A DNA stretch of 64,000 nucleotides from Candidatus Omnitrophota bacterium (GTDB lineage Bacteria > Omnitrophota > Gorgyraeia > Pluralincolimonadales > Pluralincolimonadaceae), in the NCBI GenBank assembly GCA_028716565.1, contig JAQUPL010000001.1:473476-537475 (forward strand). The letters are read 5' to 3'. The notes beneath the pieces are model-generated. The model saw only the letters and a list, made by a program, of their open reading frames with translations. It had not been told where the DNA came from and searched no databases. The position numbers and the translations under genes are program-made. How positions within the stretch are numbered: the first letter of the stretch is position 1; the number at the start of each line of letters is the position of its first letter. Below are positions 1-64,000 of the stretch, one piece after another.

Positions 1-2139
1 TTCTAAGACATTGTCCAGGCTGCCCCTGAAGACGGGTATTTTACCGGACCTGCAATGGTCATAGACGGTATCATCGGAGGTATCTTCCGAAGTGGCGACG
101 AGCACATTGTCTACCGCGCAGGTTTTGCAGCGCCTGTATACGTATTCAACCAGGGGCACCCCCCCCAGGAGGGACATTACCTTGCCCGGGAACCGGCTGG
201 AGCTCATCCTGGCCTGGATGATTATCGCGCTCGACCGGCCTTTATCATCCCCTATCCCGTTTTTATCTATATATCTCTTCGCCGCGAAGTCCAGTATTTC
301 CCGCGAATTGCCCGTCTTGAGGCTCATCTCCATCACATCCTGTATAAATCTTCCCAGCCTTTTATCCGCATTGAAGTCGCCGAAATGGTTGAACAGCCGC
401 CGCCATTTAGAGAAATCCCCGATCGAACTGTCGCCTTTGCTCGCCCGGATGATGGCATCTTCCATTCCGTCAAGCGTCTTGAAAATGAACTTCTGGCCGG
501 GATCGCCGTAAAACGGGTGCTTCGTCCACCCGGAACAATCCCAATGCAGCACCCTGTTCCCGTGCGCCCCCGCTACGATGCCCGCGGAATTCAGGCCGAA
601 ACAGACCGACAAATCGGTAAGTGCCGCGGCAGTCGCAGGGGATAACCGGTTATCCAGGAAAAAGACCCTGTCCGTTCCCATGAGCGACCGGAATCTGCGC
701 ACTATATCTTTACCGCCGGGCAGAGCCGAGAGGCTGTCGATATCGCCGTTCTTGCTCTTCACGACCGCTCCCCATGACGGGTTCTTTTCAAGAAGGCCCA
801 GGAGAAGCAGGTAGAAGCGCGAAAGCGACAAAGGCGTTTGATGGACATTATGCGCGGCGCTTGAGTCGAATACGGCAAATGTGAATTCGAGGTCTTTCAG
901 CCGGCCCGTTATCCCGCCCGGATCGGCTGCATCTCTGCATATCCACATCCCGGAAGGAAGCCAATAATCACATACCCCCTCCTTCACGGGAAGGAAATCG
1001 TCGAATATCCTGCCCCATTCAAAAAATACGTTGTACGGGAAAAGGTGCGACGGGGTCATCCGGAACGGATAATTGGACCAGTGGAACCCGAGCATTATGC
1101 CCCCTGCCGATCCCATGGCCGCCGCCTGCGCTTCCTGTTTCCAGGACGTGTCCTGGTGTTGGATAAGTATCTTCACCTTAAATTTATTAAAATACGCCGC
1201 ATAGCACGCATTCCAAAAAGCATATTCAAAATCGAACATTCTCAACCAAAACGGCCGGCCATCCGGCTTTACCAGGTCTTTTATAAGCGCGGCTATCGCA
1301 GGGGTGCCTATATCCGACGCTACCGCCCCCAAATGCGCGTCGGCCCACAACTCGCCCCTCTCCTCTATCTCCCCGGTTATTTCATCATTGACAGGGGTAT
1401 CTCCCCTGTCCAGGTAATAAACGATGCCGAAAAGCGATTTATCCACGTTATTTTTCCAGAATGCTAGATCGATGGCACTTTTTTGGTCGTATTCTATCCA
1501 GACCGACGGCCTTATATCGGTAATATTGGACCTGGGAGCGACAGGCATTACTCTTGCCTTCACTGCGCTCTTTACCAGGCTTAATATCGTCCTGGCGCGC
1601 TGCGCATACTCAAACATCCCGCCGGATTCCTTGATTGCAAAACCTCTTTCTTCGTAAAGGCGGCGCAGCATTTCGTTCATAGGATGCCGTTCAAATCTTA
1701 AGATATGGTCTTTATCCCTCATAAGCGCTGCTTTCGACCTGGCAATGACCGCAAATACTATTTTGCCGCGCAAGGACTCCGATATATAACACTTGATCGC
1801 GTTCTTCAACCTTAAAGGCCTGCCGTCGGCATAGGTTTTAACGGCCCTGTCGCCGCACAGGAGCATATCCTCGTTCACCTCATATGCAAGCGTCTCTCCG
1901 TCCGGGCTTTCCTTTTCCAGGGACAGGCTGACGGGAAATACGTTAAGGCCGACCCTGAACCGTTCTGCCAAAGCAAGGATAAAGCGGGCCGGGGCGGAGA
2001 CCGAACGATCTCCGTAATATATTACGCGGCCGGAAAAAGGCCGCGATAAGCCTGCCGCGACCACATCCGGGGCGCCCAATTTTTCCAGCCACAAGGTCTT
2101 GGGACCTTTTTTTTGTGCTGTTGCGCTGCCTGCGGTCAT
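1..2139 (-). CDS. Open-ended fusion ORF (>=713 codons, 3' end beyond window start). About 640 aa N-terminal domain of unknown function, possibly a glycosyltransferase-like domain. Joined in frame to the N-terminal part of a CMP-sugar cytidylyltransferase domain (SpsF/NeuA/PseF family).
   Basis: I checked the minus frame 2139 to 1 triplet by triplet for in-frame TTA/CTA/TCA on the plus strand and found none. ATG at 2139..2137 overlaps the upstream stop as ATGA. The last about 75 codons read AIIIQARMSSSRFPGKV...VATSEDTSDD...IPVFRGSLDNVLE, the classic N-terminus of the CTP_transf_3 cytidylyltransferases. The ORF is not in the supplied track because it has no stop inside the window. Confidence 0.45.
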   Translation of the reverse strand, partial: MTAGSATAQKKGPKTLWLEKLGAPDVVAAGLSRPFSGRVIYYGDRSVSAPARFILALAERFRVGLNVFPVSLSLEKESPDGETLAYEVNEDMLLCGDRAVKTYADGRPLRLKNAIKCYISESLRGKIVFAVIARSKAALMRDKDHILRFERHPMNEMLRRLYEERGFAIKESGGMFEYAQRARTILSLVKSAVKARVMPVAPRSNITDIRPSVWIEYDQKSAIDLAFWKNNVDKSLFGIVYYLDRGDTPVNDEITGEIEERGELWADAHLGAVASDIGTPAIAALIKDLVKPDGRPFWLRMFDFEYAFWNACYAAYFNKFKVKILIQHQDTSWKQEAQAAAMGSAGGIMLGFHWSNYPFRMTPSHLFPYNVFFEWGRIFDDFLPVKEGVCDYWLPSGMWICRDAADPGGITGRLKDLEFTFAVFDSSAAHNVHQTPLSLSRFYLLLLGLLEKNPSWGAVVKSKNGDIDSLSALPGGKDIVRRFRSLMGTDRVFFLDNRLSPATAAALTDLSVCFGLNSAGIVAGAHGNRVLHWDCSGWTKHPFYGDPGQKFIFKTLDGMEDAIIRASKGDSSIGDFSKWRRLFNHFGDFNADKRLGRFIQDVMEMSLKTGNSREILDFAAKRYIDKNGIGDDKGRSSAIIIQARMSSSRFPGKVMSLLGGVPLVEYVYRRCKTCAVDNVLVATSEDTSDDTVYDHCRSGKIPVFRGSLDNVLE
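159..166 (-). repeat. G8 homopolymer tract (C8 on plus strand) inside the cytidylyltransferase-domain coding sequence (codons SLLGGVPL). Candidate slipped-strand site.
   Basis: Plus strand reads cacc cccccc agg, a run of 8 C at 159..166. It lies in frame inside the 1..2139 ORF. Confidence 0.5.
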
Positions 2140-3581
2140 CTCGCGGTCCGGCCCCTCGTTTTTAAATACGTCTCTTCATAATCCTCGATGCGTTTCAAGT
2201 CGCCCTTGACCATCAACTCCCGCAATCCAAGCAGTTCGACCGTATTGAAATTTTTTGAGATATTGCAGGTGATATCCTTGGCGTCGCCCAGGCTCAGCAG
2301 GAAAAGCTGCAGGTCCCCGCCATATTGTTTAAGTATCAGGTCTTTATACGAGTAATACCATTCCGATCCCGGGTACGGCGTCGCAAAAAAAGGATTCGAC
2401 CGTATCCCTAATTTTTTCCAGGCAAGGACGTCAGCCTTGATGCTTTCAAAGGATTCATCCGGGAAACCTATGATCTGGTTCGGGATGGGCCGTATCCCCG
2501 CATCCATAGTCATCGTAACCGCCCTTGAGTTTATCCTGCTGTTTGAACCTTTGCCGGCGGACAAAAGGACCTCGTCCGAAAAAGACTCTAACCCGTAATC
2601 AAGGTGGGAGCAGCCGAGGCCCTTAAGTTTCCTGAGGATATTTTCGTTTACCATCGCGGCATGCGCGGTAGCGCCCCAGTGTATGCCGCGGCAGGATTTA
2701 AGCCATCTCCGCGAAAACTCATCGAACCAGTCTTTGTTCCTGCACAACGCGACAAAATTTTCATCATAAAATGAGACGAAGTCTATCCCGAACCTTTTTT
2801 TGGCCGATCTTACCAGGTCGACGACGTATTCCGGGCTGTGGTGCCTTACCTTACGGCGGCCGGTTATTAAGACATCGCGCCTGCCGTTCGACTCAACGGT
2901 AGACAGCTCACCACTCAACCCTAAATGAAAACAGTATTTGCACCTGAACGGGCAGCCGTAACTCGCCATGACACCGATATGGCGTTTGGCAAGCATCGAT
3001 TCTTCGCTCAAAAGCAGGCTGCTGTTCTGGAAATAGATATCTAAAGGAAAAATATCCCATGCCGGGAACGGCAGGGAATCGACGTCCTCCAAAAGCTCCC
3101 TCTCGCGGTTCAATACCAGGTCGCCGTCCGGGCTGCGATAGATTATCCCTTTTACCCGCGACCAATCGTCCTCTCCCGCGTCGACCGACTTCAGTATCTC
3201 CATCAGCGTAATATACGCCTCCCCGACGATACCTATGTCCACCTCCGGAAGGAATCCCATGACCTCATGCGGTATCGGGGTGATGAATCCCCCTCCGGCG
3301 ACGATAAGGGAGTTTTTAGCCGCCTTACGCGCGATAGAAACGGTTTTCTTGATAAAGCCGTAAGTCGTGACCAGTCCCCCGGTGGCAACCACGTCCCACC
3401 TATCCGCCCGCAATACCGCGTAGATCTCTTTATCCGACGGCCTCCAGGCATTGGCATCAAAGACCTGGACCTTGTGCCCTTCGCGCATAGCCAATGCCGC
3501 CAGCTGGGCCAGCCCGTAAGGAACATGTGCGGGCTTTCCGCTTTCGCGTATTACAGGATTAATGAACAGGACCTTGGCCAT
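2136..3581 (-). CDS. B12-binding domain radical SAM protein (cobalamin-dependent rSAM, class B-like)
   Basis: Probable start MAKVLFINPV at 3581, two nt after the upstream stop. The N-terminal region resembles a cobalamin-binding domain. CPFRCKYC gives the CxxxCxxC radical SAM cluster motif. The track ORF 2136..3731 has a 50-aa N-terminal extension that overlaps the upstream gene. Confidence 0.75.
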   Translation of the reverse strand: MAKVLFINPVIRESGKPAHVPYGLAQLAALAMREGHKVQVFDANAWRPSDKEIYAVLRADRWDVVATGGLVTTYGFIKKTVSIARKAAKNSLIVAGGGFITPIPHEVMGFLPEVDIGIVGEAYITLMEILKSVDAGEDDWSRVKGIIYRSPDGDLVLNRERELLEDVDSLPFPAWDIFPLDIYFQNSSLLLSEESMLAKRHIGVMASYGCPFRCKYCFHLGLSGELSTVESNGRRDVLITGRRKVRHHSPEYVVDLVRSAKKRFGIDFVSFYDENFVALCRNKDWFDEFSRRWLKSCRGIHWGATAHAAMVNENILRKLKGLGCSHLDYGLESFSDEVLLSAGKGSNSRINSRAVTMTMDAGIRPIPNQIIGFPDESFESIKADVLAWKKLGIRSNPFFATPYPGSEWYYSYKDLILKQYGGDLQLFLLSLGDAKDITCNISKNFNTVELLGLRELMVKGDLKRIEDYEETYLKTRGRTAR

Positions 3582-3583
3582 TT

Positions 3584-4588
3584 TCAGGACTTTCTCTTTG
3601 CGAACATATTTAAGACCTCGGACAAGCCGGAAAATATTACGCCCTTGCCGAACAGGATGCCGCCTTCGGTGCAATTGTACGTCCTGCAATTCGCCACTTT
3701 CGCCATCTCCAGGAAACTTTGCGTATACCAATAATAGGCGGGATCGGTAAAACAGGATTGTTTAAGGTGAGGGTTATGCACCTTTATCAATCCGCGCTCC
3801 GGCTCTCCCGGGAATAACTCTTTAAGCACGTCGTAATACTGCGTTTTATCTACGGTAGTGCCGGGAGGATACGAGAGGTCCATGCCCACCACGACCACCT
3901 CGGGGCTTGCCAATACGGCGTGCGAAAATACCCACGCCGACGTGCCGCAGTTGCCTCCCGTGACCATACAAGGCGTCTTGGTTATCTTATGTATCTTCCT
4001 CGAATAGCTTCCGGGATCGTCAAAATCGTCGTAAAGCGGGTTCCACCAGTAAAGCTGCATTCCGGCTTCAAGGCAGCGCCTGGTGATCTCCGGGCTCACG
4101 CTGGTCGAGATGATCACTTTTATCCCGGGTCCGTGGAGGTTTACCAGACGTATCATTTCATCGTTACGCTCGATCTCGTCCTTGTTCAGCGCCGGATCGA
4201 GGTCCTGCCTCCTGAAGTAGTCATCATCGGGCCTCTTGGAGAGGTGCGTATCCCCGAACCAGCGGATGATACGGTGCGGATGCGGGTCCACCGTAATGAC
4301 ATAATCCGGGACGATGCCGTTACGCAAACAGTGCCCCAGCGTCCCGTCCACGGCCACGATGTGCCCTTTAAAATTGCTCTCCTTAATGGCCTTCAGCGAT
4401 CTCCTGCTATGCAGGCTCGGGCCGGCAGAGATGACCAGCGCCGGTTTTGGAGGGACGGGACCGATATCCCTGATGGTCTGTTTTATATACGCGGAGTTTA
4501 ACTTCGCGTGCTTAAGGCCGATCTCCCCGGTCTTCCTTAAAGTGGCCATGGAGATCAGTTCCAATTCTTTCTTATTTAGCTTTTTCAT
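3584..4588 (-). CDS. Maf-like / DUF115 (6-hydroxymethylpterin diphosphokinase MptE-like fold) protein, a putative nonulosonic-acid glycosyltransferase-type accessory factor
   Basis: 334 aa. Motifs PALVISAGPSL...HIVAVDGTL...IVPDYVITVDPHP resemble the DUF115/MAF_flag10 core. It sits between CMP-sugar synthetase and rSAM genes. Confidence 0.45.
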   Translation of the reverse strand: MKKLNKKELELISMATLRKTGEIGLKHAKLNSAYIKQTIRDIGPVPPKPALVISAGPSLHSRRSLKAIKESNFKGHIVAVDGTLGHCLRNGIVPDYVITVDPHPHRIIRWFGDTHLSKRPDDDYFRRQDLDPALNKDEIERNDEMIRLVNLHGPGIKVIISTSVSPEITRRCLEAGMQLYWWNPLYDDFDDPGSYSRKIHKITKTPCMVTGGNCGTSAWVFSHAVLASPEVVVVGMDLSYPPGTTVDKTQYYDVLKELFPGEPERGLIKVHNPHLKQSCFTDPAYYWYTQSFLEMAKVANCRTYNCTEGGILFGKGVIFSGLSEVLNMFAKRKS

Positions 4589-4781
4589 CCGCGTCCCAGA
4601 TGAACTTGTTCGATTTCATCACAAATGCTATGCTCCCCCCGAGCTTTTCCGTCGCCTTCTCCTCGAAAATACCGGTATGGCTGCGGGCAGGTTTTTTGCC
4701 GCTCTTAGATTTTTTGGTTTTTATCTTATAATTCCCGCTCAAGAACCTGTTATTCATCGATAACGACCTCCTTTTTATCAA
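4572..4781 (-). CDS. Small lysine-rich ORF (69 aa) spanning the 160-bp gap between the NeuA-like and Maf-like genes. It may be non-coding.
   Basis: An open frame across a relatively AT-rich intergenic stretch. It has no recognisable domain and its ends overlap both flanking genes. Confidence 0.15.
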   Translation of the reverse strand: MIKRRSLSMNNRFLSGNYKIKTKKSKSGKKPARSHTGIFEEKATEKLGGSIAFVMKSNKFIWDADEKAK

Positions 4782-5484
4782 GCAAGAACTCGGCGAATAT
4801 CAGGTCGATAGGCTCATCGATATCGACCGATGAAAGATCTGACATCACATGCGCCCCGGTATTTTTCGAGATAATGACCCCTTCCTCGAAAAGGGCCTGC
4901 CTCCTTGTAGCGTAAGCAGCGCCGTTAGGGATAACTAGTTTTGGCAGGGACTGGAAGACGCCTCTTTCCCCTTCCATCTTTCCTCCCAGTAGGAGCTCGG
5001 CGCGGCCCCCGTCCTTGACCCCGAACATCCACTCCGGCCTTTCTTTCACCTGTCTCGACGTAAATGCCGACATCATCCCCTCATCCTTGAGCAGCAGGTC
5101 GACGCAGGCATCTATGTCGCAAGCGCGGCAAAACGGCGTGGTCGGCTGCATGGTCACCGCAATATCTATTTTTTTAGATTCCTGCGATTCCACGAATTCA
5201 ACGGCATGCTTTGTGACCCACTCCGAAGGACAATCTTCCGCAAGGTTTTGAGGCCTCACGAAAGGCGCTTCAGCGCCGCATTCCAAGGCTATCTTCTTGA
5301 TCTCCGGGTGGTCGGTGGAGACGATCACCCTCCTAAGGCAGTTACTTCCCAAGGCGGCCCTGATCATATAGGAGACTAAAGGCTTTCCTCCTAAAAGCGC
5401 GATGTTCTTTAGCGGTATCCTCTTCGACCCTCCGCGCGCGTGGATCACCCCGATAATGTTAAGCCCGTTGTCTTTTTTTACCAT
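4750..5484 (-). CDS. N-acylneuraminate (nonulosonate) cytidylyltransferase, CMP-sugar synthetase (NeuA/LegF/PseF family)
   Basis: 244 aa with the motif IIGVIHARGGSKRIPLKNI, the CTP_transf_3 N-terminal signature. Confidence 0.8.
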   Translation of the reverse strand: MVKKDNGLNIIGVIHARGGSKRIPLKNIALLGGKPLVSYMIRAALGSNCLRRVIVSTDHPEIKKIALECGAEAPFVRPQNLAEDCPSEWVTKHAVEFVESQESKKIDIAVTMQPTTPFCRACDIDACVDLLLKDEGMMSAFTSRQVKERPEWMFGVKDGGRAELLLGGKMEGERGVFQSLPKLVIPNGAAYATRRQALFEEGVIISKNTGAHVMSDLSSVDIDEPIDLIFAEFLLDKKEVVIDE

Positions 5485-6848
5485 TTGTACCCCAGGTCTG
5501 TTTTTACGGATCTTCCCCTTAATTCCGCTAAATTACCGAAAATCTTCTTGAACGCGGCGACCACATCCCTCATGTCATCCCTCCCGTTAGGGCGGTTGAT
5601 ATGATAGAACCATATGAATTTTTCTTTTATCAGGTCTTCCGCAACGGGACAATCGCCTCTCTTGTATTCCCTTTTGGCCTTGTACAAATGGCATGACCAT
5701 GGGCAATGGCCCTTACCGAAGGCGATCTTCCTCAGGAAAATAGGATTATCATACATGGTCTTTAAATATCCGGATCCCGCAGGTATCCCCTCGGCTTTCA
5801 GGGCCGCCAACACCTTGGCCCTTTCTACGCCGGTCTTTGCCTTGTCATAGATCAGGGGGAAGACATGGGGTATCACCCCCTCCTGAAGCTCTACGGCGCT
5901 CAAGCCCGGCAGGCCTTTTAATCCCTTGCTCAAGGAGCGGTAATTACGCAACCTTTCGGAGTTGTTCCTGTCCAATTTTTTAAGCTGGGCTATCCCCACG
6001 GCTGCGGTTAATTCCGTCATCCTGAAATTCATCCCGACAATATTGCTCAATGACCCTTCGTCCCAAGAGATATCCGGCACCGATTCGCCGTGGTTGCGTA
6101 TAAGGCGCGCCTTCCTGGCCAGCCCGGGATCATTTGTTATTACCATCCCTCCCTCGCCGGTCGTGATATTTTTCGTCTCCTGGAAACTGAAAACGCCGAG
6201 ATCGCCGATAGTCCCGACAAACCTGTTCTTATATTTTGTCCCGGGCGCCTGGGCGCAATCCTCGATGATCGCCAGGCGGTGCTTCCTGGCAATGCGCAAA
6301 ATGGCGTCCATATCGGCCGGGTTCCCCAATAGGTGCACCGCCAGGATCGCTTTTGTCCTTTTAGTTACCGCCTTCTCGACACACCTGGGATCAAGGCAAA
6401 AGTTTTTCGGGTCCACATCTACAAATACCGGTATGGAATTAAACATAAGGATGCTCAAGGCTGTGGCATTGAAAGACAGGCACGTGGTAATGACCTCATC
6501 CCCGGGCCCGATCCCGGCGGCCCCTAACGCGGTAGAAAGGCCTGAAGTGGCGGAGTTGACGGAGACGGCATACTTGACCTTGAGTTTCCCGGCGAAATCG
6601 GCCTCGAACCTCCTGACCATCTTACCCCCTAGGAAAGAAAAATACTGGCCCCGGTAATTGAGCGCGTCTTTTGACGGCATGACAAGCAGCTTCCCTATGT
6701 CCCGGGTCGGGCTGCCCATGAAACGGGAGAGCTCTTTATTCTTCATCACCTCCCTGACATAACGCCATTCGTCCCCGTCGATCACCACGGAATTATGGAA
6801 TGGCTTCTTGCGCACGGGCTTGCCGCCGGTTAACGCTAAACAAGACAT
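5478..6848 (-). CDS. DegT/DnrJ/EryC1/StrS family PLP-dependent sugar aminotransferase (long form with C-terminal extension)
   Basis: 456 aa. Motifs KVKYAVSVNSATSGL, AIIEDCAQAPG and a PLP-lysine region FSFQETKNITTGEGG. Confidence 0.8.
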   Translation of the reverse strand: MSCLALTGGKPVRKKPFHNSVVIDGDEWRYVREVMKNKELSRFMGSPTRDIGKLLVMPSKDALNYRGQYFSFLGGKMVRRFEADFAGKLKVKYAVSVNSATSGLSTALGAAGIGPGDEVITTCLSFNATALSILMFNSIPVFVDVDPKNFCLDPRCVEKAVTKRTKAILAVHLLGNPADMDAILRIARKHRLAIIEDCAQAPGTKYKNRFVGTIGDLGVFSFQETKNITTGEGGMVITNDPGLARKARLIRNHGESVPDISWDEGSLSNIVGMNFRMTELTAAVGIAQLKKLDRNNSERLRNYRSLSKGLKGLPGLSAVELQEGVIPHVFPLIYDKAKTGVERAKVLAALKAEGIPAGSGYLKTMYDNPIFLRKIAFGKGHCPWSCHLYKAKREYKRGDCPVAEDLIKEKFIWFYHINRPNGRDDMRDVVAAFKKIFGNLAELRGRSVKTDLGYKW

Positions 6849-6852
6849 GACC

Positions 6853-7707
6853 TTATTGACCTGCCTTCCTGGCGATTATGACCAGCCTGTCGGCTTTGCG
6901 GATGTCCAGTGACGTAAGCCGCAAAAATAACCAATTATATATCCTGGATACGAACCCGGTTAAGGCGGGTATCAGCCCCAGGCCGTAAGGCAACAGGTCC
7001 GCGCTGTTGATCCCCATGACCTTGACGACCCGGAAACCCGTCTTTCCCAGGCAATATCTTAAAGAATCCGCCGTGGGGATCCCCTGTACGTAATCCCCGT
7101 AACGCTCAAAACACGAATATTTATTATAGTAGCGCGACTTGCCCTGATGGCATTTAATGGCCAAAAATCCGTCCTTTTCCAGCATACCGTTTATTTTTTC
7201 CAGGCTCTCTCTCAGGTCGGTGAAATAGTAGCAGCTTTCCAATACCGAGATCAAAGAATATTTTCTCCGCATCAATTCCCCGGGGATATCGTCCGGGAAA
7301 CTGCCCGTATATACTTTCAGACCCTGTTCCCGCGCGCATTCGGCCGCCTTTTCCTGCGGCTCCAGCCCGTACGCGTCGAAGCCGAGTCCTTCCAATACAT
7401 GGCAAAACCCGCCGGTAAAAGTACCTATATCAAGCGCGGCGCCTTTGTCCCTGACTGTCTTCCCGATAAGGACGGCCGCCAGGTCCGGTCTCTGCTTTCT
7501 TGGGTCCGCGCAACAGATATCCGCCCCGGTCTCCCCAGCGCGCGAAAGATATTCCCCGCATTCATTCCCGTCTGCGCGCGGATAGGGATATAAGGTGCCG
7601 CATTCATCGCATATCCTGATATCCCTTTTCTGCCCGTCGCGCAGTCCCTGGTCCTTTTTATACAACGCGGCGCTCCGGTGATGGCAGAACGGGCAGTCGT
7701 AAAGCAT
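6853..7707 (-). CDS. Class I SAM-dependent methyltransferase with N-terminal Cys4 zinc-ribbon
   Basis: 284 aa. CPFCHH...CDECG zinc ribbon. LDIGTFTGGF glycine-rich SAM motif. Confidence 0.65.
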   Translation of the reverse strand: MLYDCPFCHHRSAALYKKDQGLRDGQKRDIRICDECGTLYPYPRADGNECGEYLSRAGETGADICCADPRKQRPDLAAVLIGKTVRDKGAALDIGTFTGGFCHVLEGLGFDAYGLEPQEKAAECAREQGLKVYTGSFPDDIPGELMRRKYSLISVLESCYYFTDLRESLEKINGMLEKDGFLAIKCHQGKSRYYNKYSCFERYGDYVQGIPTADSLRYCLGKTGFRVVKVMGINSADLLPYGLGLIPALTGFVSRIYNWLFLRLTSLDIRKADRLVIIARKAGQ

Positions 7708-7708
7708 G

Positions 7709-8701
7709 TTAGAACTTTATTGAAACCGGCCTTGACCCGTTACTTGCGGAAGCCAACAGAGCCTGGCTCATGCTGAGGGCAATCAACCCGTCCTCGCCGG
7801 AACAGTTGACCGACCGTTTCCTGTGCATCAGGACTTTAGCGATATCGTCAACCGCTTCGATAAAGCGGTCTTTACGGGGCAACGGCCTTGCCGGGGCCGG
7901 CGTCAACTCCATATATCCCGAGTACCTGCGGCTCTTCCTGAAGACCGATAGATCCAGTTTTCCGCCGTTCTCCGTGATCTTCACTCTCCCTTTGTCGCCG
8001 ATTATGTCGACTTCGAAGACGAGGTTTTCCCGTTTGTTCAATACGTTGATCGTGCAGGGGATCTTCCCGTTAAAGATCATCCAACCCGAGACACCGGGAT
8101 CTTGCTTACCCGGATCGAAAGAGACGCCGGAGACGGTTTCAGGATCCGCGGATATAAGGAAACGGACAATATCAAAAAGGTGCGTCCCGATATTGAATAC
8201 CTGCGCGGGATATAAACAGTTCACTGCGGTCACTTTCCCGATCCTGCCGCCATCTATGGCCTTTTTGGCGGCCAAATAACCGGATTCCCACCTTCTCGTA
8301 TGATTTACCGCGAGCAGGATCCCTTTTTTACGGCACAAGTTTACCATTTCCCGGGCTTCCCGTAACGAAGAGGCAACCGGTTTTTCGCAAAATACCGCTT
8401 TTACCCCGGAACGCGACAGTTCTTTCAATATAGGATAATGGGTAGCGGTAGGCGTGCATATGGAGACGATCTCCGGCGAGGTTTTCCTCATCAGCTCACT
8501 TACGCTGCCGAAGACAGGGACCTTCTTGTGCCGTTCCTTAAAAAGCCTTACGGTCCCGGGATCGATCTCCACCGCGCCCGCAAGCCTTGTATATCCCGAT
8601 TTTTCATAAGCGGCGACATGGCTCCAAACCCCTTTCCTGAGAGGATCGAGGCTGAACCGGAAACCTATGTTCCCTAAACCGATAACCGCGCTTGTGTACA
8701 T
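7709..8701 (-). CDS. Gfo/Idh/MocA family NAD(P)-dependent oxidoreductase
   Basis: 330 aa. N-terminal Rossmann motif SAVIGLGNIGFRF. EKP motif CEKPVASS typical of the family. Confidence 0.8.
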   Translation of the reverse strand: MYTSAVIGLGNIGFRFSLDPLRKGVWSHVAAYEKSGYTRLAGAVEIDPGTVRLFKERHKKVPVFGSVSELMRKTSPEIVSICTPTATHYPILKELSRSGVKAVFCEKPVASSLREAREMVNLCRKKGILLAVNHTRRWESGYLAAKKAIDGGRIGKVTAVNCLYPAQVFNIGTHLFDIVRFLISADPETVSGVSFDPGKQDPGVSGWMIFNGKIPCTINVLNKRENLVFEVDIIGDKGRVKITENGGKLDLSVFRKSRRYSGYMELTPAPARPLPRKDRFIEAVDDIAKVLMHRKRSVNCSGEDGLIALSMSQALLASASNGSRPVSIKF

Positions 8702-8731
8702 TGTTTTGCTTTAACGCCCTTTTCTCTGGTC

Positions 8732-9397
8732 CTACCAGACCTCTTTTAGTATCATGAACGCCTCTGCGTATTTAAACCCGGCAGAAGCTCCCCGGAACAG
8801 GGCCAGCGCCTCGATATTCTTCTCGCTCCTCGGGAAAGGGTGTCTCTTCATTTCTCCCTTGTAAATACGCATGATCCCTATTTTTTTCTTCAGGTAACCG
8901 GAGATATCCGAAAAACTGTTCGGGACGAAACTCTTCCCCCTTAAAGGCAGGCGGGATTCGGTCTCGGAAAGCACTTCATACATCAGGACCTTTTTCACCG
9001 AGGGCGCGCGGAATGATTTCACCGCGCTTTGCACGGCATCAAAAGCTACCTGGTGGTCGGAATGCGCGTCGCAGTGGTACGGCGCATAGACCCAGGACGG
9101 GGCAAGGTGCGCGATCGCGCCATGCACCGCTTTTACAAGCTCGGAACGCGCAACCGTGTCAAGTCTGGTGGTCGGGAAATCAAGTTTTATCACCTTCGAA
9201 AAACCGTATCTCTTCGCGACAGCGGTGATCTCGCGCTGGCGGGAATTCACCCTGCTCTTGGGATAACCGGCTGCCTCGGAAACATTGGTCAGGATCAGCC
9301 AGGATACTTTATCATTTTTAGCCCGGTGCTTTAAGAGCGTCCCGCCGCAGCCTAAAGTTTCGTCATCGGGATGGGGCGATACGACTAAAATGTTCAT
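8732..9397 (-). CDS. PIG-L/LmbE family N-acetylglucosaminyl deacetylase
   Basis: 221 aa. Signature VVSPHPDDETLGCGGT and HxDH motif region. Confidence 0.8.
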   Translation of the reverse strand: MNILVVSPHPDDETLGCGGTLLKHRAKNDKVSWLILTNVSEAAGYPKSRVNSRQREITAVAKRYGFSKVIKLDFPTTRLDTVARSELVKAVHGAIAHLAPSWVYAPYHCDAHSDHQVAFDAVQSAVKSFRAPSVKKVLMYEVLSETESRLPLRGKSFVPNSFSDISGYLKKKIGIMRIYKGEMKRHPFPRSEKNIEALALFRGASAGFKYAEAFMILKEVW

Positions 9398-9410
9398 GGT
9401 CTGCCTCTCA

Positions 9411-10565
9411 TTAATAGGTCATCTTTTTTTGCAACAGGCGTTTTCCCTGCGCTGCCTTTTCGAGCTCATCGGCGATCTTTTCGGCGGCCCTGCCGCTGCC
9501 GTAAGGATTGCGGCAGTTCCTTACCTTCCTTAAGAAGGCCTTGTCGGAAACGGCCTTGCGCAACGCTTCCAGGATAGCCCTCTTTTTGTAGGGCACATCG
9601 ATCACGTTCTCCGCCCTGAGCCTCCCCTGCTGGCGGCTGCCGATATTTATACACGCAACTTTAAAGACCGGCGTTTCCATGATGCCGCTGCTGGAATTTC
9701 CCGCTACCGCAGAGGCGATCCTTAATATCCCGAAATAATTCTTCCACCCCAGGCTTTTCCTTATCCTGAAGTGCGGCACCCGGGCATACTCCTTTATCGC
9801 CTTGATCATCCGGTCGCCGCCCGCGTCGTTGCAAGGATAGGTAATTACCGTCTGGCGGCCGAATTCTTTCAGCGCCTCCAGGCTCTCCTTGATCTGTCCG
9901 TAGGCAAGAGCGCTTTCGGTGGTCACGGGATGCTGGGTGAATACTATCACCTGCTTGCCGGGATCGATCTTGAGTTCACGGGCCAGTTCCTGCGGCCCGG
10001 CGTATTCGCCCGATAAATAATTGTCGATGGCGGTCGAACCGACATTAAAAACCCTCCACTTTTCCTCCCCCAGGCCCAATACCCTAAGGTATGAATCCTG
10101 GTTAGAAACGAAGTGCAGGTGCGAAAGCTTGGTGATGCTGTGCCTTACCGAATCATCGAGATTTCCGCCCTGGGAAAGATCACCGCCGAAAAGATGAGCG
10201 ATCGGAATGTTAGAGTAAAAAGCCGCTATCGCCATCGCGTATGTCTCGTAGCGGTCCCCGGCCAAGACAAGGATATCCGGACGCATCGCGCCAAGCAGCC
10301 GCGCGCCTTTCTTTACCAATTCGGCGAAGACGGGAAGCACGTTATCAGGCGTGCCTGGCTGGGATAGATAAACATTTTTGGCCTTAAGCCTGTCCGGATA
10401 TTCGATCTCGGAGTGGGTATTTCCGAACCTTTCCGATAAATGGCTGCCCGAGATGATCAGCCTGACATCAAAATTCCGTCTCGATAAGAGTTCTTTGACC
10501 AAAGGCCGCAAGAGACCGTATTCGGCGCGGTTTCCTGTAAAAAGCGCGATTTTTTTCTTATGCAT
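9411..10565 (-). CDS. UDP-N-acetylglucosamine 2-epimerase (hydrolysing), NeuC/LegG family
   Basis: 384 aa. ALFTGNRAEYGLL...HLFGGD...VGNSSSG motifs typical of NeuC-type hydrolysing 2-epimerases. Confidence 0.8.
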   Translation of the reverse strand: MHKKKIALFTGNRAEYGLLRPLVKELLSRRNFDVRLIISGSHLSERFGNTHSEIEYPDRLKAKNVYLSQPGTPDNVLPVFAELVKKGARLLGAMRPDILVLAGDRYETYAMAIAAFYSNIPIAHLFGGDLSQGGNLDDSVRHSITKLSHLHFVSNQDSYLRVLGLGEEKWRVFNVGSTAIDNYLSGEYAGPQELARELKIDPGKQVIVFTQHPVTTESALAYGQIKESLEALKEFGRQTVITYPCNDAGGDRMIKAIKEYARVPHFRIRKSLGWKNYFGILRIASAVAGNSSSGIMETPVFKVACINIGSRQQGRLRAENVIDVPYKKRAILEALRKAVSDKAFLRKVRNCRNPYGSGRAAEKIADELEKAAQGKRLLQKKMTY

Positions 10566-11349
10566 GCTTATTCCCGCGGACCACTACCATCTCCTTGGAA
10601 ATATCCCATGAGCCAAGACGGACCGAATCAATTTTTTCCCTGCTGGGATCGATGCCGGTCTTCTCGCGGGTTTCCTCAAAAAGCAGCGTGGCAGTATAAT
10701 AACGGATAAATTCGCTTTTATCCGGGAACTTCAATTTGCAGGGAATGATCTCCTTTTCCGCCGCCCCGAAAATATTTTTCACAGCCGGATAGAATTCCTT
10801 TTCGAGGCGTGAACTCCTCAAGGCCGCCTTTTCATCCATTGCGTAATCCAAGCCAAAAACCTTCTTATTGAACTCATACAGCTCTTTGGCGTTATTTTCC
10901 GTAGGGCCGATGAGAAAAACTTCACCGCCGGGTTTCAAGACTCCCTTGATGTCATTAATGACCGCTTCCGCGTCATCCGCGTAATAGATGGAGAAAGCGG
11001 CGATCACACGATCAAAGGTATTTTCAAGGAAAGGAAGCCTGTTGTTCATGTCCCACTGCAGAAGCAGCGGCGTAAAACCGGCGGCCGCTTTCCGGGCCTG
11101 TAAAAGCAGTTCTCTTGACTTGTCGACACCGACTATCCCTCCCCCGCCATTAAGTTTTTTTAAATAGGCCGGGAATAAGTTCCCGTTCCCGCAGCCGATG
11201 TCAAGGATCAAGCCGCCTTTCGCGCCCGGCAAACGGGTCTCCAGCCAATCCTCGAGGCTAAAGCTGGAGAAACGCTTGTGTGCTTCTATCCTGGCGCTTA
11301 AATTTTTCTGGCTTTCGTTATAGCCGAGGCCTTGTGCCGTTTTCGTCAT
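10558..11349 (-). CDS. Class I SAM-dependent methyltransferase
   Basis: 263 aa. ILDIGCGNGNL SAM-binding motif. Overlaps neighbouring genes by 8 and 4 nt. Confidence 0.7.
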   Translation of the reverse strand: MTKTAQGLGYNESQKNLSARIEAHKRFSSFSLEDWLETRLPGAKGGLILDIGCGNGNLFPAYLKKLNGGGGIVGVDKSRELLLQARKAAAGFTPLLLQWDMNNRLPFLENTFDRVIAAFSIYYADDAEAVINDIKGVLKPGGEVFLIGPTENNAKELYEFNKKVFGLDYAMDEKAALRSSRLEKEFYPAVKNIFGAAEKEIIPCKLKFPDKSEFIRYYTATLLFEETREKTGIDPSREKIDSVRLGSWDISKEMVVVRGNKHA

Positions 11350-12350
11350 AAGGTCACCAGCTCATCTTTTTTGAAATTCTTATTAGCCGGCCTGCCAAGC
11401 AGCTTTTCATAGATCACCGGACTCAAGCCGTTGCCGGGCCTTTTTACCGTTATGTTATGGACGGTAAACCTGTCTCCCTTCGCTATGTCCGCGGCAGCTA
11501 CGATGCTTTTCCTGGCAATCTTCCTGTTATTTAATTCGGAGGGCGCAGGTCTTTTGACCCCGTCGCCGAGGGCCGTTTCTATATTGCGGACCGCCTTGAC
11601 CATGGCCCTGAATTCATCCGGTTCAAGGGATGCCTTATGGTCGGGACCGGGCAGGTCCCTGTCCAAAGTAAAATGCTTTTCGATCACAGCCGCGCCTAAT
11701 GCGGCTGCGGCGATAGACACCTCGATGCCCTGCGTATGGTCTGAATAACCCACCTGCACCCGTAGCCTGTTCTTGAGCGTAAGCATGGCGCGCAAATTTA
11801 CTTCATCCATGGGAGCGGGATATTCGGTGGTGCAATGCAGTACGGTGATATCCTCAGGCCTTGTCCCGGAACCGGTAAGGATCCCCATGGCAAAACGCAC
11901 TTCTTTCAGGTCGGACATCCCCGTGGAAAGGATGACCTTTCTTTTAAGCCTCCCGATCTTCCTTAGATACGGCAGGTTGTTTATCTCCCCGGAAGGCACC
12001 TTGAATATCTTCAGTCCGAGGCCCGCCAGGAAATCCACGCTCTTCAGGTCGAACGGCGAAGAAAGAAAGATCACCTTCTTCTTCCGGCAACGCCGCAGTA
12101 ATTCCTTATGGGCGTCGGGGCCAAGCTCCAGCTTTTTTATCATCTCCAGCTGGCTCCCGGTATTGCCCGTGGCTGCCTTCTGGTAAGCGGCCTTAGGCGC
12201 GTACGTGGAGACCAGGGATTCCGCGCTGAATGTCTGGAATTTGACTGCGTCTGCGCCTGCATCTGCCGCGGCATCCACCATCCTCATCGCGACCTTTAGC
12301 GAACCGTTGTGGTTGACCCCGGCTTCGGCAATAATGAATATTTTATGCAT
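11346..12350 (-). CDS. N-acetylneuraminate synthase family enzyme (NeuB/LegI/PseI)
   Basis: 334 aa. FIIAEAGVNHNGS start, the TIM-barrel of the NeuB family, and a C-terminal SAF/antifreeze-like domain. Confidence 0.85.
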   Translation of the reverse strand: MHKIFIIAEAGVNHNGSLKVAMRMVDAAADAGADAVKFQTFSAESLVSTYAPKAAYQKAATGNTGSQLEMIKKLELGPDAHKELLRRCRKKKVIFLSSPFDLKSVDFLAGLGLKIFKVPSGEINNLPYLRKIGRLKRKVILSTGMSDLKEVRFAMGILTGSGTRPEDITVLHCTTEYPAPMDEVNLRAMLTLKNRLRVQVGYSDHTQGIEVSIAAAALGAAVIEKHFTLDRDLPGPDHKASLEPDEFRAMVKAVRNIETALGDGVKRPAPSELNNRKIARKSIVAAADIAKGDRFTVHNITVKRPGNGLSPVIYEKLLGRPANKNFKKDELVTL

Positions 12351-12990
12351 TTTGTTTCATTTCTTTGCAAGGGTTGCCGTAAGCGACCACGCCTTTGCGT
12401 ATGTCGCCGGTGACGACACTGCCCGCGCCTACTACCGTCATTTCCCCTATCTTTACATTCTGGATCACAATGCTTCCCGTGCCGATATGGGAATGGCTGC
12501 CAATGCTTACGCCGCCGCTTAGCAACGCCCCGGGTGAAAGATGCACAAAATCGCCGATCTTGCAGTCATGTTCTACGATAGCACCCGTATTAAGTATGCA
12601 GTTGTCGCCTATACGGGAGCCTGCGTTAACGATCACCCCGGGAGCGATAAAATTGCCCTGCCCAAGGACAGAGCGGGAAGATACCAGCGCATACGGGCTG
12701 ACCAGGTTTGGGAATACGAACCCGGATCTCCTCGCGAGGTTATAGAGTTTAACGCGCAAACGGGTATCACCGACGCTTCCTGCTGAAATAAAACAGTGTT
12801 TTACGCCTTTTCCGGAGAATCGCGGCAGGTCGGTATCGGAGCCGCTTACCGGCACCCCGAAGACCTTCTCCCCGATGCGCTGCTTTACGTCAATTATCCC
12901 GGCGACTTCATATTCTTTAGCGGACAGCAGCAGGTCCAAGACTACCTTGCAATGCCCTCCGGCGCCTATTAGCAATATTTTTTTCTTCAT
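12343..12990 (-). CDS. Sugar O/N-acetyltransferase, NeuD/PglD/LegH family (left-handed beta-helix)
   Basis: 215 aa. N-terminal Rossmann-like motif KILLIGAGGH. C-terminal hexapeptide repeats. Confidence 0.75.
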   Translation of the reverse strand: MKKKILLIGAGGHCKVVLDLLLSAKEYEVAGIIDVKQRIGEKVFGVPVSGSDTDLPRFSGKGVKHCFISAGSVGDTRLRVKLYNLARRSGFVFPNLVSPYALVSSRSVLGQGNFIAPGVIVNAGSRIGDNCILNTGAIVEHDCKIGDFVHLSPGALLSGGVSIGSHSHIGTGSIVIQNVKIGEMTVVGAGSVVTGDIRKGVVAYGNPCKEMKQNA

Positions 12991-12996
12991 ATCAAG

Positions 12997-14067
12997 TTAA
13001 GCCTCGAACTTCTTCAGCATCTCCTGCAAGGCCTCAAACTGCCCCATATCCAGCCACGATTTTTCAGAGACCGGATAGACCCCTATCTTTTCCTTCTTCT
13101 CGATATAGTCCCCGATAAGGTCGGTTATATTGTAAAACCGGTTCTTGGGGATATCACCAAGGACCGAGGCGTCCAAAAGATACATGCCTGTATTTACCAG
13201 GAAGTCATATTCGGGTTTTTCCCTGATGTCCCTGAGGGCCCCGCCTATCCCGATATCGCAGACGCCGTAAGGGATCGTAAAATTCTTCATCGAGCTCACG
13301 AGGGTGATCTTGTTCTTCTTCTCGTTGTGGAACCTCAGTATATCGGTGTAATCCGCCTCGATGAGTATGTCGCAATTGCTCACGAAAAAAGTCTTCTTTA
13401 TCCTGTTCTTCAGCAAGTGGAGGCTTCCTGCGGTGCCCAGGGGTTTGCTTTCAAGGATATAGTTAATCTTGTATTTATGCTCGAAATCACTGAAATACGC
13501 CTTGATCATGTTCGATTTGTAATTCAGCGAAAGGTAGAAATCGTCGCAGCCGTAATCAAAGAACCTGTCGATGATGATCTCTATGATCGGTTTATCGCCG
13601 ATAGGCATCAACGGCTTAGGCAGGACTTTGGTGAACGGATGGAGGCGCACCCCTTCTCCTCCCGCCATGACCACTACCGGGAGCTTCAGTGACTTGTGGT
13701 TCTTCGGTTTGGCCTCAAAAAGGTCCACCCATGAGATGGAGGCGACGACCCTTCTAGTCCCGTCGACCACCGGCAAGCATTCGACTTGGCGCTGGATCAT
13801 CAGGTCCTTCGCGCCTTCCCTGGAAAAACCCTCCTTCAGGACCAGGGGACGGCAGTTCATCGCTTTCTCAAGGCTTTCGCCGAGGCCTTTCCCCTTCAGG
13901 ATCCATCTCCGGATATCGCCGTCGGTGATCGTACCCGCGATCTTCTTCCGGTCATCCACGACGATAAGCGTCTTCTCCCCCATGGCATCCATCTGCTTCA
14001 ATGCCTGCTTGATGCTGCATTTGGGACTTACCAAGACTTTCTTCAATCTTTCCGTCATATCAGTCAC
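12997..14067 (-). CDS. CBS-domain pair fused to a sugar-phosphate nucleotidyltransferase (PtmE-like NTP-transferase)
   Basis: 356 aa. Tandem CBS repeats are followed by VVMAGGEGVRLHPFTKVLPKPL, the NTP_transferase G-rich loop. The architecture matches the GlcN-1-P guanylyltransferase of the GDP-route legionaminic acid pathway. Confidence 0.7.
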   Translation of the reverse strand: MTDMTERLKKVLVSPKCSIKQALKQMDAMGEKTLIVVDDRKKIAGTITDGDIRRWILKGKGLGESLEKAMNCRPLVLKEGFSREGAKDLMIQRQVECLPVVDGTRRVVASISWVDLFEAKPKNHKSLKLPVVVMAGGEGVRLHPFTKVLPKPLMPIGDKPIIEIIIDRFFDYGCDDFYLSLNYKSNMIKAYFSDFEHKYKINYILESKPLGTAGSLHLLKNRIKKTFFVSNCDILIEADYTDILRFHNEKKNKITLVSSMKNFTIPYGVCDIGIGGALRDIREKPEYDFLVNTGMYLLDASVLGDIPKNRFYNITDLIGDYIEKKEKIGVYPVSEKSWLDMGQFEALQEMLKKFEA

Positions 14068-15226
14068 CCCTCCCTAGGCCCCGGATAGCTGAGGTTACCC
14101 GCCTTATCTGTCTCAAATCGAGGTTTGTGCTGCACGGCAGGTTTAGTACGCGCCTCCAATACCGCGGCGCCTTTTCGATTTTATATGCCTGGTTCCTGAG
14201 ATACGGCCTCTGGAGGTGGTTCAGGTACCATACCGGCCTTGTCTGTATGCCCTTCGCCAGCAGGTGCCTCATCGTCTTGTCCCTGTCCGCGCCGAATAGC
14301 TCCTTTTCGATGACCAGCGAATAGAACCAGTAATTCGGCGCCGTGCCTTCCGGGACCCCCAACATCCCGGCCCCTTTGACCCCCTTTAGCAGTTTTTTAT
14401 ATACCGCGTAATTGTCCTTCTTCACCCTTATGAAACCTTTCAACCGTTCGAGCTGCGCCAGGCCGACAGCGGCCTGTAAATTGGTCAGGCGGAAATTGTA
14501 GCCGACCTCATTATGGAGATGTTTTACAGGGTCATCCTTGGCTTGTTCCGTCAGGTACTTTCCTTTTTTCGCCAACAGCCCGTTATCGGTCACGATCATC
14601 CCTCCGCCGCCGGTGGTTATTATCTTGTTCCCGTTAAACGAATATACGCCGATGTCGGAAACTGTCCCCGTGAACCTGCCCTTATAAGCGCCGGAGGTGT
14701 AATATGCCCCCAGGCTTTCGGTCGCGTCCTCGATGACCTTAAGGCGGTACTTCCTGGCGATCTTCATTAGTTCTTCCATGTCGCAGGGGTTCCCAAAGAT
14801 ATGGACCGGGATAATCGCCTTGACCACCCTTCCGGTCTTTTTGTTCCTTAACCCTGCTTTAGTGGCCGTGCATTCCTTAGCGCAAAATTCCCGGACTTTT
14901 ACGCAATCGATATTCAAATAATCGTCGCAGTCCATAAAGACCGGTTCCGCGCCGAGGTATTTGACGACATTGACCGGCGCGATAAATGTAAGCGTCGGCA
15001 CGATCACCTCATCGTCCCTGCCGGCTCCGCAAAGGGCAAGCGCGATATGAAGGCCCGCTGTGCCGTTTACGCAGGCGACCGCATGTTTGGCTTTTACGTA
15101 GCGGCAGACGGCGTCCTCGAAATCCTTTACAAAACCTCCGGAAGAAGATACCCAGTTGGTCTCGACGCACTTCTTGAGGTACTGCAGTTCCCTGCCGCTC
15201 AGGTTTGGGACGGAAAGTGGGATCAT
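14060..15226 (-). CDS. DegT/DnrJ/EryC1/StrS family sugar aminotransferase (LegC/PglE-like)
   Basis: 388 aa. HAVACVNGTAGL, VIEDATESLG, and SFNGNKIITTGGGG containing the PLP lysine. Confidence 0.8.
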   Translation of the reverse strand: MIPLSVPNLSGRELQYLKKCVETNWVSSSGGFVKDFEDAVCRYVKAKHAVACVNGTAGLHIALALCGAGRDDEVIVPTLTFIAPVNVVKYLGAEPVFMDCDDYLNIDCVKVREFCAKECTATKAGLRNKKTGRVVKAIIPVHIFGNPCDMEELMKIARKYRLKVIEDATESLGAYYTSGAYKGRFTGTVSDIGVYSFNGNKIITTGGGGMIVTDNGLLAKKGKYLTEQAKDDPVKHLHNEVGYNFRLTNLQAAVGLAQLERLKGFIRVKKDNYAVYKKLLKGVKGAGMLGVPEGTAPNYWFYSLVIEKELFGADRDKTMRHLLAKGIQTRPVWYLNHLQRPYLRNQAYKIEKAPRYWRRVLNLPCSTNLDLRQIRRVTSAIRGLGRGD

Positions 15227-15239
15227 TTTTTAAGGGTCA

Positions 15240-16220
15240 CTATACGTTATAGATTCCGGATTTATAGATATCTTTATTTTCCTTAAACCACGCTATCGTC
15301 TTCAAAAGGCCTTTTTCCAGGCTGTATTTCGGCGACCAGCCCAACAAGCGCCGGGCCTTGGCATTGTCGGCCAACAACCGTTCGACTTCGCTTTTTTCCG
15401 GTCTTTTCCTTTCAAGGGCCGAATCGATCGTTACGTCGCGGTGAAGGGACAGCGAGATCAGCCGCGCCAAGTCCCCTATTGAGATTTCCGAGTTGCTGCC
15501 GAGATTGATGACCTCGCCTACGGCTCTCCGGCATTCTCCCGCACGGATGAACCCGTCAACCGTGTCTTCCACGTATGTCAAGTCGCGGGTCGGGGCCAGG
15601 GCACCGAGCTTTATCTTCTTGCCGCCGTAAAGTATCTGCGTGATGATAGTCGGGATCACCGCGCGCGCCGATTGCCTCGGGCCGTAGGTATTGAACGGCC
15701 GGACGACCGCGACCGGAAGGTCGAACGAACGGTAAAATGACAAGGCCAGGAGGTCGGCCGCGGATTTAGTCGCCGCATATGGCGATTGGGGGTTTATTGG
15801 GTGGTTTTCCGTGATCGGGACAAACTGCGCCGTCCCGTAGATCTCGCTTGTGGACGTGTGGACTACCTTTTTTACGTCCGAATCCTTCGCGGCCTGTAAA
15901 ATATTCAAAGACCCCCTGATATTGGTCTCGACGTATGCCTCCGGGGAATGGTATGAATAAGGTATCCCGATCAGGGCGGCAAGATGGAAAACAGTCTCGA
16001 CATCGCGCATTGCATCCCGGACAATGTCGGCATCCCGTATATCGCCGGAGATTATCTCTATGCGGTTTTTACACCGTGAGGACTCCAGCCACCCCCAGGA
16101 ATTCCTCGAATTGTAATGGACGAATGCTTTTACTTTATACCCGGAAGCGGATAATTTTTCGGTTAAATGGCTCCCGATAAAACCCCCGGCGCCCGTCACC
16201 AAAACTTTTTTCTTGGTCAT
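15240..16220 (-). CDS. NAD-dependent nucleotide-sugar 4,6-dehydratase/epimerase (extended SDR, LegB/PseB-like)
   Basis: 326 aa. VLVTGAGGFIGSHL. YxxxK region PYAATKSAAD. STSEIYG. Confidence 0.8.
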   Translation of the reverse strand: MTKKKVLVTGAGGFIGSHLTEKLSASGYKVKAFVHYNSRNSWGWLESSRCKNRIEIISGDIRDADIVRDAMRDVETVFHLAALIGIPYSYHSPEAYVETNIRGSLNILQAAKDSDVKKVVHTSTSEIYGTAQFVPITENHPINPQSPYAATKSAADLLALSFYRSFDLPVAVVRPFNTYGPRQSARAVIPTIITQILYGGKKIKLGALAPTRDLTYVEDTVDGFIRAGECRRAVGEVINLGSNSEISIGDLARLISLSLHRDVTIDSALERKRPEKSEVERLLADNAKARRLLGWSPKYSLEKGLLKTIAWFKENKDIYKSGIYNV

Positions 16221-16311
16221 CTCTTTGCTTTCTGAGGACAGAGCTTCGCCCCTTTGGTTACATCCCTGTAACTTTTTCTCATGTTTTTGTTTTTTAAAAA
16301 TTGCCCTGCTT

Positions 16312-16821
16312 TTACAGCCTCTCTACCACGTTGTTGTCGACCTCGGCAGCCAGAGACCTGCCGAGAAGGTCCACCGAGATGATCAGCGTCCCCTTCTTGT
16401 CATTGAACTTCTCGAATATTCCGATAGCGCCCCTTAACGGCCCGTCGACCACGACGATCCGCTCGCCGACGTTCAGGTAAGGATGCGGCAACGGGTCGAT
16501 CCCCGACTCCACTATCTTTCTTACGTTATCGATCTGCTCTACGGGGATGGCCAGGGGGGCCACTTTAGTCCCTAAAATATTGACTACGCCCTCCGTCTTC
16601 TTGACCTCAAGCCAATCCGTTGCCGTAGGAGCGCACTCGACAAAAAGATATCCCGGGAAAAGCGGCCTCGCCACTTTTATCTTCCTGTCTTTCCTCCTGC
16701 TCCATTTGAGGATAGTCGGATAGAAGGTCTTTATCGATCTCTTGTTCAGGAGGTAACTAACCTTGAACTCGTAGTTCGACCGCGTCCTTACCGCATACCA
16801 ATTCTGGGCTATAGCTATCAT
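16312..16821 (-). CDS. NusG-family specialised transcription antiterminator (RfaH/UpxY/LoaP-like paralog)
   Basis: 169 aa. NGN domain WYAVRTRSNYEFKV...FPGYLFV. C-terminal KOW GERIVVVDGPLRGAIGIF. It is the first gene upstream of the biosynthetic operon. Confidence 0.75.
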   Translation of the reverse strand: MIAIAQNWYAVRTRSNYEFKVSYLLNKRSIKTFYPTILKWSRRKDRKIKVARPLFPGYLFVECAPTATDWLEVKKTEGVVNILGTKVAPLAIPVEQIDNVRKIVESGIDPLPHPYLNVGERIVVVDGPLRGAIGIFEKFNDKKGTLIISVDLLGRSLAAEVDNNVVERL

Positions 16822-16824
16822 ATT

Positions 16825-17445
16825 TTATAAACCATGTACCGGTATTTTAGCCAACTCCTCGTCTGCGCTTATTCTCTTGAGGATCTCGTCTTTGTAACGC
16901 ATGGAAGTTATTATTATTGCGTCGGGCTTAAGGTCCCTGATCGTTTCCGCCCCGCCTATCGTGAAATTGAATTTCTTCGTGCCTTGCTTCGCCTTATCGT
17001 CGTCGACTATCCCCAAAAGCTCAATATTGGCCTCGTTTGATATCACAAACGCCACTTCCATGACGTCTCCGGCGCCGTAGAAAACCACCCGTTTTACGCC
17101 CTGTTTAGATATAAAGTCGAGCTTCTCGCTTAGATTTTTCTTGAGATTTATGTAATAGTGGACCGTGTATTCAAGGAAATGGTAGGTGAGCCTGGTTTTT
17201 TCGGAAAAACCTTCGGGGGTGAGAAAATATGATATACGCTTGTGGTTTATGCCTTTGACCTTGATGTAGCCCTTTTTTGCCATTTTTTTTAGGCAGGCAT
17301 TCGTCACGCCCAGGGCTACGCCTAACCGCTCGGAAAGCTTCCTCTGGGAAGCGGTAGAATCCCTCGAAATCTCCTCAAGCAGCTGGAGATTCCTCATGTC
17401 CTCATTGGGCTTCAGGAAATTACTGTTCTTTTCCATATCTGGCAT
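16825..17445 (-). CDS. Winged-helix transcriptional regulator with C-terminal Rossmann-like (Rex/CoA-binding-like) domain
   Basis: 206 aa. N-terminal wHTH (LSERLGVALGVTNACLKKMAKKGYI). C-terminal VVFYGAGDVMEVAFV...KPDAIIITS. Confidence 0.5.
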   Translation of the reverse strand: MPDMEKNSNFLKPNEDMRNLQLLEEISRDSTASQRKLSERLGVALGVTNACLKKMAKKGYIKVKGINHKRISYFLTPEGFSEKTRLTYHFLEYTVHYYINLKKNLSEKLDFISKQGVKRVVFYGAGDVMEVAFVISNEANIELLGIVDDDKAKQGTKKFNFTIGGAETIRDLKPDAIIITSMRYKDEILKRISADEELAKIPVHGL

Positions 17446-17489
17446 AGGGCAATTGACTTGCGGATAACGTTCTAAGAATGAACGATACT

Positions 17490-17518
17490 AGTTTACGCTA
17501 TAACTTATGTGCTGTCAA
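17490..17518 (-). promoter_or_regulatory. Sigma70-type promoter TTGACA-N17-TAAACT driving the regulator, NusG-paralog and sugar operon
   Basis: On the minus strand TTGACA is the reverse complement of 17513..17518 and TAAACT of 17490..17495, with a 17-nt spacer. It lies about 45 nt upstream of the ATG at 17445. Confidence 0.4.
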
Positions 17519-17561
17519 TAGGAAAAAATGGGGGGATTTTCTTGGTGGGAACCGGTACCGG

Positions 17562-18467
17562 TTATGCCTTGGATGCAACTATGTATGATACCAATTTTGC
17601 CAATTCCTGGCTTGGAATATCCTTGTACCTTTTGCAGATCTCGATGCCTTTTAACTCATTTAAAGCTGTCTTATCGGCCTCGGATTCCTCGTGGTCGAGC
17701 TTAAATCCCGCCTTTTTGAAGATCTCAACATACTCAAAATGCCTTAAACGGTTTTGGTAATCCAGGCGGTCCAGCGATAAGATGATCTTATGGATATTCT
17801 CGCTGAACTTAAGGTAGTTAAGCTTCGGGATGCCACTGTCGTTATGCGCCCAGTGGTCGGAATTGTCGATAATATGGCACATCTTGCCGCTATCCTTCAG
17901 TATCCGGTTAAAAACCCTGGCTATGCCCGGGATCGCCTCCTCCGGTATATGCTCCAGGGTCGCCCGCGATATTATAATATCGACGGACTTGTCCGGCAGG
18001 CCGGCGTCCTCGATATCGCACGGCGCAATATATTGCATATTAAAACTTTCCAGCATCTTCTCCAAGGTAAGGCCTTTATCTATCGCCAGTTTTCTTTCAA
18101 TTTCAGGGATAGGGATCTTCAGCCCGGCGGAGATCGTCTCCCTGTAGCCCCGGAGGCCTTCTACGGTCTTTATCATCATCCTTTTGGTGATCAGCCTTTG
18201 TATGTCTATTAATATTATCTTCCTGCACCCTGAGAGGTAAAAAATGACGGGGATCGCCGGCATCCAGCCCGGTCCGGTTTCCAGCAAAGTCTTACCCTCT
18301 GTATTACAGCCGACGGAACGCAATAATTCGACTTGCCGCATCCCCTGCTCTACCGCTTCCGGGGCAACACGGCCGGGAAATAGATCTCCCTTTAACTTCC
18401 GGATTTGCCTTGAAAACGGCAGGAAGCCCGATAAAGTATTCTTCAAAAACCTTAATTGCCATTTCAT
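17562..18467 (-). CDS. Class I SAM-dependent methyltransferase
   Basis: 301 aa. LLETGPGWMPAIP...IILIDI motif region. Methyltransf_23-like. Confidence 0.6.
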   Translation of the reverse strand: MKWQLRFLKNTLSGFLPFSRQIRKLKGDLFPGRVAPEAVEQGMRQVELLRSVGCNTEGKTLLETGPGWMPAIPVIFYLSGCRKIILIDIQRLITKRMMIKTVEGLRGYRETISAGLKIPIPEIERKLAIDKGLTLEKMLESFNMQYIAPCDIEDAGLPDKSVDIIISRATLEHIPEEAIPGIARVFNRILKDSGKMCHIIDNSDHWAHNDSGIPKLNYLKFSENIHKIILSLDRLDYQNRLRHFEYVEIFKKAGFKLDHEESEADKTALNELKGIEICKRYKDIPSQELAKLVSYIVASKA

Positions 18468-19960
18468 CTTTTTTTACGGGAGGCGAGCATTTCAAACTGA
18501 TGGCGGATATAGAAAAACGCGTTCTTGGCAACGAGCGAGATTAGCGCTTGCCCGCCGCGCATGAGGCGCCGGAAATCTTCCGTTGTATCCATGGACCTCA
18601 GGTTCGCCAGCCATATGCGGGGGGAACCGTAATATTCCAAAAAAGCGCGCTTGTACCAATATTTCATTCCCTCGATCCCGAAATTCGGGTTTATGTATAC
18701 GGGGTTATCGAAATCGATGGATAAGAAATCGCTCCATTTGGCATCCTGGCGCAAACCGCCGTCCGCCTTGCAACGTTCATACAGGGCTGTCCCCGGATAC
18801 GGCACCGGCAGGTAAAACATCGCCATCTCCGCGTTTAACGTCTTGGCATAACGGATAGTGTTGCGGACCATCTCTTCCGTCTCGCCGGGCAGGCAGATAA
18901 TAAAGCTGGTAACATACTTGAAGCCGGCCTTACGTATCCATTCCACGCCGCGGGTCTGTTTCTCGACGGTAGTGTTCTTTTGGACGATATCGAGCGACGC
19001 CTGGTTCCCTGATTCTATGCCCAGGACGATCTTCCTCCCTCCCGCCTTGTACATGGCGTCCAAAAGCTCCGGGTCGACGGTGTCGGCGCGCGTGTTGCAT
19101 ATCCATTTCAGGCCCAGTTTTGCCTTTATCATGAGATCCATTAATTTCATTATATAAGCCCTGTTCATCGTAAATGTGGAATCCTGGAAATATATTCCGC
19201 GCGCGCCTTTCTCGTCTTTAAGGACCCTCAATTCCTCAATAACGCGTTCCGGCGTATAGCGCCGCGCTTTCTTACCCGAGATTATAGACGCGCCGCAATA
19301 AGTGCAGCAATAAGGACAGCCGCGCTGCGTTATGAACGGGTAACTGGGTAATGTCACATATTGGGACGGATGCGGGACATATCGTTTTAGATCAATGTCG
19401 CTGTAAAGCCCCGGGGGCAGGCTATCGAGGTCGTCTATGAAGCCGCGAGGCGGATTAACAGCTATCCTCTTCCCGTCCCTATAAACCAGGCCCTTGATGC
19501 CCGAACGGTTGTTATCCCCCCCGGCCAAGGATAGCACCAACTCCTCTAAAGTATTCTCTCCCTCCTGGAGGATTATGAAGTCTATCTCAGGACACTGCTG
19601 CATGCTTAATTCCGGCATCGTCGTCACATGGATATTGCCCATGACAAGCTTGCAATCCGGCAGGACCTTCTTTACGAATGCACCTGTCGCGAAAGCATAA
19701 TCGGCCGTGGGGGTGTATACCGGCAATGCGACTACATCGTACCGGGCGCTGCGGAGGCGGGCGGCAAGGGACGCCTCGTGAAGGTCCTCCAGGATGGTAT
19801 CGAGGAACTCGACATCGTAGCCGCGATATTTAAGCCGGGTATATATCGAGATCATTCCCATAGGCGGCAGGTAGCCTTTTTGGCTTTTAACGCTGCCCCA
19901 GGCGGCTTTTGACGGGTATAACGGCTCCATCAATAAGATCTTAAGTTTTTTTGGGTTCAT
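18464..19960 (-). CDS. B12-binding domain radical SAM protein
   Basis: Start MNPKKLKILLMEP at 19960 (ATGA overlap with the upstream stop), or M at 19970. N-terminal B12-binding-like domain. GCPYCCTYC radical SAM motif. Confidence 0.75.
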   Translation of the reverse strand: MNPKKLKILLMEPLYPSKAAWGSVKSQKGYLPPMGMISIYTRLKYRGYDVEFLDTILEDLHEASLAARLRSARYDVVALPVYTPTADYAFATGAFVKKVLPDCKLVMGNIHVTTMPELSMQQCPEIDFIILQEGENTLEELVLSLAGGDNNRSGIKGLVYRDGKRIAVNPPRGFIDDLDSLPPGLYSDIDLKRYVPHPSQYVTLPSYPFITQRGCPYCCTYCGASIISGKKARRYTPERVIEELRVLKDEKGARGIYFQDSTFTMNRAYIMKLMDLMIKAKLGLKWICNTRADTVDPELLDAMYKAGGRKIVLGIESGNQASLDIVQKNTTVEKQTRGVEWIRKAGFKYVTSFIICLPGETEEMVRNTIRYAKTLNAEMAMFYLPVPYPGTALYERCKADGGLRQDAKWSDFLSIDFDNPVYINPNFGIEGMKYWYKRAFLEYYGSPRIWLANLRSMDTTEDFRRLMRGGQALISLVAKNAFFYIRHQFEMLASRKKR

Positions 19961-20595
19961 TTTTTCCATGCTACATAGAGCGCGTTCAAATACCATTGCG
20001 TCCAAAAATATTTCTTTTTAATATTTACGAAACCGGCGGCTTTAAGCCTCCCGGTGATCTCTGCGGCGGTAAGGTAATACTCCTCATCGCCGGACATCCC
20101 CCTCTCCGAATCCACATCGTGGTGCGTGCCGAAAATTTTATCGTACAGCATTACGACCTTGTGCACCAGGATCTCGGCCAGCGGGTCACCCATCGTGACG
20201 ATAATATTGCCCCTATCCTTCAGGCAACGGTACGCCTCCCGCAACTCAACATCCCTTAAAGGCCTGGGTATGTGGTTCAGGTTCGCGATAAAAGTGGCCG
20301 AATCGAAGCTGCGGTCGTCAAAAGGGAAATGGGAAGTGTCTTTTATGACATTCTCTTCCGAAAGCCCCTCATACCGGTATACATCTATGCCCTTCCCGTT
20401 CCCCTTCAAGTATTCCGCGATGAACTTATTGTGCCTGCCGCATCCTACATCAAGGCAATATCCGAGAACCTCTTTCCTTGCGTAAGAGAACCTTTCCGAA
20501 GCGAGCGAGGATAACCCCCATTTGTCTTCCTCGAATAGAGTGACCGCGCGCAGCGGAAAAGTCATGAAGTCCACGATCTCCCTGAAAGACGGCAT
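19957..20595 (-). CDS. Class I SAM-dependent methyltransferase
   Basis: 212 aa. LDVGCGRHNKF SAM motif. Confidence 0.65.
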   Translation of the reverse strand: MPSFREIVDFMTFPLRAVTLFEEDKWGLSSLASERFSYARKEVLGYCLDVGCGRHNKFIAEYLKGNGKGIDVYRYEGLSEENVIKDTSHFPFDDRSFDSATFIANLNHIPRPLRDVELREAYRCLKDRGNIIVTMGDPLAEILVHKVVMLYDKIFGTHHDVDSERGMSGDEEYYLTAAEITGRLKAAGFVNIKKKYFWTQWYLNALYVAWKK

Positions 20596-20597
20596 CG

Positions 20598-21872
20598 TTA
20601 TACCTTTATTTTAGGCCTGACAATATACGCGTATGCACCGTTCATACCCAAAAGGAACCAAAGGTAGCGCATCGGCAAAATATCAATGCTGAACCCCACC
20701 AGCAAGAAAGCTATTATCCCCGCCGCTATTATCCTTGTGTCGCCGGACTTCATGGCCAGCCCCATGTGGGAACCCAATAAAACCAATATGGCCAGCAGGC
20801 CCGCTATCCCCGTTTCCGCGGCCCAGCCAAAATACGTGGAGTGAGGGTCTTTAGTCCTCCATAAAGGGTCGTCCGGGTCGAATATAGACTCTCTCGCCTT
20901 ATCCCAATCGAAGTAATCCGCCAGATTGCGGTTATACCTGCCCGGCCCCACCCCGAAAATCGGGTGGTCTTTCCACATCTTTAACCCGGCCTCCGACTGC
21001 AGGTAATATTCCGTGTTTTTCGTGGTCATCTTAAGCGGGTTAAGCTGCACCGGAAAGACCCAGATCACTACCGTCGCTAAAGCCAGCGCGGAATATAAAA
21101 GGGTGAAAAGGCTTGCGGAGATCTTTAATAGCGCGTATTTCCTGACAGGCGTTAACATGAACAAACCCGCCGTAGCCAGCAAAAATACTCCCGACGCGGT
21201 CCTGCTTTTCGTCAGGGCGGCCGCCAATATGTGCAGGCACAGCAACGCAAGGTATATCCCGGCCTTTTTGCCGTCCTTTATCCTCTTTTTCATAAGCAAA
21301 AGTATGACGGCTGTGCCTGTTATCAAATACGCGGCGAGCATGTTCGGGTTGCTGAATGTAGAGGTAATCCTCAAATCAAAATGGACCGCGCCTGGGAAAA
21401 ATATCAATTCAGACTGCGGATTAAGTGTAGGCACGAGCGAATTAGGCGCGCCTGTGGCGCAGGCAGCGGCATACCCCATCAATCCCAATACGCATACGGA
21501 CGCGCTTGTCCACGCCCACACACGTAAATAATAGTACCAGTCGATTTCGTCCCTGACCGAAATAACGATCGCGATATACATGACGCACAGGTATGCTATC
21601 CCCGAATATTCTATGAAATCTACCAGCCGCGGTTTAGCCAGGAAAAGCGAGACCGCAAATGTCGTTAATAAGAAAACCAGGGAATAGAGGTTTGGGATCC
21701 CGCGTTTCAGAGATATTCCCCGTTTGACGGCCTGGTAAACGACCCAGAGGAACAAAAAGATGAACACTATTTCCGTATACTGTATCTTGCGCTGGAAATA
21801 CGGGAGCGAGGGCATCTTTACGAAAGGCATCAGCGCGATAAAAAGGCTTAACAGGATCTTAGTTATTACCAC
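20598..21872 (-). CDS. O-antigen ligase/polymerase family membrane protein (Wzy_C domain)
   Basis: 424 aa and polytopic (about 10 TM). A periplasmic loop with conserved R/H follows the TM block LTKSRTASGVFLL. Confidence 0.65.
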   Translation of the reverse strand: MVITKILLSLFIALMPFVKMPSLPYFQRKIQYTEIVFIFLFLWVVYQAVKRGISLKRGIPNLYSLVFLLTTFAVSLFLAKPRLVDFIEYSGIAYLCVMYIAIVISVRDEIDWYYYLRVWAWTSASVCVLGLMGYAAACATGAPNSLVPTLNPQSELIFFPGAVHFDLRITSTFSNPNMLAAYLITGTAVILLLMKKRIKDGKKAGIYLALLCLHILAAALTKSRTASGVFLLATAGLFMLTPVRKYALLKISASLFTLLYSALALATVVIWVFPVQLNPLKMTTKNTEYYLQSEAGLKMWKDHPIFGVGPGRYNRNLADYFDWDKARESIFDPDDPLWRTKDPHSTYFGWAAETGIAGLLAILVLLGSHMGLAMKSGDTRIIAAGIIAFLLVGFSIDILPMRYLWFLLGMNGAYAYIVRPKIKV

Positions 21873-23721
21873 GGGAGTTCCTCCACATGGAGAAAACTAA
21901 TAAATTATACAGCTTGTAAGCGTTGTCTTCCTTCCCTGACGCATGACTTGCATATAATGACCTTACGTAATCCGCGTCGAATTTTACCTCCGAGAGGCGG
22001 CATAATTTATCCGTTTCGTCGAATAACAGGTCCCTGAAACCGCGCTCCTCTTTTAACCATTTTCTTAGCGGCATATTAAACCCTTCCTTCTTACGGGAAG
22101 TGACGCAGGCGGGCAGGTCTTCGGCCAGTATCTTCCGCAACAATTTTTTGCTCTGGTGCCCGAAAACTTTTTCTATGAAAATATGGTCCAGGAGGGGGAC
22201 CCTTGCCTCTACGGAATTGGCCATGCACATCCTGTCTACCTTCGTCAGCATGTCGCTCGGCAGGTATGTATTCAGGTCGAGATATTTGTATTTACTGACG
22301 CCTTTTAGCCTGTCCGACCTTTCGAAATACGGCCGGTAAAAATCATCGAGTTCGGACAGGGTTTTTTCGCTCGCGACTTCCGGCGATGCCAATTGCCGGA
22401 TATCCCGGTCATCGAATATCCGCCTCCAATAAAGGTGCGAGTAGGACGGTTCCCGGTCCGCGAACTTCACGAACCGCCTCAACTTTTCGTCGATTCCTAC
22501 TTTCTTGCCCGATACGGGTAACAGGCCGGCTACCCCTGAAGCGGCATTCTTGATAAAACCGGGGAGCATCCTGTAATACGGGGCTATGGCATCCGCGATA
22601 TAAGTGTCGTAACCGCCGAAGACCTCATCGCCTCCCTCACCTGTCAGGACGACTTTAACGCGCTTATTGGCCATTTTGGCGAGGAAATGGACCCCCACCA
22701 TCGAAGAATCGGCAAACGGCTCATCGAGCCCGGAGACGATCTCGGGAAATTCTCTGAGGAATCTCCCGCCGTCTATAATATCTACAAAATGCTCGGCGCC
22801 GTAGCGCTCGCTTACTATGCGGGAAAACCTGGTCTCATCATGCGAAGGTTCGGAAAACCCTACGGAGAAGGCGGGGATGTTATCCTGGTAACGCGAAAAA
22901 TGGCGCAATACAATACTGGAATCTATGCCTCCGCTGAGGAAGATGCCAATCGGGACATCGCCTATCAGGTGCGCCTTTACCGATTCATCTATTGCGGAAT
23001 CAACCTCATCCTCTTTCTGCTGTTTTCCGCCTGGACGCGCCAACGCCGATGACCCGGCATCCCAGTAGCGGCGCTCCTCTATTTTTCCTTCTTTATATAC
23101 CAGATAATGGGCGGGCTGGAGGCATTTTACGCCTTCATAGATGGTGCGGGGTTGCACTACGTAGTTAAAGCTAAGATACATATAGAGGCTCTGCGGGTCT
23201 ACCTTCAGGCCCAATCCCCGGCAGGCCTCCAAAGAACGTATTTCTGAGGAAAAATATATCCCGTCATCTACCGGCATATAGACGAGAGGTTTTATGCCGA
23301 ACCTGTCCCTGGCCAGTACCAGGCATTTTAAGCGGTCGTCCCATATACTTATGGCGAACATGCCCCTGATCTGGCCTAAGAAATCTACTCCCCATTCCTC
23401 GTAAGCATGCGCGATTACTTCAACGTCGCTTTTTGTGTAAAATTTATGCCCTTTGCTTCTCAATCTTTCCGCGAGATCGTAAAAATTATATATCTCGGCA
23501 TTTGCCGTCACCCAAATATCTTTATTTTCGTTATGGATCGGCTGGCTTCCGCCGCTCAGGTCCACTATGCTTAACCTCCTGACGGCCAGCCCCGCCCCGT
23601 CCTTCAGGAAATAACCTTCTTCGTCCGGACCCCGGCGGATCATCGGCCCGTTCATGGACATGAGCCTATCCCGGGCGTCAAAATCCAGCTTCTTAACGGC
23701 GAACCCGCATATACCGCACAT
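21859..23721 (-). CDS. Asparagine synthase (glutamine-hydrolysing) family amidotransferase (AsnB/WbpS-like)
   Basis: 620 aa. N-terminal MCGICGF (Ntn Cys2). SGGIDSS PP-loop ATP pyrophosphatase motif. Confidence 0.85.
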   Translation of the reverse strand: MCGICGFAVKKLDFDARDRLMSMNGPMIRRGPDEEGYFLKDGAGLAVRRLSIVDLSGGSQPIHNENKDIWVTANAEIYNFYDLAERLRSKGHKFYTKSDVEVIAHAYEEWGVDFLGQIRGMFAISIWDDRLKCLVLARDRFGIKPLVYMPVDDGIYFSSEIRSLEACRGLGLKVDPQSLYMYLSFNYVVQPRTIYEGVKCLQPAHYLVYKEGKIEERRYWDAGSSALARPGGKQQKEDEVDSAIDESVKAHLIGDVPIGIFLSGGIDSSIVLRHFSRYQDNIPAFSVGFSEPSHDETRFSRIVSERYGAEHFVDIIDGGRFLREFPEIVSGLDEPFADSSMVGVHFLAKMANKRVKVVLTGEGGDEVFGGYDTYIADAIAPYYRMLPGFIKNAASGVAGLLPVSGKKVGIDEKLRRFVKFADREPSYSHLYWRRIFDDRDIRQLASPEVASEKTLSELDDFYRPYFERSDRLKGVSKYKYLDLNTYLPSDMLTKVDRMCMANSVEARVPLLDHIFIEKVFGHQSKKLLRKILAEDLPACVTSRKKEGFNMPLRKWLKEERGFRDLLFDETDKLCRLSEVKFDADYVRSLYASHASGKEDNAYKLYNLLVFSMWRNSRGNN

Positions 23722-23728
23722 AAAATCC

Positions 23729-24607
23729 CTATTTATATTTCTCTAAGCGGAGGGAGGCGATCTGGTCGCAAATAATGCCCAAAAGCACGCTTAGGATGCC
23801 GGATATGACTATTATTAACGCGCCTATGGATAAGCCCTGTTTTACCGTCACGAATTTGTAAGCGCCGTAACCGGCGCCTATAGTGAACAGGAATATGCCG
23901 ATGGAAAAAAATATCCTTATCGGGTCGAAAAGCGCTATCAGCCTCAATATTAATACGATAATACGGCTGCCGTCCCTAAACTGCTTTACGTGGCTTACGC
24001 CCTGCCGCTTCCTTGCCATGATCCTGCAGAATTCGATAGAGAGCCCGCTCTTTATGAAAACGATCGTCGACGTGACCGAGAACGAAAATTGGTCGGACAA
24101 CAAACCCAGGTATTTTTCGATGACGCTTTTCCTCGTGACCCTGAAACCGCAGTTGACGTCCTTGATCTCCGTATCGGCGATAAAATTCGTGACCCATTTC
24201 AAAACGAATTTCCCGAGGCTCCGGCTTTCCGCCAGTTCGCGCGCGTTCATCCTTTCGCCGATGACCATGTCGTTACCTTCGTTCAATTTTTCGACCATTT
24301 TCTTTATATCGCCGGGGTTATGCTGGCCGTCGCCGTCTAAAAAGACCAGGACCTCGTTGCGGGCATTCCTTATGCCGGTCTTCAGCGAAGCCCCGTAACC
24401 GAGGTTCTTTTTGTGCCTGATGACCCGCGCGCCCGAATCTCCCGCTATGAGCCCGCTGTTGTCGGTAGAGGCGTCGTCCACGACGATGACCTCGTCGATA
24501 TCAACCTCTCCTTTTGACGCTGTGATCTCGCTTAAGACCCCTTTCAGGGCCTTCTCTTCGTTGTAGACGGGGATGATCACAGATATTTTGCCCGGATTTT
24601 TGTTCAT
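23729..24607 (-). CDS. GT2 family polyprenyl-phosphate glycosyltransferase (ArnC/GtrB/DPM1-like) with C-terminal TM helices
   Basis: 292 aa. VIIPVYNEE, VVDDASTDNS and DGDGQH (DxD) motifs. Two C-terminal hydrophobic helices. Confidence 0.8.
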   Translation of the reverse strand: MNKNPGKISVIIPVYNEEKALKGVLSEITASKGEVDIDEVIVVDDASTDNSGLIAGDSGARVIRHKKNLGYGASLKTGIRNARNEVLVFLDGDGQHNPGDIKKMVEKLNEGNDMVIGERMNARELAESRSLGKFVLKWVTNFIADTEIKDVNCGFRVTRKSVIEKYLGLLSDQFSFSVTSTIVFIKSGLSIEFCRIMARKRQGVSHVKQFRDGSRIIVLILRLIALFDPIRIFFSIGIFLFTIGAGYGAYKFVTVKQGLSIGALIIVISGILSVLLGIICDQIASLRLEKYK

Positions 24608-24627
24608 TATGGCAGATCCTTTCGCCG

Positions 24628-25554
24628 TCAGGAAAACCTGAAGAAATTAACCGTCTCTTTGAGGCCTTTTTCCAGGGAAATCCTGGGAGTCCATTTAAGT
24701 TCTTTTCTCGCCTTCCTTATATTGGGCCGGCGCACCTTCGGGTCGTCTACAGGGAGGGGCTTATACGTTATCCTGCTCCTGCTCCCGGTAAGGGATATGA
24801 TCCTTTTGGCCAGGTCGAGAAGGGTCTCCTCGTTGGGGTTTCCGATGTTTACCGGATCGTTCAGGCCGGAGAGCATCAGCGCGTATAACCCCCTTACGAG
24901 GTCGTCTACGTAACAAAAACTCCTTGTCTGTCTGCCTTTTCCGTATACGGTGATCGGCTTATTTTCAAGGGCCTGCGTTATGAAATTCGGTATCGCGCGG
25001 CCGTCGTTCCTGCGCATCCGCGGGCCATAGGTATTGAATATGCGGACTATCTTCGTATCGACTTTATGCACCCTGTGGTAGGCCATCGTTATGGCCTCGG
25101 CGAAGCGTTTCGCCTCGTCGTAGACGCCCCTCGGACCTATCGGGTTTACGTTGCCCCAATATGATTCCGGCTGCGGATTTACCAGCGGGTCACCGTATAC
25201 TTCGCTCGTCGAGGCGAGCAGGAATTTCGCCTTTTTGGCTTTCGCGAGGCCCAATGCGTTATGGGTACCGAGGCTTCCGACTTTCAGGGTCTGGATAGGA
25301 TACATAAGGTAGTCGACAGGGCTCGCGGGAGAGGCGAAATGGAGCACGTAGTCGACCGGTCCGCTGACATTTATTTTTACGGAGACGTTATGGTTTACGA
25401 ATTTGAAATTTTTGTTGCCGAGGAGATGGGAGATATTCTCCTTTTTGCCGGTTATGAGGTTATCCATGCAGATGACATTATGCCCTTTACCTGTAAGAAA
25501 ATCACAAAGGTGCGAACCTATGAAACCGGCGCCGCCTGTTATGAGTATCCTCAA
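24628..25554 (-). CDS. UDP-glucuronate decarboxylase family (UXS/ArnA-decarboxylase-like extended SDR)
   Basis: 308 aa. [31 protein letters not shown] (YxxxK). Confidence 0.75.
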
Positions 25555-26672
25555 CTCTTTCCCTCCAGAAAATCTATCACACCCCGCGCGACGAAACGGG
25601 CTTCTTCATCTTCCAGTTCCGGGAAGACGGGAAGGGCCAATACCTCTTGACACGCCTCTTCGCTCACCGGGAATTCGCCTTCCTTCCACCCGAGCCGGCC
25701 GTAGACAGGCTGCATATGGAGCGGTACCGGGTAATATACCGCTGTAGCGATACCTTTCGCGTTAAGCGACTCCCTCAATCCGTCCCTTCCTTTTACCCTT
25801 ATGTTATATATATTATATACGTGCTTCCGGCCTTTTTTCTCTGCGGGGACCGTTAATTTTCCTGCCTTGCTTAAATTTTCGAACATTTTATTATAAAGCC
25901 GCGCGTTTTTGCGGCGGGATTCGTTCCATTCGTCGAGATGTCGCAATTTTATCCTCAATATCGCCGCCTGGAGCTCATCCAACCTGCTGTTGCGGCCTTC
26001 TGTCTCGTGGCGATACCTGTCGGATTGCCCGTGGGCACGCAGCATTTTTACCTTGTCGGCGAGCGTCTTATCATTAGTCGTGACCATCCCTCCGTCGCCG
26101 AAACATCCGAGGTTCTTGCTCGGGAAAAAACTGAAACACCCGATATCACCGAAAGTTCCGGCCCTTTTCGATCCGAACCCGGCGCCTATCGCCTGCGCGC
26201 AGTCCTCGATGACCCTAATGCCGCGTTTTTTGGCGATGCTCATCACCGCGTCCATATCGCAGGTCTGTCCGAAGAGATGCACCGGGATTATCGCTTTGGT
26301 CTCAGCGGTAATGGCCTTTTCTATGAGGCCCGCATCGATGTTGAAAGTGTCCGGTTCTATATCGACGAGGACGGGTTTCGCGCCGTTAAGGCAAATAGCC
26401 TCTGTGGTGGCGATAAAGGTAAAGGGGGTCGTGATAACCTCGTCGCCGTCCCCGATACCCAGAGCTTTGATGGCAAGCTCCAGCGCATCGGTGCCGTTTG
26501 CGACGCCGACGGCGTATTTTGTCCCGCAATATTCCGCGGCTTCTCCTTCGAATCCGGCCACATTTTCCCCGAGGATATAAATACCTTTCTCGAGGACGGA
26601 CTTCACGGCCGGGTCTACCTCGCCCTGTAATTTCCTGTACTGCCTGGTTAGATCCACCAATGGGACTTTCAT
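25551..26672 (-). CDS. DegT/DnrJ/EryC1/StrS family aminotransferase (ArnB/WecE-like)
   Basis: 373 aa. [10 protein letters not shown] start, [23 protein letters not shown]-lysine region. Confidence 0.8.
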
Positions 26673-26673
26673 T

Positions 26674-27618
26674 TCAGATTTTTCCGTTCACCGACCTGAA
26701 ATACTCCACGGTCTTCCTTAACCCAAGGACAAAATCCACTTTGGGATCGAATTTTAAAAGTTTCTTCATCTTCGCCACGTCCGCCAGGGTGTGTTTGACG
26801 TCGCCGGGGCGCGGAGGCATGAACTTGGGCTTTATATCCTTACCGATGATCTCGTTCAGGAACTTGACCAATTCGAGGAGGTTATATGCCTTTCCGCACG
26901 CGACATTGAATACTTCGCCGGACGCTCCTTCGCGAATCGCCGCGGTAAGGTTTGCCTCTACGACATTGTCTACATAAGTGAAATCCCGGCTCTGTTTCCC
27001 GTCCCCGTCAACCGGAGGCTGCTCGCCTTTAAGTATGCAGACAATGAACTTGGGTATGACAACGGCATATTCGGATTCAAGCGATTGCCGCGGGCCGAAG
27101 ACGTTGAAATACCGCAAGGCTACGGTCTCGAGGCCGTATGACTTCGCGAATACCCTGCAGTAATGTTCGCCGGCGAGCTTGGTGGCCGCGTAAGGGGATA
27201 TAGGCTGGGGTATCTGGTCTTCGCTCTGCGGGAGTTTAAGCGCATCACCGTAGACCGAGCTGGAAGACGCAAAGACGACCCTTTTTACCTTGTTCTCCCG
27301 GGAAGCGAACAGGACGTTAAGGGTGCCCTTGACGTTAACGTCGTCATATAATTGCGGGTTCTGCAGGGACTTTGGCACGGAACGCAGCGCGGCCTGATGT
27401 ATGACATAATCGCATCCCTTGAGTGCTTTTTTCAACAGGGCGGTATCGCGTATGTCCCCTTCGACCAATTCTATCTTGCCGGATACCTTCCCGAGGTTCT
27501 CCTTTTTTCCCGATGAGAAATCGTCGAGGACTTTGACATCTTCGCGGCGGCGCACCAGCTCATCGACGATATTGGAACCGATGAATCCCGCGCCACCGGT
27601 GACTAGATACCTGGCCAT
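26674..27618 (-). CDS. NAD-dependent nucleotide-sugar epimerase (WbpP / UDP-GlcA 4-epimerase-like SDR)
   Basis: 314 aa. [29 protein letters not shown]. Confidence 0.75.
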   Translation of the reverse strand: MARYLVTGGAGFIGSNIVDELVRRREDVKVLDDFSSGKKENLGKVSGKIELVEGDIRDTALLKKALKGCDYVIHQAALRSVPKSLQNPQLYDDVNVKGTLNVLFASRENKVKRVVFASSSSVYGDALKLPQSEDQIPQPISPYAATKLAGEHYCRVFAKSYGLETVALRYFNVFGPRQSLESEYAVVIPKFIVCILKGEQPPVDGDGKQSRDFTYVDNVVEANLTAAIREGASGEVFNVACGKAYNLLELVKFLNEIIGKDIKPKFMPPRPGDVKHTLADVAKMKKLLKFDPKVDFVLGLRKTVEYFRSVNGKI

Positions 27619-27622
27619 GAGG

Positions 27623-28933
27623 TTAAAGCCTTTCTATTTTATCGCGGTTCGTCTTGATGTTCCTTAACGCGTTGCGAGCATCGAGGATGAACCTGGAATT
27701 TTTGACTATGAAGTCATAGTCTACGTTCGAATGGTCGGTGACTATGACCGCGCAGTCCTTGTCCTTAAGCTCCGCAGCGGTCAGTTTTACCGACCTCATC
27801 TTGTGCCCGTTGACTTCGGAAGCGGGCACTAACGGGTCGTAATACGAGATGGCGGCTCCGCGCTCCCTGAGCTTCTCTATCACCTCGTATGCCGGGGATT
27901 CCCTCGTATCGGTGACATCTTTTTTGTAGGAAAGGCCGAGGATGAGTACCTTTGCGCCCTTGACCGCCTTCCTGAACCTGTTGTTGAGCGAACGCGATAC
28001 CCTTTCGGCCACGTATTCCGGCATGTCGGCGTTCACCTTTGAGGCGAGGTCGATGAACCTCGGCTCGAATCCCTGTATCCTTGCCTTCCACGCCAGGTAT
28101 ATCGGGTCTATCGGGATGCAGTGCCCGCCCAAACCCGGGCCCGGGTAGAACGGCATATACCCGAACGGCTTTGTCTTCGCGGCCTCGATGATCTCCCATA
28201 CGTCCACCTTGAGGCTGTCGCACATGAGCGCGAGTTCGTTCACGAGCCCGATGTTGACCGACCTGAAGGTATTCTCGAGGAGCTTGACCATCTCCGCCAC
28301 TTTCACCGACGAGACGGTAATGACCTTCCCGACTATCTGGGAATACAAAAACTCTATATTCTCCCTGCATATCTTCGTCATGCCGCTTACTACTTTAGGT
28401 ATATTATGCGTCATATAAGTAGGATTGCCCGGGTCGATCCTCTCCGGCGAGAAACCGAGGCAGAAATCCTTTCCCACTTTAAGGCCGGTCGCCTCCAATA
28501 TAGGGAGTATCACTTCCTCGGTCGTCCCGGGATAAGTGGTGGATTCGAGGACTATCACCTGCCCTTGTTTCAAATTCTTGGCGATCGCTTCTGCCGCGGA
28601 GACGATGAAAGACATATCGGGGTCTTTAGTTTTCCTTAACGGCGTCGGGACGCAGATTATTATGGCGTCGACCTCTTTAAGCCTTGAATAATCGCGAGTT
28701 GCCCTGAGCGCCCCCCTCTTCACCAGGGGCTTTATCTCGTCACTCGGGATATCCAATATATAGGAATTTCCCCGGTTGATGGAATCGACCTTCCTCTTGT
28801 CGAGGTCGACCCCGAGCGCGCCGAAACCCTTCTTGGCGAACTCCACCGCCAGGGGCAATCCCACATAACCAAGGCCTATAACAGCGATCCTGGCCTTCCT
28901 TTGTTTTATCTTTATTTTAAACCTCGCGACCAT
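27623..28933 (-). CDS. Nucleotide-sugar 6-dehydrogenase (UDP-glucose/GDP-mannose dehydrogenase family, WbpA/WbpO/TviB-like)
   Basis: 436 aa. IAVIGLGYVGLPLA. Catalytic Cys region GGHCIPID. Confidence 0.8.
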   Translation of the reverse strand: MVARFKIKIKQRKARIAVIGLGYVGLPLAVEFAKKGFGALGVDLDKRKVDSINRGNSYILDIPSDEIKPLVKRGALRATRDYSRLKEVDAIIICVPTPLRKTKDPDMSFIVSAAEAIAKNLKQGQVIVLESTTYPGTTEEVILPILEATGLKVGKDFCLGFSPERIDPGNPTYMTHNIPKVVSGMTKICRENIEFLYSQIVGKVITVSSVKVAEMVKLLENTFRSVNIGLVNELALMCDSLKVDVWEIIEAAKTKPFGYMPFYPGPGLGGHCIPIDPIYLAWKARIQGFEPRFIDLASKVNADMPEYVAERVSRSLNNRFRKAVKGAKVLILGLSYKKDVTDTRESPAYEVIEKLRERGAAISYYDPLVPASEVNGHKMRSVKLTAAELKDKDCAVIVTDHSNVDYDFIVKNSRFILDARNALRNIKTNRDKIERL

Positions 28934-28941
28934 CGGTTCCC

Positions 28942-29841
28942 CTATCTCTTTTTACCGGTTTTTATGTATTCTTTTAACGCTTCCCTGTAATGCCTTAATT
29001 TATATCCTAACGCCTTGCCCGCCTTTGTATTATCGAGGGCCGATAATTTTGGCCTCGGGGCCGGGCCTCCGGCATCCTTTGCGGTTATGGATACGATCTC
29101 GGCTTCCAGCCCGCACAAGGCAGCTATCTCCTTCGCCAATTCGTAACGCGAACAGACCCCTTCGTTGGAAATATTATATATGCCGGACGGGGCTTTGCCC
29201 TTCCTGATGCGCTCCGAAAGGTCAAAAACCGCCTTCGCCAGGTCCGCAGTATAAGTGGGGTTCCCGTATTTCTCCCCGACCGCCCTTATCCTTTCGCCCT
29301 TTTTGGCCGATCCGACGACAAAATCTACAAAATTCTTTCCGCACGGGCCGAACATCCAGCTCGAACGCACTATGGCGTACCTGCTGATATTTGACCTTAC
29401 GTAATCATCGGCCGCCAGTTTCGAATCCCCGTAGACGCTTAACGGATTGGGCTTATCCTCTTCCGTGTAGGCCGAACCCTTATCCCCATCGAAGACGTAA
29501 TCCGTGCTGATCTGGATCAATAACGCCCCGGCCTCTTCCGCCGCGTCAGCTACGTTTTTGGCCCCTTCGGTATTTGTCTTGAAGGCCTCTTCGGGATTGA
29601 GTTCGCAGAAATCGACATCCGCCAATGCGGCCGCGTTTATCACAAGGCCGGGCTTGAACTTCCGGATGACCCGGGCTGCGCCGTCCCTGTCCGTAATATC
29701 CGCCGCCAGCAGTTGTGAGGCGCGGCACTGTTTCGCTTCGCGTTTGCCGCGCGTTAAACCGGCGACATCGCCCGCGGCCGAAAATTCCCTGCAAAGATCG
29801 CAACCTAGCATGCCGGTCGCGCCGGTAATCAGTGTCTTCAA
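28942..29841 (-). CDS. rmlD: dTDP-4-dehydrorhamnose reductase
   Basis: 299 aa. LITGATGMLG. STDYVFDG. YGDSK catalytic YxxxK. Confidence 0.8.
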   Translation of the reverse strand: MKTLITGATGMLGCDLCREFSAAGDVAGLTRGKREAKQCRASQLLAADITDRDGAARVIRKFKPGLVINAAALADVDFCELNPEEAFKTNTEGAKNVADAAEEAGALLIQISTDYVFDGDKGSAYTEEDKPNPLSVYGDSKLAADDYVRSNISRYAIVRSSWMFGPCGKNFVDFVVGSAKKGERIRAVGEKYGNPTYTADLAKAVFDLSERIRKGKAPSGIYNISNEGVCSRYELAKEIAALCGLEAEIVSITAKDAGGPAPRPKLSALDNTKAGKALGYKLRHYREALKEYIKTGKKR

Positions 29842-30842
29842 GCTCTACCCTTATACTGCTTCTTGTAATATTTCTTGTAGGCGCCCCTGTGCTTTATCTT
29901 CATCCACCAATCGCGGTTCTCTTCATACCATTTTACGGTCTTATCAAGCGCTTCGTTGAAGGTATGGTTGGGTTTCCAACCCATATCCCTTAATTTCGAA
30001 TCGTCGAGCGAATATCTCCTGTCGTGCCCCAGGCGGTCCCTGACATATTCTATCATAGACCTGTCCCCGCCCATCGCCCTGATGATATCGTGCACCATAT
30101 CTATGTTCATCATCTCGTATCCGCCGGCGATATTGTATACCTCTCCCGCTGCTCCTTTATTCAATACGAAATATATCCCGTCGCAATTATCCTCGACGTA
30201 GAGCCAGTCGCGGACGTTCTTGCCGTCGCCGTAAAGGGGCACCTTCTCCCCCTCAATGAGGTTTGTTATGCTCAGGGCGACGAATTTCTCCGGGTATTGG
30301 TAAGGCCCGAAGTTATTCGAACTCCTGGTTATGACCACGGGCAGGCCGAACGTGACGAAATAGGCGCGGCACATATGCTCTGCGGCGGCCTTGCTCGCAG
30401 AATAGGGGCTGTTCGGCGCAAGGGAGCTCCCTTCATCGAAAGAACCGTTCTCTATCGAACCGTAGACCTCGTCGGTCGAGATCTGGATGAATTTCGATAC
30501 GCCGTTCATCCTGGCTTTCTCCAGCAGGACGTTCGTCCCGAGGACATTCGACATTATGAACTCGTCCGCCCCGTGGATCGACCTGTCGACATGGCTCTCG
30601 GCCGCGAAGTTCACGACGTAATCGCAGCCCTTGATCGCCTTCTCCACGGCCTTATGGTCGCAGATATCGCCCTTGATGAAGGTATAGTTCTCGTTCTTTT
30701 CTATATCTTTAAGGTTCTCGAGATTGCCGGCATAGCTCAGTTTGTCGAGATTGACTATCTCGCAGCTCATATTCTTATAGAGGACGTACCTTATGAAATT
30801 AGAGCCGATGAAACCGGCGCCGCCTGTTACTAGTATTCGCAT
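29838..30842 (-). CDS. rmlB: dTDP-glucose 4,6-dehydratase
   Basis: Start [16 protein letters not shown] at 30842 with an upstream AAGGGGG RBS. ISTDEVYG, YSASKAA, RDWLYVEDN. The track ORF extends 29 codons further upstream in frame. Confidence 0.85.
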   Translation of the reverse strand: MRILVTGGAGFIGSNFIRYVLYKNMSCEIVNLDKLSYAGNLENLKDIEKNENYTFIKGDICDHKAVEKAIKGCDYVVNFAAESHVDRSIHGADEFIMSNVLGTNVLLEKARMNGVSKFIQISTDEVYGSIENGSFDEGSSLAPNSPYSASKAAAEHMCRAYFVTFGLPVVITRSSNNFGPYQYPEKFVALSITNLIEGEKVPLYGDGKNVRDWLYVEDNCDGIYFVLNKGAAGEVYNIAGGYEMMNIDMVHDIIRAMGGDRSMIEYVRDRLGHDRRYSLDDSKLRDMGWKPNHTFNEALDKTVKWYEENRDWWMKIKHRGAYKKYYKKQYKGRA

Positions 30843-31582
30843 ATCTTCTTTACCCCCTTGCACAATTCCTTCTCGACCAGGCTGCCGGCGCGGAACAGCG
30901 ACTCGAAGGTCCCGCAGTCTGTCCACCACCCGTCGAGGACGTCAAAGGTCATTTTCCCGGACTTTATATACTCGTTATTTACGTCGGTTATCTCGAGCTC
31001 GCCCCTCTTCGAGGGTTTAAGCGGCCTTATGATGTCGAAGACTTTCGGGTCATACATATATATGCCGGTAACGGCGAGGTCGGATTTCGGGTTTTTCGGT
31101 TTCTCTTCGATGTTTATTATCTTCTTTCCCTTGATCTCGGCCACGCCGAAGCGCCCCGGGTCCTGCACTTTCTTCAAGAGCACCTTCGCCCCGGACGGCT
31201 GCCGCCTGAAATCCTGCACATATTTCTTGATGCTCTTCTCGATGAGGTTGTCACCCAGGATAACGATGATCTTATCGCCGTGGGCGAAGTGTTCCGCGAG
31301 GCCGAGCGCTTCCGCGATGCCTCCTTCGCCGCGCTGGTACGTATAATTTATGTGTTTGAGGCCGAATTCCGAGCCGTTCCCCAAAAGCCTCAGGAAGTCG
31401 CCGGCGTTATTGCCGCCGGTCACTATGAGGATGTCTTCTATCCCCGCGTCGACAAGCGTCCGGATCGGATAATATATCATGGGCTTGCAATATACCGGCA
31501 AAAGGTGTTTGTTGGTTATGCGGGTCAACGGGTCGAGCCTCTTACCCAGCCCCCCGGCCAGTATCACTCCTCGCAGGGCCAT
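30830..31582 (-). CDS. rmlA: Glucose-1-phosphate thymidylyltransferase (short form)
   Basis: The track ORF starts at a TTG at 31594. The probable ATG is at 31582 (MALRGVILAGGLGKRL), overlapping the rmlC stop as TAATG. Confidence 0.8.
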   Translation of the reverse strand: MALRGVILAGGLGKRLDPLTRITNKHLLPVYCKPMIYYPIRTLVDAGIEDILIVTGGNNAGDFLRLLGNGSEFGLKHINYTYQRGEGGIAEALGLAEHFAHGDKIIVILGDNLIEKSIKKYVQDFRRQPSGAKVLLKKVQDPGRFGVAEIKGKKIINIEEKPKNPKSDLAVTGIYMYDPKVFDIIRPLKPSKRGELEITDVNNEYIKSGKMTFDVLDGWWTDCGTFESLFRAGSLVEKELCKGVKKICEY

Positions 31583-32049
31583 TATTTCCTCCAATCGTAA
31601 GGTATATCGTTATCGTACGCGTCTATCCTGAGTTCGTCCGGCTCCTTCGGGTTATACGCCATCGTCGGTATGTTGACGATCATCGATTCAATATCGGCCA
31701 CGCACTTGAAACCGTGGTAGACGCCCTTGGGTATCTTGACGAGGAACGGGTCCTCGAGCGACAGGATGAACTCGTTCACCTCGCCCTTGGTCTTCGACCC
31801 GTCCCTGGCGTCATAGAGCCCGAGGCGTATCTTGCCCTGCAAGCAAACGAAATGGTCGTCCTGTTTCTTATGGAAATGCCAGGCCTTTACCACCCCCGGG
31901 AAGGCGGTCGTGAAATACGCCTGCCCGAACTTTTCGAAGATCTCATCGTCGCAGCGCATGATCTCCATGAGCTTGCCGCGGTCGTCCGGTATTATTTTCA
32001 GTTTTTTTATCTTTACGCCGTCTATCATCAGGATGCCCTCCCTACGCAA
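31582..32049 (-). CDS. rmlC: dTDP-4-dehydrorhamnose 3,5-epimerase-like cupin (RmlC family, short form)
   Basis: 155 aa. KGVYHGF motif and cupin fold residues. It lies between rmlA and ugd. Confidence 0.65.
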   Translation of the reverse strand: MRREGILMIDGVKIKKLKIIPDDRGKLMEIMRCDDEIFEKFGQAYFTTAFPGVVKAWHFHKKQDDHFVCLQGKIRLGLYDARDGSKTKGEVNEFILSLEDPFLVKIPKGVYHGFKCVADIESMIVNIPTMAYNPKEPDELRIDAYDNDIPYDWRK

Positions 32050-33329
32050 GTATACCTGAAACCTAGTTCCTTCATCTTTTTGGGATCATATAAGTTCCTG
32101 CCGTCGATGACGACCGGATGCTTGAGGAGTTTCTTGACTTTTTTAAGGTCGAGCTCCTTGAATTCGTTCCATTCCGTCACTATCACGACGCAATCGGCGC
32201 CCTTTACCGCGTCATAGGGCCCCTTACAGAACTTTATTTTTTCGAGTTCAGGCAGGCGCTTCGCCTTATCCATTGCCTGCGGGTCGTACGCTCTTATTGC
32301 GGCACCCTCGCTTATAAGCTTTTCTATTATTCTGACCGAAGGCGCAAACCTCAAGTCGTCGGTATTGGGTTTGAAAGCAAGCCCGAGGATCGCTATCGAC
32401 TTGCCCTTGATGTTCCATAATGCCCTCTCTATCTTCCCTATGAAGAGCATCTTCTGTTTTTCGTTAACCCTCTTTACCGCTTTAAGCAGATCAAAATCGT
32501 ATCCGACCTTCTCGGATATATGGATGAAGGCCTCTATGTCCTTCGGGAAACAAAAACCGCCGAAACCTATGCCGGCGTTCAAGAACGCCCTGCCTATCCT
32601 TTTATCGAAACCCATGCCCCTGGCGACTTCCTCGACGTCGGCGCCAGACTTCTCGCAGACATTCGCCACGGCGTTGATGAACGATATCTTCGTCGCCAAA
32701 AAAGAGTTCGACGCGTGCTTTATCATCTCCGCGCTGTTGATGTTGGTCACGATTATCTCGGCGCCCAACGGCCCGTACAGCTCAAGGAGCATATCCTTCG
32801 CCTTCTTGCTCTCGACCCCTATTATTATCCTGTCGGGATGCATGAAATCCTCTATAGCCGACCCTTCCCTTAAAAATTCCGGGTTAGAGGCCACGTCGAA
32901 CCTGACGCCCTTGCGAGCGTTAGCCTCGAGCACCCGTTTTATCCACTGGCCGGTCTCGACCGGGGTGGTCGACTTCTCTACGACGAGGTGGTACGAGGTC
33001 ATATAGCGGGCAATACCCTCGGCGACAGCTTCGATATGCGTCAGGTCGGCTTCGCCGTTATCTTTCGGCGGGGTCCCTACCGCGATAAATATGATCCCGC
33101 TCTTCCCAACAGCGTCCTTGAGGTTAGTAGAGAACTCGATCCTCTTTTCCTTGCGGTTCCTCTTTAGGAGGTCCTCGAGGCCTGGTTCATAAATCGGCAC
33201 CATGCCGCGGTTAAGTTTCGATATCTTGTCCTTGTCTATATCGACGCATATGACGTCGTTCCCCAGGTCGGCAAGGCACGCGGCCGTCACCAGACCGACA
33301 TATCCTGCCCCTATCACGGTTATTCTCAT
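32028..33329 (-). CDS. ugd: UDP-glucose 6-dehydrogenase
   Basis: Start MRITVIGAGYVGL at 33329, preceded by an AGGTGAGGAT RBS. Catalytic GFGGFCFPKD. The track ORF 32028..33617 has a 96-aa non-homologous extension. Confidence 0.85.
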   Translation of the reverse strand: MRITVIGAGYVGLVTAACLADLGNDVICVDIDKDKISKLNRGMVPIYEPGLEDLLKRNRKEKRIEFSTNLKDAVGKSGIIFIAVGTPPKDNGEADLTHIEAVAEGIARYMTSYHLVVEKSTTPVETGQWIKRVLEANARKGVRFDVASNPEFLREGSAIEDFMHPDRIIIGVESKKAKDMLLELYGPLGAEIIVTNINSAEMIKHASNSFLATKISFINAVANVCEKSGADVEEVARGMGFDKRIGRAFLNAGIGFGGFCFPKDIEAFIHISEKVGYDFDLLKAVKRVNEKQKMLFIGKIERALWNIKGKSIAILGLAFKPNTDDLRFAPSVRIIEKLISEGAAIRAYDPQAMDKAKRLPELEKIKFCKGPYDAVKGADCVVIVTEWNEFKELDLKKVKKLLKHPVVIDGRNLYDPKKMKELGFRYTCVGRAS

Positions 33330-33343
33330 ATCCTCACCTGTCG

Positions 33344-35602
33344 TTAACCCGGAGGCAAAGTGGAGCCGAACCTCGGCGGGTTGTAATTCTGTTGGAATTC
33401 GAAGGGCATCTCCGGGAAAGCCTTGAGCCGCAGCGCGAACATGAAAGTATACCCGTGGTCCTCCGATATGTTGCATATAATGTCCCCGACCCAGCAATGC
33501 AGGTCGCGGCTGATCCTGTATTCCTGCTCGGCCACTTTGTTGATGAACTTCTTGGCGGCATCGGCCCCTGAGCCGAACCTCTTGAAATCGATCCGCTCGT
33601 AAGCGGTGATCTTCCATTTATCGGTAAGGTTGAACATCAACTGCCCTTCCAACTGGCTGTAGACCTCATCCTGCCACCTGTATCCGGCGCCCCAGCTCCA
33701 TTTCTTCCGGGTCAGGTCCGTGTATACCGTGCCCCTGAGGTCCGGGTTGTCGAGGTTGTATTCCGGGTCCCCGACGATGTTGAAAGTGAACGAATTGAAT
33801 TTTGAGGTATGCTGGTCATACGAGGTAGTGGAAAGTATCCTCATCCAGTTATACGGCTTGGATTCGAACAAGAAGTCGTAATCCCCGACACGGCCCTTTT
33901 TCTTCTCCCCGGCCCTGAAATTGTAATTGGTGCTCACTATCAGCCTCGCGAGATCGACCGTCTGCATCGTCTTCCCGACCATCCTCTTCGTCTGGAGTTT
34001 ATTCTCAAGGGACGGGGTGATGACATTCCTGAAATCAAGGGCGTCTATCGAATCGAACTGCGCCAGGTTAGCCGGACGGAACGTGGGCCTGTGGGCATAA
34101 TAGTAACTGACCGTAGGGGAGAAGACATGCCTGATGTTGTTTATCTCCATATTAAACGCGTTCGATTTGACGTCATAAGTTTTATAGAAACGCGTATTGA
34201 GGTCGATCCCCGTAAAAAAATTACCGCGGATAAAATTGCTATTATCCCCCTGCATGTCCTTGCTGTAATACGTCTGTTCAGTGCCCGCAAAAGGCCTTAT
34301 GCCGAGCCAACCCAAAATATTCGACTGGTATGAAAGCTGGTTAGTGGTATCTACCCTGTTTACGCTGGCAACGCCGTTGACCGGCGCGGGTTCCAGCTTA
34401 TTGATGTTGGCGGCCGCAGCCTGGCCGTCGTAATAAAAATTCGTCTGGCCGATCTTCAGGCTGCGTGTCTGGAACTGCACCTGAGGCAGGTATTCGACCA
34501 CGGAATCGAAGCGGTTTACGCGCGGCTGCACGAAAAGGCTCGTGGTGTAATACGGGTCTGTCCTTATGAGCGAGGCATAGTTGTTGTTGACCATGTCCTT
34601 CTGGAAATCCCTAAGGTAATAATCCTTCATGACGTTGGCGTCGGACAACTTATTGTATTCCACGATGCCGCTTGTAGCCGTGTCCGGCTGCCATTTATGC
34701 CTCAGCTGCGCCCTATAGCGGTTGAGGTCCTTATCCTGCTCATCGGCGGCACGCGTGCTCCAGGTCCGCTGGCTGCGCTCGTCAAAATAATTGAACCTCA
34801 CGACGCCGCTCCCGAAGTCATCGGTATCGTAATTGGTCGAGAAGCCGTAGGCAAAATCCCTTAGTTCCCTGTAATCTATGTTTATCCGGCCTTTCACCTT
34901 TTCGTTAAGGTAGTATTTCCAGGAAGTGAGAAGGTAATATCCCCAGTCATTATCATGGCCCGCCATGACCGAGACCGGGGAACGGAAGTCCTTTAACGGT
35001 ATGCTCAGGTAAGGGAAATAAAATACCGGCACATCCCCCACAAGGACCAGGATATTCTTCGCGGTTACCCTGTCGTTAAGATAGACGTTCAATTGCTTGG
35101 TCTGGACCCTGTAATGCGGCTTCTCCCTGTCGCAGGTAGTGATGAAACCCTGTCTGATGTAATAATGGTTCTCGTCCTGTTTCTCGGCTTTTTGTCCGGC
35201 GCCGTAATAAGTGGGCTCTATAAAAACGCGGGGGTTGACTATCGTCCCGACCTTCGTCTCGACGTTATATACCATCTGTTCGCCTTTTAGGAAGCTCCCT
35301 TCCTGTGTCAGTTTTACGTCTCCCTCGGCCAGGACCTCTTTGGTATCTGTATGAAAAATGGCTTTTTTGCAGGTCAGTTTCGCGTCCTGGTAGGTGATGA
35401 CGACATTGCCGTTCGCGACCGCAGTCATGTCCGTTTCGGAATATTCTACCGTGTCGCCGTTTATCACGACCGGCTCTTTGGTGTTCTTGTCGACTTTGAC
35501 AGTGGGAAATTTCGGCGTCGCCACGTCTAAACCGGAAGCCATCCCGGGCAAGATGAAGGTTATTATTACGGCAAAAGCAATTATTGAAAACTTACGGCTC
35601 AA
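33344..35602 (-). CDS. lptD: LPS-assembly outer-membrane protein LptD (OstA N-terminal domain plus beta-barrel)
   Basis: 752 aa. Signal peptide MSRKFSIIAFAVIITFILPGMASG. OstA-like N-domain. Long Y/W/N-rich beta-barrel region ending in an aromatic-rich C-terminus. Confidence 0.7.
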   Translation of the reverse strand: MSRKFSIIAFAVIITFILPGMASGLDVATPKFPTVKVDKNTKEPVVINGDTVEYSETDMTAVANGNVVITYQDAKLTCKKAIFHTDTKEVLAEGDVKLTQEGSFLKGEQMVYNVETKVGTIVNPRVFIEPTYYGAGQKAEKQDENHYYIRQGFITTCDREKPHYRVQTKQLNVYLNDRVTAKNILVLVGDVPVFYFPYLSIPLKDFRSPVSVMAGHDNDWGYYLLTSWKYYLNEKVKGRINIDYRELRDFAYGFSTNYDTDDFGSGVVRFNYFDERSQRTWSTRAADEQDKDLNRYRAQLRHKWQPDTATSGIVEYNKLSDANVMKDYYLRDFQKDMVNNNYASLIRTDPYYTTSLFVQPRVNRFDSVVEYLPQVQFQTRSLKIGQTNFYYDGQAAAANINKLEPAPVNGVASVNRVDTTNQLSYQSNILGWLGIRPFAGTEQTYYSKDMQGDNSNFIRGNFFTGIDLNTRFYKTYDVKSNAFNMEINNIRHVFSPTVSYYYAHRPTFRPANLAQFDSIDALDFRNVITPSLENKLQTKRMVGKTMQTVDLARLIVSTNYNFRAGEKKKGRVGDYDFLFESKPYNWMRILSTTSYDQHTSKFNSFTFNIVGDPEYNLDNPDLRGTVYTDLTRKKWSWGAGYRWQDEVYSQLEGQLMFNLTDKWKITAYERIDFKRFGSGADAAKKFINKVAEQEYRISRDLHCWVGDIICNISEDHGYTFMFALRLKAFPEMPFEFQQNYNPPRFGSTLPPG

Positions 35603-35614
35603 TTGTCTCTCCGG

Positions 35615-36595
35615 TTATTTGCGGCGGCCCCGGGTCCCGGGATAGAAGAAAAGCGCCGCGGCGCCGATAATGCCGGCGTCATTTCCGAGTTTCGCCTTGA
35701 GGATCTTGACGGCTTTACCGGGAACGGGTAAAGCCCTTTCGTTCACCGTTTTCCTGATGGACTTGAACAAAAACTCTCCTGCGTCAGCGACCCCGCCGCC
35801 GATTATTATACTCTCGGGATTCAGGAGATTTACTATGCCTGCCAGCGTAACGCCTATCCTTTCACCTACCGTATCCCAAAAATTTATCGAAAGCCTGTCG
35901 CCTTTTAGCGCTGCTTTACTTATGACCTCCGGCGTCAAGGCCGAGAGATTCCCGTTTACCAGTTTTTTTATGATCGTCGGGCTGCCGCGGCGTATCTTCG
36001 CTTTAAGCTCATCGACGATATATCTGTTGCCGACGTAGCGCTCCAGGCATCCGTAACTTCCGCAGCCGCACGGCAACCCCTCTTCCTTGAGCGGCATATG
36101 TCCTACTTCACCGGCGGAAAAAGAGGAGCCCCGGTAAAGGTCTCCGCCAATTATTATCCCGCCGCCGACGCCTGTCCCCAAAGTGATGCAGACAAGGTTC
36201 TCCGCGCCCCTGCCTGCGCCGAACCTGCATTCGCCGAGCGCCATCAGGTTGACGTCGTTATCTACAAGGACGGGAAGGCCAAGCTTAGACTCAAGCATCC
36301 TCTTGAGGGGCGTATCCTTCCAGCCCGGGACATTTGTCAGGTAATATACGTGCCCGCGCCTGAAATCCACGAGTCCCGGGACGCCGATGCCCACGCCGAG
36401 CACTTTTTTCGGGGAAAGGCGCGCCTTCGCCATCACGGCCCTGACCTCGGCGACAATGGCGGCTACCAGGCCTGCCCTTGTGCCGTATGCGGTTGTGGAC
36501 AATTTTGCCCTGTGGGAGACCCTTCCCTTAGTGTCTACCAGGGCCAGCTTGGTATAGGTGCCTCCGAGGTCTATTCCGACAGCGAATTTAGTCAT
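35615..36595 (-). CDS. ROK family sugar kinase (glucokinase / N-acetylglucosamine kinase-like)
   Basis: 326 aa. GIDLGGT. ROK zinc motif CGCGSYGC. Confidence 0.8.
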   Translation of the reverse strand: MTKFAVGIDLGGTYTKLALVDTKGRVSHRAKLSTTAYGTRAGLVAAIVAEVRAVMAKARLSPKKVLGVGIGVPGLVDFRRGHVYYLTNVPGWKDTPLKRMLESKLGLPVLVDNDVNLMALGECRFGAGRGAENLVCITLGTGVGGGIIIGGDLYRGSSFSAGEVGHMPLKEEGLPCGCGSYGCLERYVGNRYIVDELKAKIRRGSPTIIKKLVNGNLSALTPEVISKAALKGDRLSINFWDTVGERIGVTLAGIVNLLNPESIIIGGGVADAGEFLFKSIRKTVNERALPVPGKAVKILKAKLGNDAGIIGAAALFFYPGTRGRRK

Positions 36596-36657
36596 TAAGT
36601 AAGTAATCTTAACTCAAAAACGGCCATTTTTCAATATAATTCAGCCCAAATCCCGGC

Positions 36658-38103
36658 CTAAGGCCATAATAAGGCCTTATTCCTGCCCGCTTCTTTCGCC
36701 TTGTAAAGGGCCTGGTCAGCCCGGTCTATGAGCGTCGCCACGTCCTCACCGGTCTCCGGGAAAGTCGCCACGCCTATGCTTATCGTCATCGATATCGTCT
36801 CGTCATAAGCCCTGAATTTATGCTTTTCCACGGACATCCTTATCCTGTCGGCGACATTGAGCGCAGAATTCTTGTCGGTATCAGGCAGCGCTATCACGAA
36901 CTCCTCACCGCCGTATCTTCCGATGAGGTCGACCTGCCGCACGTATTCCTTCATTATCCTGGATATCTCCTTGAGGACGATATCCCCTACGAGGTGTCCG
37001 TAAGTATCGTTGCACTGCTTGAAATGGTCAAGGTCGATCATGAGGAGCGAAAGCTTGAGGTTGTGCCTCTTGGAGCGCGCCACCTCTTCGTTCAGCCTCT
37101 CTATAAAATGCCGCCTCACGTATATCCCGGTCAGGCCGTCGGTTATCGCGAGCTCCTGGACCTTCTCGTACAGGTTTGCCTTCTTGAGCTCCAGCGCAAG
37201 CTGTTTTGCGAGAATAGAGAAACTCTCGGCATGTTCCTCATCAATTCCCCGTATCGCGAGGATCCCTAACGGCTCCCCTTCCGAAAGCAACGGCAGCGCG
37301 ATAAAGGACCTGCCCGCGTCGCCGAGGTAAGGGGCAAAAGGATGGCCCTTATCGATGGGCGCTTTGAGCGATATTATCTCCTTGCCGGCGGAAACCATTT
37401 CCGCAAGGAGATGGTCGAACTTGTCGGGCGGCCCGCTGCGGATCTCGCCTGAAGAGAGCTTTCCGGTAGAGGGATTATGTATCTCGTAAGTCACCCGGGC
37501 CGTAGATCTCTTGTGGGATTCTTCAAGCAATATGACCCTAGCGGTAACGAATCTGGAGATCTTGCTGATCGCCTCCCTGAATATCCTGAGCATATCTCCC
37601 GTATCCAGGGACGCGCTCATCTTCTTGGTAACCTCATAAAGATCGAGGATATCATGGACCTGGTTCTGCAGCGAGGCATTCAGGTCCTTCAGCGACTTAA
37701 GCTCCGCGGTGAACTCGTCAAACGATTTTTTCCCGTCGGAAAGCGATGAATTTTTTGAGGCGAAATACCCGGCGTATTTATTATTGAAATAAGAGGGGAT
37801 GAGCGGGACGGTATTCAAGAACACTATCGAGGCAAAATAGGGCAACTCGAATCCCCTGTTAAATAACATCAAGACTAAAGTGAATGCGGTGACGCAGCCG
37901 GTTATCATATATGATACGGCCAACCCGAACTCAAAGGCCGCGGCTATTACCGCTATAAGGGAGAAATTAAGCGTGAAGATATATATGTGCGCCGGCCTGC
38001 CGATGCAGTAAAGCGGAGGTATAAGAGCCAGTATGAAGAATACGGGCAGGACCCCTCTTTTGGAAAGGCCCCATCTTTTCGGGGAGATATTCAGGCGAGG
38101 CAT
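36658..38103 (-). CDS. Membrane-anchored GAF-GGDEF diguanylate cyclase
   Basis: 481 aa. N-terminal multi-TM block. GAF-like middle region. RYGGEEF active site with an upstream RQVD I-site. Confidence 0.8.
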   Translation of the reverse strand: MPRLNISPKRWGLSKRGVLPVFFILALIPPLYCIGRPAHIYIFTLNFSLIAVIAAAFEFGLAVSYMITGCVTAFTLVLMLFNRGFELPYFASIVFLNTVPLIPSYFNNKYAGYFASKNSSLSDGKKSFDEFTAELKSLKDLNASLQNQVHDILDLYEVTKKMSASLDTGDMLRIFREAISKISRFVTARVILLEESHKRSTARVTYEIHNPSTGKLSSGEIRSGPPDKFDHLLAEMVSAGKEIISLKAPIDKGHPFAPYLGDAGRSFIALPLLSEGEPLGILAIRGIDEEHAESFSILAKQLALELKKANLYEKVQELAITDGLTGIYVRRHFIERLNEEVARSKRHNLKLSLLMIDLDHFKQCNDTYGHLVGDIVLKEISRIMKEYVRQVDLIGRYGGEEFVIALPDTDKNSALNVADRIRMSVEKHKFRAYDETISMTISIGVATFPETGEDVATLIDRADQALYKAKEAGRNKALLWP

Positions 38104-39587
38104 ACCTTGTTGCCTCCGTTCTTTTTGGCCTCATAAAGGGCCGCGTCAGCAGACCTGATGATCTCATCCCTCGATACCGCATCTTCGGGCACCCCGGCGC
38201 AGCCGATCGAAACCGTGACATGAGTCTCAACCTGCCTCAGGATGAACTTCTCGCCTTCTATCTTTTTCCGTACCTCCTCGCCGAGCCTCTGCGCCGCGGC
38301 CTTGTCCTTTCCGAAGAGAACGATGACGAATTCTTCTCCGCCGTACCTGGCCGCGATATCGCCGGGCTCCAGGGAACCTTTGAGCAGGCCTCCGATCGAC
38401 TTAAGGACTATATCCCCTGCGATATGGCCGTATTTGTCGTTATAGCCCTTGAACCCGTCTATATCGAACATAAGCAGCGAGAGCGGTTGTTTTATCCGGA
38501 CCGCTTTTACAATATCCTCCGCCATCCTCTCCTTGAAATATCTCTGGCAGTAGAGCCCGGTCAACCCGTCGCTTATTGCGAGCTCTTCTATGCGGTGGTA
38601 GAGTTTCGAGTTTTCCAGCGCGATAGCTGCAAGGTCGGAGATGATAGTGAGCAGCCTCAGGTCATCGGATATGTAAGCCTCGGCCTCCCTGCTTTCGACC
38701 CGCAGGATGCCGATGACCTTCTTCTCGGAAATAAGCGGGGCGGCTATCAGGGACTTGAAACCCCTCCTGAACTCGACGGGTATCAGGTCGAGGTTGAACC
38801 TGAAATCCTTATCCGCGTCTGATACCATGAGCGGCTGCCTCTGCTTCAAGACCCAGATATCGAAGATATCGCCCTTTTTCGATTTAACGGATACCGCCCC
38901 TTCCTTGCCCCTGACAGCTTTAAGGGCCAGCTCGCGGGCTTCCTCATCGACCAAAAAGAGGATGCAGGCATCCGCCTTCTCGACCAGATCGCAAACGTTG
39001 TCTATGACTATGTTAACCACCGAATCAAGGGATAATGTCGAACTGAGCTTGCTTGTCAGTTCCTTGAGCGTAGCGTACCTTACGACTTTTTCCTTGAGGG
39101 CGTCATTCGCCCCTTTCGTATAGGCATATTCGGCCTCGATCGCGTTCTTCTCCTCCTCAAGGGTATCGATCTGCCTGTCTATGGAAAGGGCACGCGTGAC
39201 CATGCTGTTCTTAAAGATAGTGACAAAGAGCCCGACGGCGAAAAAAATTAATATCTGCATGTTCATATTCGGAGTGTGGATGTTATTACCGGCGGAGATC
39301 CCGGCTGCGGCGGTCGCATTAACGACAGTGGTTATGTTGGTATTGGTGACGAGCGATACGAAAAGCGTGATTACCGAGGAGAGCGCTATGAATATCCAGA
39401 GGCCCCATTCGCCGAAAGCGACCCATGCCAGAAGGATGATGACATTAAGGAGTATGATAAGGGAGCTGATCAGCCCGTAGACCCAATATTGGACCGGGAA
39501 CCGGTGGCAGGCCGAGATTATCAGAGAGGAAACGAGGAGAAAACCTGCTATCGCAAGTATTCCTGAAACCAGCTTTTCCTTTTTCAA
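38091..39587 (-). CDS. Membrane-anchored GAF-GGDEF diguanylate cyclase (tandem paralog)
   Basis: 498 aa. N-terminal TM block. GAF. ARYGGEEF. I could not see an RxxD I-site. Confidence 0.8.
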   Translation of the reverse strand: MKKEKLVSGILAIAGFLLVSSLIISACHRFPVQYWVYGLISSLIILLNVIILLAWVAFGEWGLWIFIALSSVITLFVSLVTNTNITTVVNATAAAGISAGNNIHTPNMNMQILIFFAVGLFVTIFKNSMVTRALSIDRQIDTLEEEKNAIEAEYAYTKGANDALKEKVVRYATLKELTSKLSSTLSLDSVVNIVIDNVCDLVEKADACILFLVDEEARELALKAVRGKEGAVSVKSKKGDIFDIWVLKQRQPLMVSDADKDFRFNLDLIPVEFRRGFKSLIAAPLISEKKVIGILRVESREAEAYISDDLRLLTIISDLAAIALENSKLYHRIEELAISDGLTGLYCQRYFKERMAEDIVKAVRIKQPLSLLMFDIDGFKGYNDKYGHIAGDIVLKSIGGLLKGSLEPGDIAARYGGEEFVIVLFGKDKAAAQRLGEEVRKKIEGEKFILRQVETHVTVSIGCAGVPEDAVSRDEIIRSADAALYEAKKNGGNKVCLA

Positions 39588-39588
39588 A

Positions 39589-40692
<1,104 letters not shown>

Positions 40693-40721
40693 TTGAACCT
40701 CCTTGAGGTAGATTTAAGTCA

Positions 40722-40750
40722 ATGATACTACGGAAGTTAACTACTGTCAA
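40722..40750 (-). promoter_or_regulatory. Sigma70-type promoter TTGACA-N17-TATCAT plus AAGGAGG RBS upstream of the MalK-like gene
   Basis: On the minus strand TTGACA is the reverse complement of 40745..40750 and TATCAT of 40722..40727. AAGGAGG lies 6 nt before the ATG at 40692. Confidence 0.45.
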
Positions 40751-41583
40751 GTCAAGTAATCTATGACCTGGGCAATGCCGGATTTAAGGTTCTTCCTGTG
40801 GATAATCATGTCCAAAAGTCCGTGCTCCAGGAGGAATTCAGAACGCTGGAAGCCGGGCGGCAGTTTCTGCCTGATCGTCTGCTCTATTACGCGCGGGCCG
40901 GTAAAGCCTATCAGCGCCTTGGGCTCCGCCATTATTATATCGCCCAGCGACGCGAAGCTCGCCATGACGCCCGCCATCGTGGGGTTGGTCAGGATAGAAA
41001 TATACGGTACGCCTGCCTCATGAAGCTTCGCTATAGCGGCAGACGTTTTTGCCATCTGCATAAGGGAGAAGAGGCCTTCATACATCCGCGCGCCCCCGCC
41101 CGAACCGGAGACGATGACAAGGGGCAACCTCAGGTTTGTGGCCAGTTCGGTCGCCCTGGCTATCTTCTCTCCCACTACCGAACCCATCGAACCCATTATG
41201 AAACGTGAATCCGTGACGACAAATATTACCCTTTTGCCCTCTATCATGCCCCTGCCGCTGATGCAGGCCTCGGAAAGGCCGGTATCGGCCGCGTCCTGCT
41301 TCAATTTTTCCTCGTACGTCCTCGGCCCTTTGAACTGGAGCGGATCCATAGACCTTAAACCGGCGTCGCGTTCCTCGAAACTGCCGGCGTCCAGGAGCAT
41401 CACTATCCTCTCCTGTGCGGTAAGGACGAAATGGTAGCTGCACCTGGGACATACCTTCATGTTCTCCTCAAGGGCCTTGTTGTAGATTATCTCGCCGCAT
41501 TCCTCGCACTTGGTCCAGAGGCCTTCGGGTATATCCTTTTTCTTGGCGACTTTTACTATTGTGTATTTCGATCTTCCGAACAT
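40747..41583 (-). CDS. accD: Acetyl-CoA carboxylase carboxyltransferase subunit beta
   Basis: 278 aa. N-terminal zinc ribbon CEECGEI...CPRC. Carboxyltransferase core. Confidence 0.85.
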   Translation of the reverse strand: MFGRSKYTIVKVAKKKDIPEGLWTKCEECGEIIYNKALEENMKVCPRCSYHFVLTAQERIVMLLDAGSFEERDAGLRSMDPLQFKGPRTYEEKLKQDAADTGLSEACISGRGMIEGKRVIFVVTDSRFIMGSMGSVVGEKIARATELATNLRLPLVIVSGSGGGARMYEGLFSLMQMAKTSAAIAKLHEAGVPYISILTNPTMAGVMASFASLGDIIMAEPKALIGFTGPRVIEQTIRQKLPPGFQRSEFLLEHGLLDMIIHRKNLKSGIAQVIDYLT

Positions 41584-41586
41584 ATT

Positions 41587-42873
41587 TTAGGTTATCTTGT
41601 TTATTACCAGACCCGAAGGGGGTTTGGGATAGAAATACGTGGTCTTGTGGGGCATCCTCTCCTGCCGCTTGACTATATTTTTTATCTCATCGAGCGCGGG
41701 AGGGCTTAGGAAGAACGCCGCCCTGCCTTTGCCCGGGGCCGCCCATTCCAACGCGGCCCTTGGGTCGCGCGTGAACGATATCCTTCTCTCGGCCTCTTTC
41801 CCCCTAATGCCCAACGCCTTATCAAAGACGAGACGGTGCAAAACCACGACGTCCAGGTTCTTCCAATAATCGGAGTTCGCGGATTTGATCAGGCCGCCTG
41901 CATCCCTGCGCTTAAGCGACAGGCAGAGATAATCCCTGCCGCCCAGGTAGACGCCTATGGTATGCTTCCTGTCCGCCTTCATCATGGCGAACATCTTCTC
42001 TTTGCCGTCCAGGTGTATTATATCAAAAAACTTTTTGATTTTATCGATATTTTTTCGGAACGAGCCTGCAGGGAGCCCCTCGACCATGCGGTGGGTCGGG
42101 AGGATCGTAAGCCCTGAGGGGTCTGAGGTCGCAAAATACATCATCACATAATCCAGGGCGGCAGGGCCGGCTGCCTTGCCGTGACTGCGCATGTAGTCCC
42201 TGTATTCGAGGGAGACTTCGTAGCGGTGGTGGCCGTCGGCTATAAGCGCGCGCTTGCTCTTCACCGACCTTTGCAGCTTTCTTATCGCCGCCGCCTCGGA
42301 CATAAGCCAGATCCTGTTCCTCGTCCCCTCGAACCTGACATCGACCGCGGGCCTGTTCTTTTTTATGAAATCCCTCAGGATGTTCATCACCTTTTTATTC
42401 TCGTCGATCACTATGGAGAATATCGGGCTGAGGTTTGCGCCGGTCTCCTTCATGAGGTTTAGCCTGTCGAGTTTCGGGCCCCTGAAAGTCCGCTCATGCG
42501 GCAGGAATCCCTTCGTGCGGTCTTCTTCCAGCCTCGCCAGGGATATAAAACCAAGGCGGTGCCTTTTCCTGCCGCCATCCGCATATTCCTGGTCGTATAT
42601 ATAGACCGATTCCCTGGGGTCCCTGACGAGGATGCCTTTATCTATCCACTCCTCCAGAAAGTCCCCGGCTCTCGCGTATCTGTTATTTCTATTATTATCC
42701 TTCGGAAAGGTCTTGCCCAGGTCGAGCCTGATGAAGTTGTAAGGATGGTTTTTATAATACGACGCCTGTTGTTCCTTGTTTATGACGTCGTATGGCGGAG
42801 TAATGGCCTTGGAGAGAATGCCCACGGTTTTAGGATCGTACCTGTAGCCTCTGAAGGGTTTGATTATTGTCAT
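41587..42873 (-). CDS. DUF1015 family protein
   Basis: 428 aa. FRGYRYDP N-terminus and ADGHHRY motif typical of DUF1015. Confidence 0.6.
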   Translation of the reverse strand: MTIIKPFRGYRYDPKTVGILSKAITPPYDVINKEQQASYYKNHPYNFIRLDLGKTFPKDNNRNNRYARAGDFLEEWIDKGILVRDPRESVYIYDQEYADGGRKRHRLGFISLARLEEDRTKGFLPHERTFRGPKLDRLNLMKETGANLSPIFSIVIDENKKVMNILRDFIKKNRPAVDVRFEGTRNRIWLMSEAAAIRKLQRSVKSKRALIADGHHRYEVSLEYRDYMRSHGKAAGPAALDYVMMYFATSDPSGLTILPTHRMVEGLPAGSFRKNIDKIKKFFDIIHLDGKEKMFAMMKADRKHTIGVYLGGRDYLCLSLKRRDAGGLIKSANSDYWKNLDVVVLHRLVFDKALGIRGKEAERRISFTRDPRAALEWAAPGKGRAAFFLSPPALDEIKNIVKRQERMPHKTTYFYPKPPSGLVINKIT

Positions 42874-42895
42874 TTTCTGGAGATTATATCACAAA

Positions 42896-44053
42896 TCACC
42901 TGAAAAAACTCTTTAATTTTCTTATGAAAGAGGCGGATTTAGGGAAAGTGTTTTCCCCGGATGCGCGGCCGAATTCCTGGAGCATGCGCTTCTGGGAGTC
43001 GCTTGTTACGGTCGGAGTCTCGACGATGACGCGGACGTGCTCGTCGCCGCGTACGCCGGTATGGATGTCTTTTATGCCCTTATCCCTCAGCCTGAATATC
43101 TTGCCGCTCTGCGTGCCGGCCGGGACTTTCATCCGGACTTTGCCGTCTAGGGTCGGGACCTCGACCTCTGTCCCGAGCGCCGCATCAACCATGGATATCG
43201 GGACCTCGCAAAGGATGTCGCTGCCGTGGCGTTCGAAGATCTCGTGGGGCCTGACATAGATGAGGACATAGAGGTCGCCGCGCTGTCCGCCGCGCTGTCC
43301 TACTTCTCCTTCGCCGGCGACTCGCAGCCTCATTCCGTTCTCGATGCCGGCCGGGATCTTCACGGTTATCTTCCTGTCGACGACTATCCTGCCGGCGCCC
43401 CTGCATTTAGGACAGGGCTTTGTTATGATGGACCCTTCTCCGCCGCACTTATCGCATGCCCGCGAGAAGATCATGAACCCCTGGGACGATTGCACCTGCC
43501 CCGCGCCGCCGCATTTCGAACAAGTCGTCCTCGACGAACCGGGAGCCGTGCCCTCGCCCCTGCAGCCAGGGCACACTTCATGCCGCGGTATGACAAAATC
43601 TTTCGCCGCGCCGGTTGCGGCCTCGTTAAAACTTATCTCCATGTCGAACTGGAGGTCGGATCCGCGTCGCCTGCCGGCTGCGCGCCCGCGCCTGCCGCCG
43701 AAGATCCCCCCGCCGAATATCCCTCCGAGCAGGTCCTCGAGGTCGACGCCTCCCATACCCATGTCTTCAAACACGCTGGAAAAATCCGCGCCGCGGAAGA
43801 TATCTTCGGAGGTGTAGCGCGAATCTATGCCGGAATGGCCGAACTGGTCGTACTGCGAGCGTTTCTGCGGGTCGGAGAGAACAGCATACGCTTCGGAGAG
43901 TTCCTTGAACTTCTCTTCCGCCACATGCTTGTCGGTCGGGTTCCTGTCCGGATGATATTTGAGCGCCAGCCTGCGGTAGGCGGTCTTTATCTCGTCGGCT
44001 GAGGCGCTCTTCTGTACGCCCAGTATTTCATAATAATCGCGTTTGTCTGCCAT
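42896..44053 (-). CDS. dnaJ: Molecular chaperone DnaJ
   Basis: 385 aa. J-domain with HPD (YHPDRNP). G/F-rich region. Four CxxCxGxG zinc-finger repeats. Confidence 0.9.
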
Positions 44054-44072
44054 AATATAGATAAACTAGATC

Positions 44073-44172
44073 CCCTGAAATTTAAGTTTCGTTTGGCCTT
44101 ATTTATTACTCGCAATAACCGTTACTCTACTGCGTCATAAACCGGCTCTGCGCGATACATTAAATTTCAGGG
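44073..44172. repeat. Perfect 13-bp inverted repeat (CCCTGAAATTTAA / TTAAATTTCAGGG) with a 74-nt spacer, filling the dnaK-dnaJ intergenic region
   Basis: Arms are at 44073..44085 and 44160..44172 and are exact reverse complements. The promoter-proximal arm carries the only G-rich stretch ahead of the dnaJ ATG. Confidence 0.6.
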
Positions 44173-44184
44173 TAACCTGTGTAT

Positions 44185-46146
44185 TTACTTTTTCCTTTTA
44201 TCTTTATCCTCGTCCTCGGCGCGGAAATCGGCGTCGATGATGTCGTCCTTCTTGCCGCCCGGGCCGCCTTCTTCAGGGCCTGTCTCAGGGCCGCCTGTCG
44301 GGCCGCCCTGCGGCTCTTCCGGTCCGGCCTGCGGGCCTTCTTGGCCCCCGCTGGGGCCGCCTGGCTGTCCCTTCTGCTGGCTCGACTTGTATATTTCTTC
44401 CGCCAGTTTATATGATGCCTGCTGTAGGCTCTCCATCAATTTCTTGATGCGGTCGACGTTCTTGTCTTTAATCGCCTGCTTCAGGTCGTTAAGTCCGGTC
44501 TCGATGTTCGCCCTGTCCTGCTGGCTTACTTTATCGCCGTAATCCTTCAGTGATTTCTCGGTGGTGTAGACGAGGTTATCGGCCTGGTTGACGACCTCGA
44601 CCTCTTCCTTCTTCTTTGTATCTTCGGAAGCAAACTTCTCGGCTTCCTTGACCATCCTGTCGATCTCTTCTTTCGAGAGCTTCTTCGGAGCCGTGATCTT
44701 TATCGACTGTTCTTTACCGGTGCCGACGTCTTTCGCGTTGACGTGCACGATGCCGTTAGCGTCGATATCGAACGTTACCTCGATCTTCGGCATGCCCCTT
44801 GGAGCGGGCGGTATGCCGACCAGGTCGAAACGCCCCAGCTCGACGTTATCATTAGCCATCGGACGCTCGCCCTGCAATACGCGGATCGTGACGGACGGCT
44901 GATTATCCTGCGCCGTGGAGAATGTCTGGCTCTGGCGCGTAGGTATGGTCGTGTTCCTTTCGATCAATTTCGTCATTACTGAACCTAAAGTCTCGATGCC
45001 CAGTGAAAGCGGCGTGACATCAAGCAGCTGTATGTCTTTTATCTCGCCCTTTAACGCGGCGGCCTGTATCGCGGCGCCCAAAGCGACGCACTCCATCGGG
45101 TCGACCCCGCGCTCTATCTTTTTTCCGACATAATCCTCGACAAACTTCTGGATTATCGGCATCCTCGTTGGTCCGCCGACAAGTATGACCCTGGAGATGT
45201 CGTTCATCGTAAGTTTAGCGTCTTTTACCGCGTTCTCCATCGGGGCGCGGCACCTGTCTACTATCGGTGAGATCAGGTCCTCGAGCTTCGCGCGGGTTAT
45301 CGTGTGGGTGAAATGTTTCGGCCCTGACGCGTCGGCCGTGATGAACGGCAGGTTGATGTCGGTCTGCACGGTGCTCGAAAGCTCCACTTTGGCTTTTTCC
45401 GCAGCCTCGCGCAATCTCTGTATCGCCATCTTGTCGTTCTTTAAGTCGATGCCTGTCTCGCGTTTGAACGCACCTACGAGATAATCTATCAGTGCGTTAT
45501 CCATGTCGGTCCCGCCCAACTGCGTGTCGCCGTTGGTGGACAAGACCTCGAAACCGCTCGCCTTCTGCTCCTTGTCATACCACATCTCCATGATGGTGAC
45601 GTCGAGCGTGCCGCCGCCGAGGTCGAAGACCATTATTTTCATCTCTTTTTCGGCCTTGTCGATGCCGTATGCCAGGCATGCGGCCGTCGGCTCGTTTATT
45701 ATGCGCAATACTTTCAGGCCCGCGATCTCTCCGGCGTCTTTCGTCGCCTGGCGCTGGTTATCGTTAAAATACGCGGGGCATGTGATCACCGCTTCGCTTA
45801 CGCTGTCGCCCAGGTACGCCTCGGCATCCTGCTTTATTTTCTGCAGTATGAACGCGGATATCTGCTGCGGCGTATAATCCTTGCCGTAAACGCTGAATTT
45901 AAAGTCGGTACCCATCTTGCGCTTTGCGGCCTGTATCGTCCCTTCCGGGTTTATAGCGGCCTGACGGCGCGCCGGCTCGCCTACGAGCCTCTGCCCGTCC
46001 TTGGTGAATGCCACATAAGACGGGAATGCTTTTCCGCTCGCCACTCCCGCGCCTTCTGCCGACGGGATTATCGCCGGACGGTCGCCTTCCATCACCGCTG
46101 CGGCGGAGTTCGATGTACCTAAGTCTATTCCTATCGCCTTTGCCAT
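44185..46146 (-). CDS. dnaK: Molecular chaperone DnaK (Hsp70) with Gly/Pro/Glu-rich C-terminal tail
   Basis: 653 aa. [10 protein letters not shown] and DLGGGTLD Hsp70 signatures. Confidence 0.95.
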
Positions 46147-46147
46147 T

Positions 46148-46678
46148 TTATATTTCCTCCTTATTCTCTTCTTGTTTTTGTTCTTCTTTCTCGTTCGAAA
46201 CCTTGACCGCCGCCGGCCTCAATACCTTGCCGTTCAGTTCATATCCTTTTCTCATCACCTCGAGCACCGTGTTCGCCGGATGGGTAACATCTTCTACATG
46301 CTCTATCGCCTCGTGCTTCTCCGGGTCGAAAGGCTGGCCCACGGGGTCTATCGTCTTCAATCCGCTGTCCTTTAATATCTCCTCAAAATCGTGCCTGACC
46401 ATCTCGATGCCCTGGAGCAGCACCTTCGCGTCATTGGTGTTCTTTGCCGAATCTATCGCGCGCTCGAAATCGTCCATCACCCTCAAGAGTTCCGTGATGA
46501 GCCCCTCGTTCGCGAACTTCAGGAAATCGAGTTTCTCCTTATCCTGCCTCTTTCTGCGGTTATCGTAATCCGCCTGCATCCGCAGCATCTTATCGAGGCA
46601 CTCGTCGGCCTTCGACGCCTTTTCCTTCAGGGCGTTCAGTTCGCTTTCATGGATATGGACTTTCTTATCTTCCGCCAA
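46148..46678 (-). CDS. grpE: Nucleotide exchange factor GrpE
   Basis: 176 aa. Coiled-coil N-terminus. GrpE C-terminal beta domain. Sits in hrcA-grpE-dnaK order. Confidence 0.85.
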
Positions 46679-46691
46679 ATGAAGCTCCTTA

Positions 46692-47738
46692 TTATTCGCT
46701 TAATCTCGCCAGAAGCCGGCTGAAGGAATTACTGACGTATTCGACCGCGGGGACAGCCCTTGAATAATCCATGCGGGTAGGCCCTATCACGCCGATGCTT
46801 CCTATGTTCTGGTTCCCGACCTTGTAATTTGAGATCACGATACTGCAATCCCTGATATCCTCGAAAAGATTTTCCGCGCCTATGTGGATGCTCGCCCTCT
46901 CCTCGTTGAGGCCTTGCTCCATTATGCCCAGGATCTCCTCTTCCCCTTCGAGGGCCTTGAGCAACCCCATCACCTTTTCGGCTTCCCTGAATTCGGGCTG
47001 CTCGATTATGTGATGCGCGCCTTCAAGCAGGAACCTCTCCTCGCTCTCGTCAAGTATACGGGACATGTTCAGCAGTTCGGACGCTTCCTTGAAGAGATAC
47101 TGGAACGGGTCGCTCTCGCCGAGGACTTTCCTTAACATATGGCTGCCGATCTCGTTCAATTGCAGGCCGTCCAATTCTTCGTTGAGGAACCTGGACACTT
47201 TGGAAAGTTCCGATTCTTCGATGGCTTCATGCACTTCAAATATGGAATGTTTCACCAGCCCCTGGGCGGTAAACAAAAGCGCGTATATCTTTGTCTTTGT
47301 GGCCGGGATAAGCTCGATCCTCTTGAATGTCCTCCTCTTGGCGCACGGGAAACTTACCAGTGAGGCCTGGCCGGTAAGCTGCGATATGATCTTGGCGGAC
47401 CTCTTTATCAGGTCCTCAAGTTCATCCGCCTCCTGGCTCAATACGCCTTCGACGAATTCCTTTTCATTAGAAGTCAATTGCTTCGGCTCCATTATAGAGT
47501 CGACATAATACCTGTATCCCCTGTCGGTGGGCATCCTGCCGGCAGAAGTATGCGGATGCGTGATGTATCCGGCCTCCTCGAGTTCGGCCATGATATTTCT
47601 TATCGTAGCCGGGCTGAGGCGCTCCCTGAACTTCCTGGAAACGGCTAAAGAACCGACCGGTATAGCGGTGGAAACGTACGAATCCACCACTATCTCCAGA
47701 ATTTTGTTTCTCCTTGAAATTGCGTCACTTACGACCAT
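46692..47738 (-). CDS. hrcA: Heat-inducible transcription repressor HrcA
   Basis: 348 aa. N-terminal wHTH. Sits in the operon context with a CIRCE directly upstream. AGGAG RBS. Confidence 0.85.
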   Translation of the reverse strand: MVVSDAISRRNKILEIVVDSYVSTAIPVGSLAVSRKFRERLSPATIRNIMAELEEAGYITHPHTSAGRMPTDRGYRYYVDSIMEPKQLTSNEKEFVEGVLSQEADELEDLIKRSAKIISQLTGQASLVSFPCAKRRTFKRIELIPATKTKIYALLFTAQGLVKHSIFEVHEAIEESELSKVSRFLNEELDGLQLNEIGSHMLRKVLGESDPFQYLFKEASELLNMSRILDESEERFLLEGAHHIIEQPEFREAEKVMGLLKALEGEEEILGIMEQGLNEERASIHIGAENLFEDIRDCSIVISNYKVGNQNIGSIGVIGPTRMDYSRAVPAVEYVSNSFSRLLARLSE

Positions 47739-47751
47739 ATCGAACTCCTAA

Positions 47752-47778
47752 TTAGCACTCTTTTGGGATGAGTGCTAA
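47752..47778. promoter_or_regulatory. CIRCE operator (HrcA binding site): TTAGCACTC-N9-GAGTGCTAA, a perfect match to consensus
   Basis: The sequence ttagcactc ttttgggat gagtgctaa lies 14 nt upstream of the hrcA ATG. Confidence 0.9.
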
Positions 47779-49041
47779 CTAAAGTTTATCACAATAACCT
47801 TTTTTGTCAAGTAAATTTTTTAGGCGGGCAGGCATGTCGGCTTCAAGATAGACATAGTCTCCCTTGAATTCCCTCTTTATTATGCTCGCTTCCCTGTAGA
47901 CCTGGTTCAGCAGCTTGGCTTCGGACTGAGGGATCGCGGCCTTGACATATATAAGCGAGGCGAAAAGGATCATCGATATCCTTTGGACCAATTCCCCGAG
48001 GTTCTCTTTGCGGAGGGCCGAGACCGGGATGGCATTCTCGAAATCTTTCCTGAGCCGTTCCACGAGGCTTTTATCCGGGACCTTGTCTACCTTGTTAAGG
48101 ACTGTCACGACGGGTTTATCATGTATGCCCAGCTCTTCCATGACCTCATAAACCGCCTGGCTCAGTTCGCTGGCTATCGGGCTGGATGCGTCAAGGACAT
48201 GGATGAGCACATCGGCCTCCACCACCTCCTCGAGCGTCGCCTTGAACGCCTCTATGAGATGGTGCGGCAGGTCATGCAGGAACCCGACCGTATCGACAAA
48301 TACGACTTTCTGGTTGTTCGGTAATATGAACCTGCGCGCCGTAGGGTCGAGAGTCGAGAAGAGCCTGTCCTGCGCTATGACGTCGGAATCGGTAAGCGCG
48401 TTTAGCAATGTCGATTTGCCCGCATTAGTATAGCCGATCAGCGAGACTATCGAGAGGTCGCTCTCGTGCCGTTTGCGCCTCAACCCCTCCCTGCGCGCGT
48501 GGATCTTCCCAAGCTCGTCCTTAAGCTTTACGATCCGCTCCCTTATCTTGCGGCGGTCCATCTCTAGTTTCTGTTCTCCGGGACCCCTCGTCCCGATACC
48601 GCCGCCGAGGCGAGAAAGCATTATCCCTTTGCCTTTAAGGCGCGGGAGGAGGTATTGCAGTTGGGCCAGTTCTACCTGCACCTTTCCTTCGATAGAATGC
48701 GCCCTGTGCGCGAATATGTCGAGGATAAGCTGGGTCCTGTCGATGACCTTTATGTTCATTATATCTTCGAGGTTCTGCTGCTGGGTCGAGGAGAGGTCGT
48801 CACCGAATATGACGACGTCCGCGCCTTTATCCTTGCAGATGAGGCCGATCTCCCCGGCCTTTCCCTTGCCTATATACTGGCCGGCCATCGGGGCTTCTTT
48901 GAAACACTCGACAAGGTCGACGACTTGGAGGCCCGCGGACCTGACGAGCTCCCTGAGCTCGAAATTGACGTCGTCAAGCTTCCAGGTGTTTTTGTATTTC
49001 CTGTCGAAAAATTCGACCGTGACTAAGAGAGCCTTTTCCAT
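47779..49041 (-). CDS. hflX: GTPase HflX
   Basis: 420 aa. HflX N-domain. G-domain motifs GYTNAGKST and DTVGF. Confidence 0.85.
   Translation of the reverse strand: MEKALLVTVEFFDRKYKNTWKLDDVNFELRELVRSAGLQVVDLVECFKEAPMAGQYIGKGKAGEIGLICKDKGADVVIFGDDLSSTQQQNLEDIMNIKVIDRTQLILDIFAHRAHSIEGKVQVELAQLQYLLPRLKGKGIMLSRLGGGIGTRGPGEQKLEMDRRKIRERIVKLKDELGKIHARREGLRRKRHESDLSIVSLIGYTNAGKSTLLNALTDSDVIAQDRLFSTLDPTARRFILPNNQKVVFVDTVGFLHDLPHHLIEAFKATLEEVVEADVLIHVLDASSPIASELSQAVYEVMEELGIHDKPVVTVLNKVDKVPDKSLVERLRKDFENAIPVSALRKENLGELVQRISMILFASLIYVKAAIPQSEAKLLNQVYREASIIKREFKGDYVYLEADMPARLKNLLDKKGYCDKL
47783..47810 (-). promoter_or_regulatory. Sigma70-type promoter TTGACA-N16-TAAACT for the hrcA-grpE-dnaK operon, embedded in the 3' end of hflX
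   Basis: TTGACA is the reverse complement of 47805..47810 and TAAACT of 47783..47788. CIRCE lies immediately downstream. Confidence 0.45.
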
Positions 49042-49940
49042 ATCTCCCGCGCCGTCTCCCCTGTATCAAAATTATCGTCAAGCGTTATCCACTCTATCCT
49101 CTTGTCGCGCCTGAACCACGTGAGCTGGCGTTTCGCGAAATGCCGCGTGTCCCTCTTCACTAATCTTTTCGCCTCTTCCAGGCCGTATTCCCCGTCGAGA
49201 TATCCTAAAACTTCCTTATATCCTAGCGCCTGCGAGGCGGTAAGGCTCAACTTCCCTTCGAGCAGGCTTCTCGTCTCGTTCACCAGGCCTTCGGCGAACA
49301 TAAGTTCTACGCGTTCGTCTATCTTCCTATATAAGGCCGCGCGTTCCATATCAAGGCCGAAGATCCTCACTTCATATTTATCGCCTAATCCTGCAGTATT
49401 TTTCCTTAACTGCGATATCGGGGCCTTTGCCTTCTCGTAGACCTCGAGCGCCCTTATTATCCTGCGCAGGTCGTTCGCGTGTATCTTTCCGGCGCCCTCT
49501 TTATCGGCTTCCTGCAGCCGGCGGTACAAAACCTCTATCCCGAATTCCCCGGCCTCCTGCTCCAGCCGCTCTCTCAATTCCCTGTCTGTCTGGGGCGCCT
49601 CGAATATGCCGTCTATGAGCACCTTGACGTATAGTCCGCTGCCGCCGACCAATAGCGGCGTCTTGCGCCTTGCTGTTATTTCTTCGATAGCTTTTACGGC
49701 TAGGGCGCGGAACCTGGCGACGGAAAATTCCTCCGACGGCTCGACGATATCTATCAGGTGATGGGGTATCGAATTGAGGAGGCATTTCGCGGGCTTTGAG
49801 GTGCCGACGTTCATTCCCTTGTAGACCTGCATCGAATCGCAGGATACTATCTCGCATTCGATGAGCTTAGCGAGTTCAAAGGATATTCCGGTCTTGCCTA
49901 TAGCGGTCGGGCCTACCAGGAATATCAGCCTATCAGCCAT
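49023..49940 (-). CDS. miaA: tRNA dimethylallyltransferase
   Basis: 305 aa. P-loop GPTAIGKT. IPHHLID motif. Confidence 0.85.
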   Translation of the reverse strand: MADRLIFLVGPTAIGKTGISFELAKLIECEIVSCDSMQVYKGMNVGTSKPAKCLLNSIPHHLIDIVEPSEEFSVARFRALAVKAIEEITARRKTPLLVGGSGLYVKVLIDGIFEAPQTDRELRERLEQEAGEFGIEVLYRRLQEADKEGAGKIHANDLRRIIRALEVYEKAKAPISQLRKNTAGLGDKYEVRIFGLDMERAALYRKIDERVELMFAEGLVNETRSLLEGKLSLTASQALGYKEVLGYLDGEYGLEEAKRLVKRDTRHFAKRQLTWFRRDKRIEWITLDDNFDTGETAREIWKRLS

Positions 49941-49943
49941 ATG

Positions 49944-52115
49944 TTACGGGAGGACCTTTGTCGGGAGCCCTTCGGCGCGAAGTTTTTTCGCGAGTTCTTC
50001 CGCTTCTTCCCTCGAGTTCAGTTTTCCGACCCTCACTTTATTGGATTCCTCATCCTGCAATTTTACTATCGAGGCATCGTAACCCTTCTTGACAAGTTCG
50101 TCGCAGAGCTTGAGCGCGTTCGCCTTCTTGTTGAACGAGCCGACCTGGACGGTAAAATACAGGGTCTCTTCGCGCAGGGCCTGCGCGGACATCTGCGCCT
50201 CAAAGCTGGACGGGAAATCCGACCTCACTTTCTGGTAATGGTTCCTTGCGTCCTTCCATCTGCCTTCTTTCTGTTCGCATTTGGCGATCCTGAAATAGGC
50301 AGTGGCCGCTCCCTGCGACCTGGGATACCTGGCGATGTATTTTTCGTATCCGGCCATGGCGCCCTTGTAATCTCCGCCAAGGTAATAACTGTCGGCTATA
50401 CCCAGCTGCGCGAGCGGGGCCAAGCCGCTCTTAGGGAACATCTCTATCAGCGAATTGAAATTCTTCCTGGCGAGGTCGTACCGGCCCAATTTGTTCAGGC
50501 TCGTGCCTATCATGTAGAAGACCTTGTCTTTCTCCTTGGACATCTCAAGGGCCTTTATGCCTTCGCGCACGGTATTCTCGTAGTCGCCGCTCACGAAATA
50601 TCCTTCTATGGCCGCTGTTGTTTCTGCCTTGGCGGAGTTAGAAAATATCCCCCCTGCCAGGACCATGAATAACATAGCGCCGCCGACCAGCGTATGCCCA
50701 AAAACGGAGCTGACCTTTACCGTCTTTAACCTGCCTATCAGTTCGGACGTCCCGACCAGGGCGACTTTTATGTTCTGCCTGTTCTTTCCTGTCACTTTAT
50801 GTTTTTCCTTTCTGCACACTTTTTCAACGAGGACTTCTGTTTGCCCGCCTATGAACTCATTATCCTTCAGGCCTGATATCTTATCCCGCAGCTTCAGCAG
50901 GTCCTGGTTGCGCTCTTCCTTGACTTTTTTCGGCACGTCATCCTCGAGCCCGCCCGCCTTTGCCGGCGGCCGCGGGGAATACTTGAATATGAACGCGGAA
51001 TTGAACGCTATATCCTCCAAGAGTTTTTTTGTCATAATGAAATCTTCGTCCGATTCCCCGGGATATCCCACTATGACATCGGTGGTTATCGCGCAATCCG
51101 GGACATACCTGCGGAGCATCTCGACTTTCTTCAGGTAATCGGCGGCAGTATAGCCCCTGTTCATCGACTTTAAGATTTTATCAGAACCGGACTGCAAAGG
51201 CAAATGGAGATGCTCGCATACTTTCGGGAGGTCGCGCATCGCCTTAAATAGGTCCTCTCCTGCATCTTTAGGATGACTCGTGAGAAAGCGAATCCTCTCA
51301 ATGCCATTGATGTCGTTAATGCGCTCCAATAATCTAATAAAATCAAAATCCGGCGGGTCCTGCCTGCCGAGCACCTCGTCCCCGCTGCTTCGTGCGGCGG
51401 GGCCAAGGGCTCCGTCGGCAGCCACCCGCTGAAACTTTGACCTATATGAGTTTACATTTTGACCAAGCAGCGTAACTTCCTTATATCCTTTGTCAGCCAG
51501 CGATTTTATTTCCTCAATAATACTTTCCGCCGGCCTTCCCACCTCCCTGCCCCTCACATACGGCACGATGCAGTACGAACAGAAATTATTACAGCCCTCC
51601 ATAATAGTCACGAGGGCGGATATGCCTTTCGTATGGTACGCGATATTAGCGACATACGGTCGGGCCTCCTTATCGGTCGCGATGATGGCCTCCCTGCGGT
51701 TCACGAGAATGCTTTCGACCGTCGCGGGGATATCGTAAATATTAGCCGGCCCGGCTATAAAATCGACTATAGGCAGCGTTTCCATGATCTTCCTGCCCCG
51801 CGCCTTTGCCATGCAACCTACTACGCCGATCACCATCCCGGGCCTCTTCTTCTTCAAGGCCTTAAGTTCGCCGATATTGCTTATCGCGCGGTCCTCGGCG
51901 TGCTTGCGAACGCTGCAGGTATTAAATATCGCGACATCCGTCTTTTCGGGCGAATCCTCAAGCGCCCAGCCCTTCTCCATGAATATGCCCGCTATCTCTT
52001 CCGAATCCCGTAAGTTCATCTGGCAGCCGAACGTCTTTATGTACAACCTGGGCTTGGTTTTCGATGATTCTTCGGATTTCATACGGTTATAATAATTTTC
52101 CCCTCCGCCGCTCAT
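49944..52115 (-). CDS. miaB: tRNA-2-methylthio-N6-dimethylallyladenosine synthase MiaB (about 480 aa) read through, with no stop, into a signal-peptide/TM, TPR and SPOR-domain module (243 aa)
   Basis: UPF0004 domain, radical SAM CNNFCSYC and TRAM domain end at ...TLVGGA. The continuation MLFMVLAGGIFSNSAKA looks like a signal peptide. It is followed by TPR-like repeats and a C-terminal SPOR motif FTVQVGSF...VRVG. The internal ATG is at 50675. Confidence 0.8.
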   Translation of the reverse strand: MSGGGENYYNRMKSEESSKTKPRLYIKTFGCQMNLRDSEEIAGIFMEKGWALEDSPEKTDVAIFNTCSVRKHAEDRAISNIGELKALKKKRPGMVIGVVGCMAKARGRKIMETLPIVDFIAGPANIYDIPATVESILVNRREAIIATDKEARPYVANIAYHTKGISALVTIMEGCNNFCSYCIVPYVRGREVGRPAESIIEEIKSLADKGYKEVTLLGQNVNSYRSKFQRVAADGALGPAARSSGDEVLGRQDPPDFDFIRLLERINDINGIERIRFLTSHPKDAGEDLFKAMRDLPKVCEHLHLPLQSGSDKILKSMNRGYTAADYLKKVEMLRRYVPDCAITTDVIVGYPGESDEDFIMTKKLLEDIAFNSAFIFKYSPRPPAKAGGLEDDVPKKVKEERNQDLLKLRDKISGLKDNEFIGGQTEVLVEKVCRKEKHKVTGKNRQNIKVALVGTSELIGRLKTVKVSSVFGHTLVGGAMLFMVLAGGIFSNSAKAETTAAIEGYFVSGDYENTVREGIKALEMSKEKDKVFYMIGTSLNKLGRYDLARKNFNSLIEMFPKSGLAPLAQLGIADSYYLGGDYKGAMAGYEKYIARYPRSQGAATAYFRIAKCEQKEGRWKDARNHYQKVRSDFPSSFEAQMSAQALREETLYFTVQVGSFNKKANALKLCDELVKKGYDASIVKLQDEESNKVRVGKLNSREEAEELAKKLRAEGLPTKVLP

Positions 52116-52867
52116 TAACGGACCGGCTTCGTCGCTATGACCGTCCCGAACGCCCTCTGGCGCGGGACTCTCTTTATGCTAACCGGGCCAAAACCGGCCT
52201 TCCTGCAAAGCCCTGCCCATTGTTCAAGGCCCACGCAGTATTCGCCGTCGTTCAATATGTGCTTCTTTCCGTTATCGTACATCTGGGCAAATGCCTTCAC
52301 GCCTACGTCTTCCAGGGCCGGGACCCATTCCTGCACCAGGACGTCGACGATCCGCTTCAGCCTCTTAACATCGCTATGGCTGCCGGTCGTATCCATATCG
52401 ACCTCGCCGACCATCAAGCGGCCGCCCGGCTTAAGGACCTTGAAAATCTTTTTCAGAGCCGGCAGCTTATCCTTAACATGGTGAAGCACGACGGAAGAGA
52501 CGGCCAGGTCGAAAGCCCCCTCATCGAAACCCAATGACTCCGCGCCCATCTCCTTCAGGCGTACCCTGCCGCCCAATCCCAGTTTATTGATCTTATCCTC
52601 GAAAATTGTCATCATCTCTTTTGACAGGTCGATGCCGGTCACGTCGCAATCCGCCTTCTGCAGGAACTTCAGGCTCAATAGCCCTGTCCCGCAGCCGATA
52701 TCCAGTATCCTGTCCCCGTCCCTGACCGAAGAATTTTTCACCATCAGACCAAGCAGTTCGCGGTGAAAACTGATCTTGCCGAGCGTATTGTCGTATTCGT
52801 TGGACCAACGGTTAAACCAGTCCTTTGTAGTTTTATTTGTGCTTTTTATTCCGCGTCTCTTACCCAT
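52115..52867 (-). CDS. Class I SAM-dependent methyltransferase
   Basis: 250 aa. ILDIGCGTGLL. Confidence 0.65.
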   Translation of the reverse strand: MGKRRGIKSTNKTTKDWFNRWSNEYDNTLGKISFHRELLGLMVKNSSVRDGDRILDIGCGTGLLSLKFLQKADCDVTGIDLSKEMMTIFEDKINKLGLGGRVRLKEMGAESLGFDEGAFDLAVSSVVLHHVKDKLPALKKIFKVLKPGGRLMVGEVDMDTTGSHSDVKRLKRIVDVLVQEWVPALEDVGVKAFAQMYDNGKKHILNDGEYCVGLEQWAGLCRKAGFGPVSIKRVPRQRAFGTVIATKPVR

Positions 52868-52894
52868 CTCCTTATTGCCTCCGTTATTATCAGC

Positions 52895-53266
52895 CTAACT
52901 TATGGTGAGGAAAACTATGCCGAGCACGACCAAAAACGTGCCCAGGAGCTTCATCTTGTCTATTTTTTCATTCAGGAATATGTGCGCAGAGAAGAGGATC
53001 AGGATATATTGCACGCTTCCGAGCGGATATACCAGGCTCAGGTCGCCCTCGGCAAGCGCCATCAGCCATACGACAATGCTTGCGGCCATAACGGCCAACC
53101 CGGCCCATATCGACGGCTTCGCGAAAACATCGCCTAAAAAGCGGATGTGGCCATCGACCTTCTTGAGGTCATGCGCTTCCACCGTATTGGTGGTCTTTTT
53201 AAAAAGGAGGTGGCCGACCGCCGCGAGGATCTCCGACAATAATACCAGCAATATTATCTTGATCAT
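52895..53266 (-). CDS. EamA/SMR-like small 4-TM membrane protein (ArnF/ArnE-like flippase subunit)
   Basis: Probable start MIKIILLVLLSE at 53266 with a 4-nt overlap. About 123 aa and four hydrophobic helices. The track ORF extends to 53347 in frame. Confidence 0.5.
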   Translation of the reverse strand: MIKIILLVLLSEILAAVGHLLFKKTTNTVEAHDLKKVDGHIRFLGDVFAKPSIWAGLAVMAASIVVWLMALAEGDLSLVYPLGSVQYILILFSAHIFLNEKIDKMKLLGTFLVVLGIVFLTIS

Positions 53267-53619
53267 GGCTGCAGGCCTTTCTCCGCCGGTTTCTTGCTCT
53301 GCGAAACAAAATATACCCCCAGCACTATACAGGCGATGCCGATCCATCTTATCAGGTCCACATGCTCATGCAAAAAGAATATCGCCGCTAACGGCACGAG
53401 GATATACGAGGAGCTTCCAACCGGCATCGCTATGCTCAAGTCGACCTTGTATAAGATTACGATCCAGATAAAAAAATTCAGCACATAAATAAGGATCCCG
53501 GCCCACACCAATAATGAGGAGTCGTTCAAGCCTTTCTTCATCACCAACTGGGCTATGGTATCTACGACATCGTTCGATATGATCAGCAGGAATATCTTCA
53601 GGTTCAGGTGGCTCTTCAT
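53263..53619 (-). CDS. EamA/SMR-like small 4-TM membrane protein (ArnE/ArnF-like flippase subunit)
   Basis: 118 aa with four hydrophobic helices. It pairs with the gene downstream, as ArnE/ArnF does. Confidence 0.5.
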   Translation of the reverse strand: MKSHLNLKIFLLIISNDVVDTIAQLVMKKGLNDSSLLVWAGILIYVLNFFIWIVILYKVDLSIAMPVGSSSYILVPLAAIFFLHEHVDLIRWIGIACIVLGVYFVSQSKKPAEKGLQP

Positions 53620-54779
53620 GACGGCCTCTTCTCCTTCGCCTTCCTCAGGTCCGGGTCAAAGTTCTCAAATTTCAGGAATTGGCACATCAGGTTGAAGAAT
53701 GGCCTCAGCATCCTGTTCCGGAACTTAATATAAAGATAAACGTGCCTGAAATCGAAATCGAGCCTTCTCTTCGGCTCATAGCCGGTAGCGCCTATCTCGT
53801 ATTTCTTTACGCCGTGGCTTATGCACCAATCCAGAGAATCCCGGAACGCTATGAAATAAAGGTAGTATTCGTGCGCGACCGAGTAGTCAAAACCTACATA
53901 ATAATCGATCATTATTTCTTTCGAGACCAGGCAGAACTGGAACGCGACAAGTTTCCCTTTTATCCTCCACAGGAAAAATTTCACGCGGCCCGGCATGTTC
54001 ACGGATACGTTCCTGAAGAAATCAATGGTCAGCAGCTCGAATCCCATATCGTGTTTCGCGACCATATCGAGATAAAGCCTGTAGATATCCCGCAATACTC
54101 CCTCTTCGAGCTTCTCCGCGATCTCCAGTTCGACCGGGGCGAGGTTACCTGCTTTCCTGAATTTCCTCTTCAGGTCATAGCGGGTAGCCCCGCTTAAGCT
54201 CTTCATGTATTCCTCGAAATCCTTGAAACGGACATCGAGCTCGGCAAACGGAAGGCTGTCAAACCTTGAAAATCCGCGTTCCCGGAGCGGATCCAGCTCG
54301 TTCGAATAACTCTTATCGAAATCCTTAAACGCCAGTATCGCGGCGCCGTTCTTCGCCGCTATCTCTTCCATGGCCCCGAGGATCGCGTCCATGACCGCAT
54401 CCGTATCCCCGGTTATTCCCATCCTCCCCAGCCCGATCGGCATTCCACAAATAAGGGTCTTGATACTCAATATACCCGGCATGCGTTTTTTTACGGAATT
54501 TATCATACGCTTAAGCGGCCCCACGATGCTGGTATCCAGCGGGTATCTCATTAAAAAACAGGTAGCGGCCCCCACAGGAGCCTCGCCGTCATAGACCATC
54601 AGATAATAAAAGGTGAACTGCTCGAGGCCGGATCCGTCCAGGGTCCTGTAAAAATCATAGCTTTCAAGGACATCCGGGAAGACCTTATTCCAATCCCCGG
54701 CGGGTATCTCGGATATCTTTCTTACGATATTAGTTTTTAACGGCGGCCCATCGCGGTGTTTTGAAGCCGTCAAATTCAT
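53616..54779 (-). CDS. FemAB-like / DUF482 GNAT-fold acyl(aminoacyl)transferase
   Basis: 387 aa. Two GNAT-like halves. Motifs resemble the Acetyltransf_6/FemAB family. Confidence 0.45.
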   Translation of the reverse strand: MNLTASKHRDGPPLKTNIVRKISEIPAGDWNKVFPDVLESYDFYRTLDGSGLEQFTFYYLMVYDGEAPVGAATCFLMRYPLDTSIVGPLKRMINSVKKRMPGILSIKTLICGMPIGLGRMGITGDTDAVMDAILGAMEEIAAKNGAAILAFKDFDKSYSNELDPLRERGFSRFDSLPFAELDVRFKDFEEYMKSLSGATRYDLKRKFRKAGNLAPVELEIAEKLEEGVLRDIYRLYLDMVAKHDMGFELLTIDFFRNVSVNMPGRVKFFLWRIKGKLVAFQFCLVSKEIMIDYYVGFDYSVAHEYYLYFIAFRDSLDWCISHGVKKYEIGATGYEPKRRLDFDFRHVYLYIKFRNRMLRPFFNLMCQFLKFENFDPDLRKAKEKRPS

Positions 54780-55438
54780 CTCTTCCGCCTGTTAAACCAT
54801 TTTACGATCTCGCCGGATATGTCCGCCATCACAAGGAGGACGACGACGGCCATCAGCCGTATCTTGCCGGCATCGACCGGTTCCCCCTCCACCATGAATT
54901 TTCCTTTCAGGTAGAACGCTATGACAACGATCGCGATCCACAGCACCGGCTTGTATTCCTGGCTGCGGAAAAAACGCTCGGAACTGAAACCCCATTTCTC
55001 CCCTTCCCTGTACGGGAAGACCGTCGGGAACAGCGCAGGGACCTTCTTTTTGTATGCGGCGTATTCCTTGAACTTCCTTCCCAGCATCCCTTCTTCCTCT
55101 TTTATCGTTCCCGAATATACGATCGCCATGACGGCCAGAAGCGCCGTCCCTATGTAATAAACCCTCAAAAAGATGATAAAACCGACTATAAGAAGCATCG
55201 TTCCCAGGTAGAGAGGATGGCGCACGAAGGCGTACGGGCCGGAAGTCGTGAGCTTCTCCGATTTTATCGCGTATCCGTTCGCCCATAACCGGATAAGTTC
55301 CCCGGCGGCTATGAACCAGATGCCGTATTTCAGCGACCTGTCGTCGCAATTCGCGAAGACGGCGACAAATACCGCGAACGGGTATAGAACGGCGAAACGT
55401 AATTTAAACCACCTCTTGAGCCTTTCCCTGATGTCCAT
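54776..55438 (-). CDS. Isoprenylcysteine carboxyl methyltransferase (ICMT/PEMT) family membrane methyltransferase
   Basis: 220 aa. Multi-TM. Hallmark TSGPYAFVRHPLYLG. Confidence 0.7.
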   Translation of the reverse strand: MDIRERLKRWFKLRFAVLYPFAVFVAVFANCDDRSLKYGIWFIAAGELIRLWANGYAIKSEKLTTSGPYAFVRHPLYLGTMLLIVGFIIFLRVYYIGTALLAVMAIVYSGTIKEEEGMLGRKFKEYAAYKKKVPALFPTVFPYREGEKWGFSSERFFRSQEYKPVLWIAIVVIAFYLKGKFMVEGEPVDAGKIRLMAVVVLLVMADISGEIVKWFNRRKR

Positions 55439-55468
55439 ATAGTCCTTTCTCCAAATGAAATGATTATA

Positions 55469-56392
55469 TCACGTATGAAGAAGCAGTTCGAGGATCCTGA
55501 TATTCGTTTCCTGGTTGACCGAATTTATCTCTGAGGGGCTTTTCCCCTTCGCGCTGTGATCCCGGGGATGGTCCATGCGGCTGATGATCGTCTTGGTCCT
55601 GCCCTTGGCCTCCGGGGCCGAATAATCGCCCGTTATATCGACTCCCGCGATATCGCAGTTCTCTTTTATCAGTCTCAATAAGGCCAGCAATCCGGGTAAT
55701 TCGAGCATCCCCGGCTCCCAGTTGGTCAGCGAATAGGCCGGCTTAAGGCAATCTTTATCGATACTGACGTATACCTTCTTTACCTTCAACCCCTGTAATA
55801 CCTTCAGGAAGAGGCCGCTTGGATCTTCCCGCTTGAGCTCATGCCAGCAGATCGTGCTTATCGGAAATCCCCTCATCACCTCTATAGAGCTGTTGTCGGG
55901 CACGCGCCTGAAGAAGACCCTCGTGGGCCCGTGCTCATAAGGATAGATGCGCAACCTGTCGCCTCCCAACGACCCCAGGTTCGCCGTGCAGATCGACGGG
56001 CCGGATATGTCATTCGATGAGACGCCCATCAAGACCACGTTCTCTATCGTCTTTCTCCTGAGGATATCGGTTACCCATGAGCCGCATCCCAGCCGGGGAG
56101 GCATAATGTCCCAATCCGGGTGGTGGTCGAATACGATGACGCTCAGGGGTTCTTCAAATTGCCCGATAAGGAGGCTGGAGACATGGTGGAAGTCCCCTGA
56201 TCCGAGGAAGGTTATGCTGTCTTTTTCGGCGGGTTTGAGCGCGGACCGTATTTTTTGCGCGGCCCGCCTGCCCGCCCAAAGACGGCACTCGGGACCGATC
56301 TTTTTCAGGTCTATGACAGAAGGGTTGAAAGTATCGAGGAGTCGTCTTTGCCCTGTTACGCTATCGTCAAAATTAAGAATCCGTACCGGCAA
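55469..56392 (-). CDS. Arginase/agmatinase/formiminoglutamase-fold (ureohydrolase superfamily) metallohydrolase, divergent
   Basis: 307 aa. Variant ureohydrolase motifs GSGDFHHVS, VFDHHPD and SIDKDCLKP. Confidence 0.4.
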   Translation of the reverse strand: MPVRILNFDDSVTGQRRLLDTFNPSVIDLKKIGPECRLWAGRRAAQKIRSALKPAEKDSITFLGSGDFHHVSSLLIGQFEEPLSVIVFDHHPDWDIMPPRLGCGSWVTDILRRKTIENVVLMGVSSNDISGPSICTANLGSLGGDRLRIYPYEHGPTRVFFRRVPDNSSIEVMRGFPISTICWHELKREDPSGLFLKVLQGLKVKKVYVSIDKDCLKPAYSLTNWEPGMLELPGLLALLRLIKENCDIAGVDITGDYSAPEAKGRTKTIISRMDHPRDHSAKGKSPSEINSVNQETNIRILELLLHT

Positions 56393-57821
56393 TGCCTTTC
56401 TTTAGCGCCTCCTCGAATAGGTCAACGGCCAAGTCGATCTCGCTCTCCTTGATATAGAAAGAAGGCGCGATCGTAAAAACGTTCTTGTAATAACCGCCCA
56501 CATCGAGGATAAGCCCCCTCTTCTTAGAGCCGGTCTTCAGGTTCCCGCTAAGGCCGATGTTCATTATAGCGTCGGTGAGCTGCCTGTCCGGCGTAAATCC
56601 GTCCTTATGGCAGATCTCGACCCTTAACGCGAGCCCAAGGCCGGATACGTCGCCTATCTGCGGATATTTTTTCATCAAATTTTTAAGGCGGGATACAAAG
56701 TACTCGCCTTTCTTTGGGACGGAAACGGCGAAGTTCTCCTCGTCTATTATCTTGAGCGTTTCCAGGGCAACTGCCGTCCCGAGCGAATTAGAGGAAAAAG
56801 TCGAGTGCGTCATCCCGGCGGGGAAGACGGCCGGAGAGATCAGCTCTTCTTTGGCCCATATGCCCGAAAGCGGGTTCAGGCCGTTAGTCAGCGCCTTCCC
56901 GAATACCACTATATCCGGCGTCACGTTGAAGTGCTCGAGCGCCCAGAATTTGCCGGTCCTGAAGAAGCCCATCTGGACCTCGTCATCGACCAGCAATATC
57001 TTATACCTGTCGAGTATCTCCTTCAGTCCGGAAAAATAATCCGTCGGCGGGATTATGTAGCCGCCGGTCCCCTGGACCGCCTCAATATAGAACGCGGCGA
57101 ATTCGCACTTATTAGTCTTGTTGTTGACGACCGAATAATATTCGGATTCGAAGAGCCGCTCGAACTGTTTCAGGCAGTAGAGGTCGCAATAATCGCGCTT
57201 CTTGTCGTATGGGCACCTGAAACAATAGGGATAGGGTATGAAACAGGCCCTGTCCGAGAAGTGGCCGTATTTCTCCCTGTACCGGTAACTCGAGGTAATG
57301 GATGAGGCGGCCAGCGTACGGCCGTGATAGCCTCCCATAAAGGCGAAGACGAGCGATTTGCCGCCGGAAGAGTTCCTGACCACTTTAAGCGAATCCTCTA
57401 TGGCCGCGGAACCGCCGACGTTGAAATGGACCCTTCCTTTAGTCTCGTAGGTCCGCTCCATCCTCTGCGCCAGTTTAGCCGCCACTAGTATCTTTTCTTC
57501 GTGTAAATACTGGCAGGCGAGCTGGGGCAGTTTATCGAGCTGTTTCTTGAGGGCCGCGTTCAGCCGCTTGTTCTTGTAACCGAAGTTGGCGGCCGAATAC
57601 CACATCTGGAGGTCGAGATACTCGGTCCCCTGCTTGTCATACAGGTAGATGCCCTCGGAACGGTCGAAGATATTCAACCTGTCCGAATAATGGACAGTAT
57701 CTCCCCATGAACAATACCTGGCCTCTAAGTCCAGGAGTTTATTTTCTCTTGAGCGCGAAGAGCTCTTGCCCAGCTTCTGTTTCGACAACATTACCCGCCT
57801 CCTGGAACCAGCTATAAACAT
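56373..57821 (-). CDS. Class III (omega) PLP aminotransferase (AT-III family)
   Basis: 482 aa. LLVDDEVQMGFFRTG. PLP Lys in VFGKALTNG. The N-terminus overlaps the upstream gene by 50 to 80 nt, so the true start is uncertain. Confidence 0.8.
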   Translation of the reverse strand: MFIAGSRRRVMLSKQKLGKSSSRSRENKLLDLEARYCSWGDTVHYSDRLNIFDRSEGIYLYDKQGTEYLDLQMWYSAANFGYKNKRLNAALKKQLDKLPQLACQYLHEEKILVAAKLAQRMERTYETKGRVHFNVGGSAAIEDSLKVVRNSSGGKSLVFAFMGGYHGRTLAASSITSSYRYREKYGHFSDRACFIPYPYCFRCPYDKKRDYCDLYCLKQFERLFESEYYSVVNNKTNKCEFAAFYIEAVQGTGGYIIPPTDYFSGLKEILDRYKILLVDDEVQMGFFRTGKFWALEHFNVTPDIVVFGKALTNGLNPLSGIWAKEELISPAVFPAGMTHSTFSSNSLGTAVALETLKIIDEENFAVSVPKKGEYFVSRLKNLMKKYPQIGDVSGLGLALRVEICHKDGFTPDRQLTDAIMNIGLSGNLKTGSKKRGLILDVGGYYKNVFTIAPSFYIKESEIDLAVDLFEEALKKGIAGTDS

Positions 57822-58455
57822 CTCTTAAGTTCTTGAACGGTATGAATTCTTTTTTGGTTTTCGTGAAATGCTCCTGAAGGCTCCCTTTTGCGAAAACGAT
57901 ATCGGAATGTTCGGCCGGGCAGATATCGGAAAGGCCGTCCCCGATATATATATTGGTCCTTCCGCGCCCGCGCAATTTAAAGATGTGCGTCTTCTTGCAG
58001 TTCGCGCAATGGGAGCAGGATTTGTCGGTATGCGGGAAAGTCGGGATTAGTTTATTTTTCGAGAAACGCAGCCTGTTTGAATACAGTTTTATGCCGCGCA
58101 CGCCGTTCTTGCTCAGGATGCGCTCTATGAAGAAAGAAAAGCTGTCGCTTAATATCGCCGTCTCTGCGCCCTTGCGTTTCAGGTACCCGAACAACTCCTG
58201 GAAATTATCATCGAGCCGGACCTTATCGAGATAACGGGACAGCTTTGGTTTCGTCGCCCTGACCGAGCGCATCTGCCACTTAAGGCATTCCCTTGAGCCG
58301 ATCTCCCCTTTCTGCCACGCGTTCTCAAAGACCACCCAATCCCTGTTGATCGAGAATTTCTCTATGATATCATCCAGCACGTCGAAAGCGGTCATGGTAT
58401 TATCGAAATCGAAATAGACGTTGCATTTGGAAAAATCGAGCGGCATCTTTACCAT
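57739..58455 (-). CDS. HAD-superfamily phosphatase (MtnX-like)
   Basis: 238 aa. N-terminal YFDFDNTMT (DxDxT). C-terminal GDGLSD. Confidence 0.6.
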   Translation of the reverse strand: MVKMPLDFSKCNVYFDFDNTMTAFDVLDDIIEKFSINRDWVVFENAWQKGEIGSRECLKWQMRSVRATKPKLSRYLDKVRLDDNFQELFGYLKRKGAETAILSDSFSFFIERILSKNGVRGIKLYSNRLRFSKNKLIPTFPHTDKSCSHCANCKKTHIFKLRGRGRTNIYIGDGLSDICPAEHSDIVFAKGSLQEHFTKTKKEFIPFKNLRDVYSWFQEAGNVVETEAGQELFALKRK

Positions 58456-59342
58456 TATTTCGCGTCTCCGTTGTGTATTTTTTCGAAAAACTCCTCCACC
58501 CTGGCTGTCACGGTCTTGCGCTCCTGGTCAGCCGTTATGCAATGGTAGGAATCATACAGCATCACTATCTCTTTTGTCTTCGAACCGACCCCGTCATAAA
58601 TGAACTGGGAATTTTTTACGCTCGATATATCATCGTCTTTGGCCTGTATCAACTGGACCGGTACGGTTATATCCTTAAGCCTTGCGGTTACATGCCTGAC
58701 GAGCGCTTTAAGCTGGCAGAGCAGAACGACAGGGAAATAGGGATAACCGTATTCCGCTATCTTGCTGGTATCGCTGATCACCGCGGTTGAATAGTAGTTA
58801 TGCAGGCGTTTCTGCATCTCTTTGTTCTTCACCCCGTACGGCGGGTCCTCCTTATGATAGAAGAAATTCCTCAATGGGGTATGGGTAGCCAGGGGGAAAA
58901 AGAAATTATACCACGGCGTGTTCCAGCCGTCATAGAAGAGCGTCGGGGAAAGGCACGATACGCCTTTTATCTTTTCGGGAAATTCATCGGCTAGCACAAG
59001 CGCCAGCAAAGCTCCCATAGACAACCCTGAGACCGCTATGAACTCATGGTCATCCTTGACCTTCATATAGGCTTCCTTGACCGACTGGTAGAAATCTTCC
59101 CATGTCATATCTTTCAAGACATCGAGCGGCGCGCCATGGTTCTTCAGGCGCGGGCATACGACGGTATATCCCTTCCTGTTCAGGGATATCCCCAGGCTCT
59201 TCATCTCATTCGGGGTGCCGGTCAAGCCGTGGATAAGGATAACCGCGCGGCCGTTCTGCCCCTTTAAAAATATCCCATCGCCCAAATCGCGGAACTCGGC
59301 CTTACCGGCCCGTCCCTGGTCGAGCGAAAATATCAACGCCAT
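58455..59342 (-). CDS. Alpha/beta hydrolase (esterase/lipase-type)
   Basis: 295 aa. HGLTGT oxyanion region. GLSMG nucleophile elbow. Confidence 0.7.
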   Translation of the reverse strand: MALIFSLDQGRAGKAEFRDLGDGIFLKGQNGRAVILIHGLTGTPNEMKSLGISLNRKGYTVVCPRLKNHGAPLDVLKDMTWEDFYQSVKEAYMKVKDDHEFIAVSGLSMGALLALVLADEFPEKIKGVSCLSPTLFYDGWNTPWYNFFFPLATHTPLRNFFYHKEDPPYGVKNKEMQKRLHNYYSTAVISDTSKIAEYGYPYFPVVLLCQLKALVRHVTARLKDITVPVQLIQAKDDDISSVKNSQFIYDGVGSKTKEIVMLYDSYHCITADQERKTVTARVEEFFEKIHNGDAK

Positions 59343-59378
59343 AAAATTAATGCGCCTTTCTATATTTGGACTATTTTA

Positions 59379-60320
59379 CTATTTTTTCCTTAATTTTACC
59401 AGAAAAAAACCCTCCATATACTCGTTCGGGAGTATCCTAAGGGCCAGGCCAAGGTCCCTTAAAAACCTCTTTCCTTCCCACGACGTAAGGCCGCGGACCT
59501 TGTTCGGCAGCGGTATGTCCACAGGCACGGCATGCAGGCGCTCAAATTTATTCAAGACCCAGTCTACCACCTCTTCGTTCTCCTCCGGAGAGAACGTGCA
59601 GGTCGAATAAACCAATTCCCCGCCCGGCTTTAACGCGGAGATCCCGGAATATATCAGGACTTTCTGAGTATGCTCGAGGTCGGCCACCCTCTTCCGGTTC
59701 CACGGCTTGAATGTCTTCGGGTCGCGCAAATAGAAGAGCGCCTCCCCGGAGCACGGGGCGTCGACCAGGACCTTGTCGAAATATCCTGGATATTCCTTGC
59801 CTATCCCCATCCCGTCCGCAAGAAGGGCCCTGGCGTTATCGGCGCCTTGGATCTTCAGCGTGGCCAAGAGCTTCTGGTACCTTATCTCCAATTTCTCGAC
59901 GGCGACGAGTTCCGCTTCCCCGCCGCTAAGCGAGGCTATCTGGGTCGTCTTCGCTCCGGGCGCGGCGCACAGGTCGAGTATCTTTTCGCCCCTGCGCGGG
60001 TCGAGGAGCAGCGGCGGTATCATGCTCGACACATTCTGCATATATACCCTGCCTTCGGTGTACAGAGAGCTCCTATGGAGGGCTTTCGGCTCCGACCGCA
60101 GGATGAAACTCCCTTTCGGCCAATGGAGTTCCCGGTACCTTATGCCTTCCCTGTCCATGTCCTCTTTAAGTTCCGCCAGTCCTGTTTTAAGGTAATTTAC
60201 CCTGAAGGTCTGTTCTTTTTTGTGGAGGAACGATTCGAATACTTTAGGGAAGGTCCCGGGGTATATTTTTTTGAGCTTCTCTATGAACTCCGCCGGCAGC
60301 TCGTAGAACACGGCTTTCAC
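59379..60320 (-). CDS. RsmB/RsmF/NOP2/Sun family RNA (cytosine-C5) methyltransferase
   Basis: DLCAAPGAKT SAM motif. DAPCSG and catalytic TCT Cys. Probable start is a GTG at 60320 that overlaps the rlmB stop as GTGA. The track ORF begins at 60365. Confidence 0.75.
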   Translation of the reverse strand: MKAVFYELPAEFIEKLKKIYPGTFPKVFESFLHKKEQTFRVNYLKTGLAELKEDMDREGIRYRELHWPKGSFILRSEPKALHRSSLYTEGRVYMQNVSSMIPPLLLDPRRGEKILDLCAAPGAKTTQIASLSGGEAELVAVEKLEIRYQKLLATLKIQGADNARALLADGMGIGKEYPGYFDKVLVDAPCSGEALFYLRDPKTFKPWNRKRVADLEHTQKVLIYSGISALKPGGELVYSTCTFSPEENEEVVDWVLNKFERLHAVPVDIPLPNKVRGLTSWEGKRFLRDLGLALRILPNEYMEGFFLVKLRKK

Positions 60321-61066
60321 TTCTGTTTCTTCCCCGCCTCTCTCTGCCTGGCTATCTCGTAACAAAATATTGCCGCCGAGATCGCGACATTAAAAGAGAG
60401 CGCCGCGCCGGGCATCGGCAGGGTCACCTTGAGTTCGATATGTTTCGAGACGCCGTGGTGTATGCCCTTGCCTTCGGAACCGAGGACGAGGCAAAGCGGG
60501 AACGGGAAAGAGGCCTTATTGAGGTCCTCGCCGCCCCCGACCACCGCGCCGGCCGCCCAATATCCCGCCTCCTTGGCGTGTATAAGGGCGTTCGAGAGGT
60601 TGTTTATCCTGCAGACCCGGACATAATTCTCCCCGCCCGAAGCGACGTTCAGGACCGTCTCGTTCACGTCGCACGAGTCCCGCTCCGGGATGACTATCGC
60701 GAAACTCCCGAAACACGCGGAGGTCCTTATGATGGCGCCGAGGTTCTGCGGGTCAGTGATCCCGTCGAGCATGATGAAAGTCGGCTTGATGCCGTCTTCC
60801 CTCTTCAGGAGCCCTTCAAAGGACGAATATTCGAAAGGATCAGCCTCGGCAATTATCCCCTGGAGGCGCTCGCTGTGCTTCATCTTGAATAATTCCTTCT
60901 CGGCTACCCGCTTTATCGGGGTGCGGTGGAGCTTCGCCGCCTCGAATATCTCCGCGTCGTCGAAATTTTCGGATATCATCACCATCCTCAGGCTCTTCGG
61001 GTTCGCCCTCATGCGTTCGAGGATGGAGTTCCTCCCGTAAAGCAGTACCGGGTTATTTCTTCCCAT
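60317..61066 (-). CDS. rlmB: SpoU/TrmH family rRNA 2'-O-methyltransferase (RlmB-like)
   Basis: Substrate-binding N-domain VLLYGRNS. SPOUT motifs LVLGSEGKG. Probable start M at 61066. The track ORF begins at 61111. Confidence 0.7.
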   Translation of the reverse strand: MGRNNPVLLYGRNSILERMRANPKSLRMVMISENFDDAEIFEAAKLHRTPIKRVAEKELFKMKHSERLQGIIAEADPFEYSSFEGLLKREDGIKPTFIMLDGITDPQNLGAIIRTSACFGSFAIVIPERDSCDVNETVLNVASGGENYVRVCRINNLSNALIHAKEAGYWAAGAVVGGGEDLNKASFPFPLCLVLGSEGKGIHHGVSKHIELKVTLPMPGAALSFNVAISAAIFCYEIARQREAGKKQK

Positions 61067-61538
61067 CTTCTTCCTCCTCGTCTTTATCCTCGACCTTCGC
61101 CTCGACGTCAATCACATCGCTGTCATTATGGTTTTGACGATGTGATGGTGGCGGGTCTCCGCTACCATCACGGTAACGATAGACTTTGAATCTCCCCTGC
61201 GGGCTTACGAAGAGGCTAAGGAAAAAACTTATCGCGCTGAAACACAGCGCTCCCCAGAAAGCGGCCCAGAAATCAACGATGACGAAACCCTCGACTATCT
61301 TCGAGACGAGATAGAAGAAAAAACCGTTCAGGAAAAGCGTGAATATCCCGAGCGAGAGGATGGTCAAAGGCAGTGTGAGAGCGAAGACTATCGGCCTCAG
61401 CGTGGCGTTTATGAGGCCGAGGACGAGCGCGGCCATCACCGTGGCCAAACTGCCCTCTGAGTGTATCCCGGGCACGATACTTATGACCAGTATCATCGCC
61501 GCTATATTTATAAGCCATCTCAAAAGAAAACCCTTCAC
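61053..61538 (-). CDS. DUF360 / phage-holin-4-like 4-TM membrane protein with acidic C-terminal tail
   Basis: 161 aa. Four hydrophobic helices. KDEEEEDGKK tail. Confidence 0.5.
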   Translation of the reverse strand: MKGFLLRWLINIAAMILVISIVPGIHSEGSLATVMAALVLGLINATLRPIVFALTLPLTILSLGIFTLFLNGFFFYLVSKIVEGFVIVDFWAAFWGALCFSAISFFLSLFVSPQGRFKVYRYRDGSGDPPPSHRQNHNDSDVIDVEAKVEDKDEEEEDGKK

Positions 61539-61547
61539 CGATGCCTC

Positions 61548-62900
61548 CTATTTTATCTGTATGGAGAGCAGGAAGATGTCGTCTGCCTGCGCCCCTTCCT
61601 GGTATCTCCCGACTTCGGCAAGCAGGTCCTCGTTAAAGGCGGCAACATCGAGCGCGCCTTTACCCCTGACAAATTGCTCGAAGCGCGCATAGCCGAACTC
61701 TTCGCCGGCCTTATTCTTCGCCTCGATCAACCCGTCCGTGAAAAGGAATATCCTGTCGCCTCTCTCAAAATTTATCTTTACCTGGTATACGTCGCTAGTC
61801 TCCATTCCTATCCCCATCAGGAACGTCTGCGATTCCATGAGGACGATCTTCTTGTCGGCCTTCTGGAATAATATCTGCGGCGGATGGCCGTAATTCGAAT
61901 ATACCAGTTTCTTGTCCGAAAAATCTATCACCCCGCAGAACGCGCTGAGGAATATCCCTATCTTCCCGAAGTCGGATTTTATGAAATTGTCGAGCTTCTT
62001 CAGTATCTCGCCGGGCAGCAGGTTATCGCGGACGAGCCCCTCGATCTCGGTATGTATCCTGTTCACGAGCAGGGCGGCCGAGACGCCGTGGCCGGTCATA
62101 TCCGCTATCATGAAAAGGAGGCGGTTCTTGTCCAGGAAATGGAACTTGGCGTAATCGCCTCCCATGTAAAGCATCGGCCTGTAGTCCACCGCGACGTCAA
62201 CGAGGCTGGTCTTTATCGATTTGGGCATGAGGCCGCTGTGTATCCTGTTGGCGAGTTCGAGTTCCTCGACCATTATCCTGCTCTTCTCCTCGATCTCTTT
62301 CTTGAGGACGAAATCCTTCTGCCTCATTATGCCCTCGTTCCTTTTGACGACCATGCATACAAAGGACGCCACGATAAGCAATGTCACGTTTATGCCGAAG
62401 ATGTCCGTATGCACGTAATCGACGTAATTAATGCGTATATTGCTCATGCTGTATACGCCCATAAAAATTATCAGCGTATAGGCGCCGAGCATGCCCGTCT
62501 CGATCATGTTCCACGGCAAAAGCAGCGCGCTTACGAAGAACGCTATCAGGACGAGGGTTATCCCGAGGTTCGTGATGACGTCGGGGTGCGCCGCGGCGGC
62601 CAGGATGGAGATGGAGATTATTATTATGCTGAAAAAGAAACCCCTGATTTTTTGCGCCGTGAGTCTTTTCGCGAACTTCCCGGTCGTGAGCAGGACGAGG
62701 GAAAAGAACGCGCCGCCCAGGATCCCGGGCATGTCCCTGGTGCTGAGGAGCCTCCTGAATAAGAACCACGCGACGACAACCTCTATCGTGAATGCGCTCA
62801 GCGCTATATAGCAAAAGAGGTTCACGCGTTGGGCGAAGATATTCTTAAGTTCGCCCCTGTATTCTTCCCTGAGCCTATCGGGTATGATCGCGCCGGCCAT
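61548..62900 (-). CDS. Membrane-anchored PP2C-family serine phosphatase (SpoIIE/RsbU-like)
   Basis: 450 aa. N-terminal multi-TM sensor region. C-terminal PPM domain (GDYAKF...DMTGHG...FLFTDGL). Confidence 0.7.
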   Translation of the reverse strand: MAGAIIPDRLREEYRGELKNIFAQRVNLFCYIALSAFTIEVVVAWFLFRRLLSTRDMPGILGGAFFSLVLLTTGKFAKRLTAQKIRGFFFSIIIISISILAAAAHPDVITNLGITLVLIAFFVSALLLPWNMIETGMLGAYTLIIFMGVYSMSNIRINYVDYVHTDIFGINVTLLIVASFVCMVVKRNEGIMRQKDFVLKKEIEEKSRIMVEELELANRIHSGLMPKSIKTSLVDVAVDYRPMLYMGGDYAKFHFLDKNRLLFMIADMTGHGVSAALLVNRIHTEIEGLVRDNLLPGEILKKLDNFIKSDFGKIGIFLSAFCGVIDFSDKKLVYSNYGHPPQILFQKADKKIVLMESQTFLMGIGMETSDVYQVKINFERGDRIFLFTDGLIEAKNKAGEEFGYARFEQFVRGKGALDVAAFNEDLLAEVGRYQEGAQADDIFLLSIQIK

Positions 62901-62904
62901 CTAT

Positions 62905-63663
62905 TCAGTCACCAATAGGGGTCATTTCTACTATCGGAGAATCCAGCGAGCTTTCAAGCCCCTGGAATTTCAGCCATTCGTAAGGCGGTTCGCATGAATA
63001 CCATTCGTAATTCCTGGTTATGAACATCTTCACGGGATTAAAGAGGCCTATCTCGGGGTCGACGGTTATCTTATACGCTTCGCGCGTCTTGCCGTTAACG
63101 GTCACTTCCTCCCTGGCTACCACCCTGAGTGTTACGCGGTAAAGTTCGGTATCGTCGCCGAGGAGATAGGAGGTCTTCTTCTTTTGCCCCGCCTCCAGGA
63201 ACATCTTTATATAATCATCCATTACCATGCCGTTTATTATATCGCCGTCGTATTTGAGCGTCTTTTTCTTTACTTTGCCGGTAAGCAGGTCCTTTACCTC
63301 GCATTCGACCGCTTTTTTGTCAGGGTAAAACCTATGCGCCGATTCGCGGATCGGTTTACCTGACTCGGAGAAGACCTTTTCGTCCATGCTGAGCGGGGTA
63401 AGGCGTTCTTTGTTCTTTATATAACGCATCTCGCGCGTGCGGGATGTTATGCCGTCAGAGCCGTGATACCGGCCTTTTATCTCTTCCGTCATAAGATAAT
63501 TATCCTTCTCTCCCTTCACCGGCGTCACCGTTATGTTGGACTCCCAGAGTTTTTCACCCTTCACATCCACGCACTTATAACGGAAGGTTTCCGCTTTCCT
63601 TCCTTCGGCGTACAGCGCCGAGGCGACCGCCAGCATAAATATGACCGCTAAAATTTTTTTCAT
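62905..63663 (-). CDS. Secreted hypothetical protein (signal peptide)
   Basis: 252 aa. MKKILAVIFMLAVASALYAEG signal peptide. No recognisable catalytic motifs. Confidence 0.5.
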   Translation of the reverse strand: MKKILAVIFMLAVASALYAEGRKAETFRYKCVDVKGEKLWESNITVTPVKGEKDNYLMTEEIKGRYHGSDGITSRTREMRYIKNKERLTPLSMDEKVFSESGKPIRESAHRFYPDKKAVECEVKDLLTGKVKKKTLKYDGDIINGMVMDDYIKMFLEAGQKKKTSYLLGDDTELYRVTLRVVAREEVTVNGKTREAYKITVDPEIGLFNPVKMFITRNYEWYSCEPPYEWLKFQGLESSLDSPIVEMTPIGD

Positions 63664-64000
63664 TCGGTTATCTCCGCCTCAAGTTTTGTAATAAGGTCTT
63701 TTATCTCTTTGACCGTACCGGCCGGAAGTAGTTTCGCTATCTCGATGTCATTCTTCAGGCCCTTCAGCGTGGCGACTACCCGTCTCACGGCGGCGGCCTT
63801 GCGCCTCTGCCTCGCCTCCTGAGGGTCAAGCTCTTCCCTCTGCCTGATGAGCGCGGTGAGGTCCTTCCTTACGTCGCGGACGTCCTTGCCTTTCTCGAAG
63901 ACGTTCTTTTTCAGCGCTTCGTACCCGTCCTCGTCGATCTCCTTCTTGTTCTTGGCGAGGCGCAGGAGGTTTACCGCCTCATAACCGGGAAGGCTCGCGG
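63660..64000 (-). CDS. C-terminal fragment (about 113 aa) of a gene whose 5' part lies beyond the window end. Function not recognised.
   Basis: Reverse-complement translation ...ASLPGYEAVNLLRLAKNKKEIDEDGYEAL...KEIKDLITKLEAEITE* with no in-frame stop. The stop overlaps the downstream start as ATGA. Confidence 0.35.
   Translation of the reverse strand, partial: ASLPGYEAVNLLRLAKNKKEIDEDGYEALKKNVFEKGKDVRDVRKDLTALIRQREELDPQEARQRRKAAAVRRVVATLKGLKNDIEIAKLLPAGTVKEIKDLITKLEAEITE

Follow-up and report, generated by a model that had tools for sequence, protein, structure and literature searches.

The operon and its legionaminic-type core

The stretch of DNA analysed here (64 kb, hereafter the window) comes from the MAG of an uncultured Omnitrophota bacterium, and its sequence is identical in the source contig (L001), which continues past the window start. 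The GC content is about 0.52 (0.48 to 0.56), so that the description of the genome as GC-rich has to be abandoned. The operon covers window positions 1-17445 and runs on beyond the window start for 6.4 kb or more. All its genes are on the minus strand, and neighbouring genes either overlap or are no more than 30 nt apart, the exception being 91 nt ahead of legB. The range of the original prediction, 1-16821, ends inside the operon at both sides.

The operon's first gene encodes a regulator of the MarR winged-helix type whose C-terminal domain is Rossmann-like (16825..17445; Pfam HTH_24/MarR_2) and which scores 68.6 bits against the MarR_EPS model TIGR04176, below the cut-off of 88. A promoter-like site lies ahead of it at 17518-17490 (minus strand), such sites being no more frequent than in shuffles. 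Relatives of the regulator occur in 18 of the 56 related loci described below, and a protein of the same architecture stands at the head of a compact Nitrospira cassette. The second gene encodes a UpxY-family NusG-like transcription antiterminator (16312..16821; Pfam NusG; 105.4 bits with NF033644, cut-off 100); neither this gene nor the 61-aa ORF discussed below figured in the original prediction. Together, regulator and antiterminator head the operon, followed by a complete legionaminic-type core in which a recurrent accessory module is embedded.

Domains were assigned with Pfam and NCBIfam models, and scores were judged against the curated NCBIfam cut-offs. All domains that had been named at 1-16821 were recovered there, on the minus strand. 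LegB, the NAD-dependent 4,6-dehydratase (15240..16220), passes its model (TIGR04180, 491.4 bits, cut-off 475) and reaches only 76 bits with PseB (cut-off 408); the LegC aminotransferase (14060..15226) behaves likewise (TIGR04181, 464.6 against 420; PseC, 230.8 against 423.5). The family models are also passed by the LegH/NeuD-type N-acetyltransferase of the NeuD/PglB family (12343..12990; TIGR03570, 221.3 against 160.8; Pfam PglD_N and Hexapep), by the LegI-type nonulosonate synthase (11346..12350; NeuB_NnaB TIGR03569, 500.7 against 399.65) and by the LegG-type hydrolysing NDP-sugar 2-epimerase (9411..10565; NeuC_NnaA TIGR03568, 392 against 235.9). Among solved structures, the synthase comes closest to PseI (8H2C) and SpsE (1VLI) at about 210 bits, compared to 180 for NeuB/SiaC, and its score with the PseI model is 299.6 bits, below the cut-off of 340. 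The best PDB match of the epimerase is the A. baumannii GDP/UDP-diNAcBac hydrolysing 2-epimerase (5XVS/5ZLR, 210 bits), compared to 164 bits for GNE.

Between the genes for LegC and the acetyltransferase lies one for a CBS-pair and sugar-1-phosphate nucleotidyltransferase (12997..14067; Pfam CBS and NTP_transferase). No NCBIfam model reaches its cut-off for this protein, mannose-1-phosphate guanylyltransferase included (100.5 bits, cut-off 440); the same position is kept in 15 to 17 related loci, and by architecture and position it may be called PtmE-like. By the logic of PMC5378307, this PtmE-like gene points to a GDP route. Equivalents of PtmA, PtmF and PgmL were not found in the locus. Given the Leg/Pse affinity of the synthase and epimerase and the low guanylyltransferase score, neither of the competing identities considered in the original prediction, sialic-acid enzymes and a mannose-1-phosphate guanylyltransferase, displaces the predicted 5,7-diamino-nonulosonate core. 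Since the nearest solved relatives are Leg/Pse and not sialic-acid enzymes, and since model cut-offs are passed, a complete core of the legionaminic, GDP-linked type is well supported at the sequence level. Its output would be CMP-Leg5Ac7Ac, made via GDP-linked intermediates.

A recurrent accessory module

Further genes are interleaved with the core or follow it. A Gfo/Idh/MocA NAD(P) oxidoreductase (7709..8701; Pfam) is encoded upstream of a long, 456-aa DegT-family aminotransferase (5478..6848; Pfam DegT, 334 bits). The two had been described as adjacent, but they are separated by the gene of a methyltransferase with a zinc ribbon (6853..7707; Methyltransf_23; CPFC...CDEC, that is, CxxC...CxxC, in the translation). 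The long DegT protein falls under the cut-offs of both the PseC and LegC models, and no close characterised relative was found for it or for the Gfo protein. Next comes the operon's only complete CMP-nonulosonate synthetase (4750..5484; CTP_transf_3; 137 bits with PseF, cut-off 205.7), which belongs both to the legionaminic-type core and to the module.

The conserved 61-aa protein (4572..4757; motifs GNY ... LGGSIAFVMK ... W) is encoded by an ORF that overlaps both the stop of the CMP-synthetase and the start of the following gene, with an AAGGAGG Shine-Dalgarno sequence 8 nt before its ATG. It has no match in Pfam or NCBIfam; a profile built on it, run on 1.84 billion representatives, matched 137 clusters (best E 5e-21). 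The following gene encodes a stand-alone DUF115/MptE-like domain protein of 334 aa (3584..4588), here named mini-Maf. It had been reported as Maf/DUF115-like, which holds for the domain, but its alignment with the 632-residue Maf chain covers only 240 residues, and the terminal parts of that chain are absent. Equivalents of both critical acidic residues of Maf are retained, the second alignment stretch being weak (-2.6 bits).

Two nucleotides past the mini-Maf stop is the ATG of a cobalamin-binding radical SAM enzyme (2136..3581; Pfam B12-binding and Radical_SAM), in which C210, C214 and C217 are invariant. Judged by sequence, this enzyme is distant from every characterised family: its nearest PDB matches (CysS, TokK, TsrM) are all weak, and all its NCBIfam matches are far under cut-off, the best including the non-methylating BchE and HpnJ. 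Methylation can therefore be regarded only as the commonest outcome for this class.

A scan of one genome per species gave 56 related loci; the phyla and groups represented include Nitrospirota, Chloroflexota, Planctomycetota, Methylomirabilota, Elusimicrobia and CPR. The B12 radical SAM gene is present in 50 of these loci and comes immediately after mini-Maf in 45; the 61-aa protein, encoded ahead of mini-Maf, was found in 48 to 50 (48 by tblastn, E down to 8e-17), the CMP-synthetase in 46 to 48, which makes it the fourth most conserved neighbour, and NeuB in 37. The Gfo gene (28 to 35 loci) and orthologues of the long DegT (45 to 70% identical, about 34 loci) are often encoded upstream. The order of the full window is repeated in L005, L008, L010, L015 and L017. 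The set formed by the 61-aa protein, the truncated Maf-like transferase, the B12 radical SAM enzyme and the CMP-sugar synthetase lies beside such sugar genes in at least 10 other named bacterial lineages; on one 1.3-Mb contig (L040), the trio of 61-aa protein, mini-Maf and radical SAM enzyme has no NeuB-like gene within 10 kb. With this gene order repeated across dozens of genomes, chance can be set aside. We conclude that Gfo/Idh/MocA, long DegT, CMP-synthetase, 61-aa protein, mini-Maf and B12 radical SAM enzyme form a recurrent accessory module, of which no description was found in the literature searched.

Other genes vary between lineages: the PIG-L family de-N-acetylase (8732..9397; Pfam PIG-L, 88.2 bits) is found in 8 of the 56 loci, the zinc-ribbon methyltransferase in 6 to 10, and the class I SAM methyltransferase (10558..11349; Pfam Methyltransf_25/11) in only one. 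The 'unusually large tailoring set' of the original prediction is mostly not peculiar to this genome, and its core is a widespread conserved cassette.

Possible chemistry of the module

The chemistry of the module can be sketched from the protein families involved. The oxidoreductase/aminotransferase pair would turn a remaining secondary hydroxyl of the nonulosonate, at C4 or C8, into an amine, the reaction catalysed by GenD2/GenS2 on the way to gentamicin. The B12 radical SAM enzyme would alkylate an unactivated carbon, comparable to GenD1; the C-methylated product of the original prediction would be one possible outcome. The deacetylase and the methyltransferases would re-decorate the nitrogens. 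There is a precedent for a dehydrogenase, an aminotransferase, an N-methyltransferase and a cobalamin radical SAM C-methylase all acting on one sugar (PMC4340712). Mini-Maf would still have a CMP-sugar site like that of sialyltransferases, and it retains both acidic residues on which Maf activity depends. It would use the CMP-sugar in concert with the 61-aa protein, with which it is co-translated and which would serve either as acceptor or scaffold, or as a subunit coupling mini-Maf to the radical SAM enzyme. The position of the 61-aa ORF in L055 and L056 and its one natural fusion to mini-Maf, both described below, speak for such a link.

The role of the 61-aa protein admits a second reading, which we consider possible and clearly less probable. 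It could be the true substrate, O-glycosylated by mini-Maf with CMP-nonulosonate, for example on the serine of the invariant Gly-Ser in LGGSIAFV, with the peptide or its sugar then being modified by the B12 radical SAM enzyme; the product would be a dedicated glycoprotein, glycopeptide or carrier-bound intermediate, and not a polysaccharide building block. Maf enzymes are Ser/Thr O-nonulosonyl transferases on proteins, and mini-Maf keeps their acidic residues without the terminal parts of the chain. A small ORF beside a radical SAM gene is the usual layout for ribosomally made, modified peptides; where the gene pair is split, the 61-aa ORF remains with the radical SAM gene (L055) or lies between it and mini-Maf (L056). 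The radical SAM enzyme also has weak similarity to RiPP B12 models (ApyD, 70 bits; rSAM_ocin_1, 48 bits), and the rank of the CMP-synthetase among the conserved neighbours fits as well. However, the conserved neighbours include no gene for a protease, an exporter or peptide recognition (RRE), the protein lacks a signal peptide, and its two ends are conserved around a variable middle, unlike the usual leader/core pattern. The tyrosine of GNY is not a hydroxyl acceptor, because it is replaced by phenylalanine in some members. Finally, translational coupling and the one natural fusion of the 61-aa protein to mini-Maf (n = 1, on a single 1963-bp metagenomic contig) suit a stoichiometric subunit more than a turned-over substrate.

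The nonulosonate itself may not be the target of all these enzymes; for Gfo and DegT, the substrate could instead be a hexose intermediate or some other sugar. Pairs of an oxidoreductase and a DegT protein are most familiar from pathways of the UDP-GlcNAc3N type. It is conceivable, if rather unlikely, that PIG-L, Gfo, DegT and the methyltransferases make another amino sugar of the same polysaccharide, for instance a 3-amino-3-deoxy-HexNAc (WbpB/WbpE or GnnA/GnnB), and merely share a location with the Leg genes. The PDB matches include WbpE and related aminotransferases, Gfo has as its second-best NCBIfam match the model of an archaeal UDP-GlcNAc 3-dehydrogenase (60 bits, cut-off 450), several other sugar pathways are encoded in the wider region, and PIG-L and the methyltransferases are restricted to few related loci. 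The relevant NCBIfam scores are, however, far under their cut-offs, and Gfo and the long DegT accompany CMP-synthetase, mini-Maf and radical SAM enzyme in a fixed order in about 28 to 35 loci. This order extends to the compact Nitrospira cassette, which consists of nonulosonate genes and the module only, with no other sugar pathway and no glycosyltransferase among them. In that cassette the long DegT may be a core rather than a tailoring enzyme, because no second aminotransferase was seen within 10 kb.

Genomic setting and probable destination of the sugar

The wider region favours a polysaccharide. Upstream lie genes for a Wzy_C protein, a GT2, rmlABCD-like proteins, UDP-sugar dehydrogenases and an OstA-like protein; the remaining 30 kb of the 64 kb are housekeeping genes. 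Genes for flagella or flagellin, pilin or an S-layer were found neither in the 64-kb window nor among the conserved neighbours at the 56 loci. The likeness to a Campylobacter flagellin-glycosylation island drawn in the original prediction therefore holds for gene content and fails for context. Dehalococcoidia and CPR bacteria are not generally known to be flagellated. The gene content overlaps with that of the C. jejuni locus in LegB, LegC, LegH, LegG, LegI, LegF, PtmE and a protein with a Maf domain, but a ptm/leg/maf-type island, with the DUF115 protein as flagellin nonulosonyl transferase, is very improbable given this context, the short mini-Maf, its 31.6 bits with the PseD model (cut-off 670) and carriers that include Dehalococcoidia and a CPR bacterium. 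The genomic setting is that of a surface-polysaccharide locus, not of a Campylobacter-like flagellin island.

For placing the sugar in a polysaccharide, a better candidate would be the fusion protein cut by the window edge (1..2139, first 713 residues, CTP_transf_3 from residue 638). On the full contig it has 866 aa, with a GT-B-fold domain of about 637 aa followed by the CTP_transf_3 cytidylyltransferase. Beyond its gene are those for a SPASM radical SAM protein, a third DegT, an NDP-sugar dehydrogenase-like protein, AsnB, HisH and a WbuZ/HisF-like protein. We conclude that positions 1-17445 and the adjoining contig sequence, 6.4 kb or more beyond position 1, probably constitute a single minus-strand operon, by which this bacterium would make a modified legionaminic acid and use it for a surface polysaccharide.

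Operon layout and legionaminic core

All domains listed in the original prediction were found again in Pfam and NCBIfam scans. From window position 1 to about 33.6 kb, every gene lies on the minus strand, and because neighbours overlap or abut, the following genes were taken as one operon. In transcription order, it starts with a MarR-type regulator (16825-17445), followed by a UpxY-family NusG-like antiterminator (16312-16821; 105.4 bits, cut-off 100), LegB (15240-16220), LegC (14060-15226), a CBS + NTP-transferase protein, or 'CBS-NTase' (12997-14067), a NeuD/LegH-type acetyltransferase (12343-12990), a NeuB-type synthase (11346-12350), a SAM methyltransferase (10558-11349), a NeuC-type hydrolysing 2-epimerase (9411-10565) and a PIG-L deacetylase (8732-9397). 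Then come a Gfo/Idh/MocA oxidoreductase ('Gfo', 7709-8701), a zinc-ribbon methyltransferase (6853-7707), a 456-aa DegT aminotransferase ('long DegT', 5478-6848), a CTP_transf_3 cytidylyltransferase, here the CMP-synthetase (4750-5484), a 61-aa ORF that had been missed earlier (4572-4757), a DUF115/MptE-like protein of 334 aa (3584-4588), a B12-binding radical SAM enzyme (2136-3581), and a protein cut by the window edge (1-2139), with a second CTP_transf_3 domain from residue 638 on. The 3' end of the small ORF reaches 17 nt into the DUF115 gene, whose stop codon is followed 2 nt later by the ATG of the radical SAM gene. Two details needed correction: the second DegT gene had been placed next to Gfo, and the zinc-ribbon methyltransferase gene lies between them; the genome had been called GC-rich, and the GC content of the window is about 52%.

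At curated cut-offs of equivalog level, LegB passes the NCBIfam model TIGR04180 (491.4, cut-off 475; PseB only 76.4), and LegC passes TIGR04181 (464.6, cut-off 420; PseC 230.8 against 423.5), two models which we take to be built around the seven-gene legionaminic cassette. The acetyltransferase, 2-epimerase and synthase pass TIGR03570 (221, cut-off 160.8), TIGR03568 (392, cut-off 235.9) and TIGR03569 (500.7, cut-off 399.65), respectively. These NeuD, NeuC and NeuB-type models do not discriminate between Leg and Neu, and solved structures were therefore compared. The nearest solved relative of the epimerase is the Acinetobacter baumannii GDP/UDP-N,N'-diacetylbacillosamine hydrolysing 2-epimerase (210 bits, compared to 164 for GNE); for the synthase, it is PseI and Bacillus subtilis SpsE (about 210 bits, compared to 180 for NeuB/SiaC). 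The best model for the CMP-synthetase is PseF (137.1, cut-off 205.7), KdsB models scoring far lower. The CBS-NTase has the CBS + NTP_transferase architecture and a conserved cassette position; it passes no curated NCBIfam model, mannose-1-P guanylyltransferase scoring 100.5 against 440. The LegB and LegC scores, the PDB neighbours and the failure of the GDP-mannose model thus make the predicted legionaminic-type route well supported at the sequence level; affinity to KDO or sialic acid enzymes and a mannose-1-P guanylyltransferase identity were both looked for, and neither was borne out. PtmE-type enzymes being GTP-specific GlcN-1-P guanylyltransferases, the putative PtmE-like gene would imply a GDP linkage, an argument already made from a PtmE-type nucleotidyltransferase for Tannerella forsythia (PMC5378307).

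Compared with the seven-gene Leg cassette (Campylobacter jejuni LegB/C/H/G/I/F plus PtmE; T. forsythia BFO_1063-1074), candidates for all seven functions are present here and co-linear. In contrast to that cassette, the CMP-synthetase is set apart by five extra genes and belongs to an accessory module, equivalents of PtmA, PtmF and PgmL are absent from the locus, and the genes belong to a polysaccharide operon that has a UpxY-type antiterminator. The Leg core is known biology.

The window sequence was found as exact matches in contigs of the 'Candidatus Omnitrophica bacterium' MAGs GCA_028714115.1 and GCA_028711645.1. The operon extends beyond window position 1, as seen on L001, the source contig continuing past the window start (600 window bases aligned, 0 mismatches). 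There, L001 14589-21005 encodes, in order, the rest of an 866-aa fusion protein, a SPASM radical SAM protein (288 aa), a third DegT (ArnB/PseC-like), an NDP-sugar dehydrogenase-like protein, an asparagine-synthase-type amidotransferase, HisH and a WbuZ/HisF-like protein. Upstream, the 17.5-33.6 kb region holds methyltransferases, a second B12 radical SAM gene, a Wzy_C-type protein, an asparagine synthase, a GT2, SDRs, a DegT, two UDP-sugar dehydrogenases and rmlABCD-like genes. The remaining 30 kb are housekeeping (dnaK/dnaJ/grpE/hrcA, miaA, rRNA methylases and others). Rfam gave no match in the window, with no riboswitch or leader RNA evident, and a promoter and terminator scan of the window yielded sites not above shuffled controls; a promoter-like site at 17518-17490 is, given that scan, only consistent with the operon start.

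Several other features of the window were recorded. At its C-terminus, the MarR-type regulator has a Rossmann-like domain that weakly matches the Methyltransf_14 C-terminal and PglD_N models. The second B12-binding radical SAM gene (18464-19963) lies between two SAM methyltransferases (17562-20595, minus strand), upstream of the Leg operon; it is 25% identical to that of the operon, and the two were rejected as duplicates. A 155-aa ORF (31582-32049, minus strand) matches both RmlC (dTDP-sugar isomerase) and Polysacc_synt_C models and overlaps its neighbour ORFs, so that gene boundaries in the rml block are uncertain. Two adjoining GAF-GGDEF diguanylate cyclase genes (36658-39587, minus strand), at the upstream limit of this polysaccharide region, sit by a ROK-family kinase and an OstA-like protein of 752 aa. 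Finally, a 723-aa protein (49944-52115, minus strand) combines a MiaB/RimO-like UPF0004 domain and radical SAM core with TPR repeats and a C-terminal, peptidoglycan-binding SPOR domain, an architecture that we do not know from other methylthiotransferase-like enzymes.

The accessory module across genomes

Scanning one genome for each GTDB species yielded 56 loci: 21 in Nitrospirota (Nitrospira), 11 in Chloroflexota (Dehalococcoidia), 6 in Methylomirabilota (Rokubacteria), 4 in Planctomycetota, 3 each in Deltaproteobacteria and Elusimicrobia, 1 each in Omnitrophota, Acidobacteria, CPR Yanofskybacteria, Latescibacterota, Roseospira and Nitrospinaceae, and 2 unclassified. By tblastn, the B12 radical SAM enzyme has an orthologue (45-68% identity) in 50 of the 56, directly 3' of the DUF115 gene in 45; 48 loci have a CMP-synthetase, 37 a NeuB-like gene and 32 a NeuC-like one. 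Unbiased clustering of all locus ORFs ranked the module genes as tblastn did, with DUF115 in 53 loci, the small protein in 50, the radical SAM enzyme in 47 and the CMP-synthetase in 46. Other genes were sporadic in the tblastn analysis: PIG-L occurred in 8 of the 56 loci, the zinc-ribbon methyltransferase in 6 to 10 and the other methyltransferase in 1. The unusually large tailoring set initially described is thus present, but most of it is a cassette conserved across loci rather than a peculiarity of this genome.

Gene order could be compared directly. The order of the window, LegB-LegC-LegH-LegI-LegG-CBS-NTase-Gfo-DegT-CMP-synthetase-small ORF-DUF115-radical SAM, is also found in loci L005, L008, L010, L015 and L017. 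In Nitrospira, a compact cassette (regulator-Gfo-DegT-CMP-synthetase-small ORF-DUF115-radical SAM-NeuB-NeuC-SDR-PseB-like dehydratase) joins the module to a different upstream route. It is also headed by a MarR-like regulator of the same two-domain architecture (5642-6400 of the Nitrospira locus L022), which seems to travel with the module. The sole long-contig exception to the nonulosonate association is a Dehalococcoidia locus (L040, 9811-12521 of a 1.3-Mb contig), where the 10 kb to either side of the 'trio' of small protein, DUF115 protein and radical SAM enzyme contain no NeuB-like gene. No curated family covers these three proteins, and in the literature searched, the coverage of which was incomplete, no DUF115/B12 radical SAM/small-protein module beside nonulosonate genes was described. 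Widespread and conserved, the accessory module lends itself to testing.

The large fusion protein at the window edge consists of a GT-B-fold domain and CTP_transf_3. Its cytidylyltransferase part was rejected as a general feature of the system, the fusion being present in this MAG only. The GT-B domain has 21 homologues, mostly stand-alone, for some of which PF27878 is listed; it had no match in the Pfam copy used, which contains no model for it, and its profile gave noise only against PDB sequences. Its closest known counterparts are TagF/TarL-type and WaaA-type GT-B enzymes (CDP- or CMP-donor); at the sequence level, it resembles no solved protein. The genes past the window start recall the WbuX/WbuY/WbuZ and PseA-type systems for acetamidino sugars such as Leg5Am7Ac of Legionella pneumophila, with an AsnB-type protein (389 against 267), HisH and a WbuZ/HisF-like protein, the last partial and below cut-off because L001 ends there. 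The amidotransferase here is an asparagine-synthase homologue, whereas WbuX is a PP-loop protein. HisH and WbuZ recur in 8 to 9 related loci, and the set suggests acetamidino (amidated) sugars.

Proteins of the conserved trio

For the DUF115 protein, 969 homologues were found at E <= 1e-5, the best 120 of which are about 270-357 aa long, 53-84% identical, and come from Omnitrophota, Nitrospirota, Planctomycetota and others. The protein contains the central Maf_flag10/DUF115 domain, with a sialyltransferase-like fold, and lacks the architecture of full-length Maf (about 600-670 aa, with N- and C-terminal domains): 240 of its residues align to the 632-residue Maf chain, and its PseD score is 31.6, compared to a cut-off of 670. 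Two invariant residues, D101 and D237, are aligned by HMM with Magnetospirillum magneticum Maf residues 324 and 415, which have been reported as critical for Maf activity; the stretches concerned score 13.2 and -2.6 bits, the second being weak. We therefore call the protein 'mini-Maf', that is, a predicted CMP-sugar-binding catalytic domain minus the terminal parts of Maf. Compared with the Maf proteins of M. magneticum (PDB 5MU5) and C. jejuni (Maf/PseD), it is half the size, is 12% identical and, unlike them, is paired with a B12 radical SAM enzyme and the 61-aa protein. Its conservation across phyla (45-84% identity) is unusually high for a glycosyltransferase.

The radical SAM enzyme matches both the B12-binding (PF02310, 44.9 against 32.1) and the radical SAM (PF04055, 59.8 against 29.5) models. 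Its CxxxCxxC motif (C210, C214, C217) is invariant in 24 orthologues, and the mean column identity of the family is 68%. It joins no characterised methylase family in NCBIfam (BchE 96 against 481, HpnJ 79 against 578, ApyD 70 against 750). The best profile matches in the PDB, namely CysS (1.3e-8), TokK (1.5e-5) and TsrM (1e-4), indicate a distant relationship to the solved class B enzymes.

A strong Shine-Dalgarno sequence (AAGGAGG) precedes the 61-aa ORF by 8 nt, and tblastn shows the ORF kept as a protein in 48 of the 56 loci. It has no Pfam or NCBIfam match. Its sequence shows an N-terminal Gly-Asn-[Tyr/Phe], a variable charged linker, and then FE..A...LGGSI[A/C]FV.K....W. A word-indexed search returned only 7 small-protein relatives, and an exhaustive profile search was needed to find more: among 1.84 billion representative proteins, it gave 137 clusters (best E 5e-21), almost all of them stand-alone proteins of 45-120 aa. 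That the ORF is an artefact of the mini-Maf start was rejected, given its conservation as a protein across phyla, its own Shine-Dalgarno sequence, and the lack of overlap with mini-Maf in many loci. In loci that separate the DUF115 gene from the radical SAM gene, the small ORF accompanies the latter: a copy lies directly upstream of it in L055, and in L056 the ORF is found between the two genes. On a single 1963-bp metagenomic contig (L061 206-1438, P0284), the small protein and DUF115 are fused in frame into 410 aa, and the orthologous radical SAM gene comes next; as evidence this one contig is weak, and the fusion could be real or an assembly frameshift.

Taken together, we consider it probable that a nonulosonate is tailored or used by the module for a surface polysaccharide, the small protein being a partner or scaffold. 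An overlapping, peptide-centred reading, in which the small protein is itself the glycosyl acceptor, is possible but distinctly less likely. A small ORF beside a radical SAM gene, as in RiPP loci, is present in 48 to 50 loci; a recognition domain, protease or exporter was found nowhere among the conserved neighbour families, and the small protein, with both termini conserved and a variable middle, departs from the leader/core pattern of RiPPs.

Proposed chemistry and its implications

Gene content, order and conservation being observed directly, we infer the chemical steps as follows. The core would yield CMP-Leg5Ac7Ac, the expected nonulosonate being the D-glycero-D-galacto 5,7-diamino-3,5,7,9-tetradeoxynonulosonate, and the Gfo/DegT pair would swap a remaining secondary hydroxyl for an amine; PIG-L and the methyltransferases may re-decorate nitrogens, and the B12 radical SAM enzyme would, by analogy, alkylate carbon. 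In the conversion of gentamicin A2 to X2, the dehydrogenase GenD2, the aminotransferase GenS2, the N-methyltransferase GenN and the cobalamin radical SAM C-methyltransferase GenD1 turn a sugar OH into C=O and then NH2, with N-methylation and then C-methylation following (PMC4340712). The same four enzyme classes are encoded together in the operon; there is no close sequence tie, and the substrate here would be a nine-carbon ulosonic acid, so that the analogy is mechanistic only.

As an alternative, the Gfo and DegT genes might make an unrelated second sugar. By tblastn, Gfo is found in 28 to 35 loci and the long DegT, whose best PDB match is 8GYH, in about 34 of the 56, and both take part in the gene orders shared between loci; we regard this alternative as unlikely. 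A flagellin-glycosylation island, to which the Maf-type domain might point, is hardly tenable: flagellin, pilin and S-layer genes were found nowhere within the 64-kb window, and mini-Maf, unlike Maf, has no flagellar context either there or among the neighbours conserved by ORF clustering in 56-57 loci, where flagellin or flagellar, protease and exporter families are all missing.

Beyond the favoured role in polysaccharide tailoring, a broader proposal is put forward tentatively. The four-gene core of CMP-synthetase, 61-aa protein, mini-Maf and B12 radical SAM enzyme, usually with Gfo and long DegT, may be an undescribed system, present in more than ten bacterial lineages, that serves either to make nonulosonic acids of a new class or to attach a nonulosonate to a dedicated small protein. 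In the first case, a 'higher-carbon' ulosonic acid that is triamino and/or C-methylated is a possible product. In some bacteria, mass spectrometry hints at 'triply acetylated higher-carbon ulosonic acids' (PMC8157484), and compounds of this type could be the product of the module. In the second case, the small protein would be scaffold or product. If either proves true, mini-Maf would be the first Maf-type enzyme with a non-flagellar function.

Nonulosonic acids coat bacterial surfaces and affect recognition by phages, immune systems and other cells, and their environmental diversity has been seen by mass spectrometry, mostly without assigned genes. The useful result here is that the 'odd' neighbours of an ordinary Leg core form a conserved and portable cassette. 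Its carriers are ecologically important and mostly uncultured: Nitrospira nitrite oxidisers, Dehalococcoidia, Methylomirabilota, Planctomycetota, Omnitrophota and CPR. The scanned MAG of Nitrospira lenta, a named species, contains the cassette, so that the predictions are testable where a carrier can be grown. The cassette offers a genetic handle on unexplained nonulosonate variants, on a B12 radical SAM enzyme with a candidate sugar or small-protein substrate, and on a Maf-type transferase outside flagellin glycosylation.

Follow-up and report, generated by a model that had tools for sequence, protein, structure and literature searches.

A predicted GT-B-fold protein fused to a putative SpsF/FlmC-type cytidylyltransferase in a nonulosonic-acid gene cluster of an uncultured Omnitrophota bacterium

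At the left edge of the window, by which we mean the whole 64,000-nt stretch of DNA analysed here, a long minus-strand frame joins a large protein of no recognised family to the apparent start of a CMP-sugar synthetase. Is this a genuine fused gene, and what does the fusion say about its large N-terminal half? The enzymes that attach legionaminic/pseudaminic-type sugars are far less known than those that make them, and a 2017 study of Tannerella described knowledge of the cognate nonulosonic acid (NulO) transferases as scarce (PMC5420450). The initial annotation reported that the frame runs from an ATG at 2139 to position 1 without a stop, and translation confirmed its 713 codons; the remaining five frames of the same stretch contain 9-43 stops. 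The ORF track skips frames that run off the source and therefore did not list it. Followed leftward beyond the window, the frame continues to a complete product of 866 aa (P0001; MDD5072701.1 / MDD5546007.1) that is 100% identical to the window frame. The 3' end of the gene lies 459 nt past the left window edge, and the window holds codons 1-713, the 5' 82% of 866 codons. The product is named "NTP transferase domain-containing protein" in NCBI nr, with Candidatus Omnitrophota MAGs as its source, and its gene occupies L001:10001-12601 and L002:1601-4201 in other records. The features of the in-window part are as follows.

1..2139, minus strand: fused gene, in-window part, codons 1-713 of 866 (open frame; identical P0001)
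247..2139, minus strand: N-terminal module, residues 1-631 (AF2 model, Foldseek, homologues)
229..246, minus strand: junction linker DKGRSS, residues 632-637 (alignment with stand-alone relatives)
1..228, minus strand: start of the putative SpsF/FlmC-type cytidylyltransferase, residues 638-713, 76 aa (Pfam CTP_transf_3)

The final ~75 codons in the window had been read as a cytidylyltransferase N-terminus. Consistent with this, residues 638-712 match positions 1-74 of 217 in Pfam CTP_transf_3 (PF02348; E 1.9e-16, 61 bits, cut-off 22.6), and the precomputed Pfam domains of the full-length fused protein include PF02348 and PF12804. Several KdsB-type NCBIfam models match the in-window C-part, all under their cut-offs, and such models reach 44-66 bits on the whole C-domain; TIGR03584, the PseF equivalog (cut-off 205.7 bits), gave no match to it. 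HMMER aligned the C-domain end to end with the PDB 'cytidylyltransferase' 6oew_A (E 1e-21), pairing residues 9-229 of the 237-residue query with residues 12-232 of the 250-aa chain. The domain terminates at the fused gene's own stop codon and is complete rather than a fragment. Its nucleotide-binding motif IIQARMSSSRFPGK (aa 639-653) lies inside the window; this motif and CADTPFVD, beyond the window, pair with the KdsB motifs IPARYGSSRLPGK and GDEPMI in HMMER alignments. The domain keeps the KdsB-aligned ARxxSxRxPGK and the D-x-P motif (ADTPFVD) after β-strand 5. The nearest homologues, labelled SpsF or FlmC by their sources, are stand-alone proteins with 47-66% identity, and a typical stand-alone relative has ~235 aa. 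Of the 120 best homologues of the C-part, 119 are stand-alone proteins of 185-297 aa and one is a partial copy of the same fusion. Judged by these homologies, the domain is a putative SpsF/FlmC-type cytidylyltransferase. In Bacillus subtilis, whose spsF also lies within a NulO cluster, legionaminic acid accumulates in an spsF mutant and cannot be transferred, as expected for a CMP-Leg synthetase (PMC7439481). The fused C-domain resembles the SpsF/FlmC type (CTP_transf_3; B. subtilis SpsF; 6OEW) in its end-to-end alignment and motifs, but it lacks a separate start codon and forms one polypeptide with a 631-aa N-module.

The initial annotation saw no obvious start just before this domain, and in-frame ATG, GTG and TTG codons are indeed absent between codon 605 and Met645, which itself falls within the catalytic ...QARMSSSRFPGK motif. 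The linker DKGRSS stands where stand-alone relatives of the N-module (hereafter the N-family) have an 8-20 residue tail and a stop codon. On its other side, it takes the place of the start codon and the 7-15 N-terminal residues seen in stand-alone SpsF-type proteins, as compared in the homologues P0169, P0171, P0172 and P0174.

Could such a frame result from two separate genes being run together, by an indel of 1-2 nt or by a chimeric join, during sequencing or assembly? Every other member of either family is a separate gene, and indels are possible in MAG assemblies. However, the 866-aa product recurs in three MAG protein records at NCBI and in an independent Logan assembly. Besides the window, the same frame is carried by GCA_028711645.1 (4 SNPs in 12 kb), by the Logan assembly and by the third MAG protein record, which differs by 2 substitutions; at the nucleotide level the window has 4 mismatches in 12139 nt to L001 and 0 to L002. 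A more diverged genome (P0168/L013; 88% identical, 12% nucleotide divergence) has the same junction (GIRDDKGRLSAIIIQAR), with 0 indels over 840 nt and 98 substitutions, 58 of which are at third codon positions. The dN/dS is 0.15 in the N-tail and 0.21 in the C-domain, with neighbouring genes at 0.04-0.15, and the junction is retained across a dS of ~0.3-1.0; both sides of it evolve under purifying selection. In addition, a separate C-domain would have no start codon, and the N-family tail is absent instead of being moved into another frame. The multiple records and the indel-free diverged genome rule out the sequencing frameshift raised initially, and we consider an artefact of this kind extremely improbable. 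The fused frame is a genuine gene of an uncultured Omnitrophota bacterium.

The alternative suggestion of a gene fusion agrees with our comparison of fused and split homologues: both parts are stand-alone elsewhere, the relatives are split, and P0168/L013 is fused like the window. Among the homologues examined, the fusion is restricted to one narrow lineage. A metagenome scan with the full protein found no additional fused copies, its exact query peptide patterns reaching close relatives only. Relatives with 64-66% identity are available as partial sequences (P0020 and P0021). The fusion thus appears to be lineage-specific, an unusual but modest event. A route by deletion of the ABC-transporter genes that lie between N-family and CTP_transf_3 genes in L003 and L005 was rejected, because the cytidylyltransferases there are PseF-like and share only a ~30-residue N-terminal motif with the C-domain.

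The N-terminal part had been described as ~640 aa of unrecognised sequence. Residues 1-636 have no Pfam or NCBIfam match even at E<=10, in keeping with that description, and the boundary is now placed at ~residue 631, followed by the six-residue linker. The module belongs to a rare, uncharacterised ~640-aa family, for which public data contain at least 1314 cluster representatives. Relatives of the N-part are stand-alone in all 18 close homologues and in all full-length sequences among the best 150 of 1314 representatives, with lengths of 590-725 aa. Eight of 19 close relatives and several distant ones match TIGR04417 'polysaccharide biosynthesis PFTS motif protein' (best E 1.2e-9), with scores of ~26-40 bits, all far under the 100-bit cut-off; the window protein gave no match to it at E<=10. 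PF27878, probably the Pfam equivalent of TIGR04417, is precomputed on ten N-domain relatives. TIGR04417 proteins are likewise uncharacterised and come from surface-polysaccharide loci, but have ~520 aa, compared with ~640 aa and an extra N-terminal domain here. The N-module ranks as a remote relative of TIGR04417 and not as a member. No publication about the N-family, TIGR04417 or PF27878 turned up in our literature search. A PDB sequence-profile search with the N-family returned no relevant match, and hhalign of the family against LIC12162-family, TagF/Capsule_synth-like and Epimerase_2 proteins gave probabilities <1%.

An AF2 model of the N-module (pLDDT 87.2, pTM 0.86) provided insights into its likely architecture. 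It consists of an extra α/β domain (~1-200), a GT-B N-half (~205-400), a GT-B C-half (~415-570) and C-terminal helices (577-626). The two halves are facing Rossmann-like α/β domains and the C-terminal helices cross back, as is characteristic of GT-B proteins. The model of the fused protein's N-half therefore shows a GT-B fold of the glycosyltransferase type, preceded by the extra α/β domain. Foldseek searches of the PDB retrieved OtsA, UDP-GlcNAc 2-epimerases/NeuC, UGTs and the Bcs3 capsule polymerase (E 2e-7 to 1e-4), with a Foldseek probability of 1.00 for OtsA, UGTs, MshA, glycogen synthase, UDP-GlcNAc 2-epimerases and Bcs3. In a full-length AF2 model on alignment A1, the C-domain had a pLDDT <50 and was uninformative on domain packing. 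Both halves of the fused protein keep their family-invariant residues; in the N-module these are G397, D425, K461, R594, S355, W375, K463 and D588. Position 370 is an Asn in the fused protein and a His in 18/18 close relatives, a difference that counts against a transferase role. It was dismissed as a sign of N-domain inactivation because this position can be H, D, Q or N across the wider family, and the fused protein has lost none of the truly invariant residues.

The fused gene belongs to a long operon for NulO sugars, which are sialic-acid-like and here of legionaminic/pseudaminic type, in which the following neighbours bear on its function.

2136..3731, minus strand: B12-binding radical-SAM (B12-rSAM) gene, upstream (Pfam B12-binding and Radical_SAM)
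3584..4588, minus strand: MptE-like gene with Maf/PseD core, 334 aa (Pfam PF01973 and NCBIfam FlagModPseD domain)
4750..5484, minus strand: separate first cytidylyltransferase, PseF/LegF-like (TIGR03584 PseF 137 bits, below the 205.7 cut-off)
9411-10565: Epimerase_2 enzyme of the cluster

The ATG of the fused gene at 2139 overlaps the radical-SAM TGA as ATGA, and ATGA overlaps are found at both fused-gene ends, indicating operon-type coupling. A promoter/terminator scan of window positions 1-5000 gave signals at or below chance. The radical-SAM product has 531 aa from a TTG start, compared with a 481-aa start in public annotation. A B12-rSAM gene also precedes stand-alone N-family genes (synteny in L004, L005, L006 and L008), and the MptE-like gene lies within a conserved block upstream of the N-family gene and is kept in L004 and L008. 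BLASTP similarity between the 4750-5484 cytidylyltransferase and the fused C-domain is limited to the 30-residue N-terminal motif. Wherever the surroundings of an N-family relative were examined, they proved to be a NulO cluster: in each of the 12 loci with a family member, which span at least 6 phyla or lineages, NeuB and/or CTP_transf_3 genes lie no more than 8 kb away.

Combining these data, we consider the most likely reading, held with about even confidence, to be a lineage-specific bifunctional enzyme that would convert a NulO to its CMP form and would also transfer it. The initial annotation had proposed a transferase plus an activating enzyme. The activating half is supported by the cytidylyltransferase family of the C-domain; the transferase half fits the GT-B fold, its activity being a prediction. 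In the proposed mechanism, two normally separate NulO-cluster genes merged in a narrow lineage, with loss of the stop codon and C-terminal tail of the ~640-aa GT-B protein and of the start codon of the SpsF-type gene. The C-domain would join CTP and the free NulO made by the cluster into CMP-NulO, a role suggested by its family membership, its intact motifs and the B. subtilis spsF genetics. The GT-B module at the N-terminus could then take the labile CMP-NulO as donor and place the NulO onto an acceptor glycan or protein, as suggested by its fold, by its strict association with NulO clusters and by the fusion. The fusion would provide 1:1 stoichiometry and proximity of activation and transfer. 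We infer the catalytic activity of each half, which sugar is involved and any channelling.

A functional model for the N-domain is provided by Tannerella forsythia Tanf_01245 / TFUB4_00887, GT-B/TagB-like proteins encoded beside a CMP-Pse or CMP-Leg locus and genetically required for terminal NulO addition (PMC5420450). The Tannerella transferases differ in being ~445 aa long and stand-alone, in having a TagB/GT-B domain recognised by CDD, and in their strict D/E-D/E-G and HP motifs. No sequence similarity between the N-domain and TagF-like proteins was detected, and conservation of the HP dipeptide in the N-family is partial: the fused protein has H541-P542, and of 123 family sequences 73 have the His and 102 the Pro. 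This partial conservation speaks against the transferase role, as does the lack of a match to any CAZy-type Pfam glycosyltransferase family. The N-family also has no member of established activity, and a transferase role for it is predicted from fold and context.

The physical tie to a CMP-sugar synthetase hints at the role of the uncharacterised N-half and provides a testable functional hypothesis for the whole N-family, with its at least 1314 representatives and strict NulO-cluster association. The ~640-aa family could represent an unrecognised class of CMP-NulO-dependent glycosyltransferases, a new GT family, for which the fusion would serve as a 'Rosetta stone' with direct hand-over of the CMP-sugar; we put this forward tentatively, as a plausible idea short of even confidence. 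As one polypeptide, the fused protein is also a candidate for activating and transferring NulO sugars in one pot. Two other cases are known in which a CMP-ulosonic-acid synthetase is covalently joined to another enzyme for the same sugar. One is a man-made fusion of CMP-Neu5Ac synthetase and sialyltransferase. The other is the natural bifunctional NeuA, in which an esterase lies C-terminal of the synthetase. The concept is the same, but the partner here is N-terminal, has a predicted GT-B fold and a function that is predicted only. Our literature search for natural synthetase-transferase fusions found no paper.

The N-module may instead be a nucleotide-sugar enzyme of the NulO pathway, such as a PseG- or NeuC/LegG-like hydrolase/epimerase or a partner of the B12-rSAM protein, and the fusion would then link two biosynthetic steps instead of activation and transfer. 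The top target-normalised TM-scores of the N-module are those of UDP-GlcNAc 2-epimerases (0.56-0.61), including NeuC 5xvs, and not those of transferases. PseG and NeuC are themselves enzymes of NulO pathways with a GT-B fold. The translational coupling to the B12-rSAM gene, in the window and in L004, points in the same direction, and the MptE/Maf-like gene offers another candidate transferase in the cluster. However, the cluster already encodes an Epimerase_2 enzyme, as do L009 and L011, and hhalign of the family profile against the cluster epimerase gave nothing. With 640 aa and an extra domain, the N-module is far larger than PseG or NeuC, and its four invariant basic residues might serve to bind a CMP-ulosonic acid through its phosphate and carboxylate. 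We regard such a sugar-processing role as rather unlikely, though deserving of real weight.

The bifunctional enzyme must also be weighed against a neutral accident, in which the two domains act independently, with no channelling or joint function. The N-domain would then pair with the upstream PseF/LegF-like synthetase, and the SpsF domain with a downstream NeuB/AsnB/WbuX module. The conserved block of GFO_IDH, DegT, PseF-like, (MptE), B12-rSAM and N-family genes ends with the N-family gene in L003, L004, L007 and L008, and stand-alone SpsF homologues lead another block (AsnB, NeuB, HisH/HisF and WbuX) in L014 and L015. Since one block ends at the N-family gene and the other begins at SpsF, the fusion point is a module boundary, the seam between two sub-clusters, and halves at such a seam may serve different sugars. 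The synthetase that accompanies the N-family gene in most relatives is PseF/LegF-like rather than SpsF-like. The occurrence of the fusion in a single narrow lineage also fits an accident, and with independent halves it would be simply a lineage-specific fusion of adjacent pathway genes, which is common in evolution. We judge this unlikely. The junction has been kept under purifying selection on both sides, an observation that argues for a joint function but is also compatible with neutrality. The same applies to the co-occurrence of split N-family and SpsF-type genes, in the order N-family, NeuB and SpsF-like in L009, with the SpsF-like gene 4.4 kb upstream in L010, and with SpsF 4 kb from a 614-aa superfamily member in L014.

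On the minus strand, the frame opening at the ATG at 2139 runs to position 1 through 713 codons with no stop, as the initial annotation had claimed, and the remaining five frames of 1-2139 contain 9-43 stops each. Its absence from the ORF listing is due solely to its running past the window edge. A protein search recovered the full product, P0001, an 866-aa protein 100% identical to the window frame (MDD5072701.1, MDD5546007.1). The ATG forms an ATGA overlap with the TGA that ends the B12-binding radical-SAM gene before it (B12-rSAM), and the stop forms a second one with the start of the radical-SAM/SPASM gene that follows. The only Pfam match of the in-window frame is CTP_transf_3 (residues 638-712, profile positions 1-74 of 217, E 1.9e-16), which confirms that the last ~75 codons encode a cytidylyltransferase N-terminus. 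The NCBIfam matches are KdsB-type cytidylyltransferase models alone, over the same stretch. The ~640 residues ahead of it are as unrecognisable as first described: residues 1-636 have no Pfam or NCBIfam match with the threshold relaxed to E<=10. No in-frame ATG, GTG or TTG lies between codon 605 and Met645, which is within the catalytic motif IIQARMSSSRFPGK. The protein has two parts:

247-2139, minus strand: N-module, residues 1-631
1-228, minus strand: first 76 residues of the C-domain, which spans residues 638-866

The sequence is already public under a generic name, and both halves are of recognisable kinds. Neighbouring pathway genes commonly fuse in evolution. The novelty is twofold: an architecture that is unique among the examined relatives, and a link to function for a sizeable family that is uncharacterised (the N-family) and specific to nonulosonic acid (NulO) clusters.

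A sequencing frameshift had been considered as the origin of the frame. The strongest evidence for a genuine fusion is P0168 (MFA5339109.1), an 88% identical protein, cut by a contig end, from another Omnitrophota MAG (locus L013). Its junction, ...AAKRYIERNGIRDDKGRLSAIIIQARMSSSRFPGKV, is the same as that of the window protein, ...AAKRYIDKNGIGDDKGRSSAIIIQARMSSSRFPGKV. The 840 nt shared by the two genes differ by 98 substitutions, of which 58 fall at third codon positions, and contain no indel. In dN/dS, the last 42 N-part codons give 0.15 and the C-domain 0.21; the nine downstream genes give 0.04-0.15. The gene is also carried by contig JAQTRV010000004.1 of GCA_028711645.1 (L001; 4 mismatches to the window in 12,139 nt) and by an independent Logan assembly of SRR22315508, whose overlap with the window is identical. 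A third MAG protein, MDD5310567.1, matches P0001 at 864 of 866 residues. The shared junction without indels, the low dN/dS, the ATGA overlaps and the other assemblies therefore exclude a frameshift or chimeric artefact for practical purposes, and we regard the fusion as virtually certain to be real.

The two fusion-bearing genomes have diverged in a mosaic pattern (L013:3-10842 against L001:11762-22212). The dS of neighbouring genes ranges from 0.09 (methyltransferase) to 0.76 (HisF), and that of the last 42 N-domain codons reaches ~1.0, which suggests recombination inside the cluster. Exactly at the junction, at 221-248 on the minus strand, is a weak sigma-70-like match (ATGATA, 16 nt spacer, GATAAT; 9 of 12 positions). 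Such matches occur in this region at chance level, and it is probably meaningless; it might be what remains of an earlier intergenic region.

The architecture is as unusual as initially thought, and gene fusion, one of the proposed origins, is upheld. All 18 close N-module homologues (32-59% identity) stand alone, at 592-659 aa. In an exhaustive profile search, 1314 of 1.84 billion cluster representatives were relatives at E<=1e-3 (230 at E<=1e-30), and none of the best 150 is longer than 725 aa, so the fused architecture is confined to this lineage. A JGI metagenome scan with exact query peptide patterns, which reach close relatives, found no further copies. On the other side of the junction, 119 of the best 120 C-domain homologues stand alone (185-297 aa, typically ~235 aa), and the lone exception, P0168, is the same fusion. 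Stand-alone homologues start 7-15 residues ahead of the AIIQAR motif (e.g. MKETKSAVIIQAR); the fusion therefore cost the C-domain only a start codon and a few residues. A community containing both forms is represented by SRR22315508, which also yields a second organism (L004, contig 337400) whose 651-aa N-family gene stands alone (58% identity) and is preceded by an orthologous B12-rSAM gene (61% identity).

The C-domain is likely an active cytidylyltransferase. Its alignment with the solved "cytidylyltransferase" 6oew_A (E 1e-21) runs from end to end, and its alignment with KdsB structures takes in both motifs, ARxxSxRxPGK and D-x-P. Those of its homologues that carry a name in their source are SpsF, FlmC or "cytidylyltransferase domain-containing". 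SpsF is placed as the last, CMP-activating step in B. subtilis, where an spsF mutant still makes legionaminic acid and does not transfer it to the spore surface (PMC7439481). Assignment as a PseF equivalog was rejected for want of a TIGR03584 match, and relatedness to the cluster's other cytidylyltransferase (4750-5484) does not extend beyond the N-terminal motif.

From 16220 down to 1, the window is one long co-directional NulO operon holding a complete GDP/UDP-HexNAc to legionaminic-type pathway, then tailoring enzymes, then the fusion gene.

Operon genes (minus strand, within 16220-1 unless stated)
4,6-dehydratase
DegT aminotransferase
CBS-nucleotidyltransferase (PtmE-like)
PglD-like acetyltransferase
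NeuB
Epimerase_2
methyltransferases, PIG-L deacetylase, GFO/IDH, second DegT
4750-5484: PseF/LegF-like synthetase
3584-4588: MptE-like protein
left edge of the window: B12-rSAM enzyme, then fusion gene
beyond the window: rSAM-SPASM, DegT, nucleotide-sugar dehydrogenase, AsnB-like
further beyond: HisH/HisF and WbuX amidotransferase, methyltransferase, second NeuB

With L001:12598-22601 included, the operon has two NeuB, at least five methyltransferases, two radical-SAM enzymes and a WbuX/HisH/HisF set; three DegT aminotransferases are in the window and a fourth is just outside. This content suggests two or more heavily tailored NulOs.

NeuB and/or CTP_transf_3 genes lie within 8 kb of the N-family gene at 12 of 12 loci (Omnitrophota, Nitrospirota, Gallionellaceae, the Olavius Delta 4 endosymbiont, Planctomycetales and unassigned metagenome contigs). 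The recurring block there is GFO_IDH, DegT, PseF-like, (MptE), B12-rSAM and N-family, whereas the closest stand-alone SpsF homologues of the C-domain head another block (AsnB, NeuB, GT2, HisH/HisF, WbuX). The fusion point is therefore a seam between two sub-clusters. The two families also co-occur as split genes: N-family, NeuB, then SpsF-like in L009; an SpsF-like gene 4.4 kb upstream in L010; and SpsF 4 kb from a 614-aa N-superfamily member (hmmsearch 108.7 bits) in L014. An ABC exporter (ABC_membrane and ABC_tran) follows the N-family gene at L003:9871-11715 and L005:7633-9465, as does a LIC12162-family putative transferase at L005:5732-7567; the window's cluster has neither of them at the equivalent position.

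Links of the N-module to named families are weak at the sequence level. TIGR04417 ("polysaccharide biosynthesis PFTS motif protein") is matched, far below cut-off, by 8 of 19 relatives and several distant ones, and PF27878 is precomputed on ten relatives; a literature search on these two names found no paper. In an alignment of 123 full-length members, G397, D425, K461 and R594 are invariant and S355, W375, K463 and D588 nearly so, and the fused protein retains all eight. Codon 370 (1030-1032) encodes Asn in the fused protein and His in 18 of 18 close stand-alone homologues (H75/D36/Q6/N4 of 123 in the wider family), a change that may reflect adaptation or relaxation peculiar to the fused protein.

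A confident AlphaFold2 model of the N-module (pLDDT 87.2, pTM 0.86; 19-sequence alignment) shows two Rossmann-like halves and C-terminal helices, with an additional alpha/beta domain at about 1-200. Its Foldseek matches in the PDB were all GT-B-fold enzymes (probability 1.00, E 2e-7 to 1e-4): OtsA, UDP-GlcNAc 2-epimerases including NeuC, plant and bacterial UGTs, MshA, glycogen synthase and the CMP-bound capsule polymerase Bcs3. The predicted fold is thus very probably GT-B.

The reading with the best support is a fusion that is specific to this lineage, is maintained by selection and gives a bifunctional enzyme. The C-domain would make CMP-NulO, and the GT-B module would take it as donor. This role is modelled on Tannerella forsythia, whose GT-B/TagB-like NulO transferase genes lie beside the respective CMP-NulO loci (PMC5420450). 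Of the transferase plus activating enzyme proposed initially, the fusion holds, the cytidylyltransferase half is likely, and the transferase half is inferred; we give a CMP-NulO-dependent transferase an even chance at best. The main uncertainty is the chemistry of the N-domain. Hydrolysing epimerases and PseG of NulO pathways have GT-B folds as well, the highest target-normalised TM-scores of the model are to epimerases, and the cluster has another candidate transferase, the MptE/Maf-like protein. The fusion could also be functionally neutral, with its junction at a module boundary.

The MptE-like protein (334 aa) covers only the core of PseD/Maf, a flagellin-modification protein (profile positions 228-279 of 640), and could be a Maf-type NulO transferase in truncated or minimal form; its position next to the B12-rSAM gene is conserved in L004 and L008. 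Across 8000-64000, nearly all long ORFs are on the minus strand, and the few on the plus strand look spurious, each overlapping a longer one on the minus strand. With 1-8000 added, co-orientation is unbroken over ~64 kb, of which the first 18 kb are annotated here.

Follow-up and report, generated by a model that had tools for sequence, protein, structure and literature searches.

Related systems

Unit F of moenomycin (MoeE5, MoeF5 and MoeK5, from Streptomyces ghanaensis and S. clavuligerus pSCL4) depends on a B12 radical SAM enzyme, an NAD-dependent sugar epimerase and an AsnB-like protein, whose genes are found together. The target is a lipid-phosphate-linked uronic acid, which is converted into a C-methyl galacturonamide. 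MoeK5 is listed as a single C-methylase (PMC9204698), and the pSCL4 cluster has been identified as a moe cluster (PMC3814723). Moenomycin is a secreted antibiotic carried on farnesyl-phosphoglycerate, with dedicated glycosyltransferases. GenK, GenD1, Fom3 and other class B C-methylases, likened here by description, have the same architecture and methylate unactivated carbons of sugars or nucleotide-linked substrates.

Two other radical SAM enzymes act on sugars and do not methylate them. HpnJ, of hopanoid cyclitol-ether biosynthesis, contracts the ring of a lipid-linked amino sugar (glucosamine), and its gene adjoins that of the GT2 HpnI. AprD4 (PDB 6FD2), which is involved in apramycin 3'-deoxygenation, is a sugar diol-dehydratase that binds no cobalamin.

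The ArnC/ArnT, GtrB/GtrC and PpgS/Rv3779 systems, which are three-component systems for decoration with polyprenyl-phosphate sugars, each combine a small GT2, which has two C-terminal TM helices, with a polytopic membrane protein. In the Arn and PpgS pathways, the carrier-linked sugar is tailored ahead of its transfer. The Campylobacter ptm/leg and Maf/DUF115 loci contain LegB, LegC, LegH, LegI and LegG, a PtmE-like CBS-nucleotidyltransferase and an MptE-like (PF01973) protein beside the CMP-synthetase. Radical SAM genes are not mentioned in the searched literature on Maf/legionaminic loci.

A glycan region with two probable transcription units

In the window, which is the whole 64-kb stretch of Omnitrophota DNA that was analysed, about 33 kb form a surface-glycan region that extends past position 1 on one side and to about 33.6 kb on the other, on the minus strand throughout. 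It is best explained as two transcription units, each with one radical SAM gene of the cobalamin type (class B architecture), rSAM1 and rSAM2. An earlier note had described two B12-type radical SAM genes with CxxxCxxC motifs embedded in sugar operons, one of them flanked on both sides by class I methyltransferases with ATGA-coupled starts. This description is borne out: all four ORFs lie on the minus strand as listed below, both radical SAM proteins have both Pfam domains above cut-off, and rSAM1 belongs to unit 1 and rSAM2 to a legionaminic-acid operon (unit 2). Unit 1 contains the following genes.

28942-31594, minus strand: rmlD, rmlB and rmlA, dTDP-6-deoxyhexose precursor genes, at the head of the operon
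27623-28933, minus strand: NDP-sugar 6-dehydrogenase of the TviB/WecC type, first of a block of precursor genes (24628-28933)
26674-27618, minus strand: TviC-like 4-epimerase, precursor gene
25551-26672, minus strand: DegT aminotransferase, precursor gene
24628-25554, minus strand: UXS/ArnA-like SDR, precursor gene
23729-24607, minus strand: GT2 of the polyprenyl-phosphate sugar synthase type, 292 aa (PF00535)
21859-23721, minus strand: AsnB-like glutamine amidotransferase, 620 aa (PF00733, PF13537, PF13522)
20598-21872, minus strand: polytopic membrane protein with a Wzy_C domain, 424 aa (PF04932 at 50.4 bits)
19957-20595, minus strand: MT-A, class I SAM methyltransferase, 212 aa (PF13489 34.3 bits and PF08241 29.5 bits, both above cut-off)
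18464-19960, minus strand: rSAM1, radical SAM protein with a B12-binding domain, 498 aa (PF02310 60.0 bits, cut-off 32.1; PF04055 101.3 bits)
17562-18467, minus strand: MT-B, class I SAM methyltransferase, 301 aa (PF08241 27.2 bits, cut-off 21.2)

The genes from GT2 to MT-B overlap or nearly abut. The Wzy_C gene ends 2 nt ahead of the start of MT-A, and the two ATGA overlaps, between the stop of MT-A and the start of rSAM1 (19960-19957) and between the stop of rSAM1 and the start of MT-B (18467-18464), were read directly. Motif I of MT-A is LDVGCG; MT-B, the last gene of the unit, has the motif-I-like LETGPGW.

A TM scan places two helices at the C-terminus of the GT2, and its best NCBIfam matches are AglJ, PpgS, Dol-P hexose transferase and ArnC, every one below cut-off. 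The amidotransferase matches TIGR01536 at 407 bits (cut-off 267). The Wzy_C protein, with about 10 TM segments predicted in a hydropathy scan, is a candidate extracytoplasmic ligase or transferase. Unit 1 thus resembles ArnC/ArnT, GtrB/GtrC and PpgS/Rv3779 in its small GT2 and polytopic membrane protein, but those systems have no radical SAM or AsnB-like tailoring step, and the scores for their families are all below cut-off.

Unit 2 starts at 17.4 kb and continues past position 1 of the window. It is separated from unit 1 by an intergenic gap (17446-17561, minus strand) with a palindrome, AACCGGTACCGGTT, followed by a promoter-like TTGACA-17-TAAACT; both are consensus matches only.

16825-17445, minus strand: MarR-type EPS regulator, at the head of the nonulosonate operon
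16312-16821, minus strand: antiterminator of the UpxY/NusG family (NF033644 UpxY at 105 bits, cut-off 100)
9411-16220, minus strand: pathway of the legionaminic-acid type, with LegB, LegC, a PtmE-like CBS-nucleotidyltransferase, NeuD/LegH, NeuB/LegI, a methyltransferase and NeuC/LegG
4750-9397, minus strand: tailoring and activation genes, with a PIG-L deacetylase, a Gfo/Idh/MocA oxidoreductase, a methyltransferase, a 456-aa DegT aminotransferase and a CMP-nonulosonate synthetase
4572-4781, minus strand: ORF of 69 aa, conserved within the cassette
3584-4588, minus strand: MptE-like/DUF115 protein, 334 aa (PF01973 at 61.4 bits, cut-off 34.6)
2136-3581, minus strand: rSAM2, radical SAM protein with a B12-binding domain, 481 aa (PF02310 44.9 bits and PF04055 59.8 bits, both above cut-off)
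1-2139, minus strand: downstream gene of more than 713 aa, cut by the window edge, with an N-terminal domain of about 635 aa and then a cytidylyltransferase domain

Within the MarR/UpxY pair (16312-17445), TIGR04176 gives 68.6 bits, below its cut-off of 88; the same pair follows the rSAM1 orthologue in locus L109. The equivalents of LegB, LegC, LegH, LegI and LegG are above curated cut-offs: TIGR04180 491 bits (475), TIGR04181 465 (420), TIGR03570 221 (161), TIGR03569 501 (400) and TIGR03568 392 (236). The CMP-nonulosonate synthetase-like gene scores 137 bits, below the PseF cut-off of 206. Unit 2 also shares with the ptm/leg and Maf loci the PtmE-like protein and the MptE-like protein beside the CMP-synthetase. 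It differs from the Campylobacter loci in that no flagellin or flagellar genes are found within the 64-kb window and in that the MptE-like protein has just 334 aa, covering 52 of the 640 positions of the PseD model. The MptE-like protein is a candidate nonulosonate transferase.

rSAM1 and its possible chemistry

rSAM1 is a protein of 498 aa and not the 513-aa TTG ORF, because the stop of MT-A overlaps the ATG at 19960. Its cluster motif is CPYCCTYC, and the three cysteines are invariant in 37 family members. The AF2 model of rSAM1 has a pLDDT of 90.2, and its Foldseek matches are AprD4, TsrM, MgmA, OxsB, CysS and TokK, of which all but AprD4 are B12 radical SAM enzymes of solved structure. In profile comparisons, the N-terminal domains of rSAM1 and rSAM2 align with the cobalamin domains of TokK (from residue 67), OxsB (142), TsrM (24) and CysS, so that the cobalamin domain expected in the earlier note is supported by profile and by predicted structure. 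rSAM1 also has the GGxH and D-x5-GEGE stretches of TokK. The position equivalent to R69 of TsrM and N186 of OxsB is F or Y across the rSAM1 family; the lower face of the cobalamin is hydrophobic in radical methylases (reviewed in PMC12931638). Two positions past the third cluster cysteine, the family has an invariant Ala, where TokK has Trp and MgmA/QCMT has Val.

No NCBIfam cut-off is reached by rSAM1 and no curated family cut-off by rSAM2. Neither protein belongs to TIGR04072, the family named in the earlier note, or to any curated methylase family; the models for PhpK, Sden_1168, KedN5, HpnR and the RiPP methylases give 31-148 bits, against cut-offs of 280-700. The orthogroup of rSAM1 forms its own clade (98% bootstrap), as does that of rSAM2 (100% bootstrap). 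The two proteins are 25% identical by BLASTP (24% over 446 aligned columns) and fall in separate orthogroups. The earlier note had called them paralogous, a term that needs correcting: they are members of one superfamily and not recent paralogues.

The top sub-threshold matches of rSAM1 are BchE (221 bits, cut-off 481) and HpnJ (198 bits, cut-off 578), the HpnJ alignment being nearly full length (residues 87-493). They fit a reading in which one or both enzymes carry out non-methylating radical chemistry on a sugar, by HpnJ-like ring contraction, AprD4-like dehydration or deoxygenation, epimerisation or BchE-like oxidation, while the cobalamin is an electron sink or unused and every methyl group comes from the class I methyltransferases encoded nearby. 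In the NJ tree, the group that is sister to the rSAM1 clade, with weak support, includes HpnJ; the lipid-linked substrate and GT2 neighbour of HpnJ recall the proposed setting of rSAM1. Both in sequence (E 1e-24) and in fold (TM 0.73/0.79), rSAM1 comes closest to AprD4 among PDB entries. However, the scores for the BchE, HpnJ and AprD4 families are far under their cut-offs (99 bits against 500 for the AprD4 model, NF033070), and rSAM1 is about 26-30% identical to HpnJ. Hopanoid genes are absent here, and the GT2 is of the polyprenyl-phosphate type, not an HpnI. The likeness to AprD4 is restricted to the radical SAM barrel: its N-domain gives 0.4 bits and no alignment with that of rSAM1, which aligns with true cobalamin domains instead. 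In the orthologue loci, an AprD3-like reductase is not conserved beside rSAM1, nor is a deacetylase, as a route dependent on HpnK would have. Moreover, methylases are the majority of the characterised enzymes of this architecture. Non-methylating chemistry is therefore considered rather unlikely.

C-methylation, as suggested in the earlier note, is the leading guess for rSAM1 and rSAM2, a tentative one: the class B architecture and the sugar operons argue for it, and the best sub-threshold matches, to the non-methylases BchE and HpnJ, and the top fold match of rSAM1, AprD4, argue against it. rSAM1 is about equally distant (26-29% identity) from MoeK5, a C-methylase, HpnJ, a ring-contraction enzyme, and BchE, a cyclase. 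Since it also forms its own clade, homology assigns no chemistry to it.

The moenomycin system nevertheless offers a parallel to unit 1, which likewise brings together a B12 radical SAM gene, a sugar epimerase gene and an AsnB-like gene. In the pSCL4 moe cluster, these form one run: the epimerase is 35% identical to that of the window, the AsnB-like protein 30%, and the MoeK5 orthologue is 29% identical to rSAM1, with a similar PF02310 score (57 bits compared to 60). Identities of 30-35%, as to the moe proteins, are ordinary for such families, which makes the parallel one of analogy rather than of shared descent. MoeK5 groups with BchE in the tree, not with rSAM1, and the GT2 of the window, of the GtrB/ArnC/PpgS type, lies in a cell-envelope glycan operon, unlike the enzymes that build moenomycin.

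Neighbourhood of rSAM1 in other genomes

The rSAM1 orthogroup is distinct and widespread. Three kinds of gene recur near its members, for an AsnB-like amidotransferase, for a polyprenyl-phosphate GT2 and for a polytopic membrane protein, and this module, like that of rSAM2, is conserved across phyla. The AsnB-like gene is the most consistent partner: it is found in the flanks of 8/11 orthologue loci, compared to 3/79 loci around distant relatives (Fisher p = 3e-7, for loci that are not independent). Outside the window, 7 rSAM1 loci have homologues at 32-37% identity. Six of the 11 loci have a GT2 of this type, with homologues at 33-40% identity in 5 loci other than that of the window. In 6 rSAM1 loci, a polytopic membrane protein is encoded beside the GT2 or AsnB gene, but the membrane proteins of different loci have no mutual homology by BLAST.

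The earlier note had presented the methyltransferase, the radical SAM enzyme and the second methyltransferase as a cassette. This arrangement is not conserved: orthologues of MT-A and MT-B are absent from the other rSAM1 loci (7 loci for MT-B). A class I methyltransferase adjoins the rSAM1 orthologue in 4/11 loci and lies within about 5 kb in two more.

Two orthologues lie outside any glycan locus: that of L101 adjoins a PBP1 gene and that of L110 is located between nuo genes and cdaA. These loci are consistent with a lipid as the substrate of rSAM1, either the polyprenyl carrier or a membrane lipid, in which case the glycan neighbourhood would reflect membrane localisation. A lipid methylase of the B12 radical SAM type, the archaeal GMGT methylase Gmm, shares 31% identity with MoeK5, and the same type includes the ring synthases GrsA/B (PMC11214058); archaeal relatives of rSAM1 at about 30% identity are common. 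On the other hand, the AsnB-like and GT2 genes recur as described, genes for lipid synthesis of the Tes, Mss or Gms type are present in none of the loci examined, and a TM scan predicts no membrane segment in rSAM1. A lipid substrate is thus improbable.

rSAM2 and its conserved cassette

rSAM2 sits in a syntenic cassette that is conserved across phyla. The genes of the 4750-9397 block have orthologues at 49-72% identity, in the same order, in loci L102, L103 and L104. The order DegT aminotransferase, CMP-nonulosonate synthetase, small ORF, MptE-like protein, rSAM2 and a protein of about 630 aa is also found in Nitrospirae, Ca. Magnetobacterium and Planctomycetes, at 59-72% identity. The MptE-like orthologues, 59-66% identical, are directly upstream of the rSAM2 orthologues. 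On its other side, rSAM2 is ATGA-coupled (2139-2136) to the downstream gene, whose N-terminal domain is homologous to proteins annotated PFTS_polysacc, whose residues 638-712 match PF02348, and whose product is 42% identical to the protein at the same position in L104.

The cluster motif of rSAM2 is CPFRCKYC, with three cysteines invariant in 36 family members. Its AF2 model (pLDDT 91.5) matches TsrM, OxsB, AprD4, MgmA, CysS and TokK in Foldseek. A 17-aa C-x7-H-x4-C loop that is kept in 34/36 relatives, including those 77-82% identical, is missing from the rSAM2 of the window, as would be expected if this member of the cassette were decaying, its product impaired or inactive and contributing nothing to the glycan. 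However, the deletion preserves the reading frame, the ORF is intact and has translational coupling to both of its neighbours, and all the cluster cysteines and other invariant residues are retained. The family member P0168 also lacks this loop, and the AF2 model is confident over the region of the deletion. Decay is thus very improbable.

The 69-aa ORF, two genes upstream of rSAM2, could encode the substrate of the enzyme, also glycosylated by the MptE-like protein, to give a small modified glycopeptide. ORFs of 60-69 aa with a conserved C-terminal half occupy this position in four phyla (46-63% identity in L102-L104), ribosomal peptides are the targets of many B12 radical SAM methylases, and the NCBIfam matches include the RiPP methylase models ApyD (70 bits) and TIGR03975 (48 bits). 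But both scores are far under cut-off, the small ORF has no Pfam match, no protease or exporter typical of RiPPs is conserved adjoining it, and the rest of the cassette is sugar chemistry throughout. A peptide substrate is accordingly most improbable.

Proposed function

rSAM1 and rSAM2 are probably both glycan-tailoring enzymes. The overall model, tentative and held a little less firmly than C-methylation itself, is that of two operons which each have one cobalamin-type radical SAM sugar-tailoring enzyme, with a methylation logic as in moenomycin.

In unit 1, the nucleotide-sugar genes, including the HexNAc 6-dehydrogenase and the 4-epimerase, would make a sugar of the uronic-acid type, which the GT2 would load onto polyprenyl phosphate and whose carboxylate would be amidated by the AsnB-like protein while carrier-linked. 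In rSAM1, a 5'-deoxyadenosyl radical would take a hydrogen, and the methyl group of methylcobalamin would be transferred to an unactivated carbon of the sugar. MT-A and MT-B may add ordinary O- or N-methyl groups, and the membrane protein would pass the finished sugar to an acceptor outside the cytoplasmic membrane. That the substrate of rSAM1 is a uronamide is doubtful: with a DegT aminotransferase and a UXS/ArnA-like SDR among the products of unit 1, the GT2 could act on an amino sugar instead.

In unit 2, headed by the MarR and UpxY genes, a complete pathway of the legionaminic-acid type is followed by the conserved cassette. At about the stage of activation or transfer, rSAM2 would alkylate the nonulosonate or the N-acyl group of that sugar, or modify either by other radical chemistry. 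In the searched literature, neither nonulosonate nor O-antigen chemistry is linked to B12 radical SAM enzymes, in keeping with the remark of the earlier note that such modifications are rarely documented for surface polysaccharides.

rSAM1 and rSAM2 are uncharacterised, distantly related enzymes of known class B architecture. C-methylation is a reasonable prediction rather than a demonstrated reaction, and the modules that contain the two enzymes predict unusual, possibly carbon-methylated, surface sugars.

Organization of the glycan region

Essentially every real gene of the window is carried by the minus strand, and a single glycan region extends from before position 1 to about 33.6 kb. It contains two genes that combine a B12-binding and a radical SAM domain, rSAM1 and rSAM2. 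The first is flanked by two methyltransferase genes (MT-A and MT-B) and the second belongs to a nonulosonate (legionaminic acid) operon. The coordinates of these four ORFs are exactly those proposed in the earlier note. The ATGA overlaps that it described on either side of rSAM1 are present as well, which sets the start of rSAM1 at 19960 and gives a product of 498 amino acids.

Genes and sites around rSAM1, and rSAM2
2136-3581, minus strand: rSAM2
17446-17561, minus strand: intergenic gap of 116 nt, with the perfect palindrome AACCGGTACCGGTT immediately past the MT-B stop
17562-18467, minus strand: MT-B
18464-19960, minus strand: rSAM1
19957-20595, minus strand: MT-A
20598-21872, minus strand: polytopic membrane protein (Wzy_C)
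21859-23721, minus strand: AsnB-like amidotransferase
23729-24607, minus strand: GT2 glycosyltransferase

The Wzy_C gene ends 2 nt from the start of MT-A and the genes further upstream abut or overlap, so that the stretch from rmlA (31594) to MT-B (17562) reads as one operon. At the gap that follows MT-B, a stretch of 131 nt folds better than its shuffled versions (z = -2.8). A promoter-like TTGACA-17-TAAACT sequence, identified by consensus matches only, lies 3' of the palindrome and before a MarR/UpxY pair. The nonulosonate operon has this MarR-type regulator and UpxY-family antiterminator at its head, and rSAM2 and one more coupled gene at its end.

The genes upstream of the glycan region form a housekeeping set (OstA-like protein, ROK, two GGDEF proteins, ABC ATPase, AccD, DnaJ/DnaK, HrcA, HflX, MiaA, MiaB-like protein, RsmB and SpoIIE). 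Two tandem GAF-GGDEF diguanylate cyclase genes (36658-39587, minus strand) lie just upstream of the glycan region. The MiaB-like methylthiotransferase (49944-52115, minus strand; UPF0004 and Radical_SAM) is fused with TPR repeats and a C-terminal SPOR peptidoglycan-binding domain, which is an unusual combination.

Radical SAM and cobalamin domains

Both proteins pass the cut-off of the Radical_SAM family PF04055 (101.3 bits for rSAM1, 59.8 bits for rSAM2). The CxxxCxxC cysteines are C215, C219 and C222 in rSAM1 and C210, C214 and C217 in rSAM2, and the motif is invariant in the 37 and 36 aligned members of the respective families. The two enzymes had been described as paralogues sharing this motif. 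The motif is indeed found in both, but the paralogy holds at the superfamily level only: the proteins are 25% identical, they fall into separate clades of a neighbor-joining tree (100 bootstraps; 98% support for rSAM1, 100% for rSAM2), and their conserved neighborhoods are entirely unlike each other.

The B12-binding family PF02310 (cut-off 32.1 bits) is matched with 60.0 bits by rSAM1 and 44.9 bits by rSAM2. The AlphaFold models (pLDDT 90.2 and 91.5, respectively) consist of a beta-alpha Rossmann domain followed by a radical SAM barrel. A Foldseek search of the PDB with either model returns TsrM, MgmA/QCMT (9CCB, identified through PMC12931638), OxsB, CysS, TokK and AprD4, the last being the top match of rSAM1. 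AprD4 binds no cobalamin, and together with ArsL homologues it illustrates that a related fold is possible without the cofactor (PMC12931638). Thus the fold alone is no proof of cobalamin use, and such enzymes have no universal cobalamin-binding motif (PMC12931638).

The cobalamin domains of TokK, OxsB, TsrM and CysS align to the N-terminal domain in the profile of the rSAM1 family, and the family has GGxH and D-x5-GEGE stretches in common with TokK; the N-terminal domain of AprD4 does not align to this profile (0.4 bits). The rSAM2 profile behaves in the same way towards CysS, TsrM and TokK. At the position of TsrM R69 and OxsB N186, the rSAM1 family has F or Y, which would fit a lower face that is hydrophobic, as reported in radical methylases (PMC12931638); this is a hint only, because TokK and TsrM/OxsB give loop alignments that differ by two positions. 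A loss of cobalamin-domain features, which would speak against the proposal of the earlier note, is seen in neither protein by profile or model. From these alignments and models, rSAM1 and rSAM2 are predicted to be cobalamin-type radical SAM enzymes (class B architecture).

The two flanking proteins had been called class I SAM methyltransferases, and this assignment is sound. MT-A matches PF13489 (34.3 bits, cut-off 27) and MT-B matches PF08241 (27.2 bits, cut-off 21.2), and both have a glycine-rich motif I (LDVGCG and LETGPGW, respectively).

Relation to characterized families

Neither protein reaches a curated NCBIfam family. The earlier note had pointed to TIGR04072, but both scores fall far below its cut-off, and rSAM2 scores below rSAM1 on all the models listed here.

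Scores of rSAM1 and rSAM2 against NCBIfam models (bits)
BchE (TIGR02026): rSAM1 220.9, rSAM2 96.1; cut-off 481
HpnJ (TIGR03471): rSAM1 197.8, rSAM2 79.3; cut-off 578
Sden_1168 (P-methylase): rSAM1 148; cut-off 575
PhpK (P-methylase): rSAM1 139; cut-off 600
BzaD: rSAM1 127; cut-off 450
TIGR04072 (lipid-biosynthesis B12 radical SAM): rSAM1 122.2, rSAM2 53.6; cut-off 360
AprD4 family diol-dehydratase (NF033070): rSAM1 99.1, residues 226-421 only, rSAM2 24.5; cut-off 500

The closest curated families are non-methylases. The window holds no hpn genes and no chlorophyll context for BchE. By tblastn, annotated BchE and HpnJ genes show about 30% identity to rSAM1, and a gene of the S. clavuligerus megaplasmid shows 29%. 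The neighbors of this last gene encode a pair of ABC transporters, an epimerase, an AsnB-like protein and a second, degenerate one, and a protein that no Pfam model matches. Because of these neighbors, and since pSCL4 has a moe cluster in synteny with the S. ghanaensis one (PMC3814723), this gene is taken to be the orthologue of MoeK5, which functions as a C-methylase (PMC9204698). An orthology between rSAM1 and MoeK5 itself was rejected: the identity is 27-29%, and MoeK5 groups with BchE, apart from the rSAM1 clade.

HpnJ belongs to the sister group of the rSAM1 clade, a placement with weak support. With MoeK5 beside BchE and HpnJ in this position, homology does not single out methylation, ring contraction or oxidation. 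The main rival to C-methylation, a non-methylating radical reaction on the sugar, has an appreciable chance of being right, while being on the whole unlikely. rSAM1 and rSAM2 are uncharacterized subfamilies of a known kind of enzyme, in a setting, that of cell-surface glycans, which has no characterized member; the searches made gave no earlier description of them.

Genes that accompany rSAM1

The census covers 11 rSAM1 loci and four rSAM2 loci, the contexts of orthologues (12 in all) being obtained from exact-protein look-ups. The rSAM1 orthologues are 41-66% identical and come from Omnitrophota, Elusimicrobiota, Thermodesulfobacteriota, Alphaproteobacteria (including Magnetospirillum sp. UT-4), Patescibacteria and unassigned metagenomic contigs. 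A family-alignment scan of genome contigs gave, among the matches listed, relatives that are almost all 25-32% identical, with one locus (L006) at 41%; a single-protein scan of metagenome contigs gave no match closer than 31%.

An AsnB-like amidotransferase, 32-37% identical to that of the window, is found in eight of the 11 orthologue loci, compared to three of 79 loci of the 25-32% identical relatives (Fisher p = 3e-7, the loci being non-independent). A GT2 of about 290 amino acids, 33-40% identical to that of the window, is present in six of the 11. AglJ, PpgS, dolichyl-phosphate hexose transferase and ArnC are its best family matches, and two membrane helices lie at its C-terminus; in sequence terms, these features are the signature of polyprenyl-phosphate sugar synthases. 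In six loci a polytopic membrane protein is encoded beside the GT2 or AsnB gene, as is the Wzy_C protein in the window, and these proteins have no mutual similarity by BLAST. One locus (L109) mirrors the larger order of the window: AsnB, GT2 and rSAM1 precede MarR and a member of the NusG family, and legionaminic genes come next.

Among the distant B12 radical SAM relatives, one from a PVC-group bacterium (L024) and one from Nealsonbacteria (L046) pair with 100% support; each gene (at about 8.4-11.4 kb of its locus) directly adjoins a GT2 gene whose product scores 158-177 bits against that of the window. The association with GT2 therefore reaches beyond the rSAM1 orthogroup.

A class I methyltransferase gene directly adjoins the radical SAM gene in four of the 11 loci and lies within about 5 kb in two more. 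One locus (L100) has the same sandwich as the window. The methyltransferase family that recurs in the other loci differs from MT-A and MT-B, with a kinship limited to the fold. BLAST and phmmer gave no orthologues of MT-A or MT-B in the other rSAM1 loci, and a conserved methyltransferase–radical SAM–methyltransferase cassette was rejected on this ground.

Two rSAM1 orthologues (L101 and L110) have no glycan genes nearby, and Gmm and GrsA/B belong to this branch of the superfamily (PMC11214058). Both observations would fit a lipid as the substrate of rSAM1. Given the company that rSAM1 keeps in most loci, we consider this improbable.

A possible route to a C-methylated uronamide

Among the genes that lie upstream of GT2 and AsnB in the operon of the window are those for a nucleotide-sugar 6-dehydrogenase of the TviB/WecC type and a 4-epimerase of the TviC type. 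In the work of Ostash and Walker, the C-methyl galacturonamide unit of moenomycin is reportedly assembled on a lipid-phosphate carrier. Its synthesis involves the same three activities as those of the window operon (dehydrogenase, epimerase and amidotransferase) plus a B12 radical SAM C-methylase, and this analogy is the reason why the following route is favored.

The dehydrogenase and the epimerase would yield an N-acetylhexosaminuronic acid, which the AsnB-like amidotransferase would convert into a uronamide. This uronamide, either carrier-linked or nucleotide-linked, would be C-methylated by rSAM1. O- or N-methylation by MT-A and MT-B may follow, and the membrane protein would finally transfer the modified sugar. 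An amino sugar is an equally possible substrate of rSAM1, since the operon has genes for a UXS/ArnA-like SDR and a DegT aminotransferase as well.

The nonulosonate cassette of rSAM2

The rSAM2 orthogroup is large: there are at least 120 matches, and those listed are all at least 53% identical and include Nitrospirae, Ca. Magnetobacterium, Dissulfurispiraceae, Planctomycetes, Dehalococcoidales and Rokubacteria. Three loci, each from a different phylum, keep one fixed gene order, with 59-72% identity to the genes of the window: a 456-amino-acid DegT aminotransferase, a CMP-nonulosonate synthetase, an ORF of 60-69 amino acids, an MptE-like protein, rSAM2 and a protein of about 630 amino acids. 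These loci further share NeuC, a methyltransferase, a PIG-L deacetylase and a Gfo/Idh/MocA oxidoreductase with the window. In addition to this cassette, the window encodes a complete legionaminic set above curated cut-offs.

Legionaminic acid enzymes of the window, bits (cut-off)
LegB: 491 (475)
LegC: 465 (420)
NeuD: 221 (161)
NeuB: 501 (400)
NeuC: 392 (236)

Genes that adjoin rSAM2 or the MptE-like gene
4572-4781, minus strand: 69-amino-acid ORF between the CMP-nonulosonate synthetase and MptE-like genes, with the C-terminal motif LGGSIAFVMKSNKFVWDD
1-2139, minus strand: coupled gene downstream of rSAM2, truncated at the window edge, in which a domain of about 635 amino acids is fused to a cytidylyltransferase domain

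The CMP-synthetase scores 137 bits against the PseF model (cut-off 206), and the domain of about 635 amino acids is homologous to proteins called PFTS_polysacc (PF27878) in precomputed annotation. The MptE-like protein matches PF01973 (MptE-like/DUF115; 61.4 bits, cut-off 34.6). Unlike the Maf flagellin nonulosonate transferases, it has only 334 amino acids, and its match to the PseD model spans 52 positions and scores 31.6 of 670 bits. The idea that the operon serves flagellin glycosylation is unsupported, since the 64 kb contain no flagellar genes.

The order kept across three phyla and the legionaminic set of the window place rSAM2, by sequence, in a fixed tailoring-and-transfer cassette for a legionaminic-acid-type sugar. 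We infer that rSAM2 would modify the nonulosonate, or its N-acyl group, by a radical reaction, most simply C-methylation. The 69-amino-acid ORF has no family match and is found at the same position, with 46-63% identity, in loci of Nitrospirae, Magnetobacterium and Planctomycetes. A peptide as the substrate of rSAM2 would fit such a conserved small ORF; within a cassette otherwise made of sugar genes, it is barely probable.

The window copy of rSAM2 has lost, in frame, a 17-amino-acid loop (GLQPxC-x7-H-x4-C; window about 2690-2695, after residue ~297) which 34 of 36 family members retain, among them relatives with 77-82% identity to the window copy. This copy may consequently be impaired; the deletion is in frame and the radical SAM cysteines are intact, and we give this explanation little probability.

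Proteins of 340-375 amino acids that combine Radical_SAM and SPASM domains recur in nonulosonate loci (L001, L002, L102, L103, L104 and L109), among relatives of both rSAM1 and rSAM2, and none is encoded in the window. The Planctomycetes locus with the rSAM2 cassette (L104) has a further B12-binding radical SAM gene (607 amino acids, 17381-17491), which begins at the locus edge.

Significance

The known roles of cobalamin radical SAM enzymes lie in the tailoring of antibiotics, cofactors, hopanoids and archaeal lipids. The literature searched ties none of them to a nonulosonic acid or to a polysaccharide of the cell surface, and nothing relevant was found that links B12 radical SAM enzymes with nonulosonates, O-antigens or capsules. 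Thousands of these enzymes are still unassigned, so a specialist is unlikely to be startled.

A tentative and rather doubtful proposal is that GT2, AsnB and rSAM1 form a widespread, undescribed system of envelope decoration, in which a C-alkylated uronamide (or similar sugar) would be assembled on a lipid carrier and then transferred on the outer side of the membrane. Separately, the rSAM2 cassette would give a C-alkylated nonulosonate of the legionaminic acid type; jointly, the two would provide the first known cases of a cobalamin radical SAM step in the making of cell-surface glycans. If so, the GT2/AsnB/rSAM1 trio would be a primary-metabolism counterpart of unit F of moenomycin.

The value of the finding lies in two compact, testable modules, conserved across phyla and expressible as sets of three to six genes, with which one can ask whether the surface glycans of uncultivated anaerobes bear C-alkylated sugars. 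If there is no methylation, the same gene sets would still expose a new radical reaction on sugars. If the sugars are C-alkylated, a wider chemical range would be known for the uronamides and sialic-acid-like sugars of bacteria, and the structure of envelope glycans would be tied to the availability of cobalamin.
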